This document shows positions 1 to 64,000 of a stretch of 64,000 bases of DNA, piece after piece. The DNA is from Chiloscyllium plagiosum (lineage: Eukaryota). The number at the start of each line of letters is the position of its first letter. Within the stretch, counting starts at the first letter, position 1. The notes below the pieces were generated by a model that saw nothing but the letters and a program-made list of their open reading frames with translations, had not been told where the DNA came from and did no database searches. The stretch spans positions 25,367,788 to 25,431,787 of the forward strand of contig NC_057724.1 of assembly GCF_004010195.1 (NCBI RefSeq), given 5' to 3'. Position numbers and translations under genes: made by a program.

Positions 1-254
1 TCTGAACTCTCTCTTCATCAGAGGTCAAGAGTATACTGGGAAGAGCAGGGTCATTTCTCCATAGGACAGTGGCTATCCTGATGCTATCTGCAATGCACAA
101 GGGAGAGAAGGCATTGCAGCCAGTGGTTAGATGTGCAATGACAAGGTGAACAGAGAGTCACAGTCAGATGAAGAATTGGATTTACTCAGTTGGCAGGACA
201 TGGATATCACATCTTCACAGGGTGTTGTTTTTTTCTTGAGAGGGATGAAATTTA

Positions 255-337
255 CTCCTCTTACAGGTAAGGAGCCTCATGTCAAGCATGTCTTAACTTA
301 TCCTGGCTCTCTCTGCCCTGTTATGTGCTGTTTTCCC
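255..337 (-). pseudogene. Harbinger Myb/SANT-like protein, exon 2, disrupted
   Basis: Follows a pyrimidine tract and decayed acceptor; reads GKTAHNRAERARIS*DMLDMRLLT, resembling KxAHNRxERxxTGGGxPDxRxLT; phase 0 matches exon 1. Confidence 0.65.
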
Positions 338-526
338 CCGTAATGTGAGAGAAGGAGGGATTGGGTAGGTTAAACTGGGTGACATGTCTGTTTAATGCTG
401 GTGCAGGTGATCAAAAAGTGGAGAGCTACCTTGGGTGAATGAGTAGGTAGTGCAGAGGCCATGCAGGCTTAATCGTTGGGGCTAGCGGGGGAATGAGAAC
501 TAGTGAGGGGAGATGTTGCAGGCAGT

Positions 527-869
527 AGAACATAAAGTCCATACAGTGTGGAAACAGGCCACCCGGCCCAGCAGGCCCACACCAACCTTCCCAACCGGAC
601 CCATCCTCCTATTCTATTCCGTGCTGAATTTCCCTTGGCTAACACACCTAACCTACACATCCCTGAACACTACGGATAATTTAGCATGACCAATCCACCT
701 AAATTGCGCATCTTTGGACTGTGGGAGGAAACTGGAGCACTCTGCAGAAGCCCATGCAGACACAGGGAGAATGTGCAAACTCCACACTGACAGTCATCTA
801 AGGATGGAATAGAACTGAGTCCGTGGCGCTGAGAGGAAGCAATGCTGACCACTGAGCCACCGTGCCACC
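527..869 (-). mobile_element. HE1 SINE (V-SINE superfamily) inside the intron of the Harbinger Myb gene
   Basis: Reverse complement of the tRNA-like head GGTGGCACGGTGGCTCAGTGG, the V-domain and the tail CCTGTTTCCACACTGTA. Confidence 0.9.
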
Positions 870-958
870 TGTATAGAATGAGCCTTGGTGGGAAGTGGAT
901 GCAGTAACAGAGACAGAGTAGATGTGAGGTAACAAAGAGAGATGAGTCTTGCACTTAT

Positions 959-1178
959 CCTGTTGGAGTGTAAGGCATCCCTGAATTTCTTGCGGCAGTG
1001 CTGGCCATTGCTACAGATTATAAATAAAGCACCAAACCAGGTGGGGACCTCAGACCAGGCTGCCATGTCTAGTGACATGGTCCAGTAAGCGAATAGCCCT
1101 CCAGTGGACCATACTGTCCAACAGGAGCTTAAGGTCCTTGTTAGAGAATCACACCATCATTTACCCCTTCTCAAACAT
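959..1178 (-). pseudogene. Harbinger Myb/SANT-like (trihelix) DNA-binding protein, exon 1, disrupted
   Basis: Translates MFEKG*MMV*FSNKDLKLLLDSMV...(frameshift)AAWSEVPTWFGALFIICSNGQHCRKKFRDALHSNR, fitting the FSxxDLxxLL / AWxEV / QCRKKxxDL pattern; ends at a decayed phase-0 donor AGG|ATAAGT. Confidence 0.75.
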
Positions 1179-1929
1179 ATTCAGAGTTACTCTCCTTCGA
1201 GCAGAGGAGTGTCATAATGTCAATACTAGTCCAGGGACACAGCTCCATTGGGCACCAGGATGCCAGTCTTTCGGCAGATATCAAGTAACTGGTGGATGAT
1301 GCTAGAATTGTGTCAGAGGGACACCTTTGGGATGAGGTAGGTTGTTAATGAGGCAAGTTTGGCAAGACATAGTGAGAGATCTATTAAGGGACCCATGGAA
1401 AGAAACATTCCGTGAAACTCAAAGACACTGGCACTTAGTAAAACAAAAGTAAGGTTCAGCCCAGTGTCTTTAAATTTGAGCATCATTCATATGAAACTAA
1501 TTTATAATTGGTTGGGCTATGATAATCATAGAAGTTCTTTTCAAAGACCATACACAGAATATTACCAACAAGTGATTTGAGCTTCAATAGTTTATTAGTC
1601 AGGCATACTGTCAAAATGAAGGACAATGTTTAAATATATAAATTAGTTCCAGAAGTTGTTCAATTTCATTCCTCCTTTTGATATTACAGTGTATGTAAAT
1701 TGCTCGAAGTATTGCATCTTTAAGTAACAATGATATTGATTAAATACAGATATGGTTACTAATCAAATATTCAAATGATTTTGAGCTTTTAGGTTTTGGT
1801 CACTAGTAGAAGGCCTCTGAAAGGATTATTTACAATTTATGTAAAATTGTATGAAACCTACTCAATTCAGTGAAGTCAATGTTGAAATGTCTGCACTTGA
1901 TGGCTATCCAGACATTCAACTTGCAAAAT

Positions 1930-2140
1930 ATGGTTAACACCGCTGCCTCACAGTGTGAGGGACCCAGGTTTGATTCCAGACTTGGGTGACTATCTGTACA
2001 GAGTTTGCACATTCTCCCCGTCTCTGCAGGGGAAATGTCGAGTAATAGGGTAGGAGGATAGGTCTGGGTGGGATAGTCTTCGGAGGGTCAGTGTGGACTT
2101 GATGGCTGAAGGGCCTGTTTCCACAATGTAGGGATTCTAT
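1930..2140 (+). mobile_element. HE1 SINE, internally deleted
   Basis: Head, GAGTTTGCACATTCTCCCCGT core and GGGCCTGTTTCCAC tail present; middle missing. Confidence 0.8.
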
Positions 2141-2829
2141 AAATGTTATATTGGCAGAGTGTGGGGAGAAGATATCAAGGAAGGATCCAAATCCTGAAAG
2201 CTATTCAATGTCTCCCTACTGGCCACTGTATGCATGTATGTATTATATAAATGCCGAATTGAATTTGGCTGTGACAATTAAATTGATCAGTACCCAAAGG
2301 TTTTTCACTTCAAGGTGGTCACTTTGAATATTGGGAGACAGCTTGTATTAATTGTCCTCCAACCTGAGTAATTTTCAATTAAAATTAGTGAAAACTAGAG
2401 AGGTAATGAAGCTTGTTGATGTTTTAGGTTAATATGTGTGTTCCACCTTTACCTTAGACTTTGATACAACAGATCTGAATAGGTATTACCTCCAAAGATT
2501 GATGGATTGGATTGAAACAGCATTTACCTTTGGCTGATCACCAGTTTCAAAAGTCAGGAGAGTTCCTGTTATGATTGAAAGAAACACCTAAAGTTTTAAG
2601 AGTTTCCTTTTCCCAGTTTTTATTTAAATTTTGACTCTTTTGAAGACTTTTGACAAAGACACTTGTACAGCCCAATGCTCTTAAGCAGGGAAGCACACAG
2701 TGAAACTAAATTAAAGAGTGAGTGACGGCCCCAAACCTGAACTATTACGATAAAACTCTGAAGTGGTTACTTAAAAATGATATTTCAATTCAGGTATACT
2801 ATAAACTGGGAAAAACTTATCTGGGATCG

Positions 2830-2970
2830 TTAAGAGTCTACTTGCCAACAAATCAGCACTCTCCATTTGTACACTATTAATGCTGTTATCGCTTTACATT
2901 TGTGCTTTTACAAATTGTCCTGATGAAGACAAGATGAAAATTTTCAACAAAATATGTCTTTTTTTAACAA
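2830..2970 (+). mobile_element. Degenerate Penelope-like pLTR remnant with decayed hammerhead core
   Basis: CCTGATGA...GAAA at 2919-2939; stem II is not intact. Confidence 0.35.
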
Positions 2971-5439
2971 AGGTTTTTCTTTAATTTACATAATTATAAT
3001 GCTCAAATGTGAAGCTGTTTATTTCATTCAACGTAAGTTCGTCTGCATTCTTTTCTATTTATTTCAACCTCAAGGAATTTATTTGCTAGTGTAGAATAAT
3101 TTCCAAATAAAGTCACTAAACAATTATCAGTAATCTCCATAAATTTAACTGACAAGTGGCAAGCATTCAGCAAAGCAAGTGAAATTACTCAGTTGAAATG
3201 TCATATTTTGTGTACTGCTTTTTAAATAAGTATACCTCAATATTTTACACCACCTTAGGACCACTTACCTCTGCCTTTTTCTCACTTGGGTATTTCTTTA
3301 CTATTACTTGATTTGTTTTGATTTAGAGGACATTATAAATATTCTACACATCAGTGCTGAAACAACATATTTTTGGAAAATGGGAAATTAGTGCATGAAC
3401 TTAAGTTCTTTGAAGATCTGTGCAATTAAGAATCCAATTGGTTAACAGCACTATTGTCAAACGATTGAGTAGAATCTTCTAAATTCATCATTCTCCAGCA
3501 ACTGGCACAAAGTCTTTACATTGTTCCATTGTTAGTACACTCAGATAATACCAGCACTGTTGCAATTATTTTGTCACATTATTGGAAAACTTCAAGTATA
3601 TCCTTTGGGGAAATAATTTACTTTAATATTACAAAGAAATTTTAGACAAGCGTGTTAACTTGTACCTGAAAATATGAGACTGCTAACTGTATAATTTGTA
3701 GTCAAGTGGGCACTCATTGGCCAATGACTTGTCCATATAAATCAACAGGTTCAGGCTGTGGGCTATGAACGGGAAGGGGTTCATTGGCCCCAAATGCATT
3801 CCTCTCTTGTGTGGTTATGTCCATGATCAGGTGTCCCTGAGTTGTGAGAACCATAGAGGCTGTTGTCTCACCCAAAAATCAAATTTTAATTTGCTTTGTA
3901 ATTTTCTTTTAAATATCTTTTTAGTTTCTCTTTGTTAAAAGTCCCTTTCAGGAACTGTCACCTCTTCAATTCAGTTTATTATTTTCAAAGACTCATAGGG
4001 AAAGCAACAGCCCACACTCTTAATCTTTGGACTCTGCACAGAGGTGAGTGGTCAAGTCAGTGAACCTACTTGACAGTCTGCTCCTGGAGCTGTCCAACAT
4101 GGTCATTAACAGGTGCTGGCAATAGGTTATCAATGGGGTTGTTAGAATCTGCTGGCTTCCTTTTCTCTCTGGTGAAATCCATGCACATGTATCCCTAATG
4201 ATTGAGCATTTGGTGTCCATTGACACATTTGAGTCTTTCCCAAAATGGTGGGCACCAGTGCAGATAGAGTGTATATCTCTCCTTAAAAAGAATTTTGATT
4301 CATATTTTGTAATCTTTCCTTTCATGATTTAATTTTTATTACAATACTTCTTGAAAGATCTGTTACTAATTAATTATGGTTTGACTTCCCATAAGAGAAT
4401 AAAAAGATCCATCCTTTAAACATTGTTCTTCAGTAAGTAAAGAATTTGATTATTGCGGTGAAAAATATTAAATTTAGATACACCTTTATCTTTTTTTAAG
4501 AGTTTGAATGTCAAACTAGTGGCCGTGAGCCTATTTTTGTAAAGAGGTTTAATAATTAACCAGGTCAGTCTTTTCAGTGTGTTCCTCCTGATGTGTTATT
4601 GGAAGTTTGTCTACCTAGTGAAGTCTTACGAAAAGAAAAAAAAATCATAAAATAAAATAACTTCCTTTTGAGACTGAAATGATTTATTTTGTTTTTTTGC
4701 AGCTTTACTGAGACCTGACTGAAGCCAGATGAAAGTATAGTTTCTGCCAAGAATTATAATTGCATTCATCCAGGCAAGTGGAAAATCTTCCATCAAACAC
4801 CAGACTTATGCCCTATAGATCATAGCTTTGGTGGTGATGAGTGGTGTTAGGGAGTCTGGAAGAATCATGAGCTGAGTGACCTATTGCTGTGAATAAATTG
4901 ACAGCAGTTGCAAAAGTAGCTAAACCTAACAGCACTTTGATGAGCATTGAACAACAAGACATAAATTAAAACATTTATTAAAAAACCTTCATTAAAAATA
5001 CAAACTGGAGTGGTTGTGGTTCCACAATAGGATGCAAACTGTATTATTTTCTCTCCAGCATTTACCAAAATTCCAGAGAGTGTGTTTACTGTCTGACAAC
5101 CTGCAACAATTCCCTTTTTTGGATAAGAAGCTAAGTATAGAAAATATTAGCACAAAAGCAGTTGACATTTAGATAAAGAGAGGAGCGGTGGGATGTATTG
5201 ATCCACCTGTAGAGCAAAAATCCATCTATACAGACAGGGATGTGCTCCCTGACTTGGATGACCTCTTTTGGGGAAAAAGAACAAATTAATTGTCAACATC
5301 CATTTTCATCATAGCGTCCAAGGGATGTACTTGGAAATCATTTGGAGCAAGGAATGTGAATCTGCTCAGAACTTTGCATATATAGTAGGAAGAAAAATAC
5401 ACTCCTTCACTGATAAGAGTTTCAGTTGTGAGATCTAAG

Positions 5440-6690
5440 TGTTCTGAAGTGCACGAATCCTTCTGACAAATTTTTTAGAGTTTTCTGTTTGAAGATGCAA
5501 CTAAGGAACATAAATGGGGACCAACAGATACACCTGGTTTTCCAAAAGGCATTTAATAATGTGCTACACAAAGAATTGTAGGCAAGATAATGGTTCTGAG
5601 TGGTGGTATATATTAGTTTGGATCGAAATTGAAAGACAGTTGACAAAGAATGGACATAAATGGCACATCAGCTGGCAGAGTGACAAGCAGAGTGCTCCAA
5701 TGATCCATGCTTGGTCTCAGCTATTTTAAAATTGATGTTAATGCCTTTCATGAAGAGAGAAGGAATAATGTATCTTTTTTTCTGATTACACAATGTTAGA
5801 TATAAAGGACAGTTGTGGGAAGGATGTATAGATTGCAAAAAATGCAGATAAGTTAAATGGATAGCAGGTTGGCAGATAGTGTATGATGTGAAGAAGTGTG
5901 AAGTTATTCACTTTGGTCATTTGAGTAGAAAAGCATAAAATACTTTTGAAAAGATGTGATAATTGTCAATGTTACTGCATAGACTTGAGTCTGCTTGCAA
6001 AAACAATGCAGAAAGTTAGCATGCAGGCACAACAAGCAGTTAGGGAGGTGAATGACATATTGGCCTTTATTGCAAGGGGATTAGTGTATCAGAATAAAGA
6101 AGATTTGCTTTCGTTAGACAGAGCTTTAGTGAGTGCACAACTAATAAACTGTTTGCAGGTTTGTTTTCCATTTTTAGGAAGGGCCATACTTCCTTTGGAG
6201 ATGGTAAGTTGATGGTTCGCTAAATTTATATATGAAATGAAAGTATTGTCCCATGAAACAGTTGAGTACATTGGATCTATATTCTATAGGTTAGGAGAAT
6301 GCAAGATGATTTCACTGAAATATTTTATACAAAATTCTAAAGGGTGTGATCGGGTAGACACTGCAATCATTTCCCATGATTTTGGTAATCTAAAACATAG
6401 GGGCAGAGATTTAAAGTAAAGGACTGGCCATTTAGAACAGAAATGAGCAGAAATTACTTCACTCAAAGGATTGTGAATCTTTACAATTCTTTACTCCAGA
6501 GTGCTGTTGATGCTCCATTGTTCAATACAATTAAGGCTGAAAGAGTCAGATGTTTGATCTCAATGAATCAAGGGATATGGGAATGTGTGAGAAAGTGGAA
6601 TTTAAGTCTAAGATCAACAATGATTATATTGAATACTGGAACAGGCTTAATTGCCAATGTGGACTACTCCTGCTCCTATATCTGTTGTCT
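5440..6690 (+). mobile_element. Old CR1 LINE, RT C-terminus to 3' UTR
   Basis: Remnant peptides KVSMQAQQAVREVNDILAFIARGLVYQNK and RNYFTQRIVNLYNSL; tail ACTACTCCTGCTCCTAT. Confidence 0.85.
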
Positions 6691-8059
6691 TCTGAGTTGC
6701 AAACGTCAGGAGTGTTCATGACTTCAGAACAACCCGGAGTACTTCACTGTTATTATACAGATGCCTTTAAAAATGAACGATCCATGGGGAAGATGCAAGA
6801 AAGAGAGTGATCGTACAGTGTCAAGCTTTTAATATTAAACTCCTATGTTAAATTGGTACCACTGAAAAGGGCATTGAATGCATTCCTTATGACTGGAGTT
6901 TCACCATAAATGTAAAAATGCAATCCAATTATCACTGCCTGGTAGGAAAATTTTAAACCACAAAATTAATTAGTGTAGACTTATCCAGTTCCTCTCTCTG
7001 TAATATGACAGTTGTAATTTGTGATTTTCTTCTAAAGATGCTGTGTGTGTGATTTAATTAACTTGTTATCCAACTCGACCATGTGAGTTGCTTTGTTATA
7101 CACCGTCTGACTAATCACAATATAGTTCTAATTAAATTCCAGATTGAGATGGTTAACTGTAATATGTTTTACTCCAATTACATCATGTAACATCGATTGT
7201 AGCAACCTCCAGCAATCTTCTTGAATCTGTTAAACTTTCTTGTGAAGGGCAATTTCTCATATGCTCACCAAATTTAAGGTTTCTAAACTTGCTTCTTCTT
7301 TCTGACTGCTTTCGTAGAAAATAGTGTGTTTCATTTTACAAGTTTTTATTACCCCCTCCTGGGAAGATTTCAAGAGTTTTTTTTAACATAGGCTGGTGAA
7401 AGTCCACCACAAATTTCTCTCCATTTTTACATTTTATGAGATATTTACTTGTTACTCTATGTTTTATTTAAGAATAAAGACTAAGAGAATAGATATACTT
7501 CCATAAACAATTGTCACTTTGTTAGATTTTGGCACTTCATTCAAAGCTTATATTTTGTCTCAGTTTTCACATTCAAGTTTGAAATTATTTTAGATCATTC
7601 CCTTAGGTAAATTCAGATAACTTTTTGGTTCACATTAATCATATGGATGCCATCAAGGCCTTATTGGTCACTAAACGTTGAAGAAATTGGTAAGTTGTCA
7701 ACAGTCTTATAAATACTAAGCAAGGTCACTTGAAAAAAGTGCATGATTATTCATGTAAGTCAAGAAGTGGCTCTGTTTTAGAAACCAAAACATAAGGTTA
7801 ATGCACAGCTTTAAAGTTTCCCAGTGTAGGTAAGTGGAGAGAATATTCTTGGATAGTTAGAGGATGTGGGAATATATGGAAATGCTGCACTTTCCTCTTA
7901 GCAGCTCATGGTACAGCTATTTATGAATTTTTTAAAAATTACAGAAATGCATCTGAAACTGCAATAATAATTTAACGAACATATTCCACAGAATGAGTAC
8001 CTTTACAGGAAACCAATTTAACACTACCGAAAAGAAGTCAGATGGAATGGATGCCGGAA

Positions 8060-8260
8060 ATCAAAAATTTTAAAAACGAAACAACAATGCTGGAAATATT
8101 TGACAGGTCTGGCAGTATCTGTGGAAAATGAAACAGATATAACATTTCAGGTAAATGGCATTTCAAAACTCATGGAAGGTTATCGATCTGAAATTTCATT
8201 TCTGTCTCCACTGTCGCTCTTTGATCATCTGAGTATTTTCAGCATTTGGTATAATTTCTG
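8060..8260. mobile_element. Degenerate fold-back PLE-type short element (family C)
   Basis: AATGCTGGAAATA...CAGGTCTGGCAGTATCTGTGGA followed by a partial reverse complement; same family as 20075 and 21025. Confidence 0.55.
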
Positions 8261-8739
8261 AACTACTGTATAGGTGGTGTTCAGAATGTCATCACATGAA
8301 AGAATGAAAAATAAACTTCTAACATTCTGATAAAAGGAAGGCCAGTAAAACAGCAGTGATGATGACTTGACCAAACACAATGTCCCCAGGAATACCCACA
8401 ATGATGTCCTAAGGCATCGTGAGGTAGTTGATCTCAAGAAATCAGAACTAATCTCTTTATGCTACATTGACACAAACTAGTAAGGAGATGTCCCCCAATT
8501 CCATTGCCTGTACTTTTGCGCAGGTTCCTTGATGCCCCTCTTGGTCAGATGCTGACTTGAAGTCAAGGACAGACTCACCTAGCAGTTGGAATTCAACTAT
8601 TCTGCCTGCTTAAACCAAGACTGCAATGATGTCAAGTGCAGAGTAACCCTGCCAAAACACAAACTGAGTGTCAGTTAGTGGTTGGAATGTTCATTGATCT
8701 TTTCACAGTTTTCATTACCTTGTGTGGCTCATCAGATAC

Positions 8740-9250
8740 TGAAGCAGTATGTGTATAAAAACAACATTTGGCTTGGGCAGATATGCAGCAAGTAACATTT
8801 GTGCCACACAACTTCCAAGTGATGATTATCTACAACAAGAAAAAATCTAACCATCTCCTTTTGAAATTCAATGGTAATACCATTGCAGAATCCTCCCCCA
8901 TAACCAGCCAGGCGTTATCATCAATCAGAAATTATAACTGGAGTAAAAAAATCAATAATATTCAACCCACTATGACCAATATGGCACAATCACATGGAAT
9001 ACTACCCATGTCTCTGGATGAATAAAGGTCCAACAGTACTCAAGAAGCTTGATACCTCTCCAGGACATAGCAGCTAGTTTGCTTTGCACTACATGCTATT
9101 CACCACCACCAATGTATAGTGACAAGACTATGTATTATCTACACGATGCACTGCACCAACTTGACAAGGCTCCTTCAACAACACCTCCCAAACTTGCCAC
9201 CCAGAAGGACAAAGTCAGTAGAAGCAAGGGAGCATTGCCTATAAGTTTCT
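8740..9250 (+). mobile_element. LINE 3' ORF2 fragment (second CR1/L2-group family)
   Basis: AWADMQQVTFVPHNFQVMII (WxxKWQVxFxPxKCQxM motif); homologous to 42590-43309 and 44790-45600. Confidence 0.75.
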
Positions 9251-9254
9251 CTTT

Positions 9255-9700
9255 GGATTAGATTTTGATTTTTTTTAGATTTAGAGTTTTTTATTGTCAC
9301 ATGTACTCAATTTAAAATAGTACAGGAGTCCAGTGCAAAGTGCATTGTGTCACCACACAAAGCATCATCTTAGGCACAAATACCTAGGTACAGAATCATT
9401 CAAACAAGATAGAAAGAACATAGTTAAAAGTTGACCATTATAGTAATTCTTAGTATTAAGTTGAAAAATAAAGAAATAATGCTAAAATTCAAATTTCCAA
9501 CAATGTTGATGGGCATGAAGGGATTCAGCCATCAAATTGGCACAAAACTTTGTGTAGAATGCATTGCACACCTTTTCCAGCTCTGATCATCTCTATTTGC
9601 ATATGTGAGAATTCAACCATGATGTGGTGTCGTCTGACCCATGTTGAAAGTTTGATTGCAGCACAGACAGCAGCCACCACTGTTTCCGCTCCATAGTAGA
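9255..9700 (-). mobile_element. Non-autonomous retroposon with a Rex1/Babar-like 3' tail
   Basis: Reverse complement of tail GAGTACATGTGACAATAAA; body similar to 32395-32980. Confidence 0.5.
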
Positions 9701-10082
9701 AATTTAGACTGCAATTTCAGAATACTACAAGACAGCTTGAACTTCTGGTCCTCTCTCAGCCAACCAGCCCAGATTGTTGCTATATAGATGAATTGACACA
9801 TGACTCAACAAGGTTCAGAGTAAATTAAGGTCATTCTCAATTCCTTATAGTGAAATCACCCATCTTTCCCTAGTCTCACTGCAGCCACTGGAGTAACATT
9901 GGATAACAATGTTAGACCAGGGAAAATAATTTTTTACATTTTATACAGCAAACACATAGGACACTGGAGAAGCTCAGCAGGTCTGGCAACATCTGTGGAG
10001 ACTTTATTTTTCATTATTTAGTAATTTCCCATCCCCAAAACCAAGTGATAGTCTTCTTATTTGCTGAGGTTAAGGTAATTGT

Positions 10083-10401
10083 GGGTGGCACGGTGGCACA
10101 GTGGTTAGCACTGCTGCCTCACAGCGCCAGAGACCCGGGTTCAATTCCCGCCTCAGGCGACTGACTGTGTGGAGTTTGCACGTTCTCCCCGTGTCTGCGT
10201 GGGTTTCCTCTGGGTGCTCCGGTTTCCTCCCACCATCCAAAGATGTGCAGGGTCAGGTGAATTGGCCATACTAAATTGCCCGTAGTGTTAGGTAAGGGGT
10301 AAATGTAGGGGTATGGGTGGGTTTCGCTTCGGCGGGTCGGTGTGGACATGTTGGGCCGGAGGGCCTGTTTCCACACTGTAATCTAATCTAATCTAATCTA
10401 A
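10083..10401 (+). mobile_element. Full-length, young HE1 SINE
   Basis: A and B boxes (TGGCACAGTGG, GGTTCAATTCC), V-domain, (AATCT)n tail. Confidence 0.95.
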
Positions 10402-11639
10402 ATCAAAATCTAGTTTGTCACTTATTCTGCAGAGGGGACCTGCTCAGTAATGTGCAATGTTGGCTATGTTTCTTCGCAAGTATAGAAAGTCTTGTACTAA
10501 GGCCTCAGTAATTGACTTTGACTGCACGGGGGTTTGGCCAACCCTAATCTGCTTGATGAAGATTACGTTTTCATGATGGTACTTGAAACCCTGACAAAAG
10601 AAATAGGACATGTGTCCTGTGTGTCCTATGTGTTTGCTGTATAAAATGTAAATCTATTCATCTGCTCAAGCTCAGACAGTCATTCTGGAAGATCATGCCT
10701 ATTCTACACAGGCTTCAACTCGTCTTTCATGCCAGGTCCTCATTTCCCTCAACTCCTTAATATTTTAAAAATCTACCTACCTTCTCTTTAAGTGTTTTCA
10801 GTGATCTAGCCTCAATAACTTTCTAGGGGTAGAGAATTCTAGACATTCACTATTCTGAGAAAAAGACGTCCTATTGCACCTCCATTTTAAATCCGTGTCT
10901 CCTTTCTCTCCAACTATGTTTCTTCATTTTCCTGACAAGTGCAAACATTTTCTTAACATCTACCCTTTCAAGCCCCACAAAAGCTTACATGTTTCAATAA
11001 GATACCCCCTTAGTTTTTCTGAACACTGAAAACAAACCTGTTTAGTCATTCTTTATAAGTCAACCCCGGTATCCTAGTAATTAGTCGAATTTAACTGCTT
11101 TTGAACTACCTCCAATACAAACATATCCTTTCTTAAATGTGCGGACCAAAACTATGCATAGGTGGGACCTCACCAACACCTTGTATAATTGTAACAAGCC
11201 TTTGGTATTTTTAAACTCCAATTCCCAGCATTGAAGCCAGAATTACATGTGCCTTTCTTGATTACTTGGTGCATCCACATGTGTTTGTTTCATGCATAAG
11301 AGAGCCTGGATCCCTCTGTTTTGTACTTTTTAGAATATCCAAATAAAAAAAACTCAATCAGCCATTTGATTCTTCCTACCACAGCGCTTTGCTTCATGCT
11401 TCACTACATTTATTTCTATCTGCCAAGTTTTCTATCTATTCCCTCCATCTATTGTAAACGATTGAGGGCCTTGGACTGATCCTTTTGGCAATACACTTGT
11501 TAAGTCTTTCCAGCCTGAAAAAGCCCACTATTCCTGACTTTCTGTCTTCTATGCGTTAGCCATTCCTCAATCCATACTAATACATTATCCTCAATATCAT
11601 GATCTCTCACCTTGTCCAATAATCCTTATATGGTACCAT

Positions 11640-11727
11640 ATCAGCCATGATCATATTTAATGGCGGTGCAGGCTTGAAGGGCTGAATGGCCTACTCCTGC
11701 ACCTATTGTCTATTGTCTATTGTCTAT
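11640..11727 (+). mobile_element. CR1 extreme 3' tail insertion
   Basis: TCAGCCATGATCAT...GAATGGCCTACTCCTGCACC followed by (TATTGTC)n. Confidence 0.8.
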
Positions 11728-12148
11728 ATTCGGGAAATCTAAATAAATAACACCTGCTAGCTCCCCTTTATCAGGTCTGTGTTCTATCCTCAAAGAAGTT
11801 TAGTAAATTTGCCAAATATTATTCCCCTTTCACAAAACCATGTTGGCTGTTTAATTGTGTTAAGATTTTCTAAATGCTCTGCTATTTTTTTCCTAAATAA
11901 TGGATTTTCACAATTTCACAATCACAACTTTCGGGTAACTGGCCTATAAGTTTCATGCTTCCTGTCTCCCTCCCCTCTTGAACAGTGGCATCAGATTGGC
12001 ACATTTTCAATCTGCTGGGACTTCCTAGAATCCAGTGAATCCTAGAATGTTTCAACTAATGCCTCAGCTATCTCTAATGCTGCTACCTTTAAAACCCTTG
12101 GTTACAGAGCATCAGGTCATGACAATTTGCCTGCCTCCAATCTGATTA

Positions 12149-12368
12149 AAGTTAAAAATCACACAACACCAGGTTATAGTCCAACAGGTTTAATTGGAAG
12201 CACACTAGCTTTCGGAGCAATGCTCCTTCATCAGGTGATTGACAATTACCTGATGAAGGAGCATCGCTCCAAAAGCTAGTGTGCTTCCAATTAAACCTGT
12301 TGGACTATAACCTGGTGTTGTGTGATTTCTAACTTTGTACACCCCAATCCAACACCGGCATCTCCAAA
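12149..12368. mobile_element. Fold-back Penelope-like pLTR insertion (family B) with hammerhead motif and 13-bp TSD
   Basis: Near-perfect palindrome 12148-12336 centred on 12242; TSD TCCAATCTGATTA at 12136-12148 and 12369-12381. Confidence 0.85.
12202..12238 (-). ncRNA. Minimal type I hammerhead ribozyme motif
   Basis: Minus strand CAC-CTGATGA-A-GGAGC-ATT-GCTCC-GAAA-GC-TA-GTG: intact core, stem I CAC/GTG, stem II GGAGC/GCTCC, palindromic AGCT in place of stem III. Confidence 0.7.
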
Positions 12369-13804
12369 TCCAATCTGATTAGTTTGTCAAATATTTTGTT
12401 GCTTGTGATAGAAACTGTTGTAAGCTTTAACCCCATGTTAACAACTTTCTCATTTGATATGTTTGAGATGTTTATAGTATCCTCCACCTTGAAGATCGAT
12501 GTAAAATATTGGTTTAAATTATCTACCATTTCCCTTTCCCTGTTATTAATTAACAAGTCATATTCTCCAATGGCCCAAATGTACGTTAGCTACTGTTTCT
12601 TTTTATATTCCCATAGAAGCTGTTTGTTTGAACATGTTGCTGGTCAACTTACTTTTATTAACAGGTTTGGCTTTTTCTATTTGCCTTTTACTCACCCACT
12701 GGCTCTGAAAGTATTCTAAGTCCTCTGGTCTGCCAGTAGTTTTAGCCCCTTTATATGCCTTAGTTTTTGATTGGATACTATCTTTGACTAAGGATCCTTA
12801 ATCCCTGAGCCTCTAATTAATTATACCTCATTACACATTATGAAATATAAACTATTCTGTTCCTGTGTAGATTGTGCAATGCATTGCTTTAAGAAACAGC
12901 CTTTGATGCATTCTACAAATTTGTCTTCCATGTAACCCTTTCCAATCATTTCTCCAGCCAATATGCAGATTAAATTCACCCATGACAATTATATTTCCTT
13001 TCTTACATACTTCCATTATTTACAGATATATACTTTACCCTGCATTGAGGCATCTCTTCAGGGGTCAGGCAACTCATACATGTCTTTTTTCCCTTCCTCT
13101 TCCTTACTTTCACCCAAACAGATATTGCATCTGTATCATTATTCACCAGTACACTGATAACTTATTAAAAATGCTACTCCACCTGCTTTTCTTCTTTGCC
13201 TCTTTTCTGGAATAAAAAATAATTTTGAACATTGAGTTCCTAGTTTTCATCAGCCGACAATCACATCTGCATAATAGATACCAAGTTATATTCATTTGGT
13301 TCTACTGCTGCCATTAACTCTTCTATCTTAATACAAAAATAGTGTTCTTTCAAATAAAAGCCTTAAGCTTTTCCTTTTTACTGTTCATACATATTTTGGT
13401 TCCAAATTCTGTTGCAATTTTCCACTTATATTTTCTCACACTTCTTTTCACACTTTGATTGTTGTTCACCTATTCACTATCCTGCACTTCTGCTTTCTCA
13501 TGTCTTTATATTTTTCAAATTTCCTGTCAATTGAATGCTCCCTTACAGGTATTTACTTTAAAGTCCTAACTATAAATCTAGTTACAAATAAGATTTGTTA
13601 TAAGCAGCTTGCTTGTGACTTGCCATGTTTCATATTCTTTCATTCAAAGTGTGCTGGCTGCACCTTCCTGCTCAGGAGGATTACTCCATATGGGGCATTG
13701 AGATGGAAGTCAGGCAGCAGCGGGGGATTGAAGAGGTTTTAATGGAATGGTAAGTGAGGTCCTTTCCCAGAGCACAGGAAAATGTCATCATTCAAAGATC
13801 AGAC

Positions 13805-13968
13805 ATCCAGGTTTCTTTCCACAGTCCAAAGACATGCAGGTTAGGTGGATTGGCCATACTAAATTGTGAGGGATTGGGTCTGGGTGAAATGCTCTTGAGA
13901 GGATCGGTGCAGACTTGATGGGCTGAATGGCTTACTTCCACACAGTAGGAATTCTATGATTCTATGAA
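13805..13968 (+). mobile_element. HE1 SINE 3' fragment
   Basis: CCACAGTCCAAAGACATGCAGGTTAGGTGGATTGGCCAT and (ATTCTATG)n tail. Confidence 0.8.
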
Positions 13969-14796
13969 TGCTTGTACTGGATGGTGTCAACTTCAGTGAG
14001 TGGGATTAGAACTGCATTCATCCAGGAAACTGGGGAGGATTATATCAGAAACTCAATTTCCTTCTCCCTTATCTTCAATGCACCTGATTATCCCCCAACC
14101 TCATCCTGCTGCCAAACCTGACATCTACCTTTCCTATCCCCTGCTGGATCGGATTTCTCCTTTCCACCCCAAACAGCCATAATTTCTTACCTGGCCCTCT
14201 TGTCACCTGAAATCCTAATGCCTGATCCAGTTGGCATGCTGCCTCCTTGCCACAGTTACCCAGTTGGTGCCCTATTTGCCTGGCATTCTACCAACCTATC
14301 AAGCCAACATCGACTTACCTTGTAGATATTTTCTAATCAACATGTTCAGAGATGTTATTACACACCCCTGCAGCAACTGGGACTTGAACCAGGGCTTCCT
14401 GGCTGAGATGTAAGACATTACGATGAGCCCCACTGATCTTGGACATTTACCCTTCTGACAGCAATGGCAAGAATGGCAGAGCCACGTTGTTAGTATTATC
14501 ACCTTTAATTAACAAAGTTGCTCCACATACATTCCTTTTTTCTATATCAAGAGCATCAAACTCTCTTTAAAATTCAATTTGCAACCTTGGTGACATTGCA
14601 ACAATGTCTCCACTATTTGTCAAGTCATATACCCATTGTTTCTATAATTTATCCATTCATCAATGAAATAAAGGCACTCTAAAGTTTTCTGACTTGCTTG
14701 TATTTTGTTAGATAATTAGATATTTATTTAACGGACTTTAATGAAGAATCATAGTGAAAGCTAGTACGTACGTGCTGAGTCTATGGTGAGTAGTAT

Positions 14797-16056
14797 TGTT
14801 TTGAACTAGACCAAACCCCCTCAAAATATATAAAGATGATATCTAGATCCTAGCCTTCTTATTATTTTAAAACAAAGTGTAAAGCCTTGTGCTCCGGAAT
14901 TCAATTGGTCAAACTACCAGGCTTGAAACAAAACACAGAGAAAGTGAGGACTGGAGATACTAGTGATCAGAGTCAAAAAGTGTGGTGCTGGAAAAGCACA
15001 GCAGGTCAGGCAACATCCGAGGAGCAGGAGAATCGATGTTTCGAGCATTAGTTCTTCATCAGGAATGTGGGGGAGGATGAAGGGAGCTGGGCGATAAATG
15101 GGAGGGAGTGGGCTGGCGGGAAGGTAGCTGGGAATGTGATAGGTAGATGGGGGGGGGTGATGGTGAGAGGCCAGAGTCGACGGTGGAGAGGATAGAGGAG
15201 ATGAGGAAACTAGTGAAACTGGTGAAATCAACGTTGGGTGATTTCACCAATTTCCTCATCTCCCCTCCCCCACCTTATCTCAGACCCAACTCTCTAACTC
15301 AGCATTGCCCTCTTGATCTGTCCTACCTGTCCATTTTCTTTCCCACCTATCTGCTCCAGCCTATTACCTTCATCTACCTATCACCTTCTAAGCTACCTTC
15401 CTCCCAGCCTCGCTCCCCCTCCCATTTATCTCTCAGCTGCTTGGGCCACCCCCTCCTTCCTGATGAAGGCCTTATGTTCGAAACATTGACTCTCCTGCTC
15501 CTTGGATGCTGCTTAACTGGCTGTGCTTTTCTGGTACAACACTTTTTGACTTGAAACAAAACACATATTATTCATACACTATAATTAAAATGCAGGTAAA
15601 GGAAAAGAAATTGCTTAGTTGTACTCCATTAAAATGCTTAAAATCATATATATGTATTAACTACCAATTAATTATTTCAATACAGTAACATCCCATGATA
15701 ACACCATTGACAAAGGCAAATTCTGCAAAATGGATTGTCTTATGCACAATTCTAGCAGCAGGAAGGGAACCTCAGCTTTTAGCTGTAATAGAGAGAAGAA
15801 TAAGAGCTTCCATATCCAGCTTCAAGACCGCAGCAACTGCTACCAAAGGCTAAAACTAAAAGCAATCCTGGTTCTGTCAGAGGTTGACCCCATCCATTCT
15901 GGCTGCTTCTATGGTTCCAACTTTGTTAAAGAAGATTCCAAACTTCACTAGCTGTTTCCTTTATTAGCTTTCGAGCAGACTGCTCAATACCAATGTCTCA
16001 AACTTTCTTCATTTAAAATGAAAAGGACAAATGACACCTCTTCAAACCACAGTATA
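14797..16056. repeat. Probable solo-LTR-like interspersed repeat, split by the PLE insertion at 14938
   Basis: Starts TG; sequence is continuous across the 16-bp TSD; called on general resemblance only. Confidence 0.35.
14938..15549. mobile_element. Fold-back Penelope-like insertion (family A) with 16-bp TSD
   Basis: Inverted pLTR arms meeting near 15235 in the DFTxFLIS end of the PLE ORF; TSD CTTGAAACAAAACACA at 14922-14937 and 15550-15565; decayed hammerhead cores in both arms. Confidence 0.85.
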
Positions 16057-16893
16057 AACTGTTGTACAATGGAACAGCTTTAGCCTGCATGGGCCAATAA
16101 TAAAACTAAATTAAGGATAAAGCTGCTTTCAGCAAATGTAACACAAGACATAATCAACTTAATTACCATATGGGGAGCTGTTTGAAAGAGGGCTAGTAGT
16201 TTTTGTTAAGCTGTCTTCTGTGTATATCACAACTGCTTTGCCCTTTCTAAATCAACCTTATGCCCTGCATTCTATGTATTAGAGTAAGTTAGCTATTTTT
16301 GCAGCATATACCTATGGTTAAATATGCATAATCTACTCAATATTTCCATTTATGTATCATAAATTGAATGGTAAAGCTGCCAAATCAAAGTAAACTCTAG
16401 AATTTGTTGTGTAATCTAAATTGAATGCATGTTTGAATAAAATGAGCATACCAATTCATTGCTTTGTAACCACTTATGTTCAGATTCAATTGGCCTAAAC
16501 AATCCAATTGTTATATTATGCTCTCTGCCATTTTGAGAGATGGATTGCCTGAGTTTGTATGTGTTTTAACTTTGTTTTATATTAAAATTTAATGAAGGAG
16601 AAGTTGAATGCTGCCTATATTGCTTCCCTCAGGGAGTGCCTGGCAATATCTGTCATGACAACTATAATGTCTTGTAACTGCACACTAATGTGCCAAGAAC
16701 TTCCTATCAAAGCAAGAAGACTGGGAATTGAAGATGGTGCTTCTGCTGAAGTGGTGTCCCTGGTATTGAAGAGTTGTCAGATAATTTGTATACTACATTG
16801 GAAAAGCCTGAAAATGTAGCTGTATAGATATAAGCGTTCACTAAAAAATGGAAAGTTTTGGTGTCTTTGAAGGTTCATGAGATAAAATAATTG

Positions 16894-17215
16894 AACATAG
16901 AACATAGAACATAGAAGAATACAGCGCAGTACAGGCCCTTTGGCCCTCGATGTTGCGCCGATCCAAGCCCACCTAACCTATACTAACCCACTATCCTCCA
17001 TATACCTATCCAATGCCCTCTTAAATGCCCATAAAGAGGGAGAGTCCACCACTGCTACTGGCAGGGCATTCCATGAACTTACGACTCGCTGAGTGAAGAA
17101 CCTACCCCTAACTTCAGTCCTATATCTAACCCCCCTTAATTTAAAGCTATGCCCCCTCGTAATAGCTGACTCCATACGTGGTAAAGGAGACCAAAACTGC
17201 ACACAGCACTCCAGT
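16894..17215 (-). mobile_element. Young CR1/HER1 LINE 3' end
   Basis: TRGHSFKLRGVRYRTEVRGRFFTQRVVSSWNALP; (AACATAG)n tail. Confidence 0.9.
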
Positions 17216-17287
17216 GCGTAACTCAAGGGCAGTTAGGGATGAGCCTGACCTGGCCATGAAAGAAAAAAGAAAAACATTACCAGCACA

Positions 17288-17414
17288 GATCATAGAATCC
17301 CTTCAGTGTGGAAGTAGGCTATTTGGCCCATTGAGTCCATGCCAATCCTCACAAAGACTATCCCATCCAGACCCACTCTGTTACCCTGTCCCTGTAACAC
17401 TGCATTTCCCATGG
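17288..17414 (-). mobile_element. HE1 SINE 3' part, cut by the gap
   Basis: CATAGAATCCC...CAGTGTGGAAG tail in reverse complement. Confidence 0.7.
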
Positions 17415-17519
17415 NNNNNNNNNNNNNNNNNNNNNNNNNNNNNNNNNNNNNNNNNNNNNNNNNNNNNNNNNNNNNNNNNNNNNNNNNNNNNNNNNNNNNN
17501 NNNNNNNNNNNNNNNNNNN
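17415..17519. other. Assembly gap (105 N)
   Basis: Run of N. Confidence 1.
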
Positions 17520-17885
17520 TCATCCGCAAACTTGCTTACCCAACCTTCTAACCCCTCTTCCAGGTCATTTATAAAAATGACAAACAGCAATGGTCGCAAA
17601 ACAGATCCTTGCGGAACACCGCTAGTGACGGCACTCCATGAAGACACTTTGCCATCAACTACTACCCTCTGTCTTCTTCCATCCAGCCAATTCCTAATCC
17701 AAACCTCCAACTCACCCTCAATGCCATATCTCCGTATTTTCTGCAGTAGCCTACCATGGGGAACCTTATCAAACGCCTTACTAAAATCCATATATACCAC
17801 ATCTACCGCTTTCCCCTCATCAACCTCCTTCGTCACCTTTTCAAAGAATTCAATAAGGTTTGTGAGGCACGACCTGCCCTTCACA
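17520..17885 (-). mobile_element. CR1 reverse transcriptase fragment, open frame
   Basis: [14 protein letters not shown]...[13 protein letters not shown]...SGVPQGSVL...SKFAD. Confidence 0.95.
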
Positions 17886-20074
17886 ATTGAGTACAATATA
17901 TAAAGAGCAACAGTGTTAAGTAATGCCTCTGTCGAATAATCTCTAGTATAAAAGTTCAACAACTGCTAATGTAAAAGTAGGCATACTTTTGTGTGGGAAA
18001 TGTTAAGTAACAAATGTGACCGGTTAACAAACCATTCTGATGATAAACTACCCTCATATAATGCAGACAGCGAGACCATTTGCATGTTATCTTGGGAGAA
18101 TGGACTGGAAAGGTGAGAAAAAGCTGTTCATACATCAGTACTTAAACTATGATCTTTCTCAGCATGCATCTAAGTGAGTGAATGTGAAATATCTGTCGGA
18201 CTCATTGAGGGTATTTAAGGACATCATTGTTCATTGGTAAGTTCAAACTATTAATTTCATGGAAAGCTGTCAACTATTAGAACAAAATATAATGTAAGTG
18301 CCTCAGATTGAGGTGATAGAATAATGTTTTTTAAGCACATAGCAAATCTATTACTCTTTGTTTATATCCAATCAAATTTTATCCCCCAGGCTGAAATTTA
18401 ATTTTGAAAAATAATAGATCGGATTAAATAATTAGCAAATTTACATTTGCCTTTCACAAGCCCCTGCTATTCATTTTTAGGGTTAATTCAAACAAACAAC
18501 TCCACTAAATTACCTTGGCCTAATGACTAGGATTAGTAATTAAAATGAGAAAATGACTGCAGATGCTTTTCAGAAACCAGCTCTTAGCTTTCTCCACAGG
18601 GAGTCACCAGGTTGATATATACTGAAGACCAAAGGGATTTGCCTGGTTTGAGATGAAATAAAGTTCTCTGTGATTAAGACTCTGGTTAATTCTATCCTAT
18701 AACAACAGATGGCAGACAAATGTCTCCATTAGGAAAGATGAGGAGAAAATGGAAAGGCAAGCATTGGTGTGAGCAGCCAGGTTTCAACTGTGTTTGAAGG
18801 CAGTATTGGCTTCAACCCATGATTTTAAAAGAAGAAGGTAGTAATGTAAAGCCAGTGGCTGTGTATCACATTACATGATCTAGTTTTTGACAAACATTAA
18901 TTAAAAGCAAAAGGAAATTAGAAAATCTTCATATTTCACTGGAAAATCTAAAACTGATCAATTCATTTATTTAGTCAAAGGTATTGATTGTAAGCTAGGC
19001 AGATTTAGCAGACTTGCAGTGAGCATAGAGCTAGAAGTGACAGTGACAATAATGATATGTGTTTTGGTGAAGTTGCTGAAAGGAGACCACTAACCTGTAT
19101 TACAATGCAATACAACTACAAACTGGACAGAAGCAAAAAGATTTGTTGTCTTTATTGAATAATATAATTGAATTACAGCATTTGCTTGAATCATTAAACA
19201 GGTGGATTCTCTTTAACAACACAGAGTAAAACACCTCTAATAATGTAACATGCCATCACAATTACAGCAGAGACGACATGGAGTACAAAAGCAGATATTC
19301 TGTTATATTGATCCTAGTGAATCAGGGGTTCAATGTTTCTGGGGTATAGAAGTGGGCAGAAGATCAACATCCCTACACAGAATTTTAAAAAGACCTTGTA
19401 TGAATTTTTTAACAGTACAGTAAGTAACTTTTTAAAAAGATAATTTCCAAATGTTGCTTACATCTTTAAAAAAATGCTACTTTTGCAACAGTGCACCCAT
19501 ATTTTGTAGCTGAAACCTTTTACCAGCACAGCCAGACACTTTGGCAACTAGTATGAAAGGATAAGTAGCTAAATGTAACGATAAGGTGAAGGGGGTGAGG
19601 GTGGGGGTAAGGATGACAATGTGGGTGAGGAATTGGATGTCATTAAGGTGAGTTGGGTAGGGTGCCAGTAAGTAGATGAGTGCGTATGGTATGTCAGAAC
19701 ATCAGATTATAGTGGATAGAACAGGGAATGTCATATAAGGGTGTGGAGAGGGCAATGGCAGTTGCTAGTGTTAGATACAAGGAGGGAGAATTGGTCTTGT
19801 GCTCATCATGTGGAAGTGTCAGGTTGGTTGAGGTTGGGCCATCTAGAAGGGTTCTATGTGGGGGCTATTGGGAAGGGAGTTATTTGGAGGATCAGTAGTG
19901 ATTCGAGGGTTCAGTTAATAGTTACTCAGGAGTTCGAGCAGGCTTTCAATCCTCTAAAGTTTTCCGGATAAATGATCATTTTAAGCAAGTCTGAATCCAC
20001 TGAAATATTTTTCTCAGGGGAAGCTTTATCAACAATTAAAGATGCAAGGTAATCACCCACTAGAAATTTAATTT

Positions 20075-20240
20075 AAAACCTGAAAGATCTGCAGATACTG
20101 TAAATCAGAAACAAAAATAGAAATTGCTGGAAAAGCTCAGCAGGTCTGGCAGCATCTATGAAGAGAAATCAGATTGACATTTTGATTTGAGTGACCCTTC
20201 CTCAGAACTGAGGACAGGTCACTTGACCTGAAACATTGAA
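20075..20240. mobile_element. PLE-type short element (family C)
   Basis: TGCTGGAAAAGCTCAGCAGGTCTGGCAGCATC...GACCCTTCCTCAGAACTGAGG...GAAACATT fold-back centre. Confidence 0.7.
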
Positions 20241-21024
20241 GAGCACAACTAAGTTTGCAAGAAATGGTTTGATTTAAAGAAACTATGCTGACTGTCATTC
20301 ATTAGCCTATTCCTTTTCCAAGTGAAAGTTTATTTTTATCTTGAGAACTGGCTTCTAATAACTTTCTCACTGTCAATGTTAATCTGTAATTGCTTTGACT
20401 ATATCTTCTGCCTGTTAAATAGCATTTTAGAAAGTTAACAACCTCCAATCCTCATGTTACTCATGTATCTAATGATTAAAAACTGTGACCAATGCCATTG
20501 TAATACCTATTTTTGCTTCTTTCAGATACTTAGGATTCACTCCATCTTGACAGGATGACATCTCAACTTTCAGAAATGACAATTCCACAAATCTTCCTTA
20601 CTGATTGTTATCCTACACATAATTTCATTTTCCTCTTCGGGTAACTTTTACGTCATGCATTGGTGATGAAATCTTATGAAGATAAGTGTAATCAACTCAT
20701 TTAATACTTTAAATATGATACCTACTTTGACAGAATTATTTCCCTTGGGTCATTTTTTATAAGATACATTTTGGATTCAATTTAATATACTTCCCAATCT
20801 TTTCTTATAAACTGACTTTGACTCCTGCATGAATTTTTCAATTTGTTCCTCTATATTCCTGGTTCTTAACTGAATTTAACCTGTGACATTTGTCAGAAAA
20901 TGGGACCAGATATATTAATGGGGAGATAGTTGGTTCCGAACATACACTGAAATTGTGCATTGGGACCACACAAAATCTTGATGCTGTTGACTCTGAGGGA
21001 TTTGTCCGGGAAATTAAAATTCAC

Positions 21025-21207
21025 AACAGGTCTCGCAGCATCTGTGGAAAGAAATCAGAGTTCATGTTTTGGGACTGAGGAAGGGTCACTTTACCAGAAA
21101 TGTTAACTCTGATTTCTCTTCATGGGTGTTGCCAGACCTGCTGAGCATTTCCAGCAATTTCCGTTTTGGTTTCTGATTTACAGTATCCACAGTTTTTTTG
21201 GTTTTTA
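21025..21207. mobile_element. PLE-type short element (family C)
   Basis: Short inverted arm, then CTGAGGA-AGGGTCAC...GAAATGTTAACTCTG hammerhead-like core. Confidence 0.7.
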
Positions 21208-22049
21208 AGTTTAGAATTTTGGTCGGTGATTACCATACATCTTCAACCCTTGATAAAGATCCCCCCCAAGAAAAATATTTCAGTGGGTTCAGACTTGTTT
21301 AAAAATATCGGTTATCCAGGAAACTTTAGAAGATTAAAAGCCTGTTTGAACTCCTGAGTAACTATTAACTGAGCCCTTGAAGTATGATATTTCATGATGT
21401 CAGTTATTGCACGATTATTTAGAATGACTGGAAAGTAGTAGAATCCAGAAAATGATTGTCCAAATCATGCTGCATTTGGAGTAGTTTCAGGAAGTTCCAT
21501 GGATTCTAACAATGATACTTAAGGAGTTTCAAAAGAGTTAGACCTGGTAGCAATGGAAGGGGAAAAGAAACAAGATCAGCAGTGGGTATTAAACATTGTA
21601 CAGGTGGTAAAGAGCACAGCTGAGAGAGCTGGGAAGAGTGAGCCCAACAGCAAAGATAAAAACAGCACAGAGCCAGTGCCACGAGGAACCAAATTGTGGT
21701 GTGACATCACTGAGAAGCAAATAGGTGACTAGTGAGTGAGAAACAACACAGAGAATAATAATCCATAATTTAAAACAACTGGGGAAGAGGGGAGACCCAG
21801 AGCTTGGGTTGTGATATCAAGAATCAAAAGTGCTAAGTGTAGTTAATGCTGGGGAAGGCTCTGATTGGATCTTTGCAAAGCATGCAGCCTGCTGCTTTGA
21901 CAGCAATGAGTCTTTGCTGATCTTACAGGTACTAATTGATATGAAGCAGCCTCTTTTCTTTGATGCTCACTTATGAACAAGCAGGACTGCATGCTTCTAG
22001 GATGGGGTGGGGGGGGGGGGGGGGGAGGGTGGACGGAGTGGGATTAGAG

Positions 22050-22480
22050 ACAATGGCATGTGTGTGTTACTATCAGTCTTCTGTGGTGGGTCGACCATGT
22101 TGTGTGCATGCCTGTTACAAGAGCTTCAAAAAAGGATCTCTACTGCAAGCTTCTTCGGAGAAAGCAGTCACTCAGAAGACAGAGAAAATGCTTCAAAGAC
22201 ATCCTCCTAGCCTCCCTAAAGAAATGCAACATCCCTGCTAATGCATAAGAGCCTGGTGCTTTATGTCACCCAAACTGGAGAGGAGACATGCATTAAAAGG
22301 GGCAATACATTTTGAACATCTCTGACTGATTCATATGGAGGCCAAGTGCAAATAGCAGTAGGAGCGTGTGAAAACCTGAGCATCCCACGTGTATGGAGTG
22401 GGATGCTCTCGGTGCATGGATCGAAACTATGTTCAATCACCTCACACTCATAACTCTCAAGTGGGTGAAAGTCATCCTCA
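22050..22480 (+). mobile_element. RTE-clade LINE, ORF C-terminus and 3' end
   Basis: LWWVDHVVCMPVTRASKKDLYCKL...RQRKCFKDILLASLKKCNIP matches LRWAGHVxRMxxxRLPKxxLYxEL...GQRKRFKDTLK. Confidence 0.85.
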
Positions 22481-22559
22481 ATGTCAAATAAGAGCCAACA
22501 TACACACAGCAAAATATGCCGACAATAGTTGGGAAAACAAAACAGGCAAACCGAAGTAT

Positions 22560-22925
22560 CAAATGCTGCAACAGAAAAGCTTTGTGGTCAAGAAAAGAAA
22601 GAGAAAATGCTACAAGACTCATCAGAATGTCAGAGGGCACCACAGGCACAGTAAGGAGCTGGCAAACAGATCTGGGGATCAGACAGCCATGAACACTGAC
22701 CTGGAGCAGAAGGCACTGGATCAGTCACCGTCAAATGCAGGAAATCCCAGCAACCTGCTGAAAACCATGACATGTGTGGACTCTTCAGAGCAGTTAATCC
22801 CATTTCTGATCCAAGCATGACAAAGACCTACTCCACTGAGAACTAAGAAAGGAATGGTGTTCAATAATAACAGGGAAGCAGTCAGCACTTGTTGGAAGCA
22901 TTGCTTTGAGGAGCTTTTCAATTTA
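22560..22925 (+). mobile_element. RTE-clade LINE, EN-RT linker fragment
   Basis: QRPTPLRTKKGMVFNNNREAVSTCWKHCFEELFN resembles PLRxxxGxxLIxDxxxIxxRWxEHFxxLLN. Confidence 0.65.
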
Positions 22926-22944
22926 AGCTTGGTGTTGGTGTGTG

Positions 22945-23828
22945 CTGAGAGTAGGATGCTTAGAGGCTGCAGTGTGACTTAGACAGACTGGCTGAGTAGG
23001 CAAATGCTTGGCAAATGCAATATAATGTGGATAAATGTGAGGTTAGCCACTTTGGTGGCAAAAACAGGAAGGCAGATTATTATCTGAATGGTGGCGGTTT
23101 AGGAAAAGGTGAGGTGCAATGAGACCTGGATGTCATGATGGAACAGTCGCTTGGCATGTAGGTGCAGCAGGTGGTAAGGAAAGCTAATGGCGTGCTGGCC
23201 TTTAAAGTGAGAGGATTTGAGTATCGGAGTAGGGATGTTTTGCTGCAGTTATACAGAGCCTTGGTGAGGCCACACCTTGAGTATTGTTTGCAGTTTTGGT
23301 CTCCTCGTCTGAGGAAGGACATTCTTGCTCTTGAGGGAGTCCAACAAAAGTTCACCAGACTGATTCCTGGGATGGCAGGACTGACTTATGTGGAAAGACT
23401 GGATCGACTGGGCTTGTACTTGCTGGAATTTAGAAGAATGAGAGGGGATCACATAGAAACATATAAAATCCTGAGGGGACTGGACAGGTTAGATGCGGGA
23501 AGAATGTTCATGATGTTGGGGAAGTTCAGAACTGCGAATCACAGTCTAAGAATAAGGGGTAAGCCATTAGGCATGAGATGAGGAAGAATCTCTTTACTCA
23601 GAGTTGTGAACCTGTGGAATTCTCTCCCACAGGAAGCTGTTGGTGCCAGATATATTCAAGAGGGAGCTGGATGTGGGTCTTGCAGTTAAGGGGATCAAGG
23701 GGAATAGAGAGAGGGTGGGAATGGGATACTGAGATTGCATGATCAGCCATGATCATACTGAATGGTGGTGCGGCATGAAGGACTGAATGGCCTACTCCTG
23801 CACTTATTTTCCATGTTACTATGTTTCT
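22945..23828 (+). mobile_element. CR1 LINE 3' portion
   Basis: QQVVRKANGVLAF...LYRALVRPHLEYCLQFWSP...; CR1 3' UTR GAATGGCCTACTCCTGC. Confidence 0.95.
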
Positions 23829-24846
23829 AGAATCAGTCCTTGCTCTGCGTTCCTTTGACCACATCCCACAGCAAGCTACCTGCAATCTTAAAGGGGCAAC
23901 TCCAGAGCTCAGGTAAGATTCAGAAGATCAGCTGCCACTACCTAAGACATTCCAGGTATTAGCAGGAGCACTAGTTATGGGAATGAGAGATATGACAGAG
24001 AAGATTTACAAGGTCAAGAATAGCCAATAGTTGAGACCAAAACATCAAGTGGATCGGACCAGTGACTAATGTAGGTGAAACACAGTGAACATGTTAGTGA
24101 GACAGGGCATTGATCAAATATGTTGTCAAATGAAAAAGATATTACAGGGCATATAATTTCAGTGTGCAATGGAATTTTAATAATAGTGTGTGAAATTTAA
24201 TAGAAGAAAGCAGGCAGCAAGGGAAAACATGGACTTATTCATAACAATCTTTACAGGCTTGCTGGGAATTTGTGTATGAGAGGCTGATGATAAAATTAAT
24301 TTGTGATCAGATCATAGTCAGTGTTTGAGATGAGGTCTTGTCAGAGTTTGTTTATAAACGGGAGTAGAATTGACATTAGAGCAAGCAGTTCAGATCACTA
24401 GGTAAACTGGACTTCAAAGGTAGAGAGGGTCATTTAGTTTTCGGACAATACATTTTTACCCCTCAAACAAAGAGTGAAATGGTTGAGTTTTTACGCCTCA
24501 AGGAGGAAAGTGCATGACAATATACCCTGTCAATATGGCTGAAAGTGCACGAGCCACTTTTGTACAAATGATGAAAGGTCTAAGAGGGTTAACACTAAAG
24601 AGTTACTTTAAGTTGCACCAATAATGATTGATGGGAGAATAATTAAATATCTCCAAGGAGTAAGACCTACCATCTGGCCTTCCTCAACGTTTCTGTAACA
24701 AAATCTATCATATTAACATACTTATACATAGTTGTCATCATGGAATAAGCTATATCCTGTTTCAAATCGACAAAACTAGGAAGGAGTTTAGATCAGAGTG
24801 GTGCTGGAAAAGCACAGCAGGTAAGGCAGCATCCGAGGAGCAGGAA

Positions 24847-24882
24847 GATCGACGTTTCGGGCAAAAGCCCTTCATCAGGAAT
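24847..24882 (-). ncRNA. Minimal hammerhead ribozyme motif in pLTR
   Basis: Minus strand TTC-CTGATGA-A-GGGC-TTTT-GCCC-GAAA-CG-TC-GAT. Confidence 0.7.
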
Positions 24883-25112
24883 AGAGGCAGGAAGACTTCA
24901 GGGTGGAGAGATAAATAGGAGGTGGGGCTGGGGAGAAGGTAGCAAAGAGTACAATACGTGAATGGGGGTGGAGATGGAGGTGATAGGTCAGAGAGGACGG
25001 TGGGGGAAGGTAGCAAAGAGTACAATGGGTGAATGGGAGTGGGGCTGGAGGTGATAGGTCAGAGGGGATGGTGGAGCAGATAGGTGAGAGGGAGATTGGC
25101 AGGTAGGACAGG

Positions 25113-25584
25113 TCATGACAACAGTGCTGAGCTGGAAGGCTGGAACTGAGGTAAGGTGGGGGGAGGGGAAATGAGGAAACTGGTGAAGTCCACATTGAAA
25201 CCCTGAGGTTGAAGTGTTCCGAGATGGAAGATGAGGCATTCTTCCTTCAGGCGTCGGGTGGTGAGGGAGCGACGGTGGAGGAGGCCCAGGACCTGCATGT
25301 CCTCGGCAGAGTGGGAGGGGGAGTTGAAATGTTGGGCCACGGGGCGGTGGAGTTGATTGGTGAGGGTGTCCCGGATATTTCCCTGAAGCGCTCTGCGAGG
25401 AGATATCCAGTCTCCCCAATGTACAGGAGACCGCATCGGAAGCAACAGATACAATAAATGACATTGGTGGATGTGCAGGTGAAACTTGGATGGATGTGGA
25501 AGGCACCTTTAGGGCCTTTGATGGTGGTGAGAGAGGAGGTGTGGGCGCAGGTTTTGCAATTCCTGCAGTGGCAGGGGAGGGTGA
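25113..25584 (-). pseudogene. PLE GIY-YIG endonuclease domain (one frameshift)
   Basis: PCHCRNCKTCAH...FTCTSTNVIYCICCFRCGLLYIGET...LAERFRE/...PVAQHFNSPSH...RRLKEECLIFHLGTLQPQGFN. Confidence 0.9.
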
Positions 25585-25703
25585 CCCTCTCTGACCTATC
25601 ACCTCCAACCCCACCCCCATTCACCTATTGTACTCTTTGCTACCTTCTCCCAGCCCCAACCCCCCCCCATTCATCTCTCCACCCTGGAGGCTTCCTGCCT
25701 CTA

Positions 25704-25738
25704 TTCCTGATGAAGGGCTTTTGCCCGAAACGTCGATT
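25704..25738 (+). ncRNA. Minimal hammerhead ribozyme motif in inverted pLTR
   Basis: ATTC-CTGATGA-A-GGGC-TTTT-GCCC-GAAA-CG-TC-GATT. Confidence 0.7.
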
Positions 25739-26238
25739 TTCCTGCTCTTTGGATGCTGCCTGACCTGCTGTACTTTTCCAGCACCACTCTGATCTAAACT
25801 CTGGTTTCCAGCATCTGCAGTCCTCACTTTTGCCTAAAACAAGTAAGGAGTCAATTCATGGCAAAGCTTATGTACAAGGGAAGATAAACCATAGCATTTC
25901 TTTATGTCAGTCAGAATCAAGAAAGTTCTCCGTAAGCAGGTAGGTAAGGTTAAATCTGAAAGTACACCGCAGCCAAAATTGTTTTCAAATTTCCCAAACC
26001 TGTGAAGTTCACTCCTTTGGTATGCAACTGCATTGTACCACATTACCCTAAGGTATAATGCGAAGCCAATCTGATTTTACACACCAAACACATGCCACAC
26101 CTACACTAAGAAAAGATTTAAGAAGCAATAGGTTGGATGCTAAAGCAAAGAATGATTTTAGAATTTATAATACCTACACAGTGGTGTTCCAATAATTCTT
26201 ACAGTACCAAAACAAATCAATTGAATAATAATTTGCAT

Positions 26239-28625
26239 GGGTCTGAATTAAGTGAAGTTGTGGAAAGTGAAGTTCACCCAATGGCTTTAGTGGATGAAAG
26301 TCTACAAAAATTAGTTCAGCATGCTCTGTTCACCAAAGGGAATTATTGCAAGAATTCTCCAGAAAGCTAGCTGTGGGTATTTTGGATCTTATTGCCTGAA
26401 CCGATTTCTCTGCAGAATAGCATTCGTGCCAGGAATCTCTTTAAAAGAATAATATCAAACACATTTGAAAGCATCAAAGGCGGAATATGTCCCATGGATG
26501 GCACGTTCATACAGGGAACCACAGAAGAAGAATGTGAAGTCGAAGAACAGGGCATGTTAAAAGTTCTCAGACTATGTCACAGATTTATAATCTGAGGTAG
26601 TAACTGACCACAAACCATTGTATCTCTTCTAAATGCAAGTAGGATAGTCAAGACTTTGCCCAAAATACTATGGATCAGATTGAGGCTGATGAAGTCTGAC
26701 CCAATATTGAACTTATGCCCAGGAAATACTAAATAACAGCACACACACTATCTAGGATATTACCAGCTGCAACAAAGAAAACAAACACATCTCATTGAGT
26801 TGAAGCTTACATTTCAGAAGTCACAAAACCCTTATTGGCTACAAAAAGAATGCTGTAAGAAAACCCAGATGCAGAAGCAAGAAAAGCAGAATGCACCAAG
26901 ATGAGGGAATATTGTCTGGAAGGATCACAATGATGTAATAAGAGTTCAGAGAAATAGAAGAGGAACAGCTTCATCAGGAAGCCCAGGACCACCCTCCATG
27001 TGAAAAGGTGGCAGATATGGGACCCACAGGATACACAGGACATAGAGGAGGACCAGAGGATATTGGCCTCAATGCCATTTCCTCTGAATGAATGAGGCGC
27101 AGAGTAGCCAGAGGGTGAGAATGTTCTGGAACACTGTCACAGAATTTTTCCAAGTGATGCACCAGGACATGCGACATGAAGAAATAGCTGGCCATCTTTC
27201 GGCCATAAATGTGACAACCTCACTGAACTCTGATACGTCTGGTTCTCTTTTAGGAGTCACTGAAGACTTGTGTGAGATCTCTCGAAACTCAGCCCACAAA
27301 AGGGTCAAGGTTGTTACTGATGTAGTTTACATAAACTGTTTCATTTTGTTTCCCCATGACGAGATCAGTGCTGCAGACCGGGAGGTAGGTTTTCACAACA
27401 AAGCTGCCTTCCCCAGCTGATGAAGGGCTTTAGACAGTACACCTCTTACACAGAGAAGACCATGTCATACACAACTGAGTTTATCAATAAAAACAACTTT
27501 TACTCCTTTGGCATTCAATTCATCTGTGATCATTAAATTCATCAGTTATCATTGAGAGGTGTGCCCTGGCCACTGTCATGATGTCCTATACCCTTGGAAG
27601 CTCTCATGTTCCTAGTTTGGTTTAATGGTTAAATGCTGAATAAGGATGATTACTGGGAGACCAGGGCTAATGCGACCATTGCTGATGACTTCATTATGCA
27701 ATTCCCCGAATGAGTTCATAAATGTAAAATGCTGCCTATTCTTCATCTCGGACCATGGTAGAGCGGACAGTAAGCTGCTGAAGATTAATTCCAATGCTTG
27801 GATAAGTTTGGAGGGGCATTACTGTACACTTCACACAGAGTGTGTCACATAACCCCAGCATGCTGTGCTCTGCACAACTACAGCAGACAAGAGTGTTGGG
27901 AAAGCAGCCACAGGAGGAAGATGAAGCCATTGAGCAGGATGAACATCACCTTCTGCATGGTAGAGCAGAGAAGTGGCAAGCATAAGTCACATAGGTATTA
28001 ACTGACACCCAATTTCAGTAAATGTGAGCAATGATCACCCTGAGTGTAAACTTATTGGTGGTCAAAAGGCAAATGCCGCTTCTGTTTGTTTGTTTACTTC
28101 GCAAATTAAAATCAAATGTTTGAACTGTTTGAAGGCTAACCAGTATGAGACGGCCCCATATTGAACAAAGATATGAAGCTGGGCCCATTAGCAATGGGGA
28201 AAGAGTTACAGTTACTTAGAAAGGGTTGTAAAATGGGATGAGGCTAAGGATAGGGAAGCTGTGTGGCCTGGATCTTAAACAGCCACAGATAGAAGACTGT
28301 GCACTTGTATGTTTCTGCCATGCCATCTGTGTGACCTGAAAAGTGTTGATTTATGGTTGCTCTCCCACTTGATACACAGTGAAGGGACTCCCAATGTTTG
28401 ACATTTGGGCTTCAAAGGTGGTTTTGATGCCAAGGATCTCAGCAGTGGGGAGTACTTCTGCCTCCTATGATTTGGAGAATATGCTAAGTGGAAACACCAG
28501 CGAGACATGGTGCAATCGTAATGAGGTAAGTTTGGGGAGCCAGGGTGTGAAAACACACGAGGTCTCCTGGAGGGAAATGAAACTCCATGAAGCTCACTAA
28601 TTGAATCCTGGTACAATTCAACCTC
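26239..28625 (+). mobile_element. Internally deleted PIF/Harbinger transposon; boundaries tentative
   Basis: Contains the transposase; candidate ends GGGTCTGAATT (26239) and AATTCAACCTC (about 28625); shared subterminal motif at 28519. Confidence 0.5.
27043..27890 (+). pseudogene. Harbinger (HARBI1-like, DDE_Tnp_4) transposase, disrupted by stops and frameshifts
   Basis: Motifs in order: MNEAQ..RVR; NVTTSLNSDTSGS; DLCEISRNSAHKRVKVVTD; GFHNKAAFP; ALDST; FINKNNFYSFGIQFICDH; PGHCHD; LLGDQG; LMTSL; TMVERT; FQCLDKFGGALLYT; CCALHN. Confidence 0.92.
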
Positions 28626-29829
28626 ATTTGACTGCCATTTAGTGCATTGGATGTACTGGTTAGTTAAAAGAATTTTAAGACACATTGCAAAATTAAGTGA
28701 TGTGAGAACTTCTTGACCAGACTTAATATTGCAACAGTAATGCATTTCTAAATTATGATAAATTGATTGTATCCATGCAATAATACTGACAATTAAAGAG
28801 AAGAAAAGTTTGGTAATTACATTAAATTTGAGAGATTGCTCAAAAGCCTTTTGGGATGTTTGGAGCAACTACATTTATCTGTGGTGACATTTGACAATTC
28901 ATCGAGTCAATATAATGTTTTAATATAAATAATAAAATGGTTCACTTCCCAATTTTGTTTCGTTATCTTGTTAAAAAAATTCGTCACTTTGCCAGTATAC
29001 TGTTCCTCACCTATCGCCTGCGAACTTTGAAGGAAAGTGCTGTTTGATAATAGGGCAGTTAACTCAGCACAGAATGGAGACTGAACATGGCCTTCCAGCT
29101 ATTCACTGAGCTGGCAAGTAAGCTTTCATTTGGCATTTTTATGTGACAATAAATTCAAACTGATAAATGTGACTTGGCATTAATAATGTACAGACAAGCC
29201 AAGTCTTTGTCTTTTCTTCACTGCCAGTGTCCTTTTGTTCTCCCTGTATCCAGTTTACTGTCAGTGGTGTCTTTCCCACTCTGATCCATTCGCCACCTGT
29301 GTACTCAAACTCTACATGATGATTGCTAATGCACTGTATCCACAGTCTAAGTGGATTTCTGGTAGAGTGCACCTATTTGCTAGTGAGTTTGGAAAACATT
29401 AGTGCCTGTTAGCAGTTTAGGGATGTTTCATGATGTTCCAGTTTTGAAAATGCCTAGAAGTTTGATACTAAATGAAGTTGGTCCACTTCACTTATTTTTA
29501 GATAATGGCTTAGAATAATGGCTACAATAAAAAAACAGAAAAGACATTTTTGTGAAGGCAGAAAAAATATTTAATGATGACACTATTTAGCAAGCACAAA
29601 ACAAAATAAGAATAATATATAATAATGGTTTAGCACTATACACAGGGACTGGAGCCAGTCACTGGTGTAATACATTGATCCACATGTTTCTTACATTAGG
29701 TTAACTGGCTAGTAGATAGTATTCGATGGGAGTAAGCACACTGAAAGCACAATGTAATCTTTTTTCCTTATGACTATTTATTATTTCACAGAATATTTTT
29801 GATAGGCAATAAAATCAGTGAGTTTTTTA

Positions 29830-29903
29830 ATCATAGATGATCATTGAATTCCTACTGTGAGGAAATAGGCCATTTAGCCCAACAAGTCCACACCGACCCA
29901 CCA
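29830..29903 (-). mobile_element. HE1 SINE tail fragment
   Basis: GGCCATTTAGCCCAACAAGTCCACACCGACCC. Confidence 0.7.
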
Positions 29904-30549
29904 ACTCTACAATTTGAGCGTTTTGATCCCTCAGATATCAAGCACATGGTTGAGCCAACTAACTTTATTCGACATTTTGACATACAGCTAACTATTGTAC
30001 AAGGCACGCAGTGAATCACAGATGAAAATGTCACTGCTTTAAGAGATGGCATGAATGGCAACTGAAATCACCAGCTATGACTGCATTAATTTTGAGCAAA
30101 GTCATACTTCTGGCTGGGATAGAGTTCCAAAGGAACTAGCAGCTATCAAATCCTTCATGCAAGGCATCACAGCAAACCTTTTGAGACCATATGCATTTTC
30201 AGCAGTAGTCACCATGGAACTGTCTGAAGTGAGATCCCTGACCAATTTATCCATAGTCCTAATCCAAAGGCACAGAGGGTTAATGGAACCACTTGATCTC
30301 TGACTCAGCTGAATGTTATGTCAATGAAATTAAGTTCTTATTCTGGTAAGAACTTTTCTTATATTTTTCTAAGGTATAGAAGCAATTTTAATATGTTCTA
30401 CAAATTAGCTGGGATAAGCACTTGCTGCATCCATCTGTTGCTGATGGAAAGCTCCATTGAGTTATAAGATTAGATATGTTTTAAAATAAAGATGGAAAAT
30501 TGATAGCACAAAAAAAAACTCATTGAATGAATAAAACACATTTTAATGT

Positions 30550-31110
30550 ACTAAAATATCCCAAAGTGCTTCACATGTGAATAACAAATATTTCAATATC
30601 AAATAATTTAAGAGAAAAATAGACCAGATGGAAAAGGGGTAGGATTGAAAAGATCTTCGAAAGATAGAGAAGCAATTTGAGAAAGAATTCCAGAGCTTAC
30701 GTACCTGGTAATTGAAAGCACAGACTACAACTGTAGAACAACCAAGATTAGAGATGTTTCAGGGACCAAAACTGGAGGAAGGCACAGATCTCAAAGTGTT
30801 GTGATAGGTTGCAAGTTAAACAATGGAGGAAATTGGAAACAAGGATGAGAATTGTTATGTCAAGGCATGGGTGGAATAGGAGTCAATGTTGGTCAGTGGG
30901 CACTGGGTTAATGGGTGAAAGGACTTTGATCAAGTTATGAGTAGAGGTAGCAGTGGATTGGAAGCACTCCAGTTTAGAATGTGGAAGATGGGAGGCTGAG
31001 CAGGAAAGCATTGCAGTTGTCAAATCTGTAGATAACAAAATAAACGGATGACGGTTTTCATTGAAAATTGTGTGCAGGGCTGAAGATTGGTTGTGTTAAG
31101 TGACTGATTT
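30550..31110 (-). mobile_element. Old L2 LINE 3' fragment
   Basis: Minus strand RFDNCNAFLLSLPSST resembles the L2 motif RLDYCNALLxGLPxS. Confidence 0.7.
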
Positions 31111-32389
31111 TTACTGAGAGAATGCTGCTTACCACCCAATTTCCCAAACTCTGACAACAGTTTTCAGTCCAGACCATCTTCAAACAGGGTTCCCTGCAGG
31201 CTTGTCCTGAACTAGCTCAGGGTTGGTCTTCTAATTGGTTGGTGTGTGGCAGTCTCAGCAGTGGCAGAAGGCAGTTTTGGTGACTGTGTTAGGGTTGTGA
31301 GGATGATGACAATGATTGTGGATAGATCACTCATCCAGTTACATCCTGGATCTTTTAGATGAGGAGGTATCGGGGAGCCTCAGTGGTGTGAGTTTGCCTC
31401 CAACAGGGTGTTTTACCAGAGCAGCAATGCTTTGTTTATTTCTTGTAACATAAACTGAGGGTGAATATTGTGGTATTGAATAATCCAATAGGCATTAGTA
31501 GAAATAATTCTTCTATACAAATGTTCCATTCCTCAGGCATATAAGTGTCTGAGCTTTTAGTTAGCCATTAGTTTATGATAGAAGAGCATACTTTCATGTT
31601 TCAAGTGATCTGAGGTAAGCTGCAGTATGTAGTCTTTGTACCATCAGGTTACATACTATGATGCAGTGCTGATAAATGTGTGTCTCGTTTAAGGAAGACT
31701 AGCATACTGACACTGAGCCGTAATGCAAGCTAGGTAGCAGGGAAGTTTGGAGATTGGTGGCCACATGGCAGTGATATAGGAGAATATCATTTTATTCAGG
31801 TGTCCCAGTTATGGACAGCAAAGTCCCAAAATAATGTAGCCCGCTTTCTTCCCCTCTTTCAATCAGTTTGTAAGAAAATCGCTTTCTACCTGCCACCCAC
31901 CCGCTCATAATAACCATTTTATTGCATGGGCAGCATAATATTCAAGGTAATTAGCTTCTTATTAATCTAATTTCCTGATTTATTTAAAATAGCATGAGGC
32001 TATTGATTTAAACGTCTGAATGGCTACTGTTTTATGAGCCGAATTTGACATCAACACTTGTTCACAGTAAAAATGAAGTCCATATATAACAAGGCATTTT
32101 GGAGTTTGATCACCTTGAAACTTCATAGGTGTGAAAGGATTGTGTCTGCTTTCAACTAAATATGCTATGAGGATAACCTTTAAATTGCAATTTACTTACT
32201 GCTAGTTCTGCAGTTGTAATTGCAATTAACATGCTTACAAAGGATCAAAGCTCCCCTTAATCTGAGTATTACAGACTGAATCTAATAAAACTCACTTTCA
32301 GATAAGAAAGAACAGGGGTGAGAGCAGTTCCATTCAACTGGAAAGTGGAAGTGAGGTCAACAATGCTAAAGGCTGCCGACAGGTTGAGT

Positions 32390-32980
32390 CGAATTGAATT
32401 GAATTATTGAATTAGCTTTATTGTCAACTTGTACTCAAATGAGTACAGTGAAAGGTTTATAAGTCACCACTTACAGCAATGTCTTAGGTACAAATGTACC
32501 TAGGTACAATCCTTAGTTACAAAATAGAGAAATGAAGAAAAATGTTACGTTACAGCTATACACAGTATGACTAAAGGAAAAAAAAAAATCAAGAAACAAA
32601 GTTTAAGAAGACAAACATCACAGTCTGACTCCAAAGGCTCTTTGCAGCAGACCAATGCATGGTGCCCCCACTTGGTCTGACACTAACTGCTGCCACGGTC
32701 CCTACTGGGAGCCATTATCCTTACTCCCACACCAGGCTGCTTCCATCTGGCCACTACCCCCACTCTGCATTGGACCGCTGATTGCTGACATCCCTTCTCT
32801 GTCCACTAGCATCCCTGCTGATTATTGACCCCACTTCAGAGGCCTTAAGTTGGGGGCTGCAGCTGGGTATCTGAGGTCAAAAGAAGGGAGGAGAGAGGGA
32901 GAAAAACAAAGCAAATGAAAGAACAGGTGGAGGGAGGAGTTCTGCTCGGAGAGTCTACTCTGCAGCCATCCTACTGGAAG
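32390..32980 (-). mobile_element. Non-autonomous retroposon with a Rex1/Babar-like 3' tail
   Basis: Minus strand begins GTAGGATGGCTGCAGAGTAGAC and ends CTTTCACTGTACTC...GACAATAAAG plus (AATTC)n. Confidence 0.55.
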
Positions 32981-33024
32981 TGATGGTTAAGAAGATGAGG
33001 AAAGGTTGTTTATCACTAGGCGAT

Positions 33025-33342
33025 GCTGGGGTGGCATTATCATGACACTATTAATGTAGAGGCCCAGGTAATATTCCGCGGTGCTGGTATTGAATCCTCT
33101 CATGGCAATAACTGAATTTGAATTCAATAGAAACAAAATCTGGAATTAAGAAATTAATGATGACCATTGTCAGGAAAAAAATAATCTGGTTCATGAATGT
33201 TCTTGAGGGAAGGAAACTTCTGATCCTTACGTGGGCTGGCCGACATGCGACTCCAGACCCACAGCAATACAATAACAATTAGGGATGGGCCATAAATGTT
33301 AGCCTAGCCTGCAAGACCCATACTCTGTGAATGAATAAAAAT
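33025..33342 (+). mobile_element. tRNA-derived SINE (second family) sharing its 3' tail with the second LINE family
   Basis: Homologous to 56875-57280; tail TTAGGGATGGGCCATAAATG...GTGAATGAATAAAA. Confidence 0.75.
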
Positions 33343-34630
33343 ACATAGGATATGGATGCCATTTGTGATTGAACTAAGGGCATTTTCAGTGCTTTGCCAT
33401 GGTGAAAAACAGCTCACACATGTTCATCAAGGAGTTACACATCAGATAACTTGTTGACTTCTTTGGCAACAACACTTGAGTGGAAAAGGAGGCCAGAGAT
33501 GGAAATCAGACAGATATACAGTTCTTGAAGTGGAGCTTGAATTTTCTGTAGATGCAAATAGAAACTGCACTGCTGAAGTAGCATTCAATTATTTTTGCAT
33601 TCTGATTTTTGGACCTTGTCACAGAGGTCCTTGTGGAACAACTGTAGGACAGAAAACATTTATGTGATCAATGGGTAACCTGACAATTCAGCTAGTATTT
33701 GTGGAGTGGGTGAACAGAGCAGGTGAATGCCAATATCACAGTTCCTCTGACCCGGTTGCAAGTGCAGAAATTAGTTCTAAAGACCACAGCACATTTTCTA
33801 AGCTTAGAGTCTACTACATGTCTCTTACTCCCTTGACAGCTTTGTCACAGCAGACCTAAGGCCCAGCAGAAGCAATTCTTCACAAGCTTGTTCTCCAACC
33901 AGAATGGGCAGCCTGATGACACTGCCTCCAGTTTAAACTCACATTTATCACTCACCACTGTATTCATAATTATTTCACCCTCTTAAGTCATCTACCAAAC
34001 TGTGAATGTCAATACTTTAGAACTGGCCATGGGACCTAAGGTCATTTCAATGAATATTTCAGCTGACCCTCTTTACGGGAGTGTGTTGAACCACAAATAA
34101 TATTTTTCAAGAAAAGTCACACTTAGTATTTCCAGCTCTGGATCCTACTAATTCTTCCAACTTAGTAAGATCAGGATACCCAGTGCATAAATGTTCCAAC
34201 TGCGTTACTAATAGGCCACTGTCTATTTTGTGGCGTTTTTGTTAATTCCTATTGGTTATTGGGATGGGCTTATTTATTTTATCAAAACCTTTAATCTTGA
34301 AAACCTTTATTAGAATACCTTCTTCAGCTTTTCTCTTCCATAGAAAAGAATTCTAAAGTTTCCAATCTCTCTTCCTAACTGAAGCCTCAACCACTCTAAT
34401 AAAATCTTGGTGAACCTTCTTGGTTGTCAAAGGTCTTTACTTCCTTTCTGCTATCAAGATTTGTCTATGGTGTCCCAGCTGATGCCTAACCTGTGATATA
34501 GAATATTCTTGAATACTCTCTTCAGATTATCAATGGAGGCTTATAACATAAAATCAAAGTATGCAACAATTTCAGAGAGAGTTCAAATGACCCTGGTTGT
34601 ATGTGACTTGAAAAAATATTGAATTTGAAT

Positions 34631-34834
34631 TGTCTGCGTGGGTTTCCTCCGGGTGCTCCGGTTTCCTCCCACAGTCCAAAAGATGTGCAGGTTAGGTGAA
34701 TTGGCCATGCTAAATTGCCCGTAGTGTTAGGTAAGGGGTAAATGTAGGGGTATGGGTGGGTTTTGCTTCGGCGGGTCGGTGTGGACTTGTTGGGCCGAAG
34801 GGCCTGTTTCCACACTGTAATCTAATCTAATCTA
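34631..34834 (+). mobile_element. HE1 SINE, 5'-truncated, young
   Basis: Near-identical to the 3' two thirds of 10083-10401. Confidence 0.92.
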
Positions 34835-35252
34835 AAAAAAAAACACTGCCACAAAGAAAACCTTTTCAGAGCCTTTGCTCTCTCTCTCTCTCCTTTCTCT
34901 GAAACATCTTAAAAGTTTTACAGTTGAAAACATTGCAAAATCTTATCACCACAAGTGGAAGATGCCTAAAGACGAATCACCTCCCTTTTGAAATTCAAAC
35001 TTTCTTGTGACCAGCAGAGGAGTGGGACAAGGAAAGGTATCAGTTCATCTTTCCTAACTTGGGCAGAGTAAGAGATAAGAACATTTTTGGTGTGATCGTT
35101 AGTTTAATTTCCACTAGTATGCTTTCTGTGGATGAGAGGATAGTCAATCCTTTTTTTTCAGATTTTCTGGAATCCATTTTGGAACAGCTATTGGAAACTA
35201 TAGGAGGCCATCTTAAAAAGTCCAGCATCTGTGGTAAATAAAAAAAAAACTA

Positions 35253-35483
35253 GAGATCTGAAATAAAAACAGAAAATGCTGGAGAAACTGAGGAAGTCTG
35301 GCAGCATCTGTAGAGAGAGAGAAAAAAACAGAGTAAATATTTTGAGTTCCGTGAATCTTAATCAAAACTGACTTGTACATGTCTTTTCAAAAGAAGAGTC
35401 GAGGGACTTGCAACATTAACTGTGTTTTTCTCTCTCTAGATATGCTATCAGACATGCTTAGTTTCTCCAGCACTTCCTATTTC
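35253..35483. mobile_element. Degenerate fold-back PLE-type short element (family C)
   Basis: AAATGCTGGAGAAACT...AGTTTCTCCAGCAC inverted arms. Confidence 0.6.
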
Positions 35484-36639
35484 AATGTAAAATAGTCATT
35501 TTCTTGTCGCTTCAAAAAACCATGAACATTATTGAGAGTTTTGGCAGTCGTCCTGTGGTGCTTTAAAGCATATTGTCAGTTTATGATGACAACTGCTGCA
35601 ATAAAAACCCACAAGATCTTGGGGAAAATTTAGCTACAACAAAAAGACAATTAACAGCTGAAAATGTTGCAATGTAATGCAGATTGACATTTGGCTGATT
35701 CTGCACAGGAGTAAAAGGGAAGGACATTTTCAAGAAAGGTGCTGGTGCGAGAGGATGCCTTCTGCTCTGCTTGTTAATAAAGCTCATTGCATGCTTCATA
35801 TACCATAAATTAGTGATTTTACAAAGTTTTTTTTCTGTTAGATGGGTAATTACCAGCTACTCGTCGATGTTCCTATTTGGCAGGACTCCTGTCTTGAAAT
35901 GGTACTGGTTTTAGAGAAATTCATGTGCCACACAATCTGTCTGGTTCCACCTCCACTCAGATTATATTTATATCAATGCCATTATACAGGGCTTTCAACA
36001 GGATGTTTGTGTCAGTCCAACCAGTGCAGTGATACAACTCTTGATGACCAGAATATAGTCATAGTTGGAGATTAGATTGTATTCTTAATGAGAATTATGA
36101 CTGGACATAAAACCTAATAGTGCGTGTCTTTGCACAGTGGAATAAGTAATGTTTAGTAAGATGAAATTTTAGGCATGTTTCCTGGAATATCACAAAAAAA
36201 GGCACCTAAAACACATCCAGCGTAACAGAAAGCACCGATCTTAATGAAAGCAAAGTCATCCAAAACTGCATTTACTGAACAATGTCCATGTTAATGCCTG
36301 TCAAATAAGACAATACTTACATAATCATTTAGGTGCACCCTGAGATAGTATGCATTCTGATTGCTGATTATGAGAAGTTTACTATAAACACAATATTCTA
36401 GATCTAAACCAAAAAGAGAGCGCTGGGGAAACTCAGCAGGTCTAGCTATAGTAGTGGAGAGAGAAACTGAGTTTGTGTTGTCTTCAGAACACAGTTTCTG
36501 TTATGGTAAACAACAATTATTCACATTATTATAAACCAAAGAATCCCCAATAGCTCTGGCTTTTGGAAGGTTGGTACTAGTGGAATTCCAATTGATCTTG
36601 GTACTCTTGAGTGAGGTCTAATCAGTGACTTAAGTAAGT

Positions 36640-37140
36640 GTATCAAAACCTCCCTACTCTTGTACTCTATGCCCTCTATTAATGAAGCCTATAATACTGT
36701 TCGCTTTATTAACAACACTCTCTATATGTCCTGTCGCCTTTCATGACTTATACACATATACACCTCTCTACTTCTGTACACCCTTTTGAAAAGTATCCTT
36801 TGTTTTGTACTGTCTCTCCATGTTCTTTGTCCCAGACTACACTACCTCATACTTCTCTGCATTGAAATTTATCTGTCTCATATTTACCCACTCCACTCGT
36901 GTGTCAATGTCCTTTTGGATTTCCATGCTGTCCACCTCACTGTTTACAATCCTCCCAAATTTTGTGTCTTTTGAAATTGTCCTCTTTCATTGAAAATCAT
37001 TTATGCAAGAAAGCAAAGCTACCAATAATGGCCTCAATGGAACTCCACTACGAACCTTCCTATAACGCTTATAATTCTGTCCTTGACTCCACTGAAATAT
37101 CTTCTTTCTCCAAGTGTATAATGCTCCTCTTAACCAAAAA
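36640..37140 (-). mobile_element. Old CR1 fragment
   Basis: Minus-strand remnants VRSGVPL and TKFGRIVN. Confidence 0.6.
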
Positions 37141-38929
37141 TGCCATCCTTTCTCATTTATCTGAATATCTTGTAACCAGGAATATTGAACACTCAAATCG
37201 TCCCTTCCTTAAGCTATGTCTCCATTACCACCATAACATCAAGGACTCAAACTGACATTACATGATTCCTTTTACATGCCAGTGACAGTCAATTAGCAAA
37301 TGTCAGCCAGTAAGTCAAAAAAAAACTCAATAAATAGCAATTGTACATAAACAAGATGAAAAAATTGGGTTTGTTATCTATAGAAAGATATATTACTTCT
37401 TTTTGATAAATAAGTTAAATGAGTACTATTCCTTACAGTGTTCCAAAAATAATTGCAATTTCAAAGTACAAGAACGTTAACTCAAATCTGTTCATTCTTA
37501 AATTGTGATCAAACAAATTTCCTTCAACTCTACATGCTCTGCTTTTAGATTAGTACAAACAGGGCAGCACACCTCACATCATCAAACATATTATGTATCT
37601 AAAAGAAATGAGTCCTGAACGGTGGTGACAAATATACTTTCATTTGAAAAGTTCAGTCACCTTGACACTGTTGGTTTTCCATTAATGCAGCTGTCTGATG
37701 TTTCCTCTTTCTTTAGTAAGCAGCAATCATTAAGGCTGTTTAAAAGTCAACACATCAAATTATGATATATTTCTTGCATACTGATCAATGAGGATAACCT
37801 TACATCTTGCAGTTCTGACAAACTCCATTCAAAACACAACATTATCAGTTCCTTCTCAGATGTTAACTGATGGTTGTAATATTTTCTATTATTTTTGTTT
37901 GATTTACATTTCTTCTTTCATCTCTGCTTCACATATGCAGTTTTAGGAATGTGAATTTGAGGGCATTTCTGAGTACAACAATGATAAATCAATCTATTTT
38001 CATTTAGTACCTTATTCCAAAATGTACAGTACTCAGGTGGCACAGAAAATGCAATTTCTCCAGTCATTACACATACCTACATTTCTAAGCCTCAAAAAAA
38101 GAACTGTCAAAATAACAAACATTTTCACCATAGCTGGTGCAGCCAAATTGATCTAAGTTCTCAGGAGTCAGAAAATTAGAAGGTAAATCTGACAATCTCA
38201 TTCCACTGTATACAATGTGCAAACCTTCACACTTATGTCCACCAAAGAAAAATGAACAGCCAAGATTTGGTCTGGTGGAAAGTCAACTTTTAAAAGGCTT
38301 GCATGTTGACTGTTGAAATAGATGAAGTAAACATCATCCTTTGTTTTCTTTACTGGCATTTTCTTCCCCACCCCCCCCCCCCCACTCTCCAAAATGTAAA
38401 GAATTGGAATTACACAGTTGCTTAATGCAAATACAATTCTGGAAATCACCATTCTTATAGAAAATTCTATTTATTGCTTAGAGACAATGGAAAAAGGCAC
38501 ACCTACATCTGCCAAATGGTCATAGCCATCTCAACTGGAACCATCTGGGATGCCTGAAGTAGATTGACCGTCACTAATTTATCTTATTGATACTAGTCGA
38601 AGTTACCATTACAAACTGGGAAGGGATGCACATGATTTCATTTTGTCAGAAGAAGGCTCAGTTTTATTTGTTGGTTATTATATGATACTTAATGGTAATT
38701 TCCATTGCATTTGAGCCACATGTCAGTCCCTTGTAAGACTTCAGGCTGTACTAAAGAGTAAATACACATAATTGCTACTGAAAGATTTTAATATACAACT
38801 TTGATAAAACTGAACTCTGGGGGATTCATTGCCAGAAGGGGTGGAAAAGGTCAAGGATGGTAGTGGGGTAGGGAAGTGGGAACAGGATGGCAATGGACAG
38901 AGACCTTCTAGCATATGCAGGAAAGTGGG

Positions 38930-41900
38930 TCAGTACAATACAGGCCCTTCAGCTTGTTGTGCCAAGCATTTATCTTAATCTAAGATTAACCTAACCTACA
39001 CACCCCTCAATTTACTGCTGTCCATGTGCTTGTCCAGTAGTTGCTTAAATGTCCCTAATGTATCTGACTCTACTATCACTGTTGGCAGTGCATTCCATGC
39101 GCCCACTACTCTCTGCGTAAAGAATCAACCACTGACATCTCCCCAAACTTTCCTCCAATCACCTCAAAATTATGACCCCATGTGACAGCCATTTCTGCCC
39201 TGGGGAGAAGTCTCTGGCTACCTACTCTATCTATGCCTCTCATTACCTTGTACACCTCGATGAAGTCACTTCTCTTCCTTCTTCTCTCTAGTGTAAAAAG
39301 CCCTAGCTCAGTCAACCTCTCTTTATAAGACAAGCTCTCCAATCCAGGCAGCATCCTGGTAAATCTACTCTGCACCTTCTCTACAGCATTTATATTCTTA
39401 CTATAATGAGGCGACCAGAACTATTCACAATATTCCAAGTGTGTTCTAACCAGGGTTTTATAGAGCTGCAGCAAAACCTTGTGGCTCTTAAACTCAGTTC
39501 CCATATTAATGAAAGCCAAATCACTATACGCCTTCTTAACAACCTTATCAATTTGGGTAGCAACTTTGAGGGATCTATGTACATGGACCCCAAGATCCTG
39601 CTGTTCCTCCACACTGCCAAGAATCCTGTCTTGAACCCTGTATTCAGCATTCAAATTTGATCTTTCAAAATGAATCACTTTGCATTTATCCAGGTTGAAC
39701 TCCATTTGTCACTTCTCAGCTGAGTTCTGCATCCTGTCGATGTCTTGTAGCCTGCAACAGCTCTTGACACTATCTACAGCACCTTTGTGTAATCAGCAAA
39801 CTTACTAACCCACCCTTCCATTTCTTCATCCAAGTCATTTATAAAAACTACAAAGAGCAGAGATCCAAGAACAGATCCTTGCAGGACATCACTTGCCACC
39901 TGCCTCCAGGCAGAATACCTTTCATCTGCTACCACTTCTTCTTGCGGTCAGCCAATTCTGGATCCAGACAGAAATTTCCCTGTACCCCATACCTCTTAAC
40001 TTTCTGAATGAGCCGACCATGGGGAACCTTATCAAATGCCTTACTGAAATCTATATACACCACATCCACTTCTTGACCTTCGTCAACTTGTCTCATCACA
40101 TCCTCAAAATTCAATAAGGCTTGTGAGGCATGACCAGCTCTTCACAAAGCCTCGCTGACTATCTTTAACCAAACTATGTTTCTCCAAATTGTCATAATTT
40201 CTATCTTTCTGAATCCTTTCCAGTGCCTTGCTTATCACAAGGTCTGTAATTCCCAGGGATTTCTCTATTCCCTTTCTTGAACAGAGGAACAACATTTGCC
40301 TCCTTCCAATCATCCGGTACTACTCCCATGGAAAGTGAGATCATCACCAGAGGCACAGCAATCTCATTTCTTGCTTCTTATTGTAACCTTGGATATATCT
40401 GGTCTGGCCCTGGTGACTTATCTATCCTAATGCTTCCCAGAATTTCCTGCACATCCACTTTCTTAATATCAATCTGTTCAAGCCTATTAACCTTGGTGTT
40501 CTCACGATCAACAAGGTCCCTCTCTCTCATGAGTACTGAAACAAAAAAATAATTTAGGGCCTCCCCTACCTCTTCAGACTCCAGACACAAGTTCCCTCCA
40601 CTATCCCTGATTGACCCGATCTTCTCTCTGATCATTCTCTTATTCCTCACATAAGTACAGAACGCCTTTGGGTTTTCCCTAATCCTTCCTGCCAAGGCTT
40701 TTTCATGCCCCCTCCTAGCTCTCCTCAGTCCATTTTGAGTTATTTCCTAGCTACCCTGCAATCCTCTAAAACTGTGTGAGATCCTTGCTTCCTCCACTAG
40801 AAGAAAGCTTCCTTCTTCCTCTTGACAAGAAGCTGCTCTTCTCTAGTCATCCAAGGCTCCTTCACCTTACCACTCCTTACCTGTCTCAGTGGGACAAAGT
40901 TATCCAACACTCACAACAAGTGCCCCTTAAACAGCCTTCGCACTTCTGTTATGCATTTCCTGTAGAACAATTGGTCTCAATTTATACTCCACAGCTCCTG
41001 TCTAATAGCAGGATAATTTCCCCTCCCCCAATTAAATATCTTCCCACACTGTCTGCTCCTATCCATCTCCATTGCTATGGTAAAAGTGAGGTAGTTGTGG
41101 CCACTGTCACCAAAATGCTCTCCCACCAAGAGATCTGACACCTGGCCTGGCTCGTTGCAGTGCACTAAATCCAACATGGCCTTCCTCCAGGCGGCTTATC
41201 TACATATTGAGTCAGGAATCCTTTCTGGACACACCTGACAAAATCGGCTCCAACCAGACCATCTGCTCTAAGGAGGTTCTAATCAATAATGGGGACATTG
41301 AAGTCACCCATAAATACATCTACACCTTTCCAAGATCTGATGTCTAATCTGCTGCTATTGGGGGCAGCGCGGTGGCACAGTGGTTAGCACTGCTGCCTCA
41401 CAATGCCAGAGACCTGGGTTCAATTCCCGCCTAGGCAACTGTCAGGCAAACTCCACATTCTCCCCGTGTCTGCGGGGGTTTCCTCCGGGTGCTCTGGTTT
41501 CCCCCCACAGTCCAAAATTATGCAGGTTAGGTGAATTGGCCATGCTAAATTGCCCGTAGTGTTAGCTGAAGGGGTAAATGTAGGGGAATGGGTCTGGGTG
41601 GGTTGCTCTTCAGAGGGTCGGTGTGGACTTGTTGGGCCAAAGGGCCTGTTTCCACACTGTAAGTAATCTAATAAAGAAAACAAAAAGTGACTGCTCCTGT
41701 TACTGACTTCCATTCATACTGACTCAGTAGACAAGCCCTCTTCAACCACCTCCTTTTCTAAAGCTGTGATGCACTCTTCAATTACCAATGCTTCTCCCCC
41801 ACCTCTTTTACACCCTTTCCTGTTCATTTTAAGAGATCTAAATCCTGAAACATCCAGCAACCATTCCTGTCCCTGTGAAATCCACATCTCCATTATGGCC

Positions 41901-42203
41901 ACAAAATCATAGTTCCAAGTTCTGATACATGCTCTAAGTTCATCACTCTTATTCCTGACACTCCTTGCATTGAGATATAAACACTTTAATCCATCCTTTG
42001 CCCTATCAACTGTGTATCCTCCCTGACAGACTCTCTGCATTCTATTTCTGACCTCTTAACAGCTACCCTCTCCTCTGATATATACCTCTGGTTCCTATCC
42101 CCCTGCCAAATTAGTTTAAACTCTCCCGAAGTGCTTTTGCAAATCTCCCACCCAGGGCATTGGTGCCCCTCCAGTTTAAGTGCAAACCATCCTTCATGTA
42201 CAG
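38930..42203 (-). mobile_element. Long CR1/HER1 LINE: end of ORF1 and decayed ORF2 (APE endonuclease, RT) to 3' UTR
   Basis: ORF1 LYMKDGLHLNWRGTNALGGRF; ORF2 [54 protein letters not shown]. Confidence 0.95.
41361..41672 (+). mobile_element. HE1 SINE nested in the CR1
   Basis: Full head, V-domain and tail. Confidence 0.92.
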
Positions 42204-42853
42204 GCTTACTGCATCATATTTCGTGGAGTAATTCTCACCATGAGGCCAAGTGAGTTATCTTGCTGACTATTACCAAATGTGTTACCTTGTTTGCTGTCGT
42301 TGCCTCAGTGGTGAGTATCACTTCCAATTTGTGCACCATTTCTGTAACAACTCAGCAGAGATCCTAGAATTGATCAATGTCCCTGCTGTTGGTGCCATAT
42401 TTCAAATGGTCATTGTGATCTAGACAAGCGCAGTCAGTTCAGTGCTGACCTACATGGTTCTTGACATTTGCACTGGTCTTGGGGGCATGGGGAAATCAAT
42501 ATCCCACTTTCCGGGCCCTGTTACCATCTTTTCTCCAATATCTCACACTCACTCTCTTTGTTACTATACTGATGTCCTACCAAGATACTGAAGCAGTCCA
42601 TGCCCAAACGTAGCAAGACCAGAATAATATCTGGGCTTGTGCTGACAAGTGGCAAGTAATATTCTCGCCGCCACAGGTTCCAGGCAATGACCATCTCCAA
42701 AAAAGAGAGAGTCTAACAATCAACCCCAGACATTTAATGACATCACCATCACTGAATGCCCCAATGTCAACATCCTGGAGCTTATCATTTATCAGAAACT
42801 GATCTGGGTTAAATTTGCAAGTACTGTGGTTACAAGAGTAAGTCAGAAGCTAC

Positions 42854-42985
42854 GAGGAGAAAGTAAGGACTGTAGATGCTGGAGATCAGAGCTGAAAATG
42901 TGTTGCTGGAAAAGCGCAGCAGGTCAGGCAGCATCCAAGGAACAGGAGAATCGACGTTTCGAGCATAAGCCCTTCTTCAGGAATG
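42854..42985 (-). mobile_element. Single-arm PLE pLTR (family A) with intact hammerhead core
   Basis: Minus strand TTC-CTGAAGA-A-GGGC-TTAT-GCTC-GAAA-CG-TC-GATT; absent from the right arm of the inverted duplication. Confidence 0.85.
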
Positions 42986-43309
42986 ACATGTAGTTAGTAT
43001 ATCATCTTCCAAATGTCCACTGAGCCAGTTCACCATCTATAAGTCATAAATAACATTCTTCACTTACCTGGATGAATGAGATCCATGAACATTCCAGAAG
43101 CTAGATACCTCTTAGGACAAATCAATACAGTTGATTGGTCCCACATCTCTCCTTGATCCAATACTGCTCAGTAGCAACAGTGTGTATTTTTACAAGATGC
43201 ACTCAAGAAATTCACTCGAACCTCTTATCAGCACCAGCCAAATCCAAGACAACTTGCATTTAAAAGGAGAAGAGCAGCAGATGCAAACAAACATTACCAT
43301 TTGCAAGCT

Positions 43310-43362
43310 TGTTGTGCCGAAGAGCCTGTTTCCACACTGTAGGGAATCTAATCTAATCTAAA
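43310..43362 (+). mobile_element. HE1 SINE tail scrap at the inner end of the left arm
   Basis: GCCGAAGAGCCTGTTTCCACACTGTAGGG(AATCT)n. Confidence 0.8.
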
Positions 43363-43506
43363 TGAAGGCTCTATTAGTTTAGTTTGTTTTCCCTTTTGAT
43401 GGTTGTAAATAAATGCTTATGTTTGGAATTGTCCAATTACGTAACTTTCATCATACTTGTGTATGATATTTCCCTACTGGACATTATTGGGCTGTAGTAG
43501 CGGTGA

Positions 43507-43707
43507 GCTGAAAATGTGTTGCTGGAAAAGCACAGCAGGTCAGGCAGCATCCAAGGAACAGGAGAATCGACGCTTCGGGCATAAGCCCTTCCCGAAACAT
43601 CGATTCTCCTGTTCCTTGGATGCTGCCTGACCTGCTGCGCTGCCTGACCTGCTGCGCTTTTCCAGCAACACATTTTCAGCTCTGATCTCCAGCATCTGCT
43701 TTCTCCG
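43507..43707. mobile_element. Fold-back PLE pLTR (family A) with 13-bp TSD
   Basis: Inverted arms joined inside hammerhead stem II; TSD GTAGTAGCGGTGA at 43494-43506 and 43708-43720. Confidence 0.88.
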
Positions 43708-43849
43708 GTAGTAGCGGTGACCTAGACAGCGTGTGTAGATGTGAGAAGGTACGGAGAAGTGAAGTATGTGCTCCGCTGGTTAAACAGTGACTAGGGTAAG
43801 GCAATGGGGTTATGTCTGAGGGAGTGTCACTGTATGTGCCATGAGCAGT

Positions 43850-44170
43850 GTGGCGTTTTGGCTGCTGTCCCATTACACTGCCAGTGAGGTGCAATGCCAG
43901 ATTGCCAGTGCTTGTCCAGGTGCACAGCAGTCTTTCAAAAATAGTGCAGGTGCCAAGGATGTCTATCTTTCAGCGGATCTCTCCAGGGACAGTGCTTGGT
44001 GAGATTGGTCTGATGTCAGACATGAGGACTGCTGTTGGGGCCACGCGGGTAGTTAGTGAGGTGCATTTGGTAAGATATGGTGTGAAATCACAGTAAACCT
44101 CCAGGCAAGGATCTCTCTGAGTAAACACAGTGCAACTCATACTTTGCCAAATAAATGGAAGATTCAGTCC
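43850..44170. mobile_element. Harbinger-type element end fragment
   Basis: Subterminal motif TTAGTGAGGTGCATTTGGTAAGATATGG at 44053; TIR-like GGAAGATTCAGTCC at 44157-44170. Confidence 0.55.
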
Positions 44171-44784
44171 AGAAGGAAATGTCACACACCTTGTTTCGAA
44201 TAGCTTATGGTACTGACAGCCTGTTGAGCTAAGAATCCTTATGAGCACATTGAACACATTGAGCACAAACTTACCCTCACCTCAATTGAAAAGCCCATAA
44301 GGTGGTCCTTCATCTCTTAGCATTTTCTTAAATTCAAAATGCAGTGATGCAACTTAATGTATATTGCTTGTGAACAATTTAAATAATTCTAATCAATATT
44401 CTAAGTAGTCTGTATATCTCTGGGAGATAATCCTTTAAACCTGACCTAATCAATAATATAGTGTTAATTAAAATTACTTCTAAACTATAGGAAAAATACC
44501 TCTAATGTTCATCTTCAGGTTTGTGAACAGTAAATTAATTAACAGTCAAAGGTATCAGAGTCCATTTCTCCTTGATAAACCTCTTTTCAAATTTGTTTCC
44601 ATTTCAAAGATAATGGTCAGAAACTTCTGGGAATGTGAATATCTGGTTATGGTGAAATGTATGGCAGAATCAGGCGAGATGATTGATGAGGCCCAGCTTA
44701 ATATTGAGATAATTTTGCCACATCTTCTTTGCTTTTCTGGAGCAGCACACAGGCTTCGTGTTCAGCGATGATGAATTGTATTTT

Positions 44785-45600
44785 AAATCCATTTGTGAGA
44801 TGTGGGTATAGCTGGCGGGGCCAGTATTTATTCCCCATCCCCTGTTAGCCTCGGGACAGTGGCTGCAAGCTGCTTTCTTGAACTGCAGCTTCTGCCTTGT
44901 TGTAGATCCAGCCACAATGCCATTAAGGAGGGAGCTCCAGGATTTTGATCCAGCGACATTGGAAGAACAGCAATATATTTCCAAGTCAGGAGGGTGAGTG
45001 GCTGGGAGGGGAGCTTGCAAGTGGTAATGTTTGTTTGCATATGCTGCTTTTCTCTTTTTAGATGCAAGTTGTCTTGAATTTGGCTGGTGCTGATAAGGAG
45101 TTCTGGTGAATTTCTTGAGTGCATCATGTAAATAATACACACTGCTGCTACTGAGCACTATTGGATCAAGGAGTGATGTGGGACGAATTAAATGCATTGA
45201 TTTGTCCTGAAATATATCCAGCTTCTGGAATGTTCATGGATCTCATTCATCCAGGTAAGTGAAGAATGTTATTTATGACTTGTAGATGGTGGACTGGCTC
45301 TGTGGGCACTTGGAAAATGATATACTAACTACATGTTTTGTAGCTTCTGACTTACTCTTGTAACCACAGTGCTTGCAGATTTAACCCAGGTCAGTTTCTG
45401 ATAAATGATAAGCAGAATGTTGACATTGGGAGATACAGTGATGGTGATGCCATTAAATGTCTGGGGTTGATTGTTAGACTCTCTTTTTTGGAGATGGTCA
45501 TTGCCTGGAACCTGCGGCATGGAGAATATTACTTGCCAGCCCAAACCCAGATATTATCCAGGTCTTGCTACGTTTGGGCATGGACTGCTTCAGTATCTTG
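44785..45600 (-). mobile_element. LINE 3' part (second CR1/L2-group family) with complete 3' UTR
   Basis: GWQVIFS...PGNDHLQK; KSWSSLLNGIV; tail GGGATGGGGAATAAATACTGGCC. Confidence 0.8.
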
Positions 45601-45659
45601 GTAGGATGTTAGTATAGTAACAAAGAGAGTGAGTGTGAGGTATTGAAGAGAAGATGTTA

Positions 45660-45999
45660 ACAGGACCCGGAAAGTGGGATACTGATTTCCTCCTGCCCCT
45701 AAGACCAGTGCAAATGTCAGGAACCATGTAGGTCAGCACTGAACTGACTGCGCTTGTCTAGGTCACAATGACCGTTTGAAGTATGGCACCAACAGCAGGG
45801 ACATTGATCAATTCTAGGATCTCTGTTGAGTTGTTCCAGAAAAGGTGCACAAATTGGAAGTGATACTCACCACTGAGGCAACGACAGCAATCAAGGTAAC
45901 ACATTTGGTAATATTCAGCAAGATAACTCACTTGGCCTCATGGTGAGAATCACTCCACGAAATATAATGCAGTAAGCTAAAGGCCATACAATTCAGTCC
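45660..45999. mobile_element. Harbinger-type element end fragment
   Basis: Motif CATTTGGTAATATTCAGCAAGATAACTCAC at about 45900; TIR-like TACAATTCAGTCC at 45987-45999. Confidence 0.45.
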
Positions 46000-47530
46000 A
46001 AAAGGTGGGAGCCAGGAAGTAAATAGGTAAGTCAAGGATTTTAAAAATTAGATTTCAGAGGAAGACATAAAGTAGTTAGATTTAATCAGAAAACTAAAAA
46101 CAATGAAAATGGAAATTGAAAACAGCATAAGCAGAACTACATTTTTGCTATATTTTAGCATATTTGTATAGTGTGGGGACTAATATAGGAAACATAAATC
46201 AAAACCCAAATATGAGCGTTGATTTATAAGTTCAGATGACCTCATTAATATTCCATCTGTTGCTTATTGAACACCATCTGGCACACTCTATTCTTGCTGC
46301 CTCTAGGCCCACACATTTACATTTGGCCAGTCACGTTGAGTCTCACTATTTTGAAGTGAGATGAAATCATAATTTTCTTTTCAAATTGTATTCTATTTTG
46401 ATTCCTGTTGCAGTGAAAAATAAATATGTCTAAATGTCCAAAATGGCTTTGCCATGCCTTATCTTTGTCATGTTATCACTTCAACCAAAACTTCAATCAT
46501 ATCATGTTCCCAGTATTGACGCCTGTACATGGTATGAATGGATCAGGACAGAGTGAAACTCAAACACAGTTACTCAGAGTATCCCAGTTAAAGCAGCATT
46601 GGGTATGAGTGACTGATTTGCTTTAATAAAGGTCAATGGCTTCTGTAGGTCAGGATTTTGGAAGGAAGCCTTTTTAAAAAAAAAACCCTCAGATTCTTAC
46701 TTCCAATCCCTATAATCTTTTGTGATCTCGCAACTGCACCATGCATGTACACTTTGGGTCTGACTTATTTCTGGTGCATTGTGACTGACAGCACTTAAAT
46801 ATAATACAGGTTGCTGAACATGGGAGTGAAAGGATCAACACTTGTTTGCATGTAATTAGCACCATCCATTGTGACAACATCACTGTTTGCACCTCACTGG
46901 AATAGTGGACAGGATACAAAGCCTCCTTGTTACTAAGAGTTATCTTAAAAATAGAAAAAATCTCCAATTTAGCCACTAATTTTGGAATCAAATAGATCCA
47001 GGCTTGAAGAAATAATGTGCCATGTTTCTGTGGTTAAAAAGAACCATGATATATTACAAATGAATACACTCAGGTAAACAACTAACAACTAATGGTTATA
47101 ACTACTAGTTATAACTCTTAAGTCCTTTATAAATACACATGTACAGACATTCTGGTTTTATGGGTATAGAGAAAAAAAATTGGGAAAGTGATTCATTGGT
47201 CCCAGTTCAATGGGTTCACTGAGATAAACAATCTCTATGTCAGATTCTTCTGTTCTTCAATCTCCGCCCTCGAGGGTCTTTTCACTTCTTCAGAGGAGGC
47301 ACACTTACATGGACTGCAAAGTTTCTTAGTTACTGTGGAAAGACCATATGTTAGAGACACTAGAGAGCAAACATAAACTGGCTTTCTTTAGGATTTAGGC
47401 ATTTTATTGGAGAGGAACACCATTTGCCCTTGTAAAGAGCTTTTGCAAGTTTAATGTGTACCCACAAGCTGCTCAGCTCCACATAAACCAATTAGACATT
47501 TGTTCTCAGGCTGATGGGGTTTGTCATCCC

Positions 47531-48525
47531 TAAGACCATAAGATGTAGGGACTGAATTAGGCCATTCGGACCCATCAATTCAGGTCTGCCATTCAATTAT
47601 GGCTGATATTTTTCTCAACCCCATTGTTCTGCCTTTCCTCCATAATCTCTCTCTGACTAAATACACTCAAAGGCTTGACCTCCACAGCCTTCTGTGGCAA
47701 TGAGTTCCGCAGATTCACTACTCTCTGGTTGAAGAAATTCCTCTTCATTACATGTTCTAAAGGGTATCCTTTCACTCTGAGTCCATGTTGTCAATTCCTA
47801 GTCCCTCCTACTAATGAGAACATCTTCATCACATTGACTCTGTTCAGGTCTCTCAGTATTCTGTAACATTCAATGATATTCCTCCCCCCCCCACCTACCT
47901 ATCACATCCTTCTAAACTCCAGGGCGGCATGGTGGCTCAGTGGTGAGCGCTGCTGTGAGGCAGCAGCAGGGTCCCAGGTTCGATTCCAGCCTCGGGTGAC
48001 TGTCTATGTGGAGTTTGCACATTCTCCCCGTGTCTGCGTGAGTTTCCTCCGGGTACTCCGGTTTCTTCCCACAGTCACAAAGATGTGCAGGCCAGGTGAA
48101 TTGGCTATGCTAGATTGCCCATAGTGTTAGGTGCATTAGTCAGAGGGAGGTGGGTTACTCTTTGGAGGGTCGGTGTGGACAGGTTGAGCCGGAGGGCCTG
48201 TTTCTGCACTGTAGGTAATCTAATTCTTCAAACACAGACTCAGTGTCCTCAACCTCTCCTCATATGATAAGCCTGTCATCCCCTATTCTTCTTGCAGACC
48301 TCTTCTGGACTTCCTCCAAGACCTATACATTCTTCCTTAGATATGTGGCCCAATGCTGCTCACAATATTCCAAATGTGGTCTGACCAGATTCAGGATTCT
48401 ATTAAGGTTAGCATGCAGGTTCAGTTGGCAGTGAGTAGAGCAAATGCAATGTTACCACTCATTTCAACAGGACTAGAATAGAAGAGCAGAGATGTACTGC
48501 TGAGACTGTATAAGTCTGGTCAGAC
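47531..48525 (-). mobile_element. CR1 3' part with an inverted 5' segment (48390-48525)
   Basis: KRNFFNQRVVNLRNSLPQKAVE on the minus strand; the adjoining upstream CR1 segment lies on the plus strand. Confidence 0.85.
47922..48225 (+). mobile_element. HE1 SINE nested in the CR1
   Basis: GGGCGGCATGGTGGCTCAGTGG head, V-domain, tail. Confidence 0.9.
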
Positions 48526-49139
48526 ATTATTAGGCTATTACTATTGCAAAACATCAAATATTTTACATTGTCCAAAGCACATTGCCGTTCTTTAAAATAA
48601 AATGGCATTCTTAAAACTATTTATTTTGTAAAGCTGCATTTTACAAATTGATAATTTAACTCCCAAATGTGGTGTGGATGGATTGATGAAGTGAGCTTTG
48701 TGTAAAGCATTGGCACAACTAGGAATGTCACATTTCAGAAACAAAATCAATGAACCTTATTAACCAATCTGCTGTCTTAATGGGATGCTGTTTGCTTGCC
48801 ATTTTATATGTTATGCAGCTGTCAAGCAATAGAGTAGCTAAATGGATATTTCATTCTATAATCAAATATTGTCTGATCAATAAAAACTCTGAAAAGTCAC
48901 GGGGTTAACACTTCAATTTTCAGAATGTTTGTCTTTTGAAGTAGACAAATCAGCTGGAGGGCCAACTATTAAGTGATTAATCATGTTTCAACTCCAACTC
49001 ATGCATGTTGCACAGACATTTGTTTTACTTTTGTACAAACAACATAATTCCATCCATCTGTAAGGGGTAACTTGGATATGATATGAGTTAACCTGTAAAT
49101 CCAAATGAATGTCCAGCCAAGATAACATTGTTAATGTTA

Positions 49140-50290
49140 TAAAGATGACGGCAGTGGAGTAGCAGCTTTTAGACTACGAAGCTTGGGGCTTGTCCACTTT
49201 CGACTGCTTTTCTTTTCTTTCACTTTTTTCACTTTTGCTTTCCTTTTTCTTAAAGTCTTTTCTCTTACCTTTTACGCCTCAGCGACAGTAGTGTGCCCTG
49301 CATTGGATGGTGGAAGAAGATGGCGGCGCTGGCCTGGAGAGCAGTGAGGCCAAGCAAATGGTGAAGGTGAAGGTGTTTGGTGGCGGCAGCAGCACGGTCA
49401 GGATGAGGCAAACACAGCTCCGCCACAGCCAGAAATCTCTGGGGAAGGAGCAGCTCCCAGGCTTAAAGCCCCAGTCCAGACTTGCAGGCTGAGCCAAAAT
49501 TCTAGGCAGGAGTGCGGCTAAGGATGGGGTGGTCTGGTGGTGAACGGAGCAAGGTTGATCCAGCCAACAGCTGCATCGGCGACGTCAGCCCGGCATGAAC
49601 ACATGGTGGTGATGTTGGTGGAGACAAGATGGCGCCAGAGAGTGGCGACTCTTTGTTCCAGCGGTAGCGGTGTGGTAAAGCCCTGTTGCAGCAGTGCCGA
49701 CTGTTAGCTGCAGGGACTCAAAGAATCAGGGTAGAGGACCCCGGATCCAGACACACGGCAGAGCTAGAAGTGGGAGCTGTTGCAAAGGTCACCCACCTTT
49801 ATTGAGATAAAGCCAAAAATGAACATAGAACATAGAACATTACAGCGCAGTATAGGCCCTTTGGCCCTCGATGTTGCACTGCCCTGTCATACTAATCTGA
49901 AGCCCATCCCACCTACACTATTCCATGTACGTTCATTTGCCTGTCCAATGACGACTTAAATGCACTTAAACTTGGCGAATCTATTACCGATGCAGGCAAA
50001 GCATTCCATACCCTTACTACTCTCTGAGTAAAGAAACTACCTCTGACATCTGTCTTATACCTATCTCCCCTCACTTTAAAGTTGTGTCCCCTCGTGTTTG
50101 CCGTCCCCATATTTGGAAAAAGGCTCTCCCTGTCCACCCTATCTAACCCTCTGATTATCTTGTATGTTTAGGGTTTTATTTTTTCTGGCTGCATATTCTG
50201 TGTTATGGTTTATTTTCTATCTTTTAAGATGGCAGCACCAAACAGCATTGTATTTGGAACAAATACACATGACAATAAATCAATCAATCG
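49140..50290 (+). mobile_element. GC-rich non-autonomous retroposon with a Rex1/Babar-like tail, interrupted by CR1
   Basis: Starts AAGATGACGGCAGTGGAGTAG, repeated AAGATGGCG motifs, ends CACATGACAATAAA(TCAA)n. Confidence 0.5.
49821..50168 (-). mobile_element. Young CR1/HER1 3' end
   Basis: TRGHNFKVRGDRYKTDVRGSFFTQRVVRVWNALP; (AACATAG)n tail. Confidence 0.92.
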
Positions 50291-52299
50291 AGGTAGAGAG
50301 TTTTAGTTAACTTCATAAGCAATAATCATCTGAATAATTTAAGGTTCAATTTAATTTATTCTTATTCAAGAAAGTACTCAGACTAAAAGGAAACTGGAGC
50401 CACATGCTCGTGCGTTGATGCAGCAGACAGACAGTCTCTATGAAAGTGCAATGTGGCCGAACCAACGGTAACCTTGAGGCCTTATTTGGAAATAGAATGT
50501 GAGGATGGCTCTGTACCACACTGAGAAAGACAAAGCTATGAGGTTTAGTAAAGGATGGGAATGTAACAGGCTTCGGAGAGAAGGTAGGATGGCACCTGGC
50601 AAGATTGGAAGGGGCAAGAGATGTCTTTTGGAGCGTATTTTAAAAAAGAAATACTAAACAGGCCATTTTGGATTTCTGTACTGTCTACCTAACTTACAGA
50701 ATCTAAATATCTGAGTTCTCTTAGAGTTTTATGCTATCTTGGAATCTTTTCTGGGGTGGACTCTCCCAACATTGGCTCAACAAATAGTCATTGACCTGTT
50801 TCAAGACATTTGAAATCCTTTCATAAAATAATCTATACAACAAACATTCTGTGATTTCACAACTTCTCAATTACTTCTCAAATTAGGTAATTGCGTTGAA
50901 TTTCAGATGGGACTTTATTTTGTTACAAATTACCTTGTCACTTAACTATCTTCTATTTTCTGTTCAGAGCAAAATCACCAACAATGGACTCAAAAATTGT
51001 ATGATGGTTTGAACAAAATCTAAACGTGAAGTTAGCTGGTTTAGGACTCAATGACGAATTTTCTGATTTTATTGTGCCAACTGCTGACCAGGATCTCAGG
51101 CTTGTTTTTTTCTCAGTGCGGCTGTGCCATTGTCCTTTGAGATCCCTGTTTGTTGGGCCAGTTAAACTCATTATAGACTGCGGAATATGGTGAGAACAGT
51201 GAGGTTTCCTCTGTCCCATAATTTGTGCACAGTTTTGCCCGAGAAGTGAACACTTGATATTTGACTGATTAAAAGGCAGCCAGGCCATTTTGAATCTCTA
51301 TTAACACAAGGTTTTCTGAAAAGGTACTTATGGTGATATAGATTGTTTAAGTCTGCATCAAGCTGTCTCAAGACACTTATGATGTTTGTGATAAAGATTG
51401 ATTTTAGCAGATGTGTTAACATCATTATATTTACACTTGACACCACCAAAACACCTACAAAAAGTAATCATGAGTAGAGGCTTGAAAGTAGCTTTTGCCT
51501 TATAGAAACCAATCCTGCAATTTTTATCTTGTTAGACAAATCATGAGGGCAGAATGATTTGCCTTAAAATAAGCTCATCATGACTCTTGTCTGAAATTCT
51601 GGCATTAAGTATGATCCAATGCCAGCAGTCACAGATGAGATCTATGTTGATTGAGTTGTAACCTATTGCAGTTTGATAACAGATAGCTGTTGTATGCAGG
51701 AACTAAATGACCACATTGGTGTCATCAATAATGCACTGAATATTTGAGAATCAATGCTCCAACATGTTTTATTTTCTCTCTGGTTGCTTATAGGAAGTGT
51801 GATTCATTTGTTTGCCCTGACAACTAAGATAGTAATCATTTGTTTGATGCATCTATGTTCTGAAAATTAGGACTTTCGATTTTAATGCTATGCTAATTAA
51901 GTTTTTAATAGTATTCAGGGTGTAATATTTGCCTGTACTCCAGTACATAGGAGCAGACTGAAAATGAGATTACTGTGATTTGGGTGTACATATTTCTAAT
52001 GCAGCTCTTAAAAAACAAAAGCTTCTAAGTGAGTGAAGAATAGATTCCAGTTCTGTCCATTACCATCTGGCATGAACTGGTAGCAAGGAATGCTGGAAAC
52101 TAGGAAAGGTTTCTTTCACATATAAGACTAGAATCTTAGTGACCTATGTGAAAAATAGCAGAAAAAAAGTGCTTGGGGTATAATTGCTGTCCTTGAACAT
52201 GCCAGTGGGAAAATTAAGTCACTGAGTGGACACCATTTGTCCTTTGAGATAAATGAAGGCATGTCATTAGGGTTTAGGGGTATGGAATGGTTGGAAAAC

Positions 52300-53450
52300 A
52301 TGGGGAAGGTGAAATGGAAGAGATGAACAGGAGACAGTAGAGGAGAGAGAGAGGGATAAAAAGAGAGGATAAGATGGATGTGGAGAGAGAGGAGGAAGGA
52401 GATTAAAGAGAGGATGATCTGGAGGAGAAGAGGAGACAAAAAATGATGGAAAAGGGAAGGAAACACTGGAGGAAGAGAGATGGGNNNNNNNNNNNNNNNN
52501 NNNNNNNNNNNNNNNNNNNNNNNNNNNNNNNNNNNNNNNNNNNNNNNNNNNNNNNNNNNNNNNNNNNNNNNNNNNNNNNNNNNNNNNNNNNNNNNNNNNN
52601 NNNNNNNNNNNNNNNNNNNNNNNNNNNNNNNNNNNNNNNNNNNNNNNNNNNNNNNNNNNNNNNNNNNNNNNNNNNNNNNNNNNNNNNNNNNNNNNNNNNN
52701 NNNNNNNNNNNNNNNNNNNNNNNNNNNNNNNNNNNNNNNNNNNNNNNNNNNNNNNNNNNNNNNNNNNNNNNNNNNNNNNNNNNNNNNNNNNNNNNNNNNN
52801 NNNNNNNNNNNNNNNNNNNNNNNNNNNNNNNNNNNNNNNNNNNNNNNNNNNNNNNNNNNNNNNNNNNNNNNNNNNNNNNNNNNNNNNNNNNNNNNNNNNN
52901 NNNNNNNNNNNNNNNNNNNNNNNNNNNNNNNNNNNNNNNNNNNNNNNNNNNNNNNNNNNNNNNNNNNNNNNNNNNNNNNNNNNNNNNNNNNNNNNNNNNN
53001 NNNNNNNNNNNNNNNNNNNNNNNNNNNNNNNNNNNNNNNNNNNNNNNNNNNNNNNNNNNNNNNNNNNNNNNNNNNNNNNNNNNNNNNNNNNNNNNNNNNN
53101 NNNNNNNNNNNNNNNNNNNNNNNNNNGGGAGTGAAGTGGGAAGAGAGGGGTTAGAGGTTTAGTGGAGGAAGTAGGGGAGAAAAGGAGTTGGACGGAGGAA
53201 TGAAAGTGGGAAAATGTGGAAGGGAGGGAAAGAAAGGACGAGGAGAGACAGAGGGAGAGAAATGGAGAAGAGTGTGGAAGTGGTTGAGATGAAGGACAGA
53301 TAGAGGTGGGAAAATAAGTTGGTGGGTAGAGGATAAGAGAGAGAAGGGTGTTGTGAAATGGAGAGCCGCAGGGTGGCTAGAAGGTAGTGGGGAAGGAGAG
53401 GTGTAAGGGCAGAATGGATGAGTAAAGATGGAGGCTTCTATGAAAAAAAG
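52300..53450 (+). repeat. Purine (G/A)-rich low-complexity tract spanning an assembly gap
   Basis: Strong G/A strand bias on both sides of the gap. Confidence 0.85.
52485..53126. other. Assembly gap (642 N)
   Basis: Run of N. Confidence 1.
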
Positions 53451-53856
53451 ATGAAGTCACTTGGTCCTGTATTCACTGGAGATTTCAAAGCATGGGAGGG
53501 AATATTATTGTAACATATAGTTCCAAAATTTGGTCAGGTGAGATCCAGAACAATGTGTATGATCTCAGGCAAATAAATGTTTGCAATATAAATGATCTGG
53601 ATGTGAACATAGGAGATATAGATACTAAGTTTGCAGATGACACCAAAATTGGAAGTGTAGTAGACAATGAAGGTTACCTTAGATTACTTCGGGATCTTGA
53701 TCAGATGGACCAATAGGCTGAGGATTGGTAGATGGAGTTTTATTTAGATAAATGCGAGTTGCTGCATTTTGGGAAAGCAAATCTTAGCGAGACTTATGCA
53801 TTTAATGCTAAGGTCCTAGGGAGTGTTGCTAAACAAAGAGACCATGGAGTGTAGGT

Positions 53857-54157
53857 CCCTCCTGCAACATGGCGCCAGTTATGGTCGACTCGTTGTGAGC
53901 TCCTCGTGCAGATCTAAATCTCCTATTTCCTACTATCATTCTACACTCTTCAAACTTAATAGCTTGCTTTTAAAAATTACTAATAACTCTGTTTTTAACA
54001 TTCGCCTGCACCTGTGTTTTTATTTTTGTCACTGTTTATCTATTATTTACTATCTATGCTACTTAACTATGTGATCTGCCTGTATTGCTCATAGGACAAA
54101 GCTTTTCACTGTGCATTGGTGCACGTGACAATAAAGTTAATTCATCCAATTCATTCT
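53857..54157 (+). mobile_element. Short retroposon with a Rex1/Babar-like tail, nested in CR1
   Basis: CAACATGGCGCC start; GCTTTTCACTGTGCATTGGTGCACGTGACAATAAA tail. Confidence 0.55.
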
Positions 54158-54387
54158 TAGTTCCTTGAAAGTAGAGTTGCAGGTGGATAGGATAGTGAAG
54201 AAGATGTTTGTATGCTTTCCTTTATTGGTCAGGGCATTGAGTACAGGAGTTGAGAGGTCATATTGCAGCTGTACAGGACATTGGTTAGGCCACCTTTGGA
54301 ATATTGCATGCAATTCTTGTCTCCTTCCTATCGGAAAGATGTAGTGAAGCTTGAAAGGGTTCAGAAAAGATTTACAAGGATGTTGCC

Positions 54388-54799
54388 AGGTTTGGAGAAT
54401 TTGAGCTATAGGGAGAGGCTAAATAGATTAGGACTGTTTTCCCTGGAGTGTCGAAGGCTGAGGGGTGACCTAATAGAGGTTTATAAAATCATGAGGAGCA
54501 TGGATAGTATAAATAGATAAAGTCTTTTCCTTGGGCTGGGGTAATCCAGAATTAGAGGGCATAGGTTTAGGGTAAGAGGGGAAAGATATAAAAGGTTTGG
54601 AGGATTTGAGCTATAGGGAGAGGCTGAATAGATTAGGGCTGTTTTCCCTGGAGTGTCGAAGGCTGAGGGGTGACCTTATAGAGGTTTTATAAAATCATGA
54701 GGAGCATGGATAGTATAAATAGATAAAGTCTTTTCCTTGGGCTGGGGGAATCCAGAACTAGAGGGCATAGGATTAGGGTGAGAGGGGAAAGATATAAAA
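54388..54799 (+). repeat. 205-bp tandem duplication within CR1
   Basis: Units 54388-54592 and 54593-54798; AGG at the junctions. Confidence 0.93.
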
Positions 54800-55124
54800 G
54801 GGACCTAAGGGGCAACTTTTTCATGCAGAGGGTGGTGCGTGTATGAAATGAGCTGCCAGGAGAAGTTGTGGAGGCTGGTACAATTGCAACATTTAAAAGG
54901 GATTTGGATGGGTGTATGAGTAAGAAGGGTTTGGAGGGATATGGGCCAAGTGTTGGCAAATGGGACTAGATTAGGTTGGGATATCTGGTCAGCATGGGCA
55001 GGTTGGACCGAAAGGTATGTTTCTGGGTTGTACATCTCTATGACTCCATGACTCCAATTGAACACTATTAGGTGTCAATGCTATTGAGTACAGAATGATA
55101 CCAGAATTTTCTGAGAAAGCAAAT

Positions 55125-55366
55125 AAGTGAGTTATGAAATAATTCCACAGAGGCTGGTATCCTGTCACCAAGTCACCCTTCATTTATGCATGTATAGTAT
55201 TTGAAATGGCTCTGGCTTCATCAGAGTCAGCTGTCAAAGTGAACAGAACCACTGACACTCCTGTTCATACCTTTCAGCTAGGGCTCCCTGATTTAACTAG
55301 ATTAACAGCCCCAATCGGGAAATTCATTCTATGATGTCCATTGGCTGACCTCATTACAATTACTAC
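55125..55366. repeat. Probable short solo LTR
   Basis: TG...TACTACA termini; no TSD recognised. Confidence 0.4.
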
Positions 55367-55879
55367 AAGTATGATCGTGTGACTTGCTTTAGGTTTGACA
55401 ATGACAACATTTTGAGGTCACTAAAAGGAGTTGTGATTCTGTTTAAAATAGCTGGTATAATTAATTTATTATTATTCTGTACTCATTTGTGAATTACCTG
55501 TGCTGTTTTATTAATAACTTATGAAAAGTACAAAAAAGAAACTTGACCTGGGACTTGTAAGGCAATTATTTTTGGAAAATCAGTTGATTTGCACTTTGTA
55601 ATTAGAACATTATAATATTACTTTAACAAAACCTCAAGTTCTAATAACATTGGAGAAGAAATATTACGTAGGGATAAGTGAGTCAAGGAGAAAACAAGCA
55701 ACTTGTCATCAAATTTCATGAACAATTTGCCCATCTTGTTGACTTTTAAATATCCTACCAAAGGGATTGATGATGACTAATAGAAAAGTGTTGGACTGAC
55801 AGAAAAGAGCAAACTAAAAGCAATGAACTTACAGTCATGACATCTCAATGGCTGTCAGTTGATTTGAGGATAAGCCAAT

Positions 55880-56078
55880 AGGTAAAAGGTAAAGTTACCA
55901 TAGCTCTGCTGTCTCATTAGAGAGCAACGGCTGGTGATGGTTTAACCTGAGGGTGAGCATGCCTCAGATGATTGGCAAGGTTGAGAAGGAGAGTCTTTTG
56001 TGGGATCCTCAGTTAGAAATTAAACCCATGCTGTTAACATCACTCTACATCACAAACCAGCCAACTGAGTTAACCGAT
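55880..56078 (-). mobile_element. Old tRNA-derived SINE
   Basis: Minus-strand head CGGTTAACTCAGTTGGCTGG...GGGTTTAATT resembles A and B boxes. Confidence 0.55.
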
Positions 56079-56122
56079 TCCGTCTAAAAGATTTTAATTG
56101 TGAGTATAAAGTCTAATTTTTT

Positions 56123-56433
56123 GGCACGATGGCACAGTGGTTAGCACTGCTGCCTCACAGCGCCAGAGATCCGGGTTCAATTCCCGCCTCAGGCGACTAA
56201 CTGTGTGGAGTTTGCACGTTCTCCCCGTGTCTGCGTGGGTTTCCTCCGGGTGCTCCGGTTTCCTCCCACAGTCCCAAGATGTGCAGGTCAGGTGAATTGG
56301 TCATGCTAAATTGCCCGTAGTGTTAGGTAAGGGGTAAACGTAAGGTTATGGGTGGGTTGCGCTTCGGCGGGGTGGTGTGGACTTGTTGGGCCGAAGGGCC
56401 TGTTTCCACACTGTAAGTAATCTAATCTAATCT
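56123..56433 (+). mobile_element. Near full-length, young HE1 SINE
   Basis: Matches 10083-10401 along its length. Confidence 0.95.
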
Positions 56434-56699
56434 GTAGGTTGCATATTTTTTGGATAGTTAAGTATATTCAGGTGATTGGGGTTAACAGAGTGTGAACAAC
56501 CTGGCTCTCTGGAGTATACTATTTGATGCCCCTTTTGTGCCATCGTGAAGTTTAGCCACATGGAATGTTGTGCTCACATTGATTAAAGGTTAGGAAAAGA
56601 TGGGTTAGGGAGGTGGAACAGAGAGATTGGAATACGCGTAGCAGTTTTTATTATCTGAGAACATTCTAAGGGACTTTACAACTAAACAGATCTTAATGT

Positions 56700-57610
56700 T
56701 TAGTCATTGTAGTAATCTATGCAATGTGGAGACCAGTTTGTTCATATCAAACTCCCACAAACAACGATGTGAGTAATCTGCTTCTGTGACATTGATCTCA
56801 AGGTAAGTATTGGTCAGAACACTAAGAATCACTACTGAGCATGTGCATATGGAGTTATGTCAACAGATCACCTGGGGACATTATGGCCTGGTGGTATTAT
56901 TGCTGGCCTCATAATCCAGAGACCCTGGTAATGATGTGGGGACCTGTATTCGAATCTTGCTATGGCAGATGGTGGAAGTTGAATTCAGTGAATGTCTGTG
57001 ATTAGAAATCTGATGGGTGACCATGAACCATTGTCGAGTGTTGGAAAAAAAGTCTGGTTCACCTAATGTCCCTTAGGGAAGGAAACTGTTGCCCTTAACT
57101 GGTCTGGCCTATTGGTGACCCCAGAGCCACAGCAGTACGGTTGAATCTTGACTGCTCACTGAAATGACCTAACAAGTCACTTAATCCGAGGGGCAACTAG
57201 GGATGGACAAGAAATCCTGGGGAATGAATGCTGGCCTAGCCAGTGACACTCACACCCCACAAATGTATAATAAAGAAAAACATATAGATCTGGGAGCCGA
57301 GACTTTCGGATTCCAGAGATATTCCTTTCTGTATACTTAATGAAACCCTATTAAAGGGCACTTAACTGATTACAGATTTGACCTTACTACAGAAAGAACT
57401 TCTCTCCTTTTCTTCCACAATTGTACTGTGAGGGTTGAAAGCAGGTAAGGCCTTGGTTTACCATGTTGACAGATGAACAGTATCTCTGACAGTGAAGCAC
57501 TCCATCAGTACTGCAGGAGATTGTCAGTCTAAATCGATGTGCTCAAGTCTCTGGAGTTGAACTTTAAATATTTAATCTGCTGACTCAGTATAGAAACAGT
57601 ACTTCTGACA
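56700..57610 (-). mobile_element. Deu-domain-type SINE (SacSINE1/AmnSINE1-like), split by a younger SINE
   Basis: CTCCCACAAACAAC...TATTGGTCAGAACAC at 56750-56825; TGACAGTGAAGCACTCCATCAGTACTGC...GTGCTCAAGTCTCTGGAGT at 57487-57560. Confidence 0.6.
56875..57280 (+). mobile_element. tRNA-derived SINE (second family)
   Basis: TGGCCTGGTGGTATTAT...TTCGAATC head; homologous to 33025-33342. Confidence 0.78.
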
Positions 57611-58121
57611 ACCTCTGTAGTGGAAAGCATAATTCCTGTGTGGTTTTCCTTTTGAATCCATGACTGTCAAGATTGGAAAACGAGAAGAGGAGCAAATAAA
57701 ATCTATTGAGTAGCGGGTACGATTTGTTCAGTTGTGTGTATGACTGATTATTCTTTGTGTATTATGCTGAGTTATTCAATCCATGAAGTCCCATTAACTG
57801 CTGCAGTCATAGATTTCCCACCACTTCAACTGCGTGCTTTTACATCTGGTAAACACTTGTTCGTATTACTACCATTGACAAATGCAAATTTGCCACTTAT
57901 AGTCTGTTAAGTAGTCTGTAGTTTTCAGGTGAATATAATTGTATACTTACCAGTTTGCATCTCATTCAGGAAGAATCCTCTTGTAAAATTTACTTCCACA
58001 CCTTTAAGAGCAATTTACTACAGCTGTTCTTCCCAAAGTAGTTTTGAATGGAAGTCATTTTATAAGTTGAAAATTAATGTGAGTCCAGATAACAGCTGAA
58101 ACAAAACAAGAAGCATTGTAA

Positions 58122-58300
58122 TAGAGTCATGAAGACATGGACCCATAACAGTGTAGAAACTGGCCCTTTGGCCCACCATGTCTACTGCCAACCAATTACA
58201 CTAATCCCATTTACCTGCACTTGGTCCACAGCTGTCTATGCTCTGGCATTTTAAGTACTCATCCAAATGCTCCTTAACTGTAGCAACTGTACTTATCTTA
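58122..58300 (-). mobile_element. CR1 3' end fragment
   Basis: TVKEHLDEYLK...GPSAGKWD* on the minus strand. Confidence 0.7.
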
Positions 58301-58305
58301 CTTAC

Positions 58306-58468
58306 TTCATTTCTGAAGAAGGGCTTATGCCCGATACGTTGATTCTTCTGCTCCTTGGATGCTGCCTGACCTGCTGCGCTTTTCCAGCAACACATTTTTC
58401 AGCTCTGACCTCCAGCATCTGCAGTCCTCACTTTCTCCCTGTAACCTGGTGTTGTGTGATTTCTAACT
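58306..58468 (+). mobile_element. PLE pLTR (family A) joined to a family B pLTR scrap
   Basis: CTGAAGAAGGGCTTATGCCCGATACG...CACTTTCTCC, then TAACCTGGTGTTGTGTGATTTCTAACT, identical to 12308-12334. Confidence 0.8.
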
Positions 58469-58889
58469 AAAATAATATTCGGTACCTAAAACTTCTTTAA
58501 AAAGTTTCATTTTAAGCACAACAATATTGAGGAACACAAATGTATAGATAGATACACAAAGTAAAACTTTGCTCCAAAAAGAATAGCAAAAATAATTGCT
58601 TGGAAAAACCAAGAAGCCTCGATTGTTTGAGCAACATTTTCCACCTGTCATGTGGAAGTATATCTGAAATAGATGAAAAAACTAGTTGTTGCTTTGTCCC
58701 ATGGTGTTTCACAGCTTATTGTAGATCATCACTTCCGTGCATTGGCAGAATCATGTTGTAGTTCATCCTGTCTTCCTAAAGTCTTCAACTTTGTAGATAA
58801 TAATTGTCCATCAGTGACAGGTTTACCACAGTGCACAGATCTCATTATAGTCACAATTCATGAGATTCATGCCTTCTCTGGTGGAACAG

Positions 58890-59045
58890 ACTACATATAA
58901 CATAATCAAAGCAATCAAGAATCTCCAAGGATATGACTTTGAAGTGAAATATAAGCCAGGTACTAGAATGATTACATCTAACACATGGGGCAGAATTCCA
59001 GCGAGCACAAATACAAAGATATTTCTCTTTGATCTACATGTTGAT
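58890..59045 (+). pseudogene. Gypsy-type LTR retrotransposon pol fragment (RNase H C-terminus)
   Basis: LQGYDFEVKYKPGTRMITSNTWGRIP matches LQxYDFxxxYKPGxxMxxADxLSRxP. Confidence 0.7.
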
Positions 59046-59051
59046 GCTCTA

Positions 59052-59174
59052 ATGATGTGGAAGTGCCAGTGTTGGACTTAATGGACAAAGTCAGAAGTCA
59101 CATGACACCAAGTTATAGTCCAACATGTTTATTTGAAATCACAAGCTTTCGGAGCACTGCTCCTTATTCAGGTG
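59052..59174 (-). mobile_element. Single-arm PLE pLTR (family B) with mutated hammerhead core
   Basis: Minus strand CAC-CTGAATA-A-GGAGC-AGT-GCTCC-GAAA-GC-TT-GTG; homologous to 12149-12368. Confidence 0.8.
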
Positions 59175-61544
59175 CTTCTGAATAATCTGAATCAAACATT
59201 CACAGAAGTATACTGATGATTGGATACCCAAGACCGACTTGATCGTTTCAGAGAGGAAAATAAAGGTTTTTGATTCGACTTGAAATCGAAGGCTGAGGAG
59301 CAGAGTAAATAGCCATTGCTACGTCAGAGGAGGGGGAGTTTATTCACCCAAATACATTATAAAACACCAGTTAAATCAGTTGACTCCTGGAACCATCAGG
59401 ATTACAACAAAAGGTCAACATACACATGCAAGAATTATTCATAAGATTATTCATATTCATAAAATATATTTTGCATAAAGCAAATTTGTTTAGCTAGAAT
59501 AAGATCTATGATTTTGTTGTTCTGTCACCTTTGAAGATGGAACCCTGTGGGGAGATTGGATAGATATTTGAGCTAAAGAAACTGAAGGAGAAGTATTCTG
59601 TTTGTTGCTGTGGGTGTGCTGTCAAAATCTATGTTGAAGCCACAGTAAATTAAGTTATTCTAAAGATTATAAGGGAGCAAAATCCAAGGTTGGAATCACT
59701 TAGAATATGAAAGCCAAAATATTTAGAACAGAAAAAGCAGCGACACAAAGATATATCAGTGATTTATCCAGGTTAATTTGACTTCCAAAGAAATGCTAGT
59801 GGTTACAGAACAATCTATTACGGACTGAAATATAATGATGTAAATAAGGAAGATTTATTGTGGCAGCAAATGTGAATTCAAGTTTAAAGACTGCTTGCAG
59901 ATTGTTACTGTGAGAGAGCAGTGATGAAACATAATAAATATCCTCAACATGAATCGGAAAGTATAAGGCATTCTTTTTCAAATGTACATAAAAGCACAAC
60001 AACACCTGATCTTGTTTCCCAGATATAATCCTGGCAGAGTTAATTAGTAGTATGTTCTGCTGGGACGAGAGCCACACCAGTCCAGCATTCTGTAGGCCTA
60101 AACTAATATAATTCAGAAGTCTGTTGTAACATCAAAGTGAGGCTGCTATTTCTAATTCACGATGTTGTGTTCTCAATGGAAGAAAATATTCCCTCCCTTT
60201 GGTACAGGGAGCAGTTGTGAAATGCTCAGGAGAGATGCAGGTACAACTCTTCCACAGCATCCAAGGGGGACTTGTGTCTTTTCTTTCTCCTTTTCTGTTT
60301 TAAATAAGATCTATCACAAAACAAGGCTGAAAAACATTGGAACAAAACTGAGCACATCCTCTCACAAAGTGTAAGTGGCAACAACTCTGATACTGCAAAA
60401 CTATAAATGTTATTTTCATTTGAGGTAAGCCAAGACAATAGCAGCCTGTTATGTTACAATGGAAACTGACTAAATGGCATCTCAAGCAGCAATAGTGCCA
60501 GAATTTTGTGGCACCAATTTTCCTTGCCAGATCTGTTAATTAGAACTAAAAACAGAAAATGCTAAGAAAAGACAGCACATCAAGCAATTGCAGCAGAGAT
60601 CACAGAGATTTTTAGTGTAGACCTTTTGACAAAATGGAGGATATTACGAACACCATATGAAAAGTAACAGAACAATGGAGGAAAGAAAAACATACGCAGA
60701 AGATAAACAATAGAATTCCTGTAAAGTGGAACAAGGGCGATGTAGGAGAAGTGATACAGAAATAGTATGAGACATGCTGAGAAAATGAAAAGGCATTAAT
60801 GAGCTAATATGTGTGAGTAGCTGGAGGAAAAGAACAAGGCAGATAAAAATGAAGGTTCAGAGAAAGATTCGCAATGTAGAACAAACAAGCAACTGGCCTG
60901 GATGAAGTGAGGAAAAAAACCCAGCAAATTTATTGTGTGGTTTGATGTCATACCATGGGTTTGTGTTCATAACAGACTGATCAAAGAGAAAGCAAAGTCA
61001 ATAATTAATTTCAGCATTAGACTTGAATATAACACTATTATTCATTTATACAAAATATTTCTTTACAAGAAGAGATTCCAGTGTGTGATCTTAGAACTGG
61101 TCCTTCCTTAATGTTATTAGGACAATTCTACCTTCTTCATGTGTTCATATCCATGTGAACTCAAGACTTCTTCTCATTCTGGAGTGTTCAAACTCCTCCA
61201 CACTGTGCCATTTATAGTTAGTGCTATGTAGAACTTCATCCCCACAATGTCAGCCAGATTTCAGGATTATGACCAAAGGTTATTTGATAGTCAGTGAATG
61301 TCTGTTACACCCAAGTCTCTTCTGCTGTAACTGGTGTCAATGACATTATATCTGCCTTGTAACACCCAATGCAGCTCTATGTCCTCGTCCTCCTCCTCAG
61401 AAGACTGCTCACAGTCCATCAGGTCTTTTGCATCCAATATATCATTGCAAGGTTTGGAAGCCCTCACACAATACTCCTCCTCAAGTATTTTTCACCTTGT
61501 CATAAATTTGATGAACAGTTATAAGAATTTGCATATGAGTTATC

Positions 61545-61870
61545 TCATGATAATCTTATGGGTTCTTTTTGGCAAAATATGAAGGTATATTGCCACAAAG
61601 TCTAATGAGTTCTCTTGCCATATCTTGCCAAACTCACCTCATTAAGGTTTCCATGGTATCACTCACGTTCAATCTCTTACAGTGCACCATTCCTGGAAAA
61701 ACTTACCATGCATCAGACATTTACCATATGACTGGCATTTCTTGTCACTGTACCATCTTTGAAAGGCCCAGACAAACAGTGGCAACCCAGCATTATCCCT
61801 CACCTGCAATGTAGTGGCACAGCAGTCATACTGCTCATGATGCATAGTCTGACATGGATAAGTCTGCCTT
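61545..61870. mobile_element. Harbinger-type element end fragment, opposite orientation
   Basis: TCTCTTGCCATATCTTGCCAAACTCACCTCATTAA (about 61611-61645) is the reverse complement of the motif at 1345; 61550-61585 resembles the reverse complement of 44135-44170. Confidence 0.55.
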
Positions 61871-61879
61871 GAGCATACT

Positions 61880-62095
61880 TTTTGCAGCAGCTTGTGAATC
61901 TGCAGAATTCTTTACCACAGAGCACTGGCAAGGCTGGGTCATTAAGAAAACTCAAGGCTGAGATAGCTTTTAATCAGTAGGGGTTATGGGCAGGAAAGTG
62001 GAGTTGAGATTTATCAGGTCAGCCATAAACTTATTGAATTATGAACCTGACTCAATGGGCTAAATTATCTTTTTTCTGCTCTTTGGGCTTACAGT
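61880..62095 (+). mobile_element. Old CR1 3' end
   Basis: GTGAATCTGCAGAATTCTTTACCACAGAG followed by CR1 3' UTR. Confidence 0.7.
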
Positions 62096-63947
62096 CTAAC
62101 TTCACAAAGATTTAACGATAATCCATCCTTCTCTGTTTCAAAATTTCAAGCTAATTGAAACTCTACTCTGGTGGATGGACTCTTGACACAAGCTGCTGGA
62201 TTTTGCAATTCAAGAAAACAATTACCTCTATACAGGTAATTAACAATTAGTAAGGTATTTTCTAGTAGTTTCTAGTAGAGAAGCAACAGGTTGGATATAC
62301 ACAGAAAAAAAAACAGCATGCATATTGTGTTGTTGGAGGCTGCAGCTTTATCTTCAGCTGAAAGGCTCCTTTGGTGGTCTTCCTCCTCACATGGCCCATC
62401 TTCTACTTGAGGAGGCAGCTACTTGACCTAATAAGAACTGCCTCATGTTTCTGACAATTTGTTGATAAACCTTATTTCTAGGGGTCAATAGTTTACACTA
62501 TCTCAATCACTCATTTAACTCCTTCTCAGTAAGGACACAGAACAACTATGCATGATGTCAGAATATCCAATAGCAGTCTCCCAGCTGTATTAGAAATTGA
62601 AGTCATGAATAATGGCAATTATCCTTGTGATTATATCCTTGATGAGCTTTCTCCTGAAAAGGGACAACTGAGTTAGGAAACATCTGGGATAAGTTCGACT
62701 ATGGTGTATTTCACTGTGCCGTGGAAGTGAAAAAAAAAACATAAAATGCCAAGAGAACAGGTTGAAATGTTCAAAGTGGAAATTGTCAGCTTATGATAAG
62801 AGCAGGATGAATGTCGTGATGCATGCTATAAAAATAAGTAAATAAGGCAATTGCTGGAAAGAAACAGTGAATTAGGAGCAGAGACTGCCAAGCGGTGGGG
62901 AGAACTAGGCAAGGGTTTGAGACAGTTAATTTAACAAAAAAGTGTGGAATCCCCTGAAGCAGACCTCACTGCATGCATTACAAAGCTTAAAAAAAGCTCC
63001 AGACATAAATTGTCCACCATCGAGAAATGGTAGCTACAATCTCCACTAATCCAACAATTGACATTGGCATATGCTGGGTGCGTAAATGTAGAATATCTCT
63101 GCTGGGAGAGAGGAGTTGAATGTATGCCCTCCTCAGTCCTACTTCTCCTTTGCAGTGAAGTAAAGCTCATGTGGTCACATGACCCATGGCAAAGACTGAA
63201 GTAGAAGGGACTGACATATGACCTCGCATCATGGTTAATGAAGAAGGCATCTCCTCACAGAGACCCTCTTTTGATAGGGATGTTGCCTGCACTGACACAA
63301 TCTGTCACAGTTGCATACTTCTCTCTTTAATCAACATGTGTATAATATCTAAGCTGAAGCTTCACAAAAAAAATAATAACTGTTCAAACATTCCTTATGA
63401 ATGGTCAGTTATGCTTATTGCATCCGGAATCTCAAAATTTAACACCTCTTTCTCCATGGTACTGTATCAGATTTCTATATCCCAAAACATCCTTGAAGCT
63501 TAATATATGGGTTATCACATCCTTACAGCTATACCTGACAAGAAACTCCCCAATATCAGTGATTAAGGCATCAACAGTAATAATCATGGAAAATTATGGC
63601 TTGTGATGGGCTAAGATATTAGTAAAGGGCAGCATGTCCTTAAATTTCCAAAAGTTCATTTCTTGTGCACATCCCAATACCATGTATATGGCTTCTTTAA
63701 AACGTTTCCCAAGGCCTTAGTAACTAACATACTCAGAAACCATTGCAGATCATCACCAACTTTGGAGTTAGTTTTGGAATATATTTGACCACCTCATGTT
63801 TCTGGGGATCTACTTGTATGTCATACTTGCTGATTATTTGCCCTAAGAAACAAATTGAATCCATAGAAACCTTACATGCATAAATCCTGATGCTTGTAAA
63901 CATTTGGGAATATTGTCCAATCTTATATCACAAAGATTAGATTTTTC

Positions 63948-64000
63948 TTTAGATTAGATTACATTACAGTGTGGAAACAGGCCCTTCGGCCCAACAAGTC
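63948..64000 (-). mobile_element. HE1 SINE tail, continuing past the window
   Basis: (TAGAT)n...CAGTGTGGAAACAGGCCCTTCGGCCCAACAAGTC. Confidence 0.9.

Follow-up and report, generated by a model that had tools for sequence, protein, structure and literature searches.

The hammerhead-bearing palindromes scattered through a 64,000-nt stretch of the Chiloscyllium plagiosum genome (GCF_004010195.1, NC_057724.1, positions 25,367,788-25,431,787, forward strand; hereafter the window) are separate, very short insertions with mostly unique junctions. They are cut-short insertions of three coding families of Penelope-like elements (PLEs), and probably arise as both nicked target strands prime reverse transcription and the copies run off the capped 5' end of the RNA, just before the hammerhead. 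Such elements and their shape are already known, the palindrome architecture having been published for PLEs, and the window is ordinary for its genome; how PLEs build their inverted ends has been called undefined (PMC8557442). The value of the present material lies in its sample size and in the sharp, testable coordinates that the stumps provide, namely a start site, two priming sites, an extra G and a ribozyme cut that appears unused.

Inventory of the window

All 11 copies named in the original prediction are present, approximately at the positions given there (Table 1). Most had been described as inverted pairs, and about 7 of the 11 clearly are, the 8050 copy being a weak eighth, while those at 42855, 58309 and 59053 are lone arms with no inverted partner. 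The three families had also been taken as unrelated: B indeed stands apart beyond the core, whereas A and C are related and can be aligned along the entire arm (78% over 68 nt). Probably a single insertion underlies the C copies at 20074 and 21075, both of which are contained in an inverted duplication (19902-20205 versus 21075-21381, 82%) that extends into flanking DNA.

Table 1. Copies of families A, B and C in the window, with their hammerheads and coding remnant (window coordinates).
Feature	Position	Strand	Details
Family A insertion, ~1.05 kb	24784..25836	both	Long sense arm on minus strand (endonuclease fragment, 3' UTR, pLTR without tail) and short inverted arm with tail; target duplication 24772-24787 / 25836-25851, 13/16 identical
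GIY-YIG endonuclease fragment, frameshifted	25113..25624	-	Cys-rich linker upstream (C-x4-C-x2-C); relatives carry RT (L087)
Intact minimal type I hammerhead, family A	25702..25740	+	Core start 25707; cleavage predicted after 25734; 2-bp stem I
Intact minimal hammerhead, family A	24845..24883	-	Core start 24878
Family A inverted insertion	14938..15551	both	Tail on left arm; stem II damaged in both hammerheads; 16-bp duplication 14922-14937 / 15550-15565
Family A mini-palindrome	43505..43707	both	Junction inside stem II, CUGA box lost there; 13-bp duplication 43494-43506 / 43708-43720
Lone family A arm with tail	42855..42984	-	Intact hammerhead, core 42980; arm start at offset -4; target duplication looked for, none found
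Lone family A arm with tail	58309..58468	+	GAAA box mutated; 30-bp family B stub directly after
Family B mini-palindrome, young	12148..12371	both	Left and right arms 96% alike; the right one carries the tail and begins at 12242 (offset -8), preceded by G; intact hammerhead on minus strand only (core 12234); 13-bp duplication 12136-12148 / 12369-12381
Lone, older family B arm with tail	59053..59180	-	Core mutated
Family C arm with tail and short second arm	20074..20233	both	Hammerheads damaged
Family C palindrome	21017..21207	both	Within inverted duplication with 19902-20205, flanks included
Family C palindrome, old	35256..35482	both	Arms ~71% alike; core gone
Family C remnant, very old	8050..8225	both	Core gone; second arm weak

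Hammerhead motifs

A minimal-hammerhead descriptor gave 5 matches in the window, and in 4 of these stem III is palindromic and stem I has at least 2 bp. Four hammerheads are fully intact (+25707, -24878, -42980 and -12234); both core boxes are kept in an otherwise damaged motif at four further sites (+15460, -15062, +20208 and +21075), and the core is lost or mutated in the 43505, 58309, 59053, 35256 and 8050 copies as well as in the plus arm of the 12148 palindrome. The expectation of about ten potential self-cleaving motifs per 64 kb, on both strands, was thus too high: only these four are intact, and the 24784-25836 insertion is alone in keeping an intact motif on each strand. Random 10-kb stretches, 130 in all, gave 107 descriptor matches, equal to 5.5 per 64 kb, and a shuffled set gave 0.6; the hammerhead density of the window is above chance yet average for the genome. 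An Rfam scan of the window returned no hammerhead family at E<=5, and its hairpin miRNA matches were dismissed as chance.

The motifs have the features of minimal type I hammerheads (core boxes, bulge, G10.1-C11.1 and palindromic 15.2-16.2): the first stem II pair, at the G10.1-C11.1 position, is G-C or G-U in 104 of the 107 descriptor matches, and 15.2-16.2 pairing is present in 86. Base pairs were tallied by structure-anchored parsing, since MAFFT had aligned 14 hammerheads out of register from one family to the next. Covariation, which had been asked of stems I and II, is seen in stems I-III as compensatory changes between families only (stem I pair 1 being C-G, U-A or A-U, and stem III ACGU or AGCU), and changes within families are mostly CpG decay. 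In the main A subfamily stem I is just 2 bp, and the predicted fold of the monomer 25701-25740 has its core paired. Genome-wide, exact intact motifs number 70,570 (A), 15,013 (B) and 267 (C), for a total of at least 85,000.

Coding links to Penelope-like elements

Judged by the sequences adjoining them, the A, B and C repeats are the end repeats (pLTRs) of coding PLEs, the reverse transcriptase (RT) link being weaker for C. A 461-aa stretch of RT and endonuclease (EN) lies upstream of an A pLTR (L087). For family B (RVT_1, E=1e-7), RT-EN sequence is followed by a sense pLTR in 17 of 20 loci, two of the misses having too little room, and one locus (L256) has RT with a C-terminal GIY-YIG. Family C gave pieces only, with GIY-YIG 0.6 kb upstream in one locus (L236) and an EN end plus inverted RT in another (L104). 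B and C, whose linkage had been left to be checked, both connect to GIY-YIG and RT sequence in this way, and the arrangement of a pLTR with a minimal hammerhead downstream of the ORF is that of an EN+ PLE. A Zn-finger-like Cys motif between RT and EN, which marks the Neptune/Nematis type (PMC8557442), is present in A and B; the C linker was not recovered. An intact full-length ORF with RT and GIY-YIG was seen for none of the three families, and a tandem junction running from tail into ORF start was found in 0 of 274 tailed arms, in an assembly with gaps inside long element copies. Long 'open frames' were rejected as runs of N, and a putative second endonuclease link for B (L026/L086) proved to be a B stub adjoining an unrelated Poseidon-like element.

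In the window, family A had been described as attached to a GIY-YIG ORF. The two are joined, but the coding sequence runs on the minus strand from 25624 to 25113 in two frames via a frameshift rather than as a single ORF, and its Pfam GIY-YIG match (E=0.29) is below the cut-off.

Architecture of the insertions

Pair statistics were taken from the 130 random 10-kb stretches, which contained 102 tight inverted pairs; three pairs with mirrored flanks and five too close to a stretch end were left out of the tail and duplication counts. A target duplication of 9-18 bp (mode 13-16 bp) flanks 58 of 94 testable pairs, compared to 0.4% in controls, and 67 of 71 resolved pairs have exactly one tail, which is 35-50 nt long (~48 nt in family A) and sits on one arm, the other being tail-less. 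Insert sizes range up to those of coding copies. Junctions fall into 52 classes in 61 A pairs, 25 in 25 B pairs and 15 in 15 C pairs, and a junction common to the copies, as expected of a master copy, was not found. The proposal that the palindromes are very short PLE insertions is upheld by the coding links, the target duplications, the one-sided tail and the covariation between families.

Where the arms start

The 5' ends of arms concentrate between -11 and 0 relative to the hammerhead core. In A and B, the termination rate is ~5% per base in this zone, 0.3-1.1% at other positions and 0.55-0.6% at the ribozyme cut. Genome-wide, B starts in this zone number 120 at -11, 951 at -8 and 291 at -6, while those near the cut number 49 at +27, 87 at +28, 74 at +29 (the cleavage product) and 167 at +30; the true number at +29 is at most 74, since no fewer than 5 of the 15 matches inspected there proved to be small indels in longer arms, and about half of the 167 are a deletion variant. 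The major B start, at -8, is a single base 30 nt behind a TATA box, which lies at -38 in two B subfamilies. Family C has a TATA at -33 and an initiator at -4, and family A an AT-rich box near -38 in five subfamilies, with no textbook TATA box.

A G directly 5' of the B start was found in 94 of 100 matches listed at -8, in 60 of 100 at -6 and in 39 of 100 at -11, although the element's own base at this position is C. The sequence beyond this G varies (42 contexts), and B starts with the extra G are therefore not a subfamily; the G also fits the partner arm in 18 of the 42 contexts. At unselected loci the base before the B start was G in 11 cases, T in 1 and A in 0. The bias towards G is weaker for C, with 46 of 100 matches listed at -4, and for A, where 53 of the matches listed have G and 47 have A, 24 of the latter being the palindrome centre. 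In the random set, A starts at offset -5 showed no such G (0.08). Extra G residues derived from a cap have precedent in other retroelements. Our look-ups turned up no previous description of this extra G, nor of B polyadenylation at +57/+60. The B peak at -8 and its extra G likely mark the capped start of the transcript, where reverse transcription primed from both target strands runs off, and the edges suggest that the copying endpoint of each half likely lies at the capped front end of the RNA rather than at the ribozyme cut. Reads mapped to family A only mirrored the genomic profile, with no position where many molecules begin, and a Poseidon-like family of the same genome showed no stump pile-up among 31 arms, too few of its copies being short.

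Proposed mechanism and alternatives

In the mechanism that we favour, transcription would start 4-8 nt before the hammerhead core and the element protein would nick both target strands ~14 nt apart. One target 3' end would prime at a distal start site, giving the arm with a tail, and the other at a proximal start site, giving the arm without; on the 5' pLTR copy each cDNA would extend only 85-135 nt until the cap, where a C would be added, and the cDNA ends would be joined head to head via microhomology or filler. Priming on a downstream pLTR would yield longer inserts, and the hammerheads would be passengers in the stumps, mostly decaying. It is conceivable, if rather unlikely, that PLEs carry out a target-primed counterpart of the strong-stop step of retroviruses. 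Priming by both nicked strands would then take place near the capped RNA 5' end and the cDNAs run off at the cap, with the added C driving joining or a jump. As polyadenylation of the B transcript at +57/+60 would come before both start sites, a long copy could be made from monomeric RNA only by strand transfer; this would occur between short terminal repeats as in LTR elements, and palindromes would be failed transfers.

The inverted arms could also arise by self-priming, the cDNA reaching the RNA 5' end, folding and being copied back, or antisense RNA priming itself, as proposed earlier (Arkhipova et al. 2013; PMC3846280). Such an origin, which we consider unlikely, would agree with the non-consensus bases common to both arms of a pair (39/21/30% versus 9/11/10% shuffled), with overlaps at 37 of 102 junctions and with the location of recurring junctions at short internal palindromes. 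Against it, 24 of 35 strongly asymmetric pairs have the tail on their shorter arm, a pattern that fold-back of one tail-first cDNA cannot produce, and a tail-less arm cannot template a tail; an identical junction occurs with the tail on either arm; extra bases are present at 57 of 102 junctions; and at some junctions (L291, L307) the extra base is on both arms with filler between. Against the mechanism that we favour, long arms of the random set were no more and no less often tailed than short ones (p=0.28 and 0.79), and the variants shared by the arms, which we also count in its favour, might stem from later gene conversion. The pile-up, for its part, falls on the 5' strand of stem I in A, B and C, and our placement of the transcript start is read from sequence, so that the signal might instead reflect stalling at, or release of the template from, the 5' border of the hammerhead fold. 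We regard this as improbable: an enzyme should stall where it first runs into the structure, at its 3' edge, the peak is a single base with an extra G behind a TATA box, and the co-resident Poseidon-like family, with a similar hammerhead, shows no pile-up.

Two further origins make the palindromes units in their own right. The very high copy number, the four recurring A junction classes (13 of 61 pairs) and the derivation of retrozymes from pLTRs (10.64898/2026.07.22.740005) would fit a non-autonomous, ribozyme-processed mini-element copied as a unit, which the original prediction had put forward. This is now largely refuted and has very little probability left. Most junctions are unique to one copy, two of the recurring classes contain members of more than one loop-II subfamily, insert lengths form a series that reaches the coding copies, and the cleavage site shows no surplus of arm starts (74 B starts beside neighbours of 49 and 87). 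The arms are, moreover, single or head to head rather than in the head-to-tail tandem units of non-LTR retrozymes; hammerheads of a pair lie on opposite strands, each transcript has one sense copy, and we infer that a single palindrome transcript cannot form a tandem hammerhead dimer in cis. Short palindromes with target duplications also recall MITEs of a DNA transposon, the outcome named as fatal to the prediction, for which symmetric fixed ends, a short fixed duplication and no RT link would be expected. The ends are asymmetric, the duplications vary in length and the arms run on into GIY-YIG and RT sequence; these coding links refute a MITE origin, to which we give virtually no credence.

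Comparison with known systems

The insertions resemble the units of EN+ PLEs (Pen2a_Av and others, PMC3846280; overview PMC8557442) in their inverted 5'-truncated pLTR, palindromic junction, one-sided tail (67/71), target duplication (58/94) and pLTR promoter motifs (TATA, initiator). The published units have a 30-40 bp tail at one end and an 8-10 bp target duplication (PMC3846280). Ours occur in very many copies, often consist of just two arms of 85-135 nt, and differ further in the measurable peak of starts, the extra G, the longer duplications and the longer A tail. The hammerheads of our insertions share the core, the bulge before stem II, the G-C first pair and the palindromic stem III with the minimal hammerheads of metazoan PLEs (Cervera and De la Pena 2014, PMC4209133), apart from the 2-bp stem I of the main A subfamily. 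Motif pairs on opposite strands 100-700 bp apart were already described there, most single motifs being ascribed to truncated PLEs; our counts are far over the ~4,000 motifs of coelacanth and ~9,000 of Xenopus, obtained with another descriptor. Non-LTR retrozymes (10.64898/2026.07.22.740005) are likewise non-coding and pLTR-derived with a type I hammerhead, but form head-to-tail tandems, unlike head-to-head arms with tails, target duplications and no start at the cut. The accessible text of Frangieh et al. (2024, PMC11167929) reports that the PAc protein (Poseidon, Anolis) cuts and extends both strands in vitro, that two internal start sites bound the tail and that ribozyme cleavage is dispensable; PAc belongs to a clade other than the families here, and that text offers no account of inverted arms or of copying that ends where the transcript starts. 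LINE-1 twin priming (PMC11702581) is alike in that the second target end primes a second cDNA, the junction has microhomology and the target duplication is kept. In LINE-1, however, the second primer lands anywhere and the pieces do not overlap, whereas here both arms copy one stretch from two fixed sites.

Identity and abundance of the repeats

The original prediction had placed the short hammerhead-bearing repeats of families A, B and C among Penelope-like elements (PLEs), and this identification holds, as the pLTRs of all three are tied to reverse transcriptase (RT) or GIY-YIG sequence. In family A, a 461-aa stretch with weak matches to both RVT_1 and GIY-YIG lies upstream of the pLTR at L087 (L-numbers denote loci sampled elsewhere in the genome); a genome search with the endonuclease fragment of the window gave 113,804 first-look candidates, and one longer protein relative was found, named from a shark. 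The corresponding 597-aa stretch of family B passes RVT_1 and is 28% identical to that of A, with a sense B pLTR downstream of the RT-bearing stretch in 17/20 loci. At L103 and L104 the family C body continues as the end of the endonuclease, with an inverted RT piece also present in L104, and at L236 it leads into a GIY-YIG motif. Hammerhead stem covariation was seen between families and not within them. The three families are additions to an already known kind of element.

All of the repeat copies originally named were found in the window. A loose core search gave 17 matches (8 inside these copies), and a structural hammerhead descriptor gave 5, of which 4 had a palindromic stem III and a paired stem I. 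B is indeed unrelated to the other families beyond the core, as had been proposed for all three, but homology between A and C extends from the core through the tail (a 35–50 nt extension on one arm end). Target duplications of 13–16 bp flank four insertions in the window; the C copies at 20074 and 21075 are probably one duplicated insertion, since both have the same inverted flanks.

With 8 A, 4 B and 8 C arms (pLTR copies), the window is typical of the genome in repeat content: 130 evenly spaced 10-kb background stretches (1,237,608 non-N bases of the 3.56-Gb genome) hold 13.8, 4.1 and 4.8 arms per 64 kb, respectively. In this sample the descriptor found 107 motifs versus 0.6 per shuffled set, which extrapolates to about 300,000 genome-wide. 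Exact intact motifs in the whole genome number 70,570 (A), 15,013 (B) and 267 (C), and reversed-sequence controls gave 0 for each.

Further features of the window and of the sampled loci (unprefixed positions refer to the window)
Position	Feature	Remarks
666-815, 10078-10400, 34600-34850, 41357-41690, 47917-48245, 56114-56447	tRNA-like SINE family	Several copies, both strands
17166-17965, 23080-23581, 39106-39660, 40250-40746, 41714-42055	Fragments resembling LINE RT and endonuclease	CR1/L2-like
26807-27420	Two overlapping open frames, about 110 aa	One resembles a host exon
19902-20205 / 21075-21381	Inverted duplication	Family C insert plus ~170 bp flank
42204-43309 / 45012-45977	Large inverted duplication	Copies match at some 91-92%, spanning 3.8 kb; only one of them holds the lone A arm at 42855
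58439-58468; L089:5313-5359	Family B stubs abutting tail end of A arms	One Penelope family may have inserted into another, or the template may have been switched between two
L222:1056-1455; L086, L053, L158, others	Fourth Penelope family, Poseidon-like, own minimal hammerhead	TATA-like box near -50; copies mostly long, no stump pile-up
L093:528-646, L181:6180-6322, L191:1389-1652	Palindromes with flanks mirrored too	No tail or two; either duplicated secondarily or artefacts of assembly

Start sites of arms

Arms terminate at a rate of about 5% per base between -11 and 0 (counted from the first base of the hammerhead core), compared to 0.3–1.1% elsewhere, cleavage site included. Of 20 C loci picked on downstream sequence only, 2 run into the C body and the others begin at most a few bases away from the core. 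The proposal of a ribozyme-processed class fails on the whole-genome B starts, with 74 at the predicted cleavage product (+29) versus 951 at -8; neighbouring counts were 49 (+27), 87 (+28) and 167 (+30, where a deletion variant accounts for about half of the matches listed) on the one side, and 120 (-11) and 291 (-6) on the other. Among the matches listed, a G immediately precedes 94/100 B copies starting at -8, where the element itself has C, and 39/100 starting at -11. Beyond the G at -8 lay partner arm, filler or flank, never shared body (42 contexts from the first 40 loci listed). In other retroelements, such an extra G can be a record of cap copying. A and C show less of a bias towards an upstream G; 10,295 A copies begin at -4, preceded by three purines. 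B carries TATAAAT at -38 (box at -40 to -38 in 30/41 body copies), and in five A subfamilies an AT-rich box is retained at about -38. Family C shows TATAAA at -33, together with a sequence resembling an initiator whose A lies at -4.

Reads matching a B copy number 2,150 in roughly 2% of a single-cell poly(A) run whose source organism may differ from C. plagiosum. Poly(A) follows offsets +57 and +60 (L085:4436-4439), 12–15 nt past ATTAAA, in 629 of them, and 171 extend upstream into the B 3' UTR. The reads may derive from a handful of host genes whose 3' end is a B insert. B inserts may provide host transcripts with poly(A) sites. No pile-up of read starts was seen for B or A among RNA reads.

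Origin of the inverted pairs

Tight inverted pairs, 102 in all and 98–267 bp long, account for 204 of the 438 background arms. Once 3 pairs had been set aside for mirrored flanks and 5 for lying at the end of a stretch, target duplications (mode 13–16 bp) were found in 58/94 pairs versus 0.4% in the control, and where both ends were resolved (n = 71), 67 pairs had one tail, 1 had two and 3 had none. Arm 3' ends are bimodally distributed. Pair junctions are mostly unique; four A classes recur, two of which span different loop-II subfamilies, pointing to recurrence by microhomology. Taken together, stumps (short, cut-off insertions) are independent insertions with one tail and a sharp start site distinct from the ribozyme cut.

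A simple fold-back could be envisaged as the origin of such pairs, but the tail-less arm is the longer one in 24/35 strongly asymmetric pairs. We favour a scheme in which the sharp start site would be a capped transcript start, both target ends would prime, one at each of two start sites, and the run-off cDNAs would then be joined. Several points count against this scheme: (i) the missing pile-up of read starts in the RNA reads; (ii) the weaker signal in A and C; (iii) possible gene conversion as the source of the non-consensus bases common to the arms of a pair, whose sharing exceeds that in shuffled pairs two- to fourfold; (iv) the tandem junction from tail into ORF start, not seen among 274 tailed arms. 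A search of the main text of open-access papers listed no report of stumps halting at a transcript start or of twin priming in Penelope; shark families or junction data may be present in supplements. The value of the finding lies in these mechanistic coordinates rather than in this window.

Both A and B contain a Cys-rich linker, a feature given for Neptune and Nematis in PMC8557442. In an in vitro Penelope study (PMC11167929), both strands are cut and extended, two start sites bound the tail, and ribozyme cleavage is not needed.
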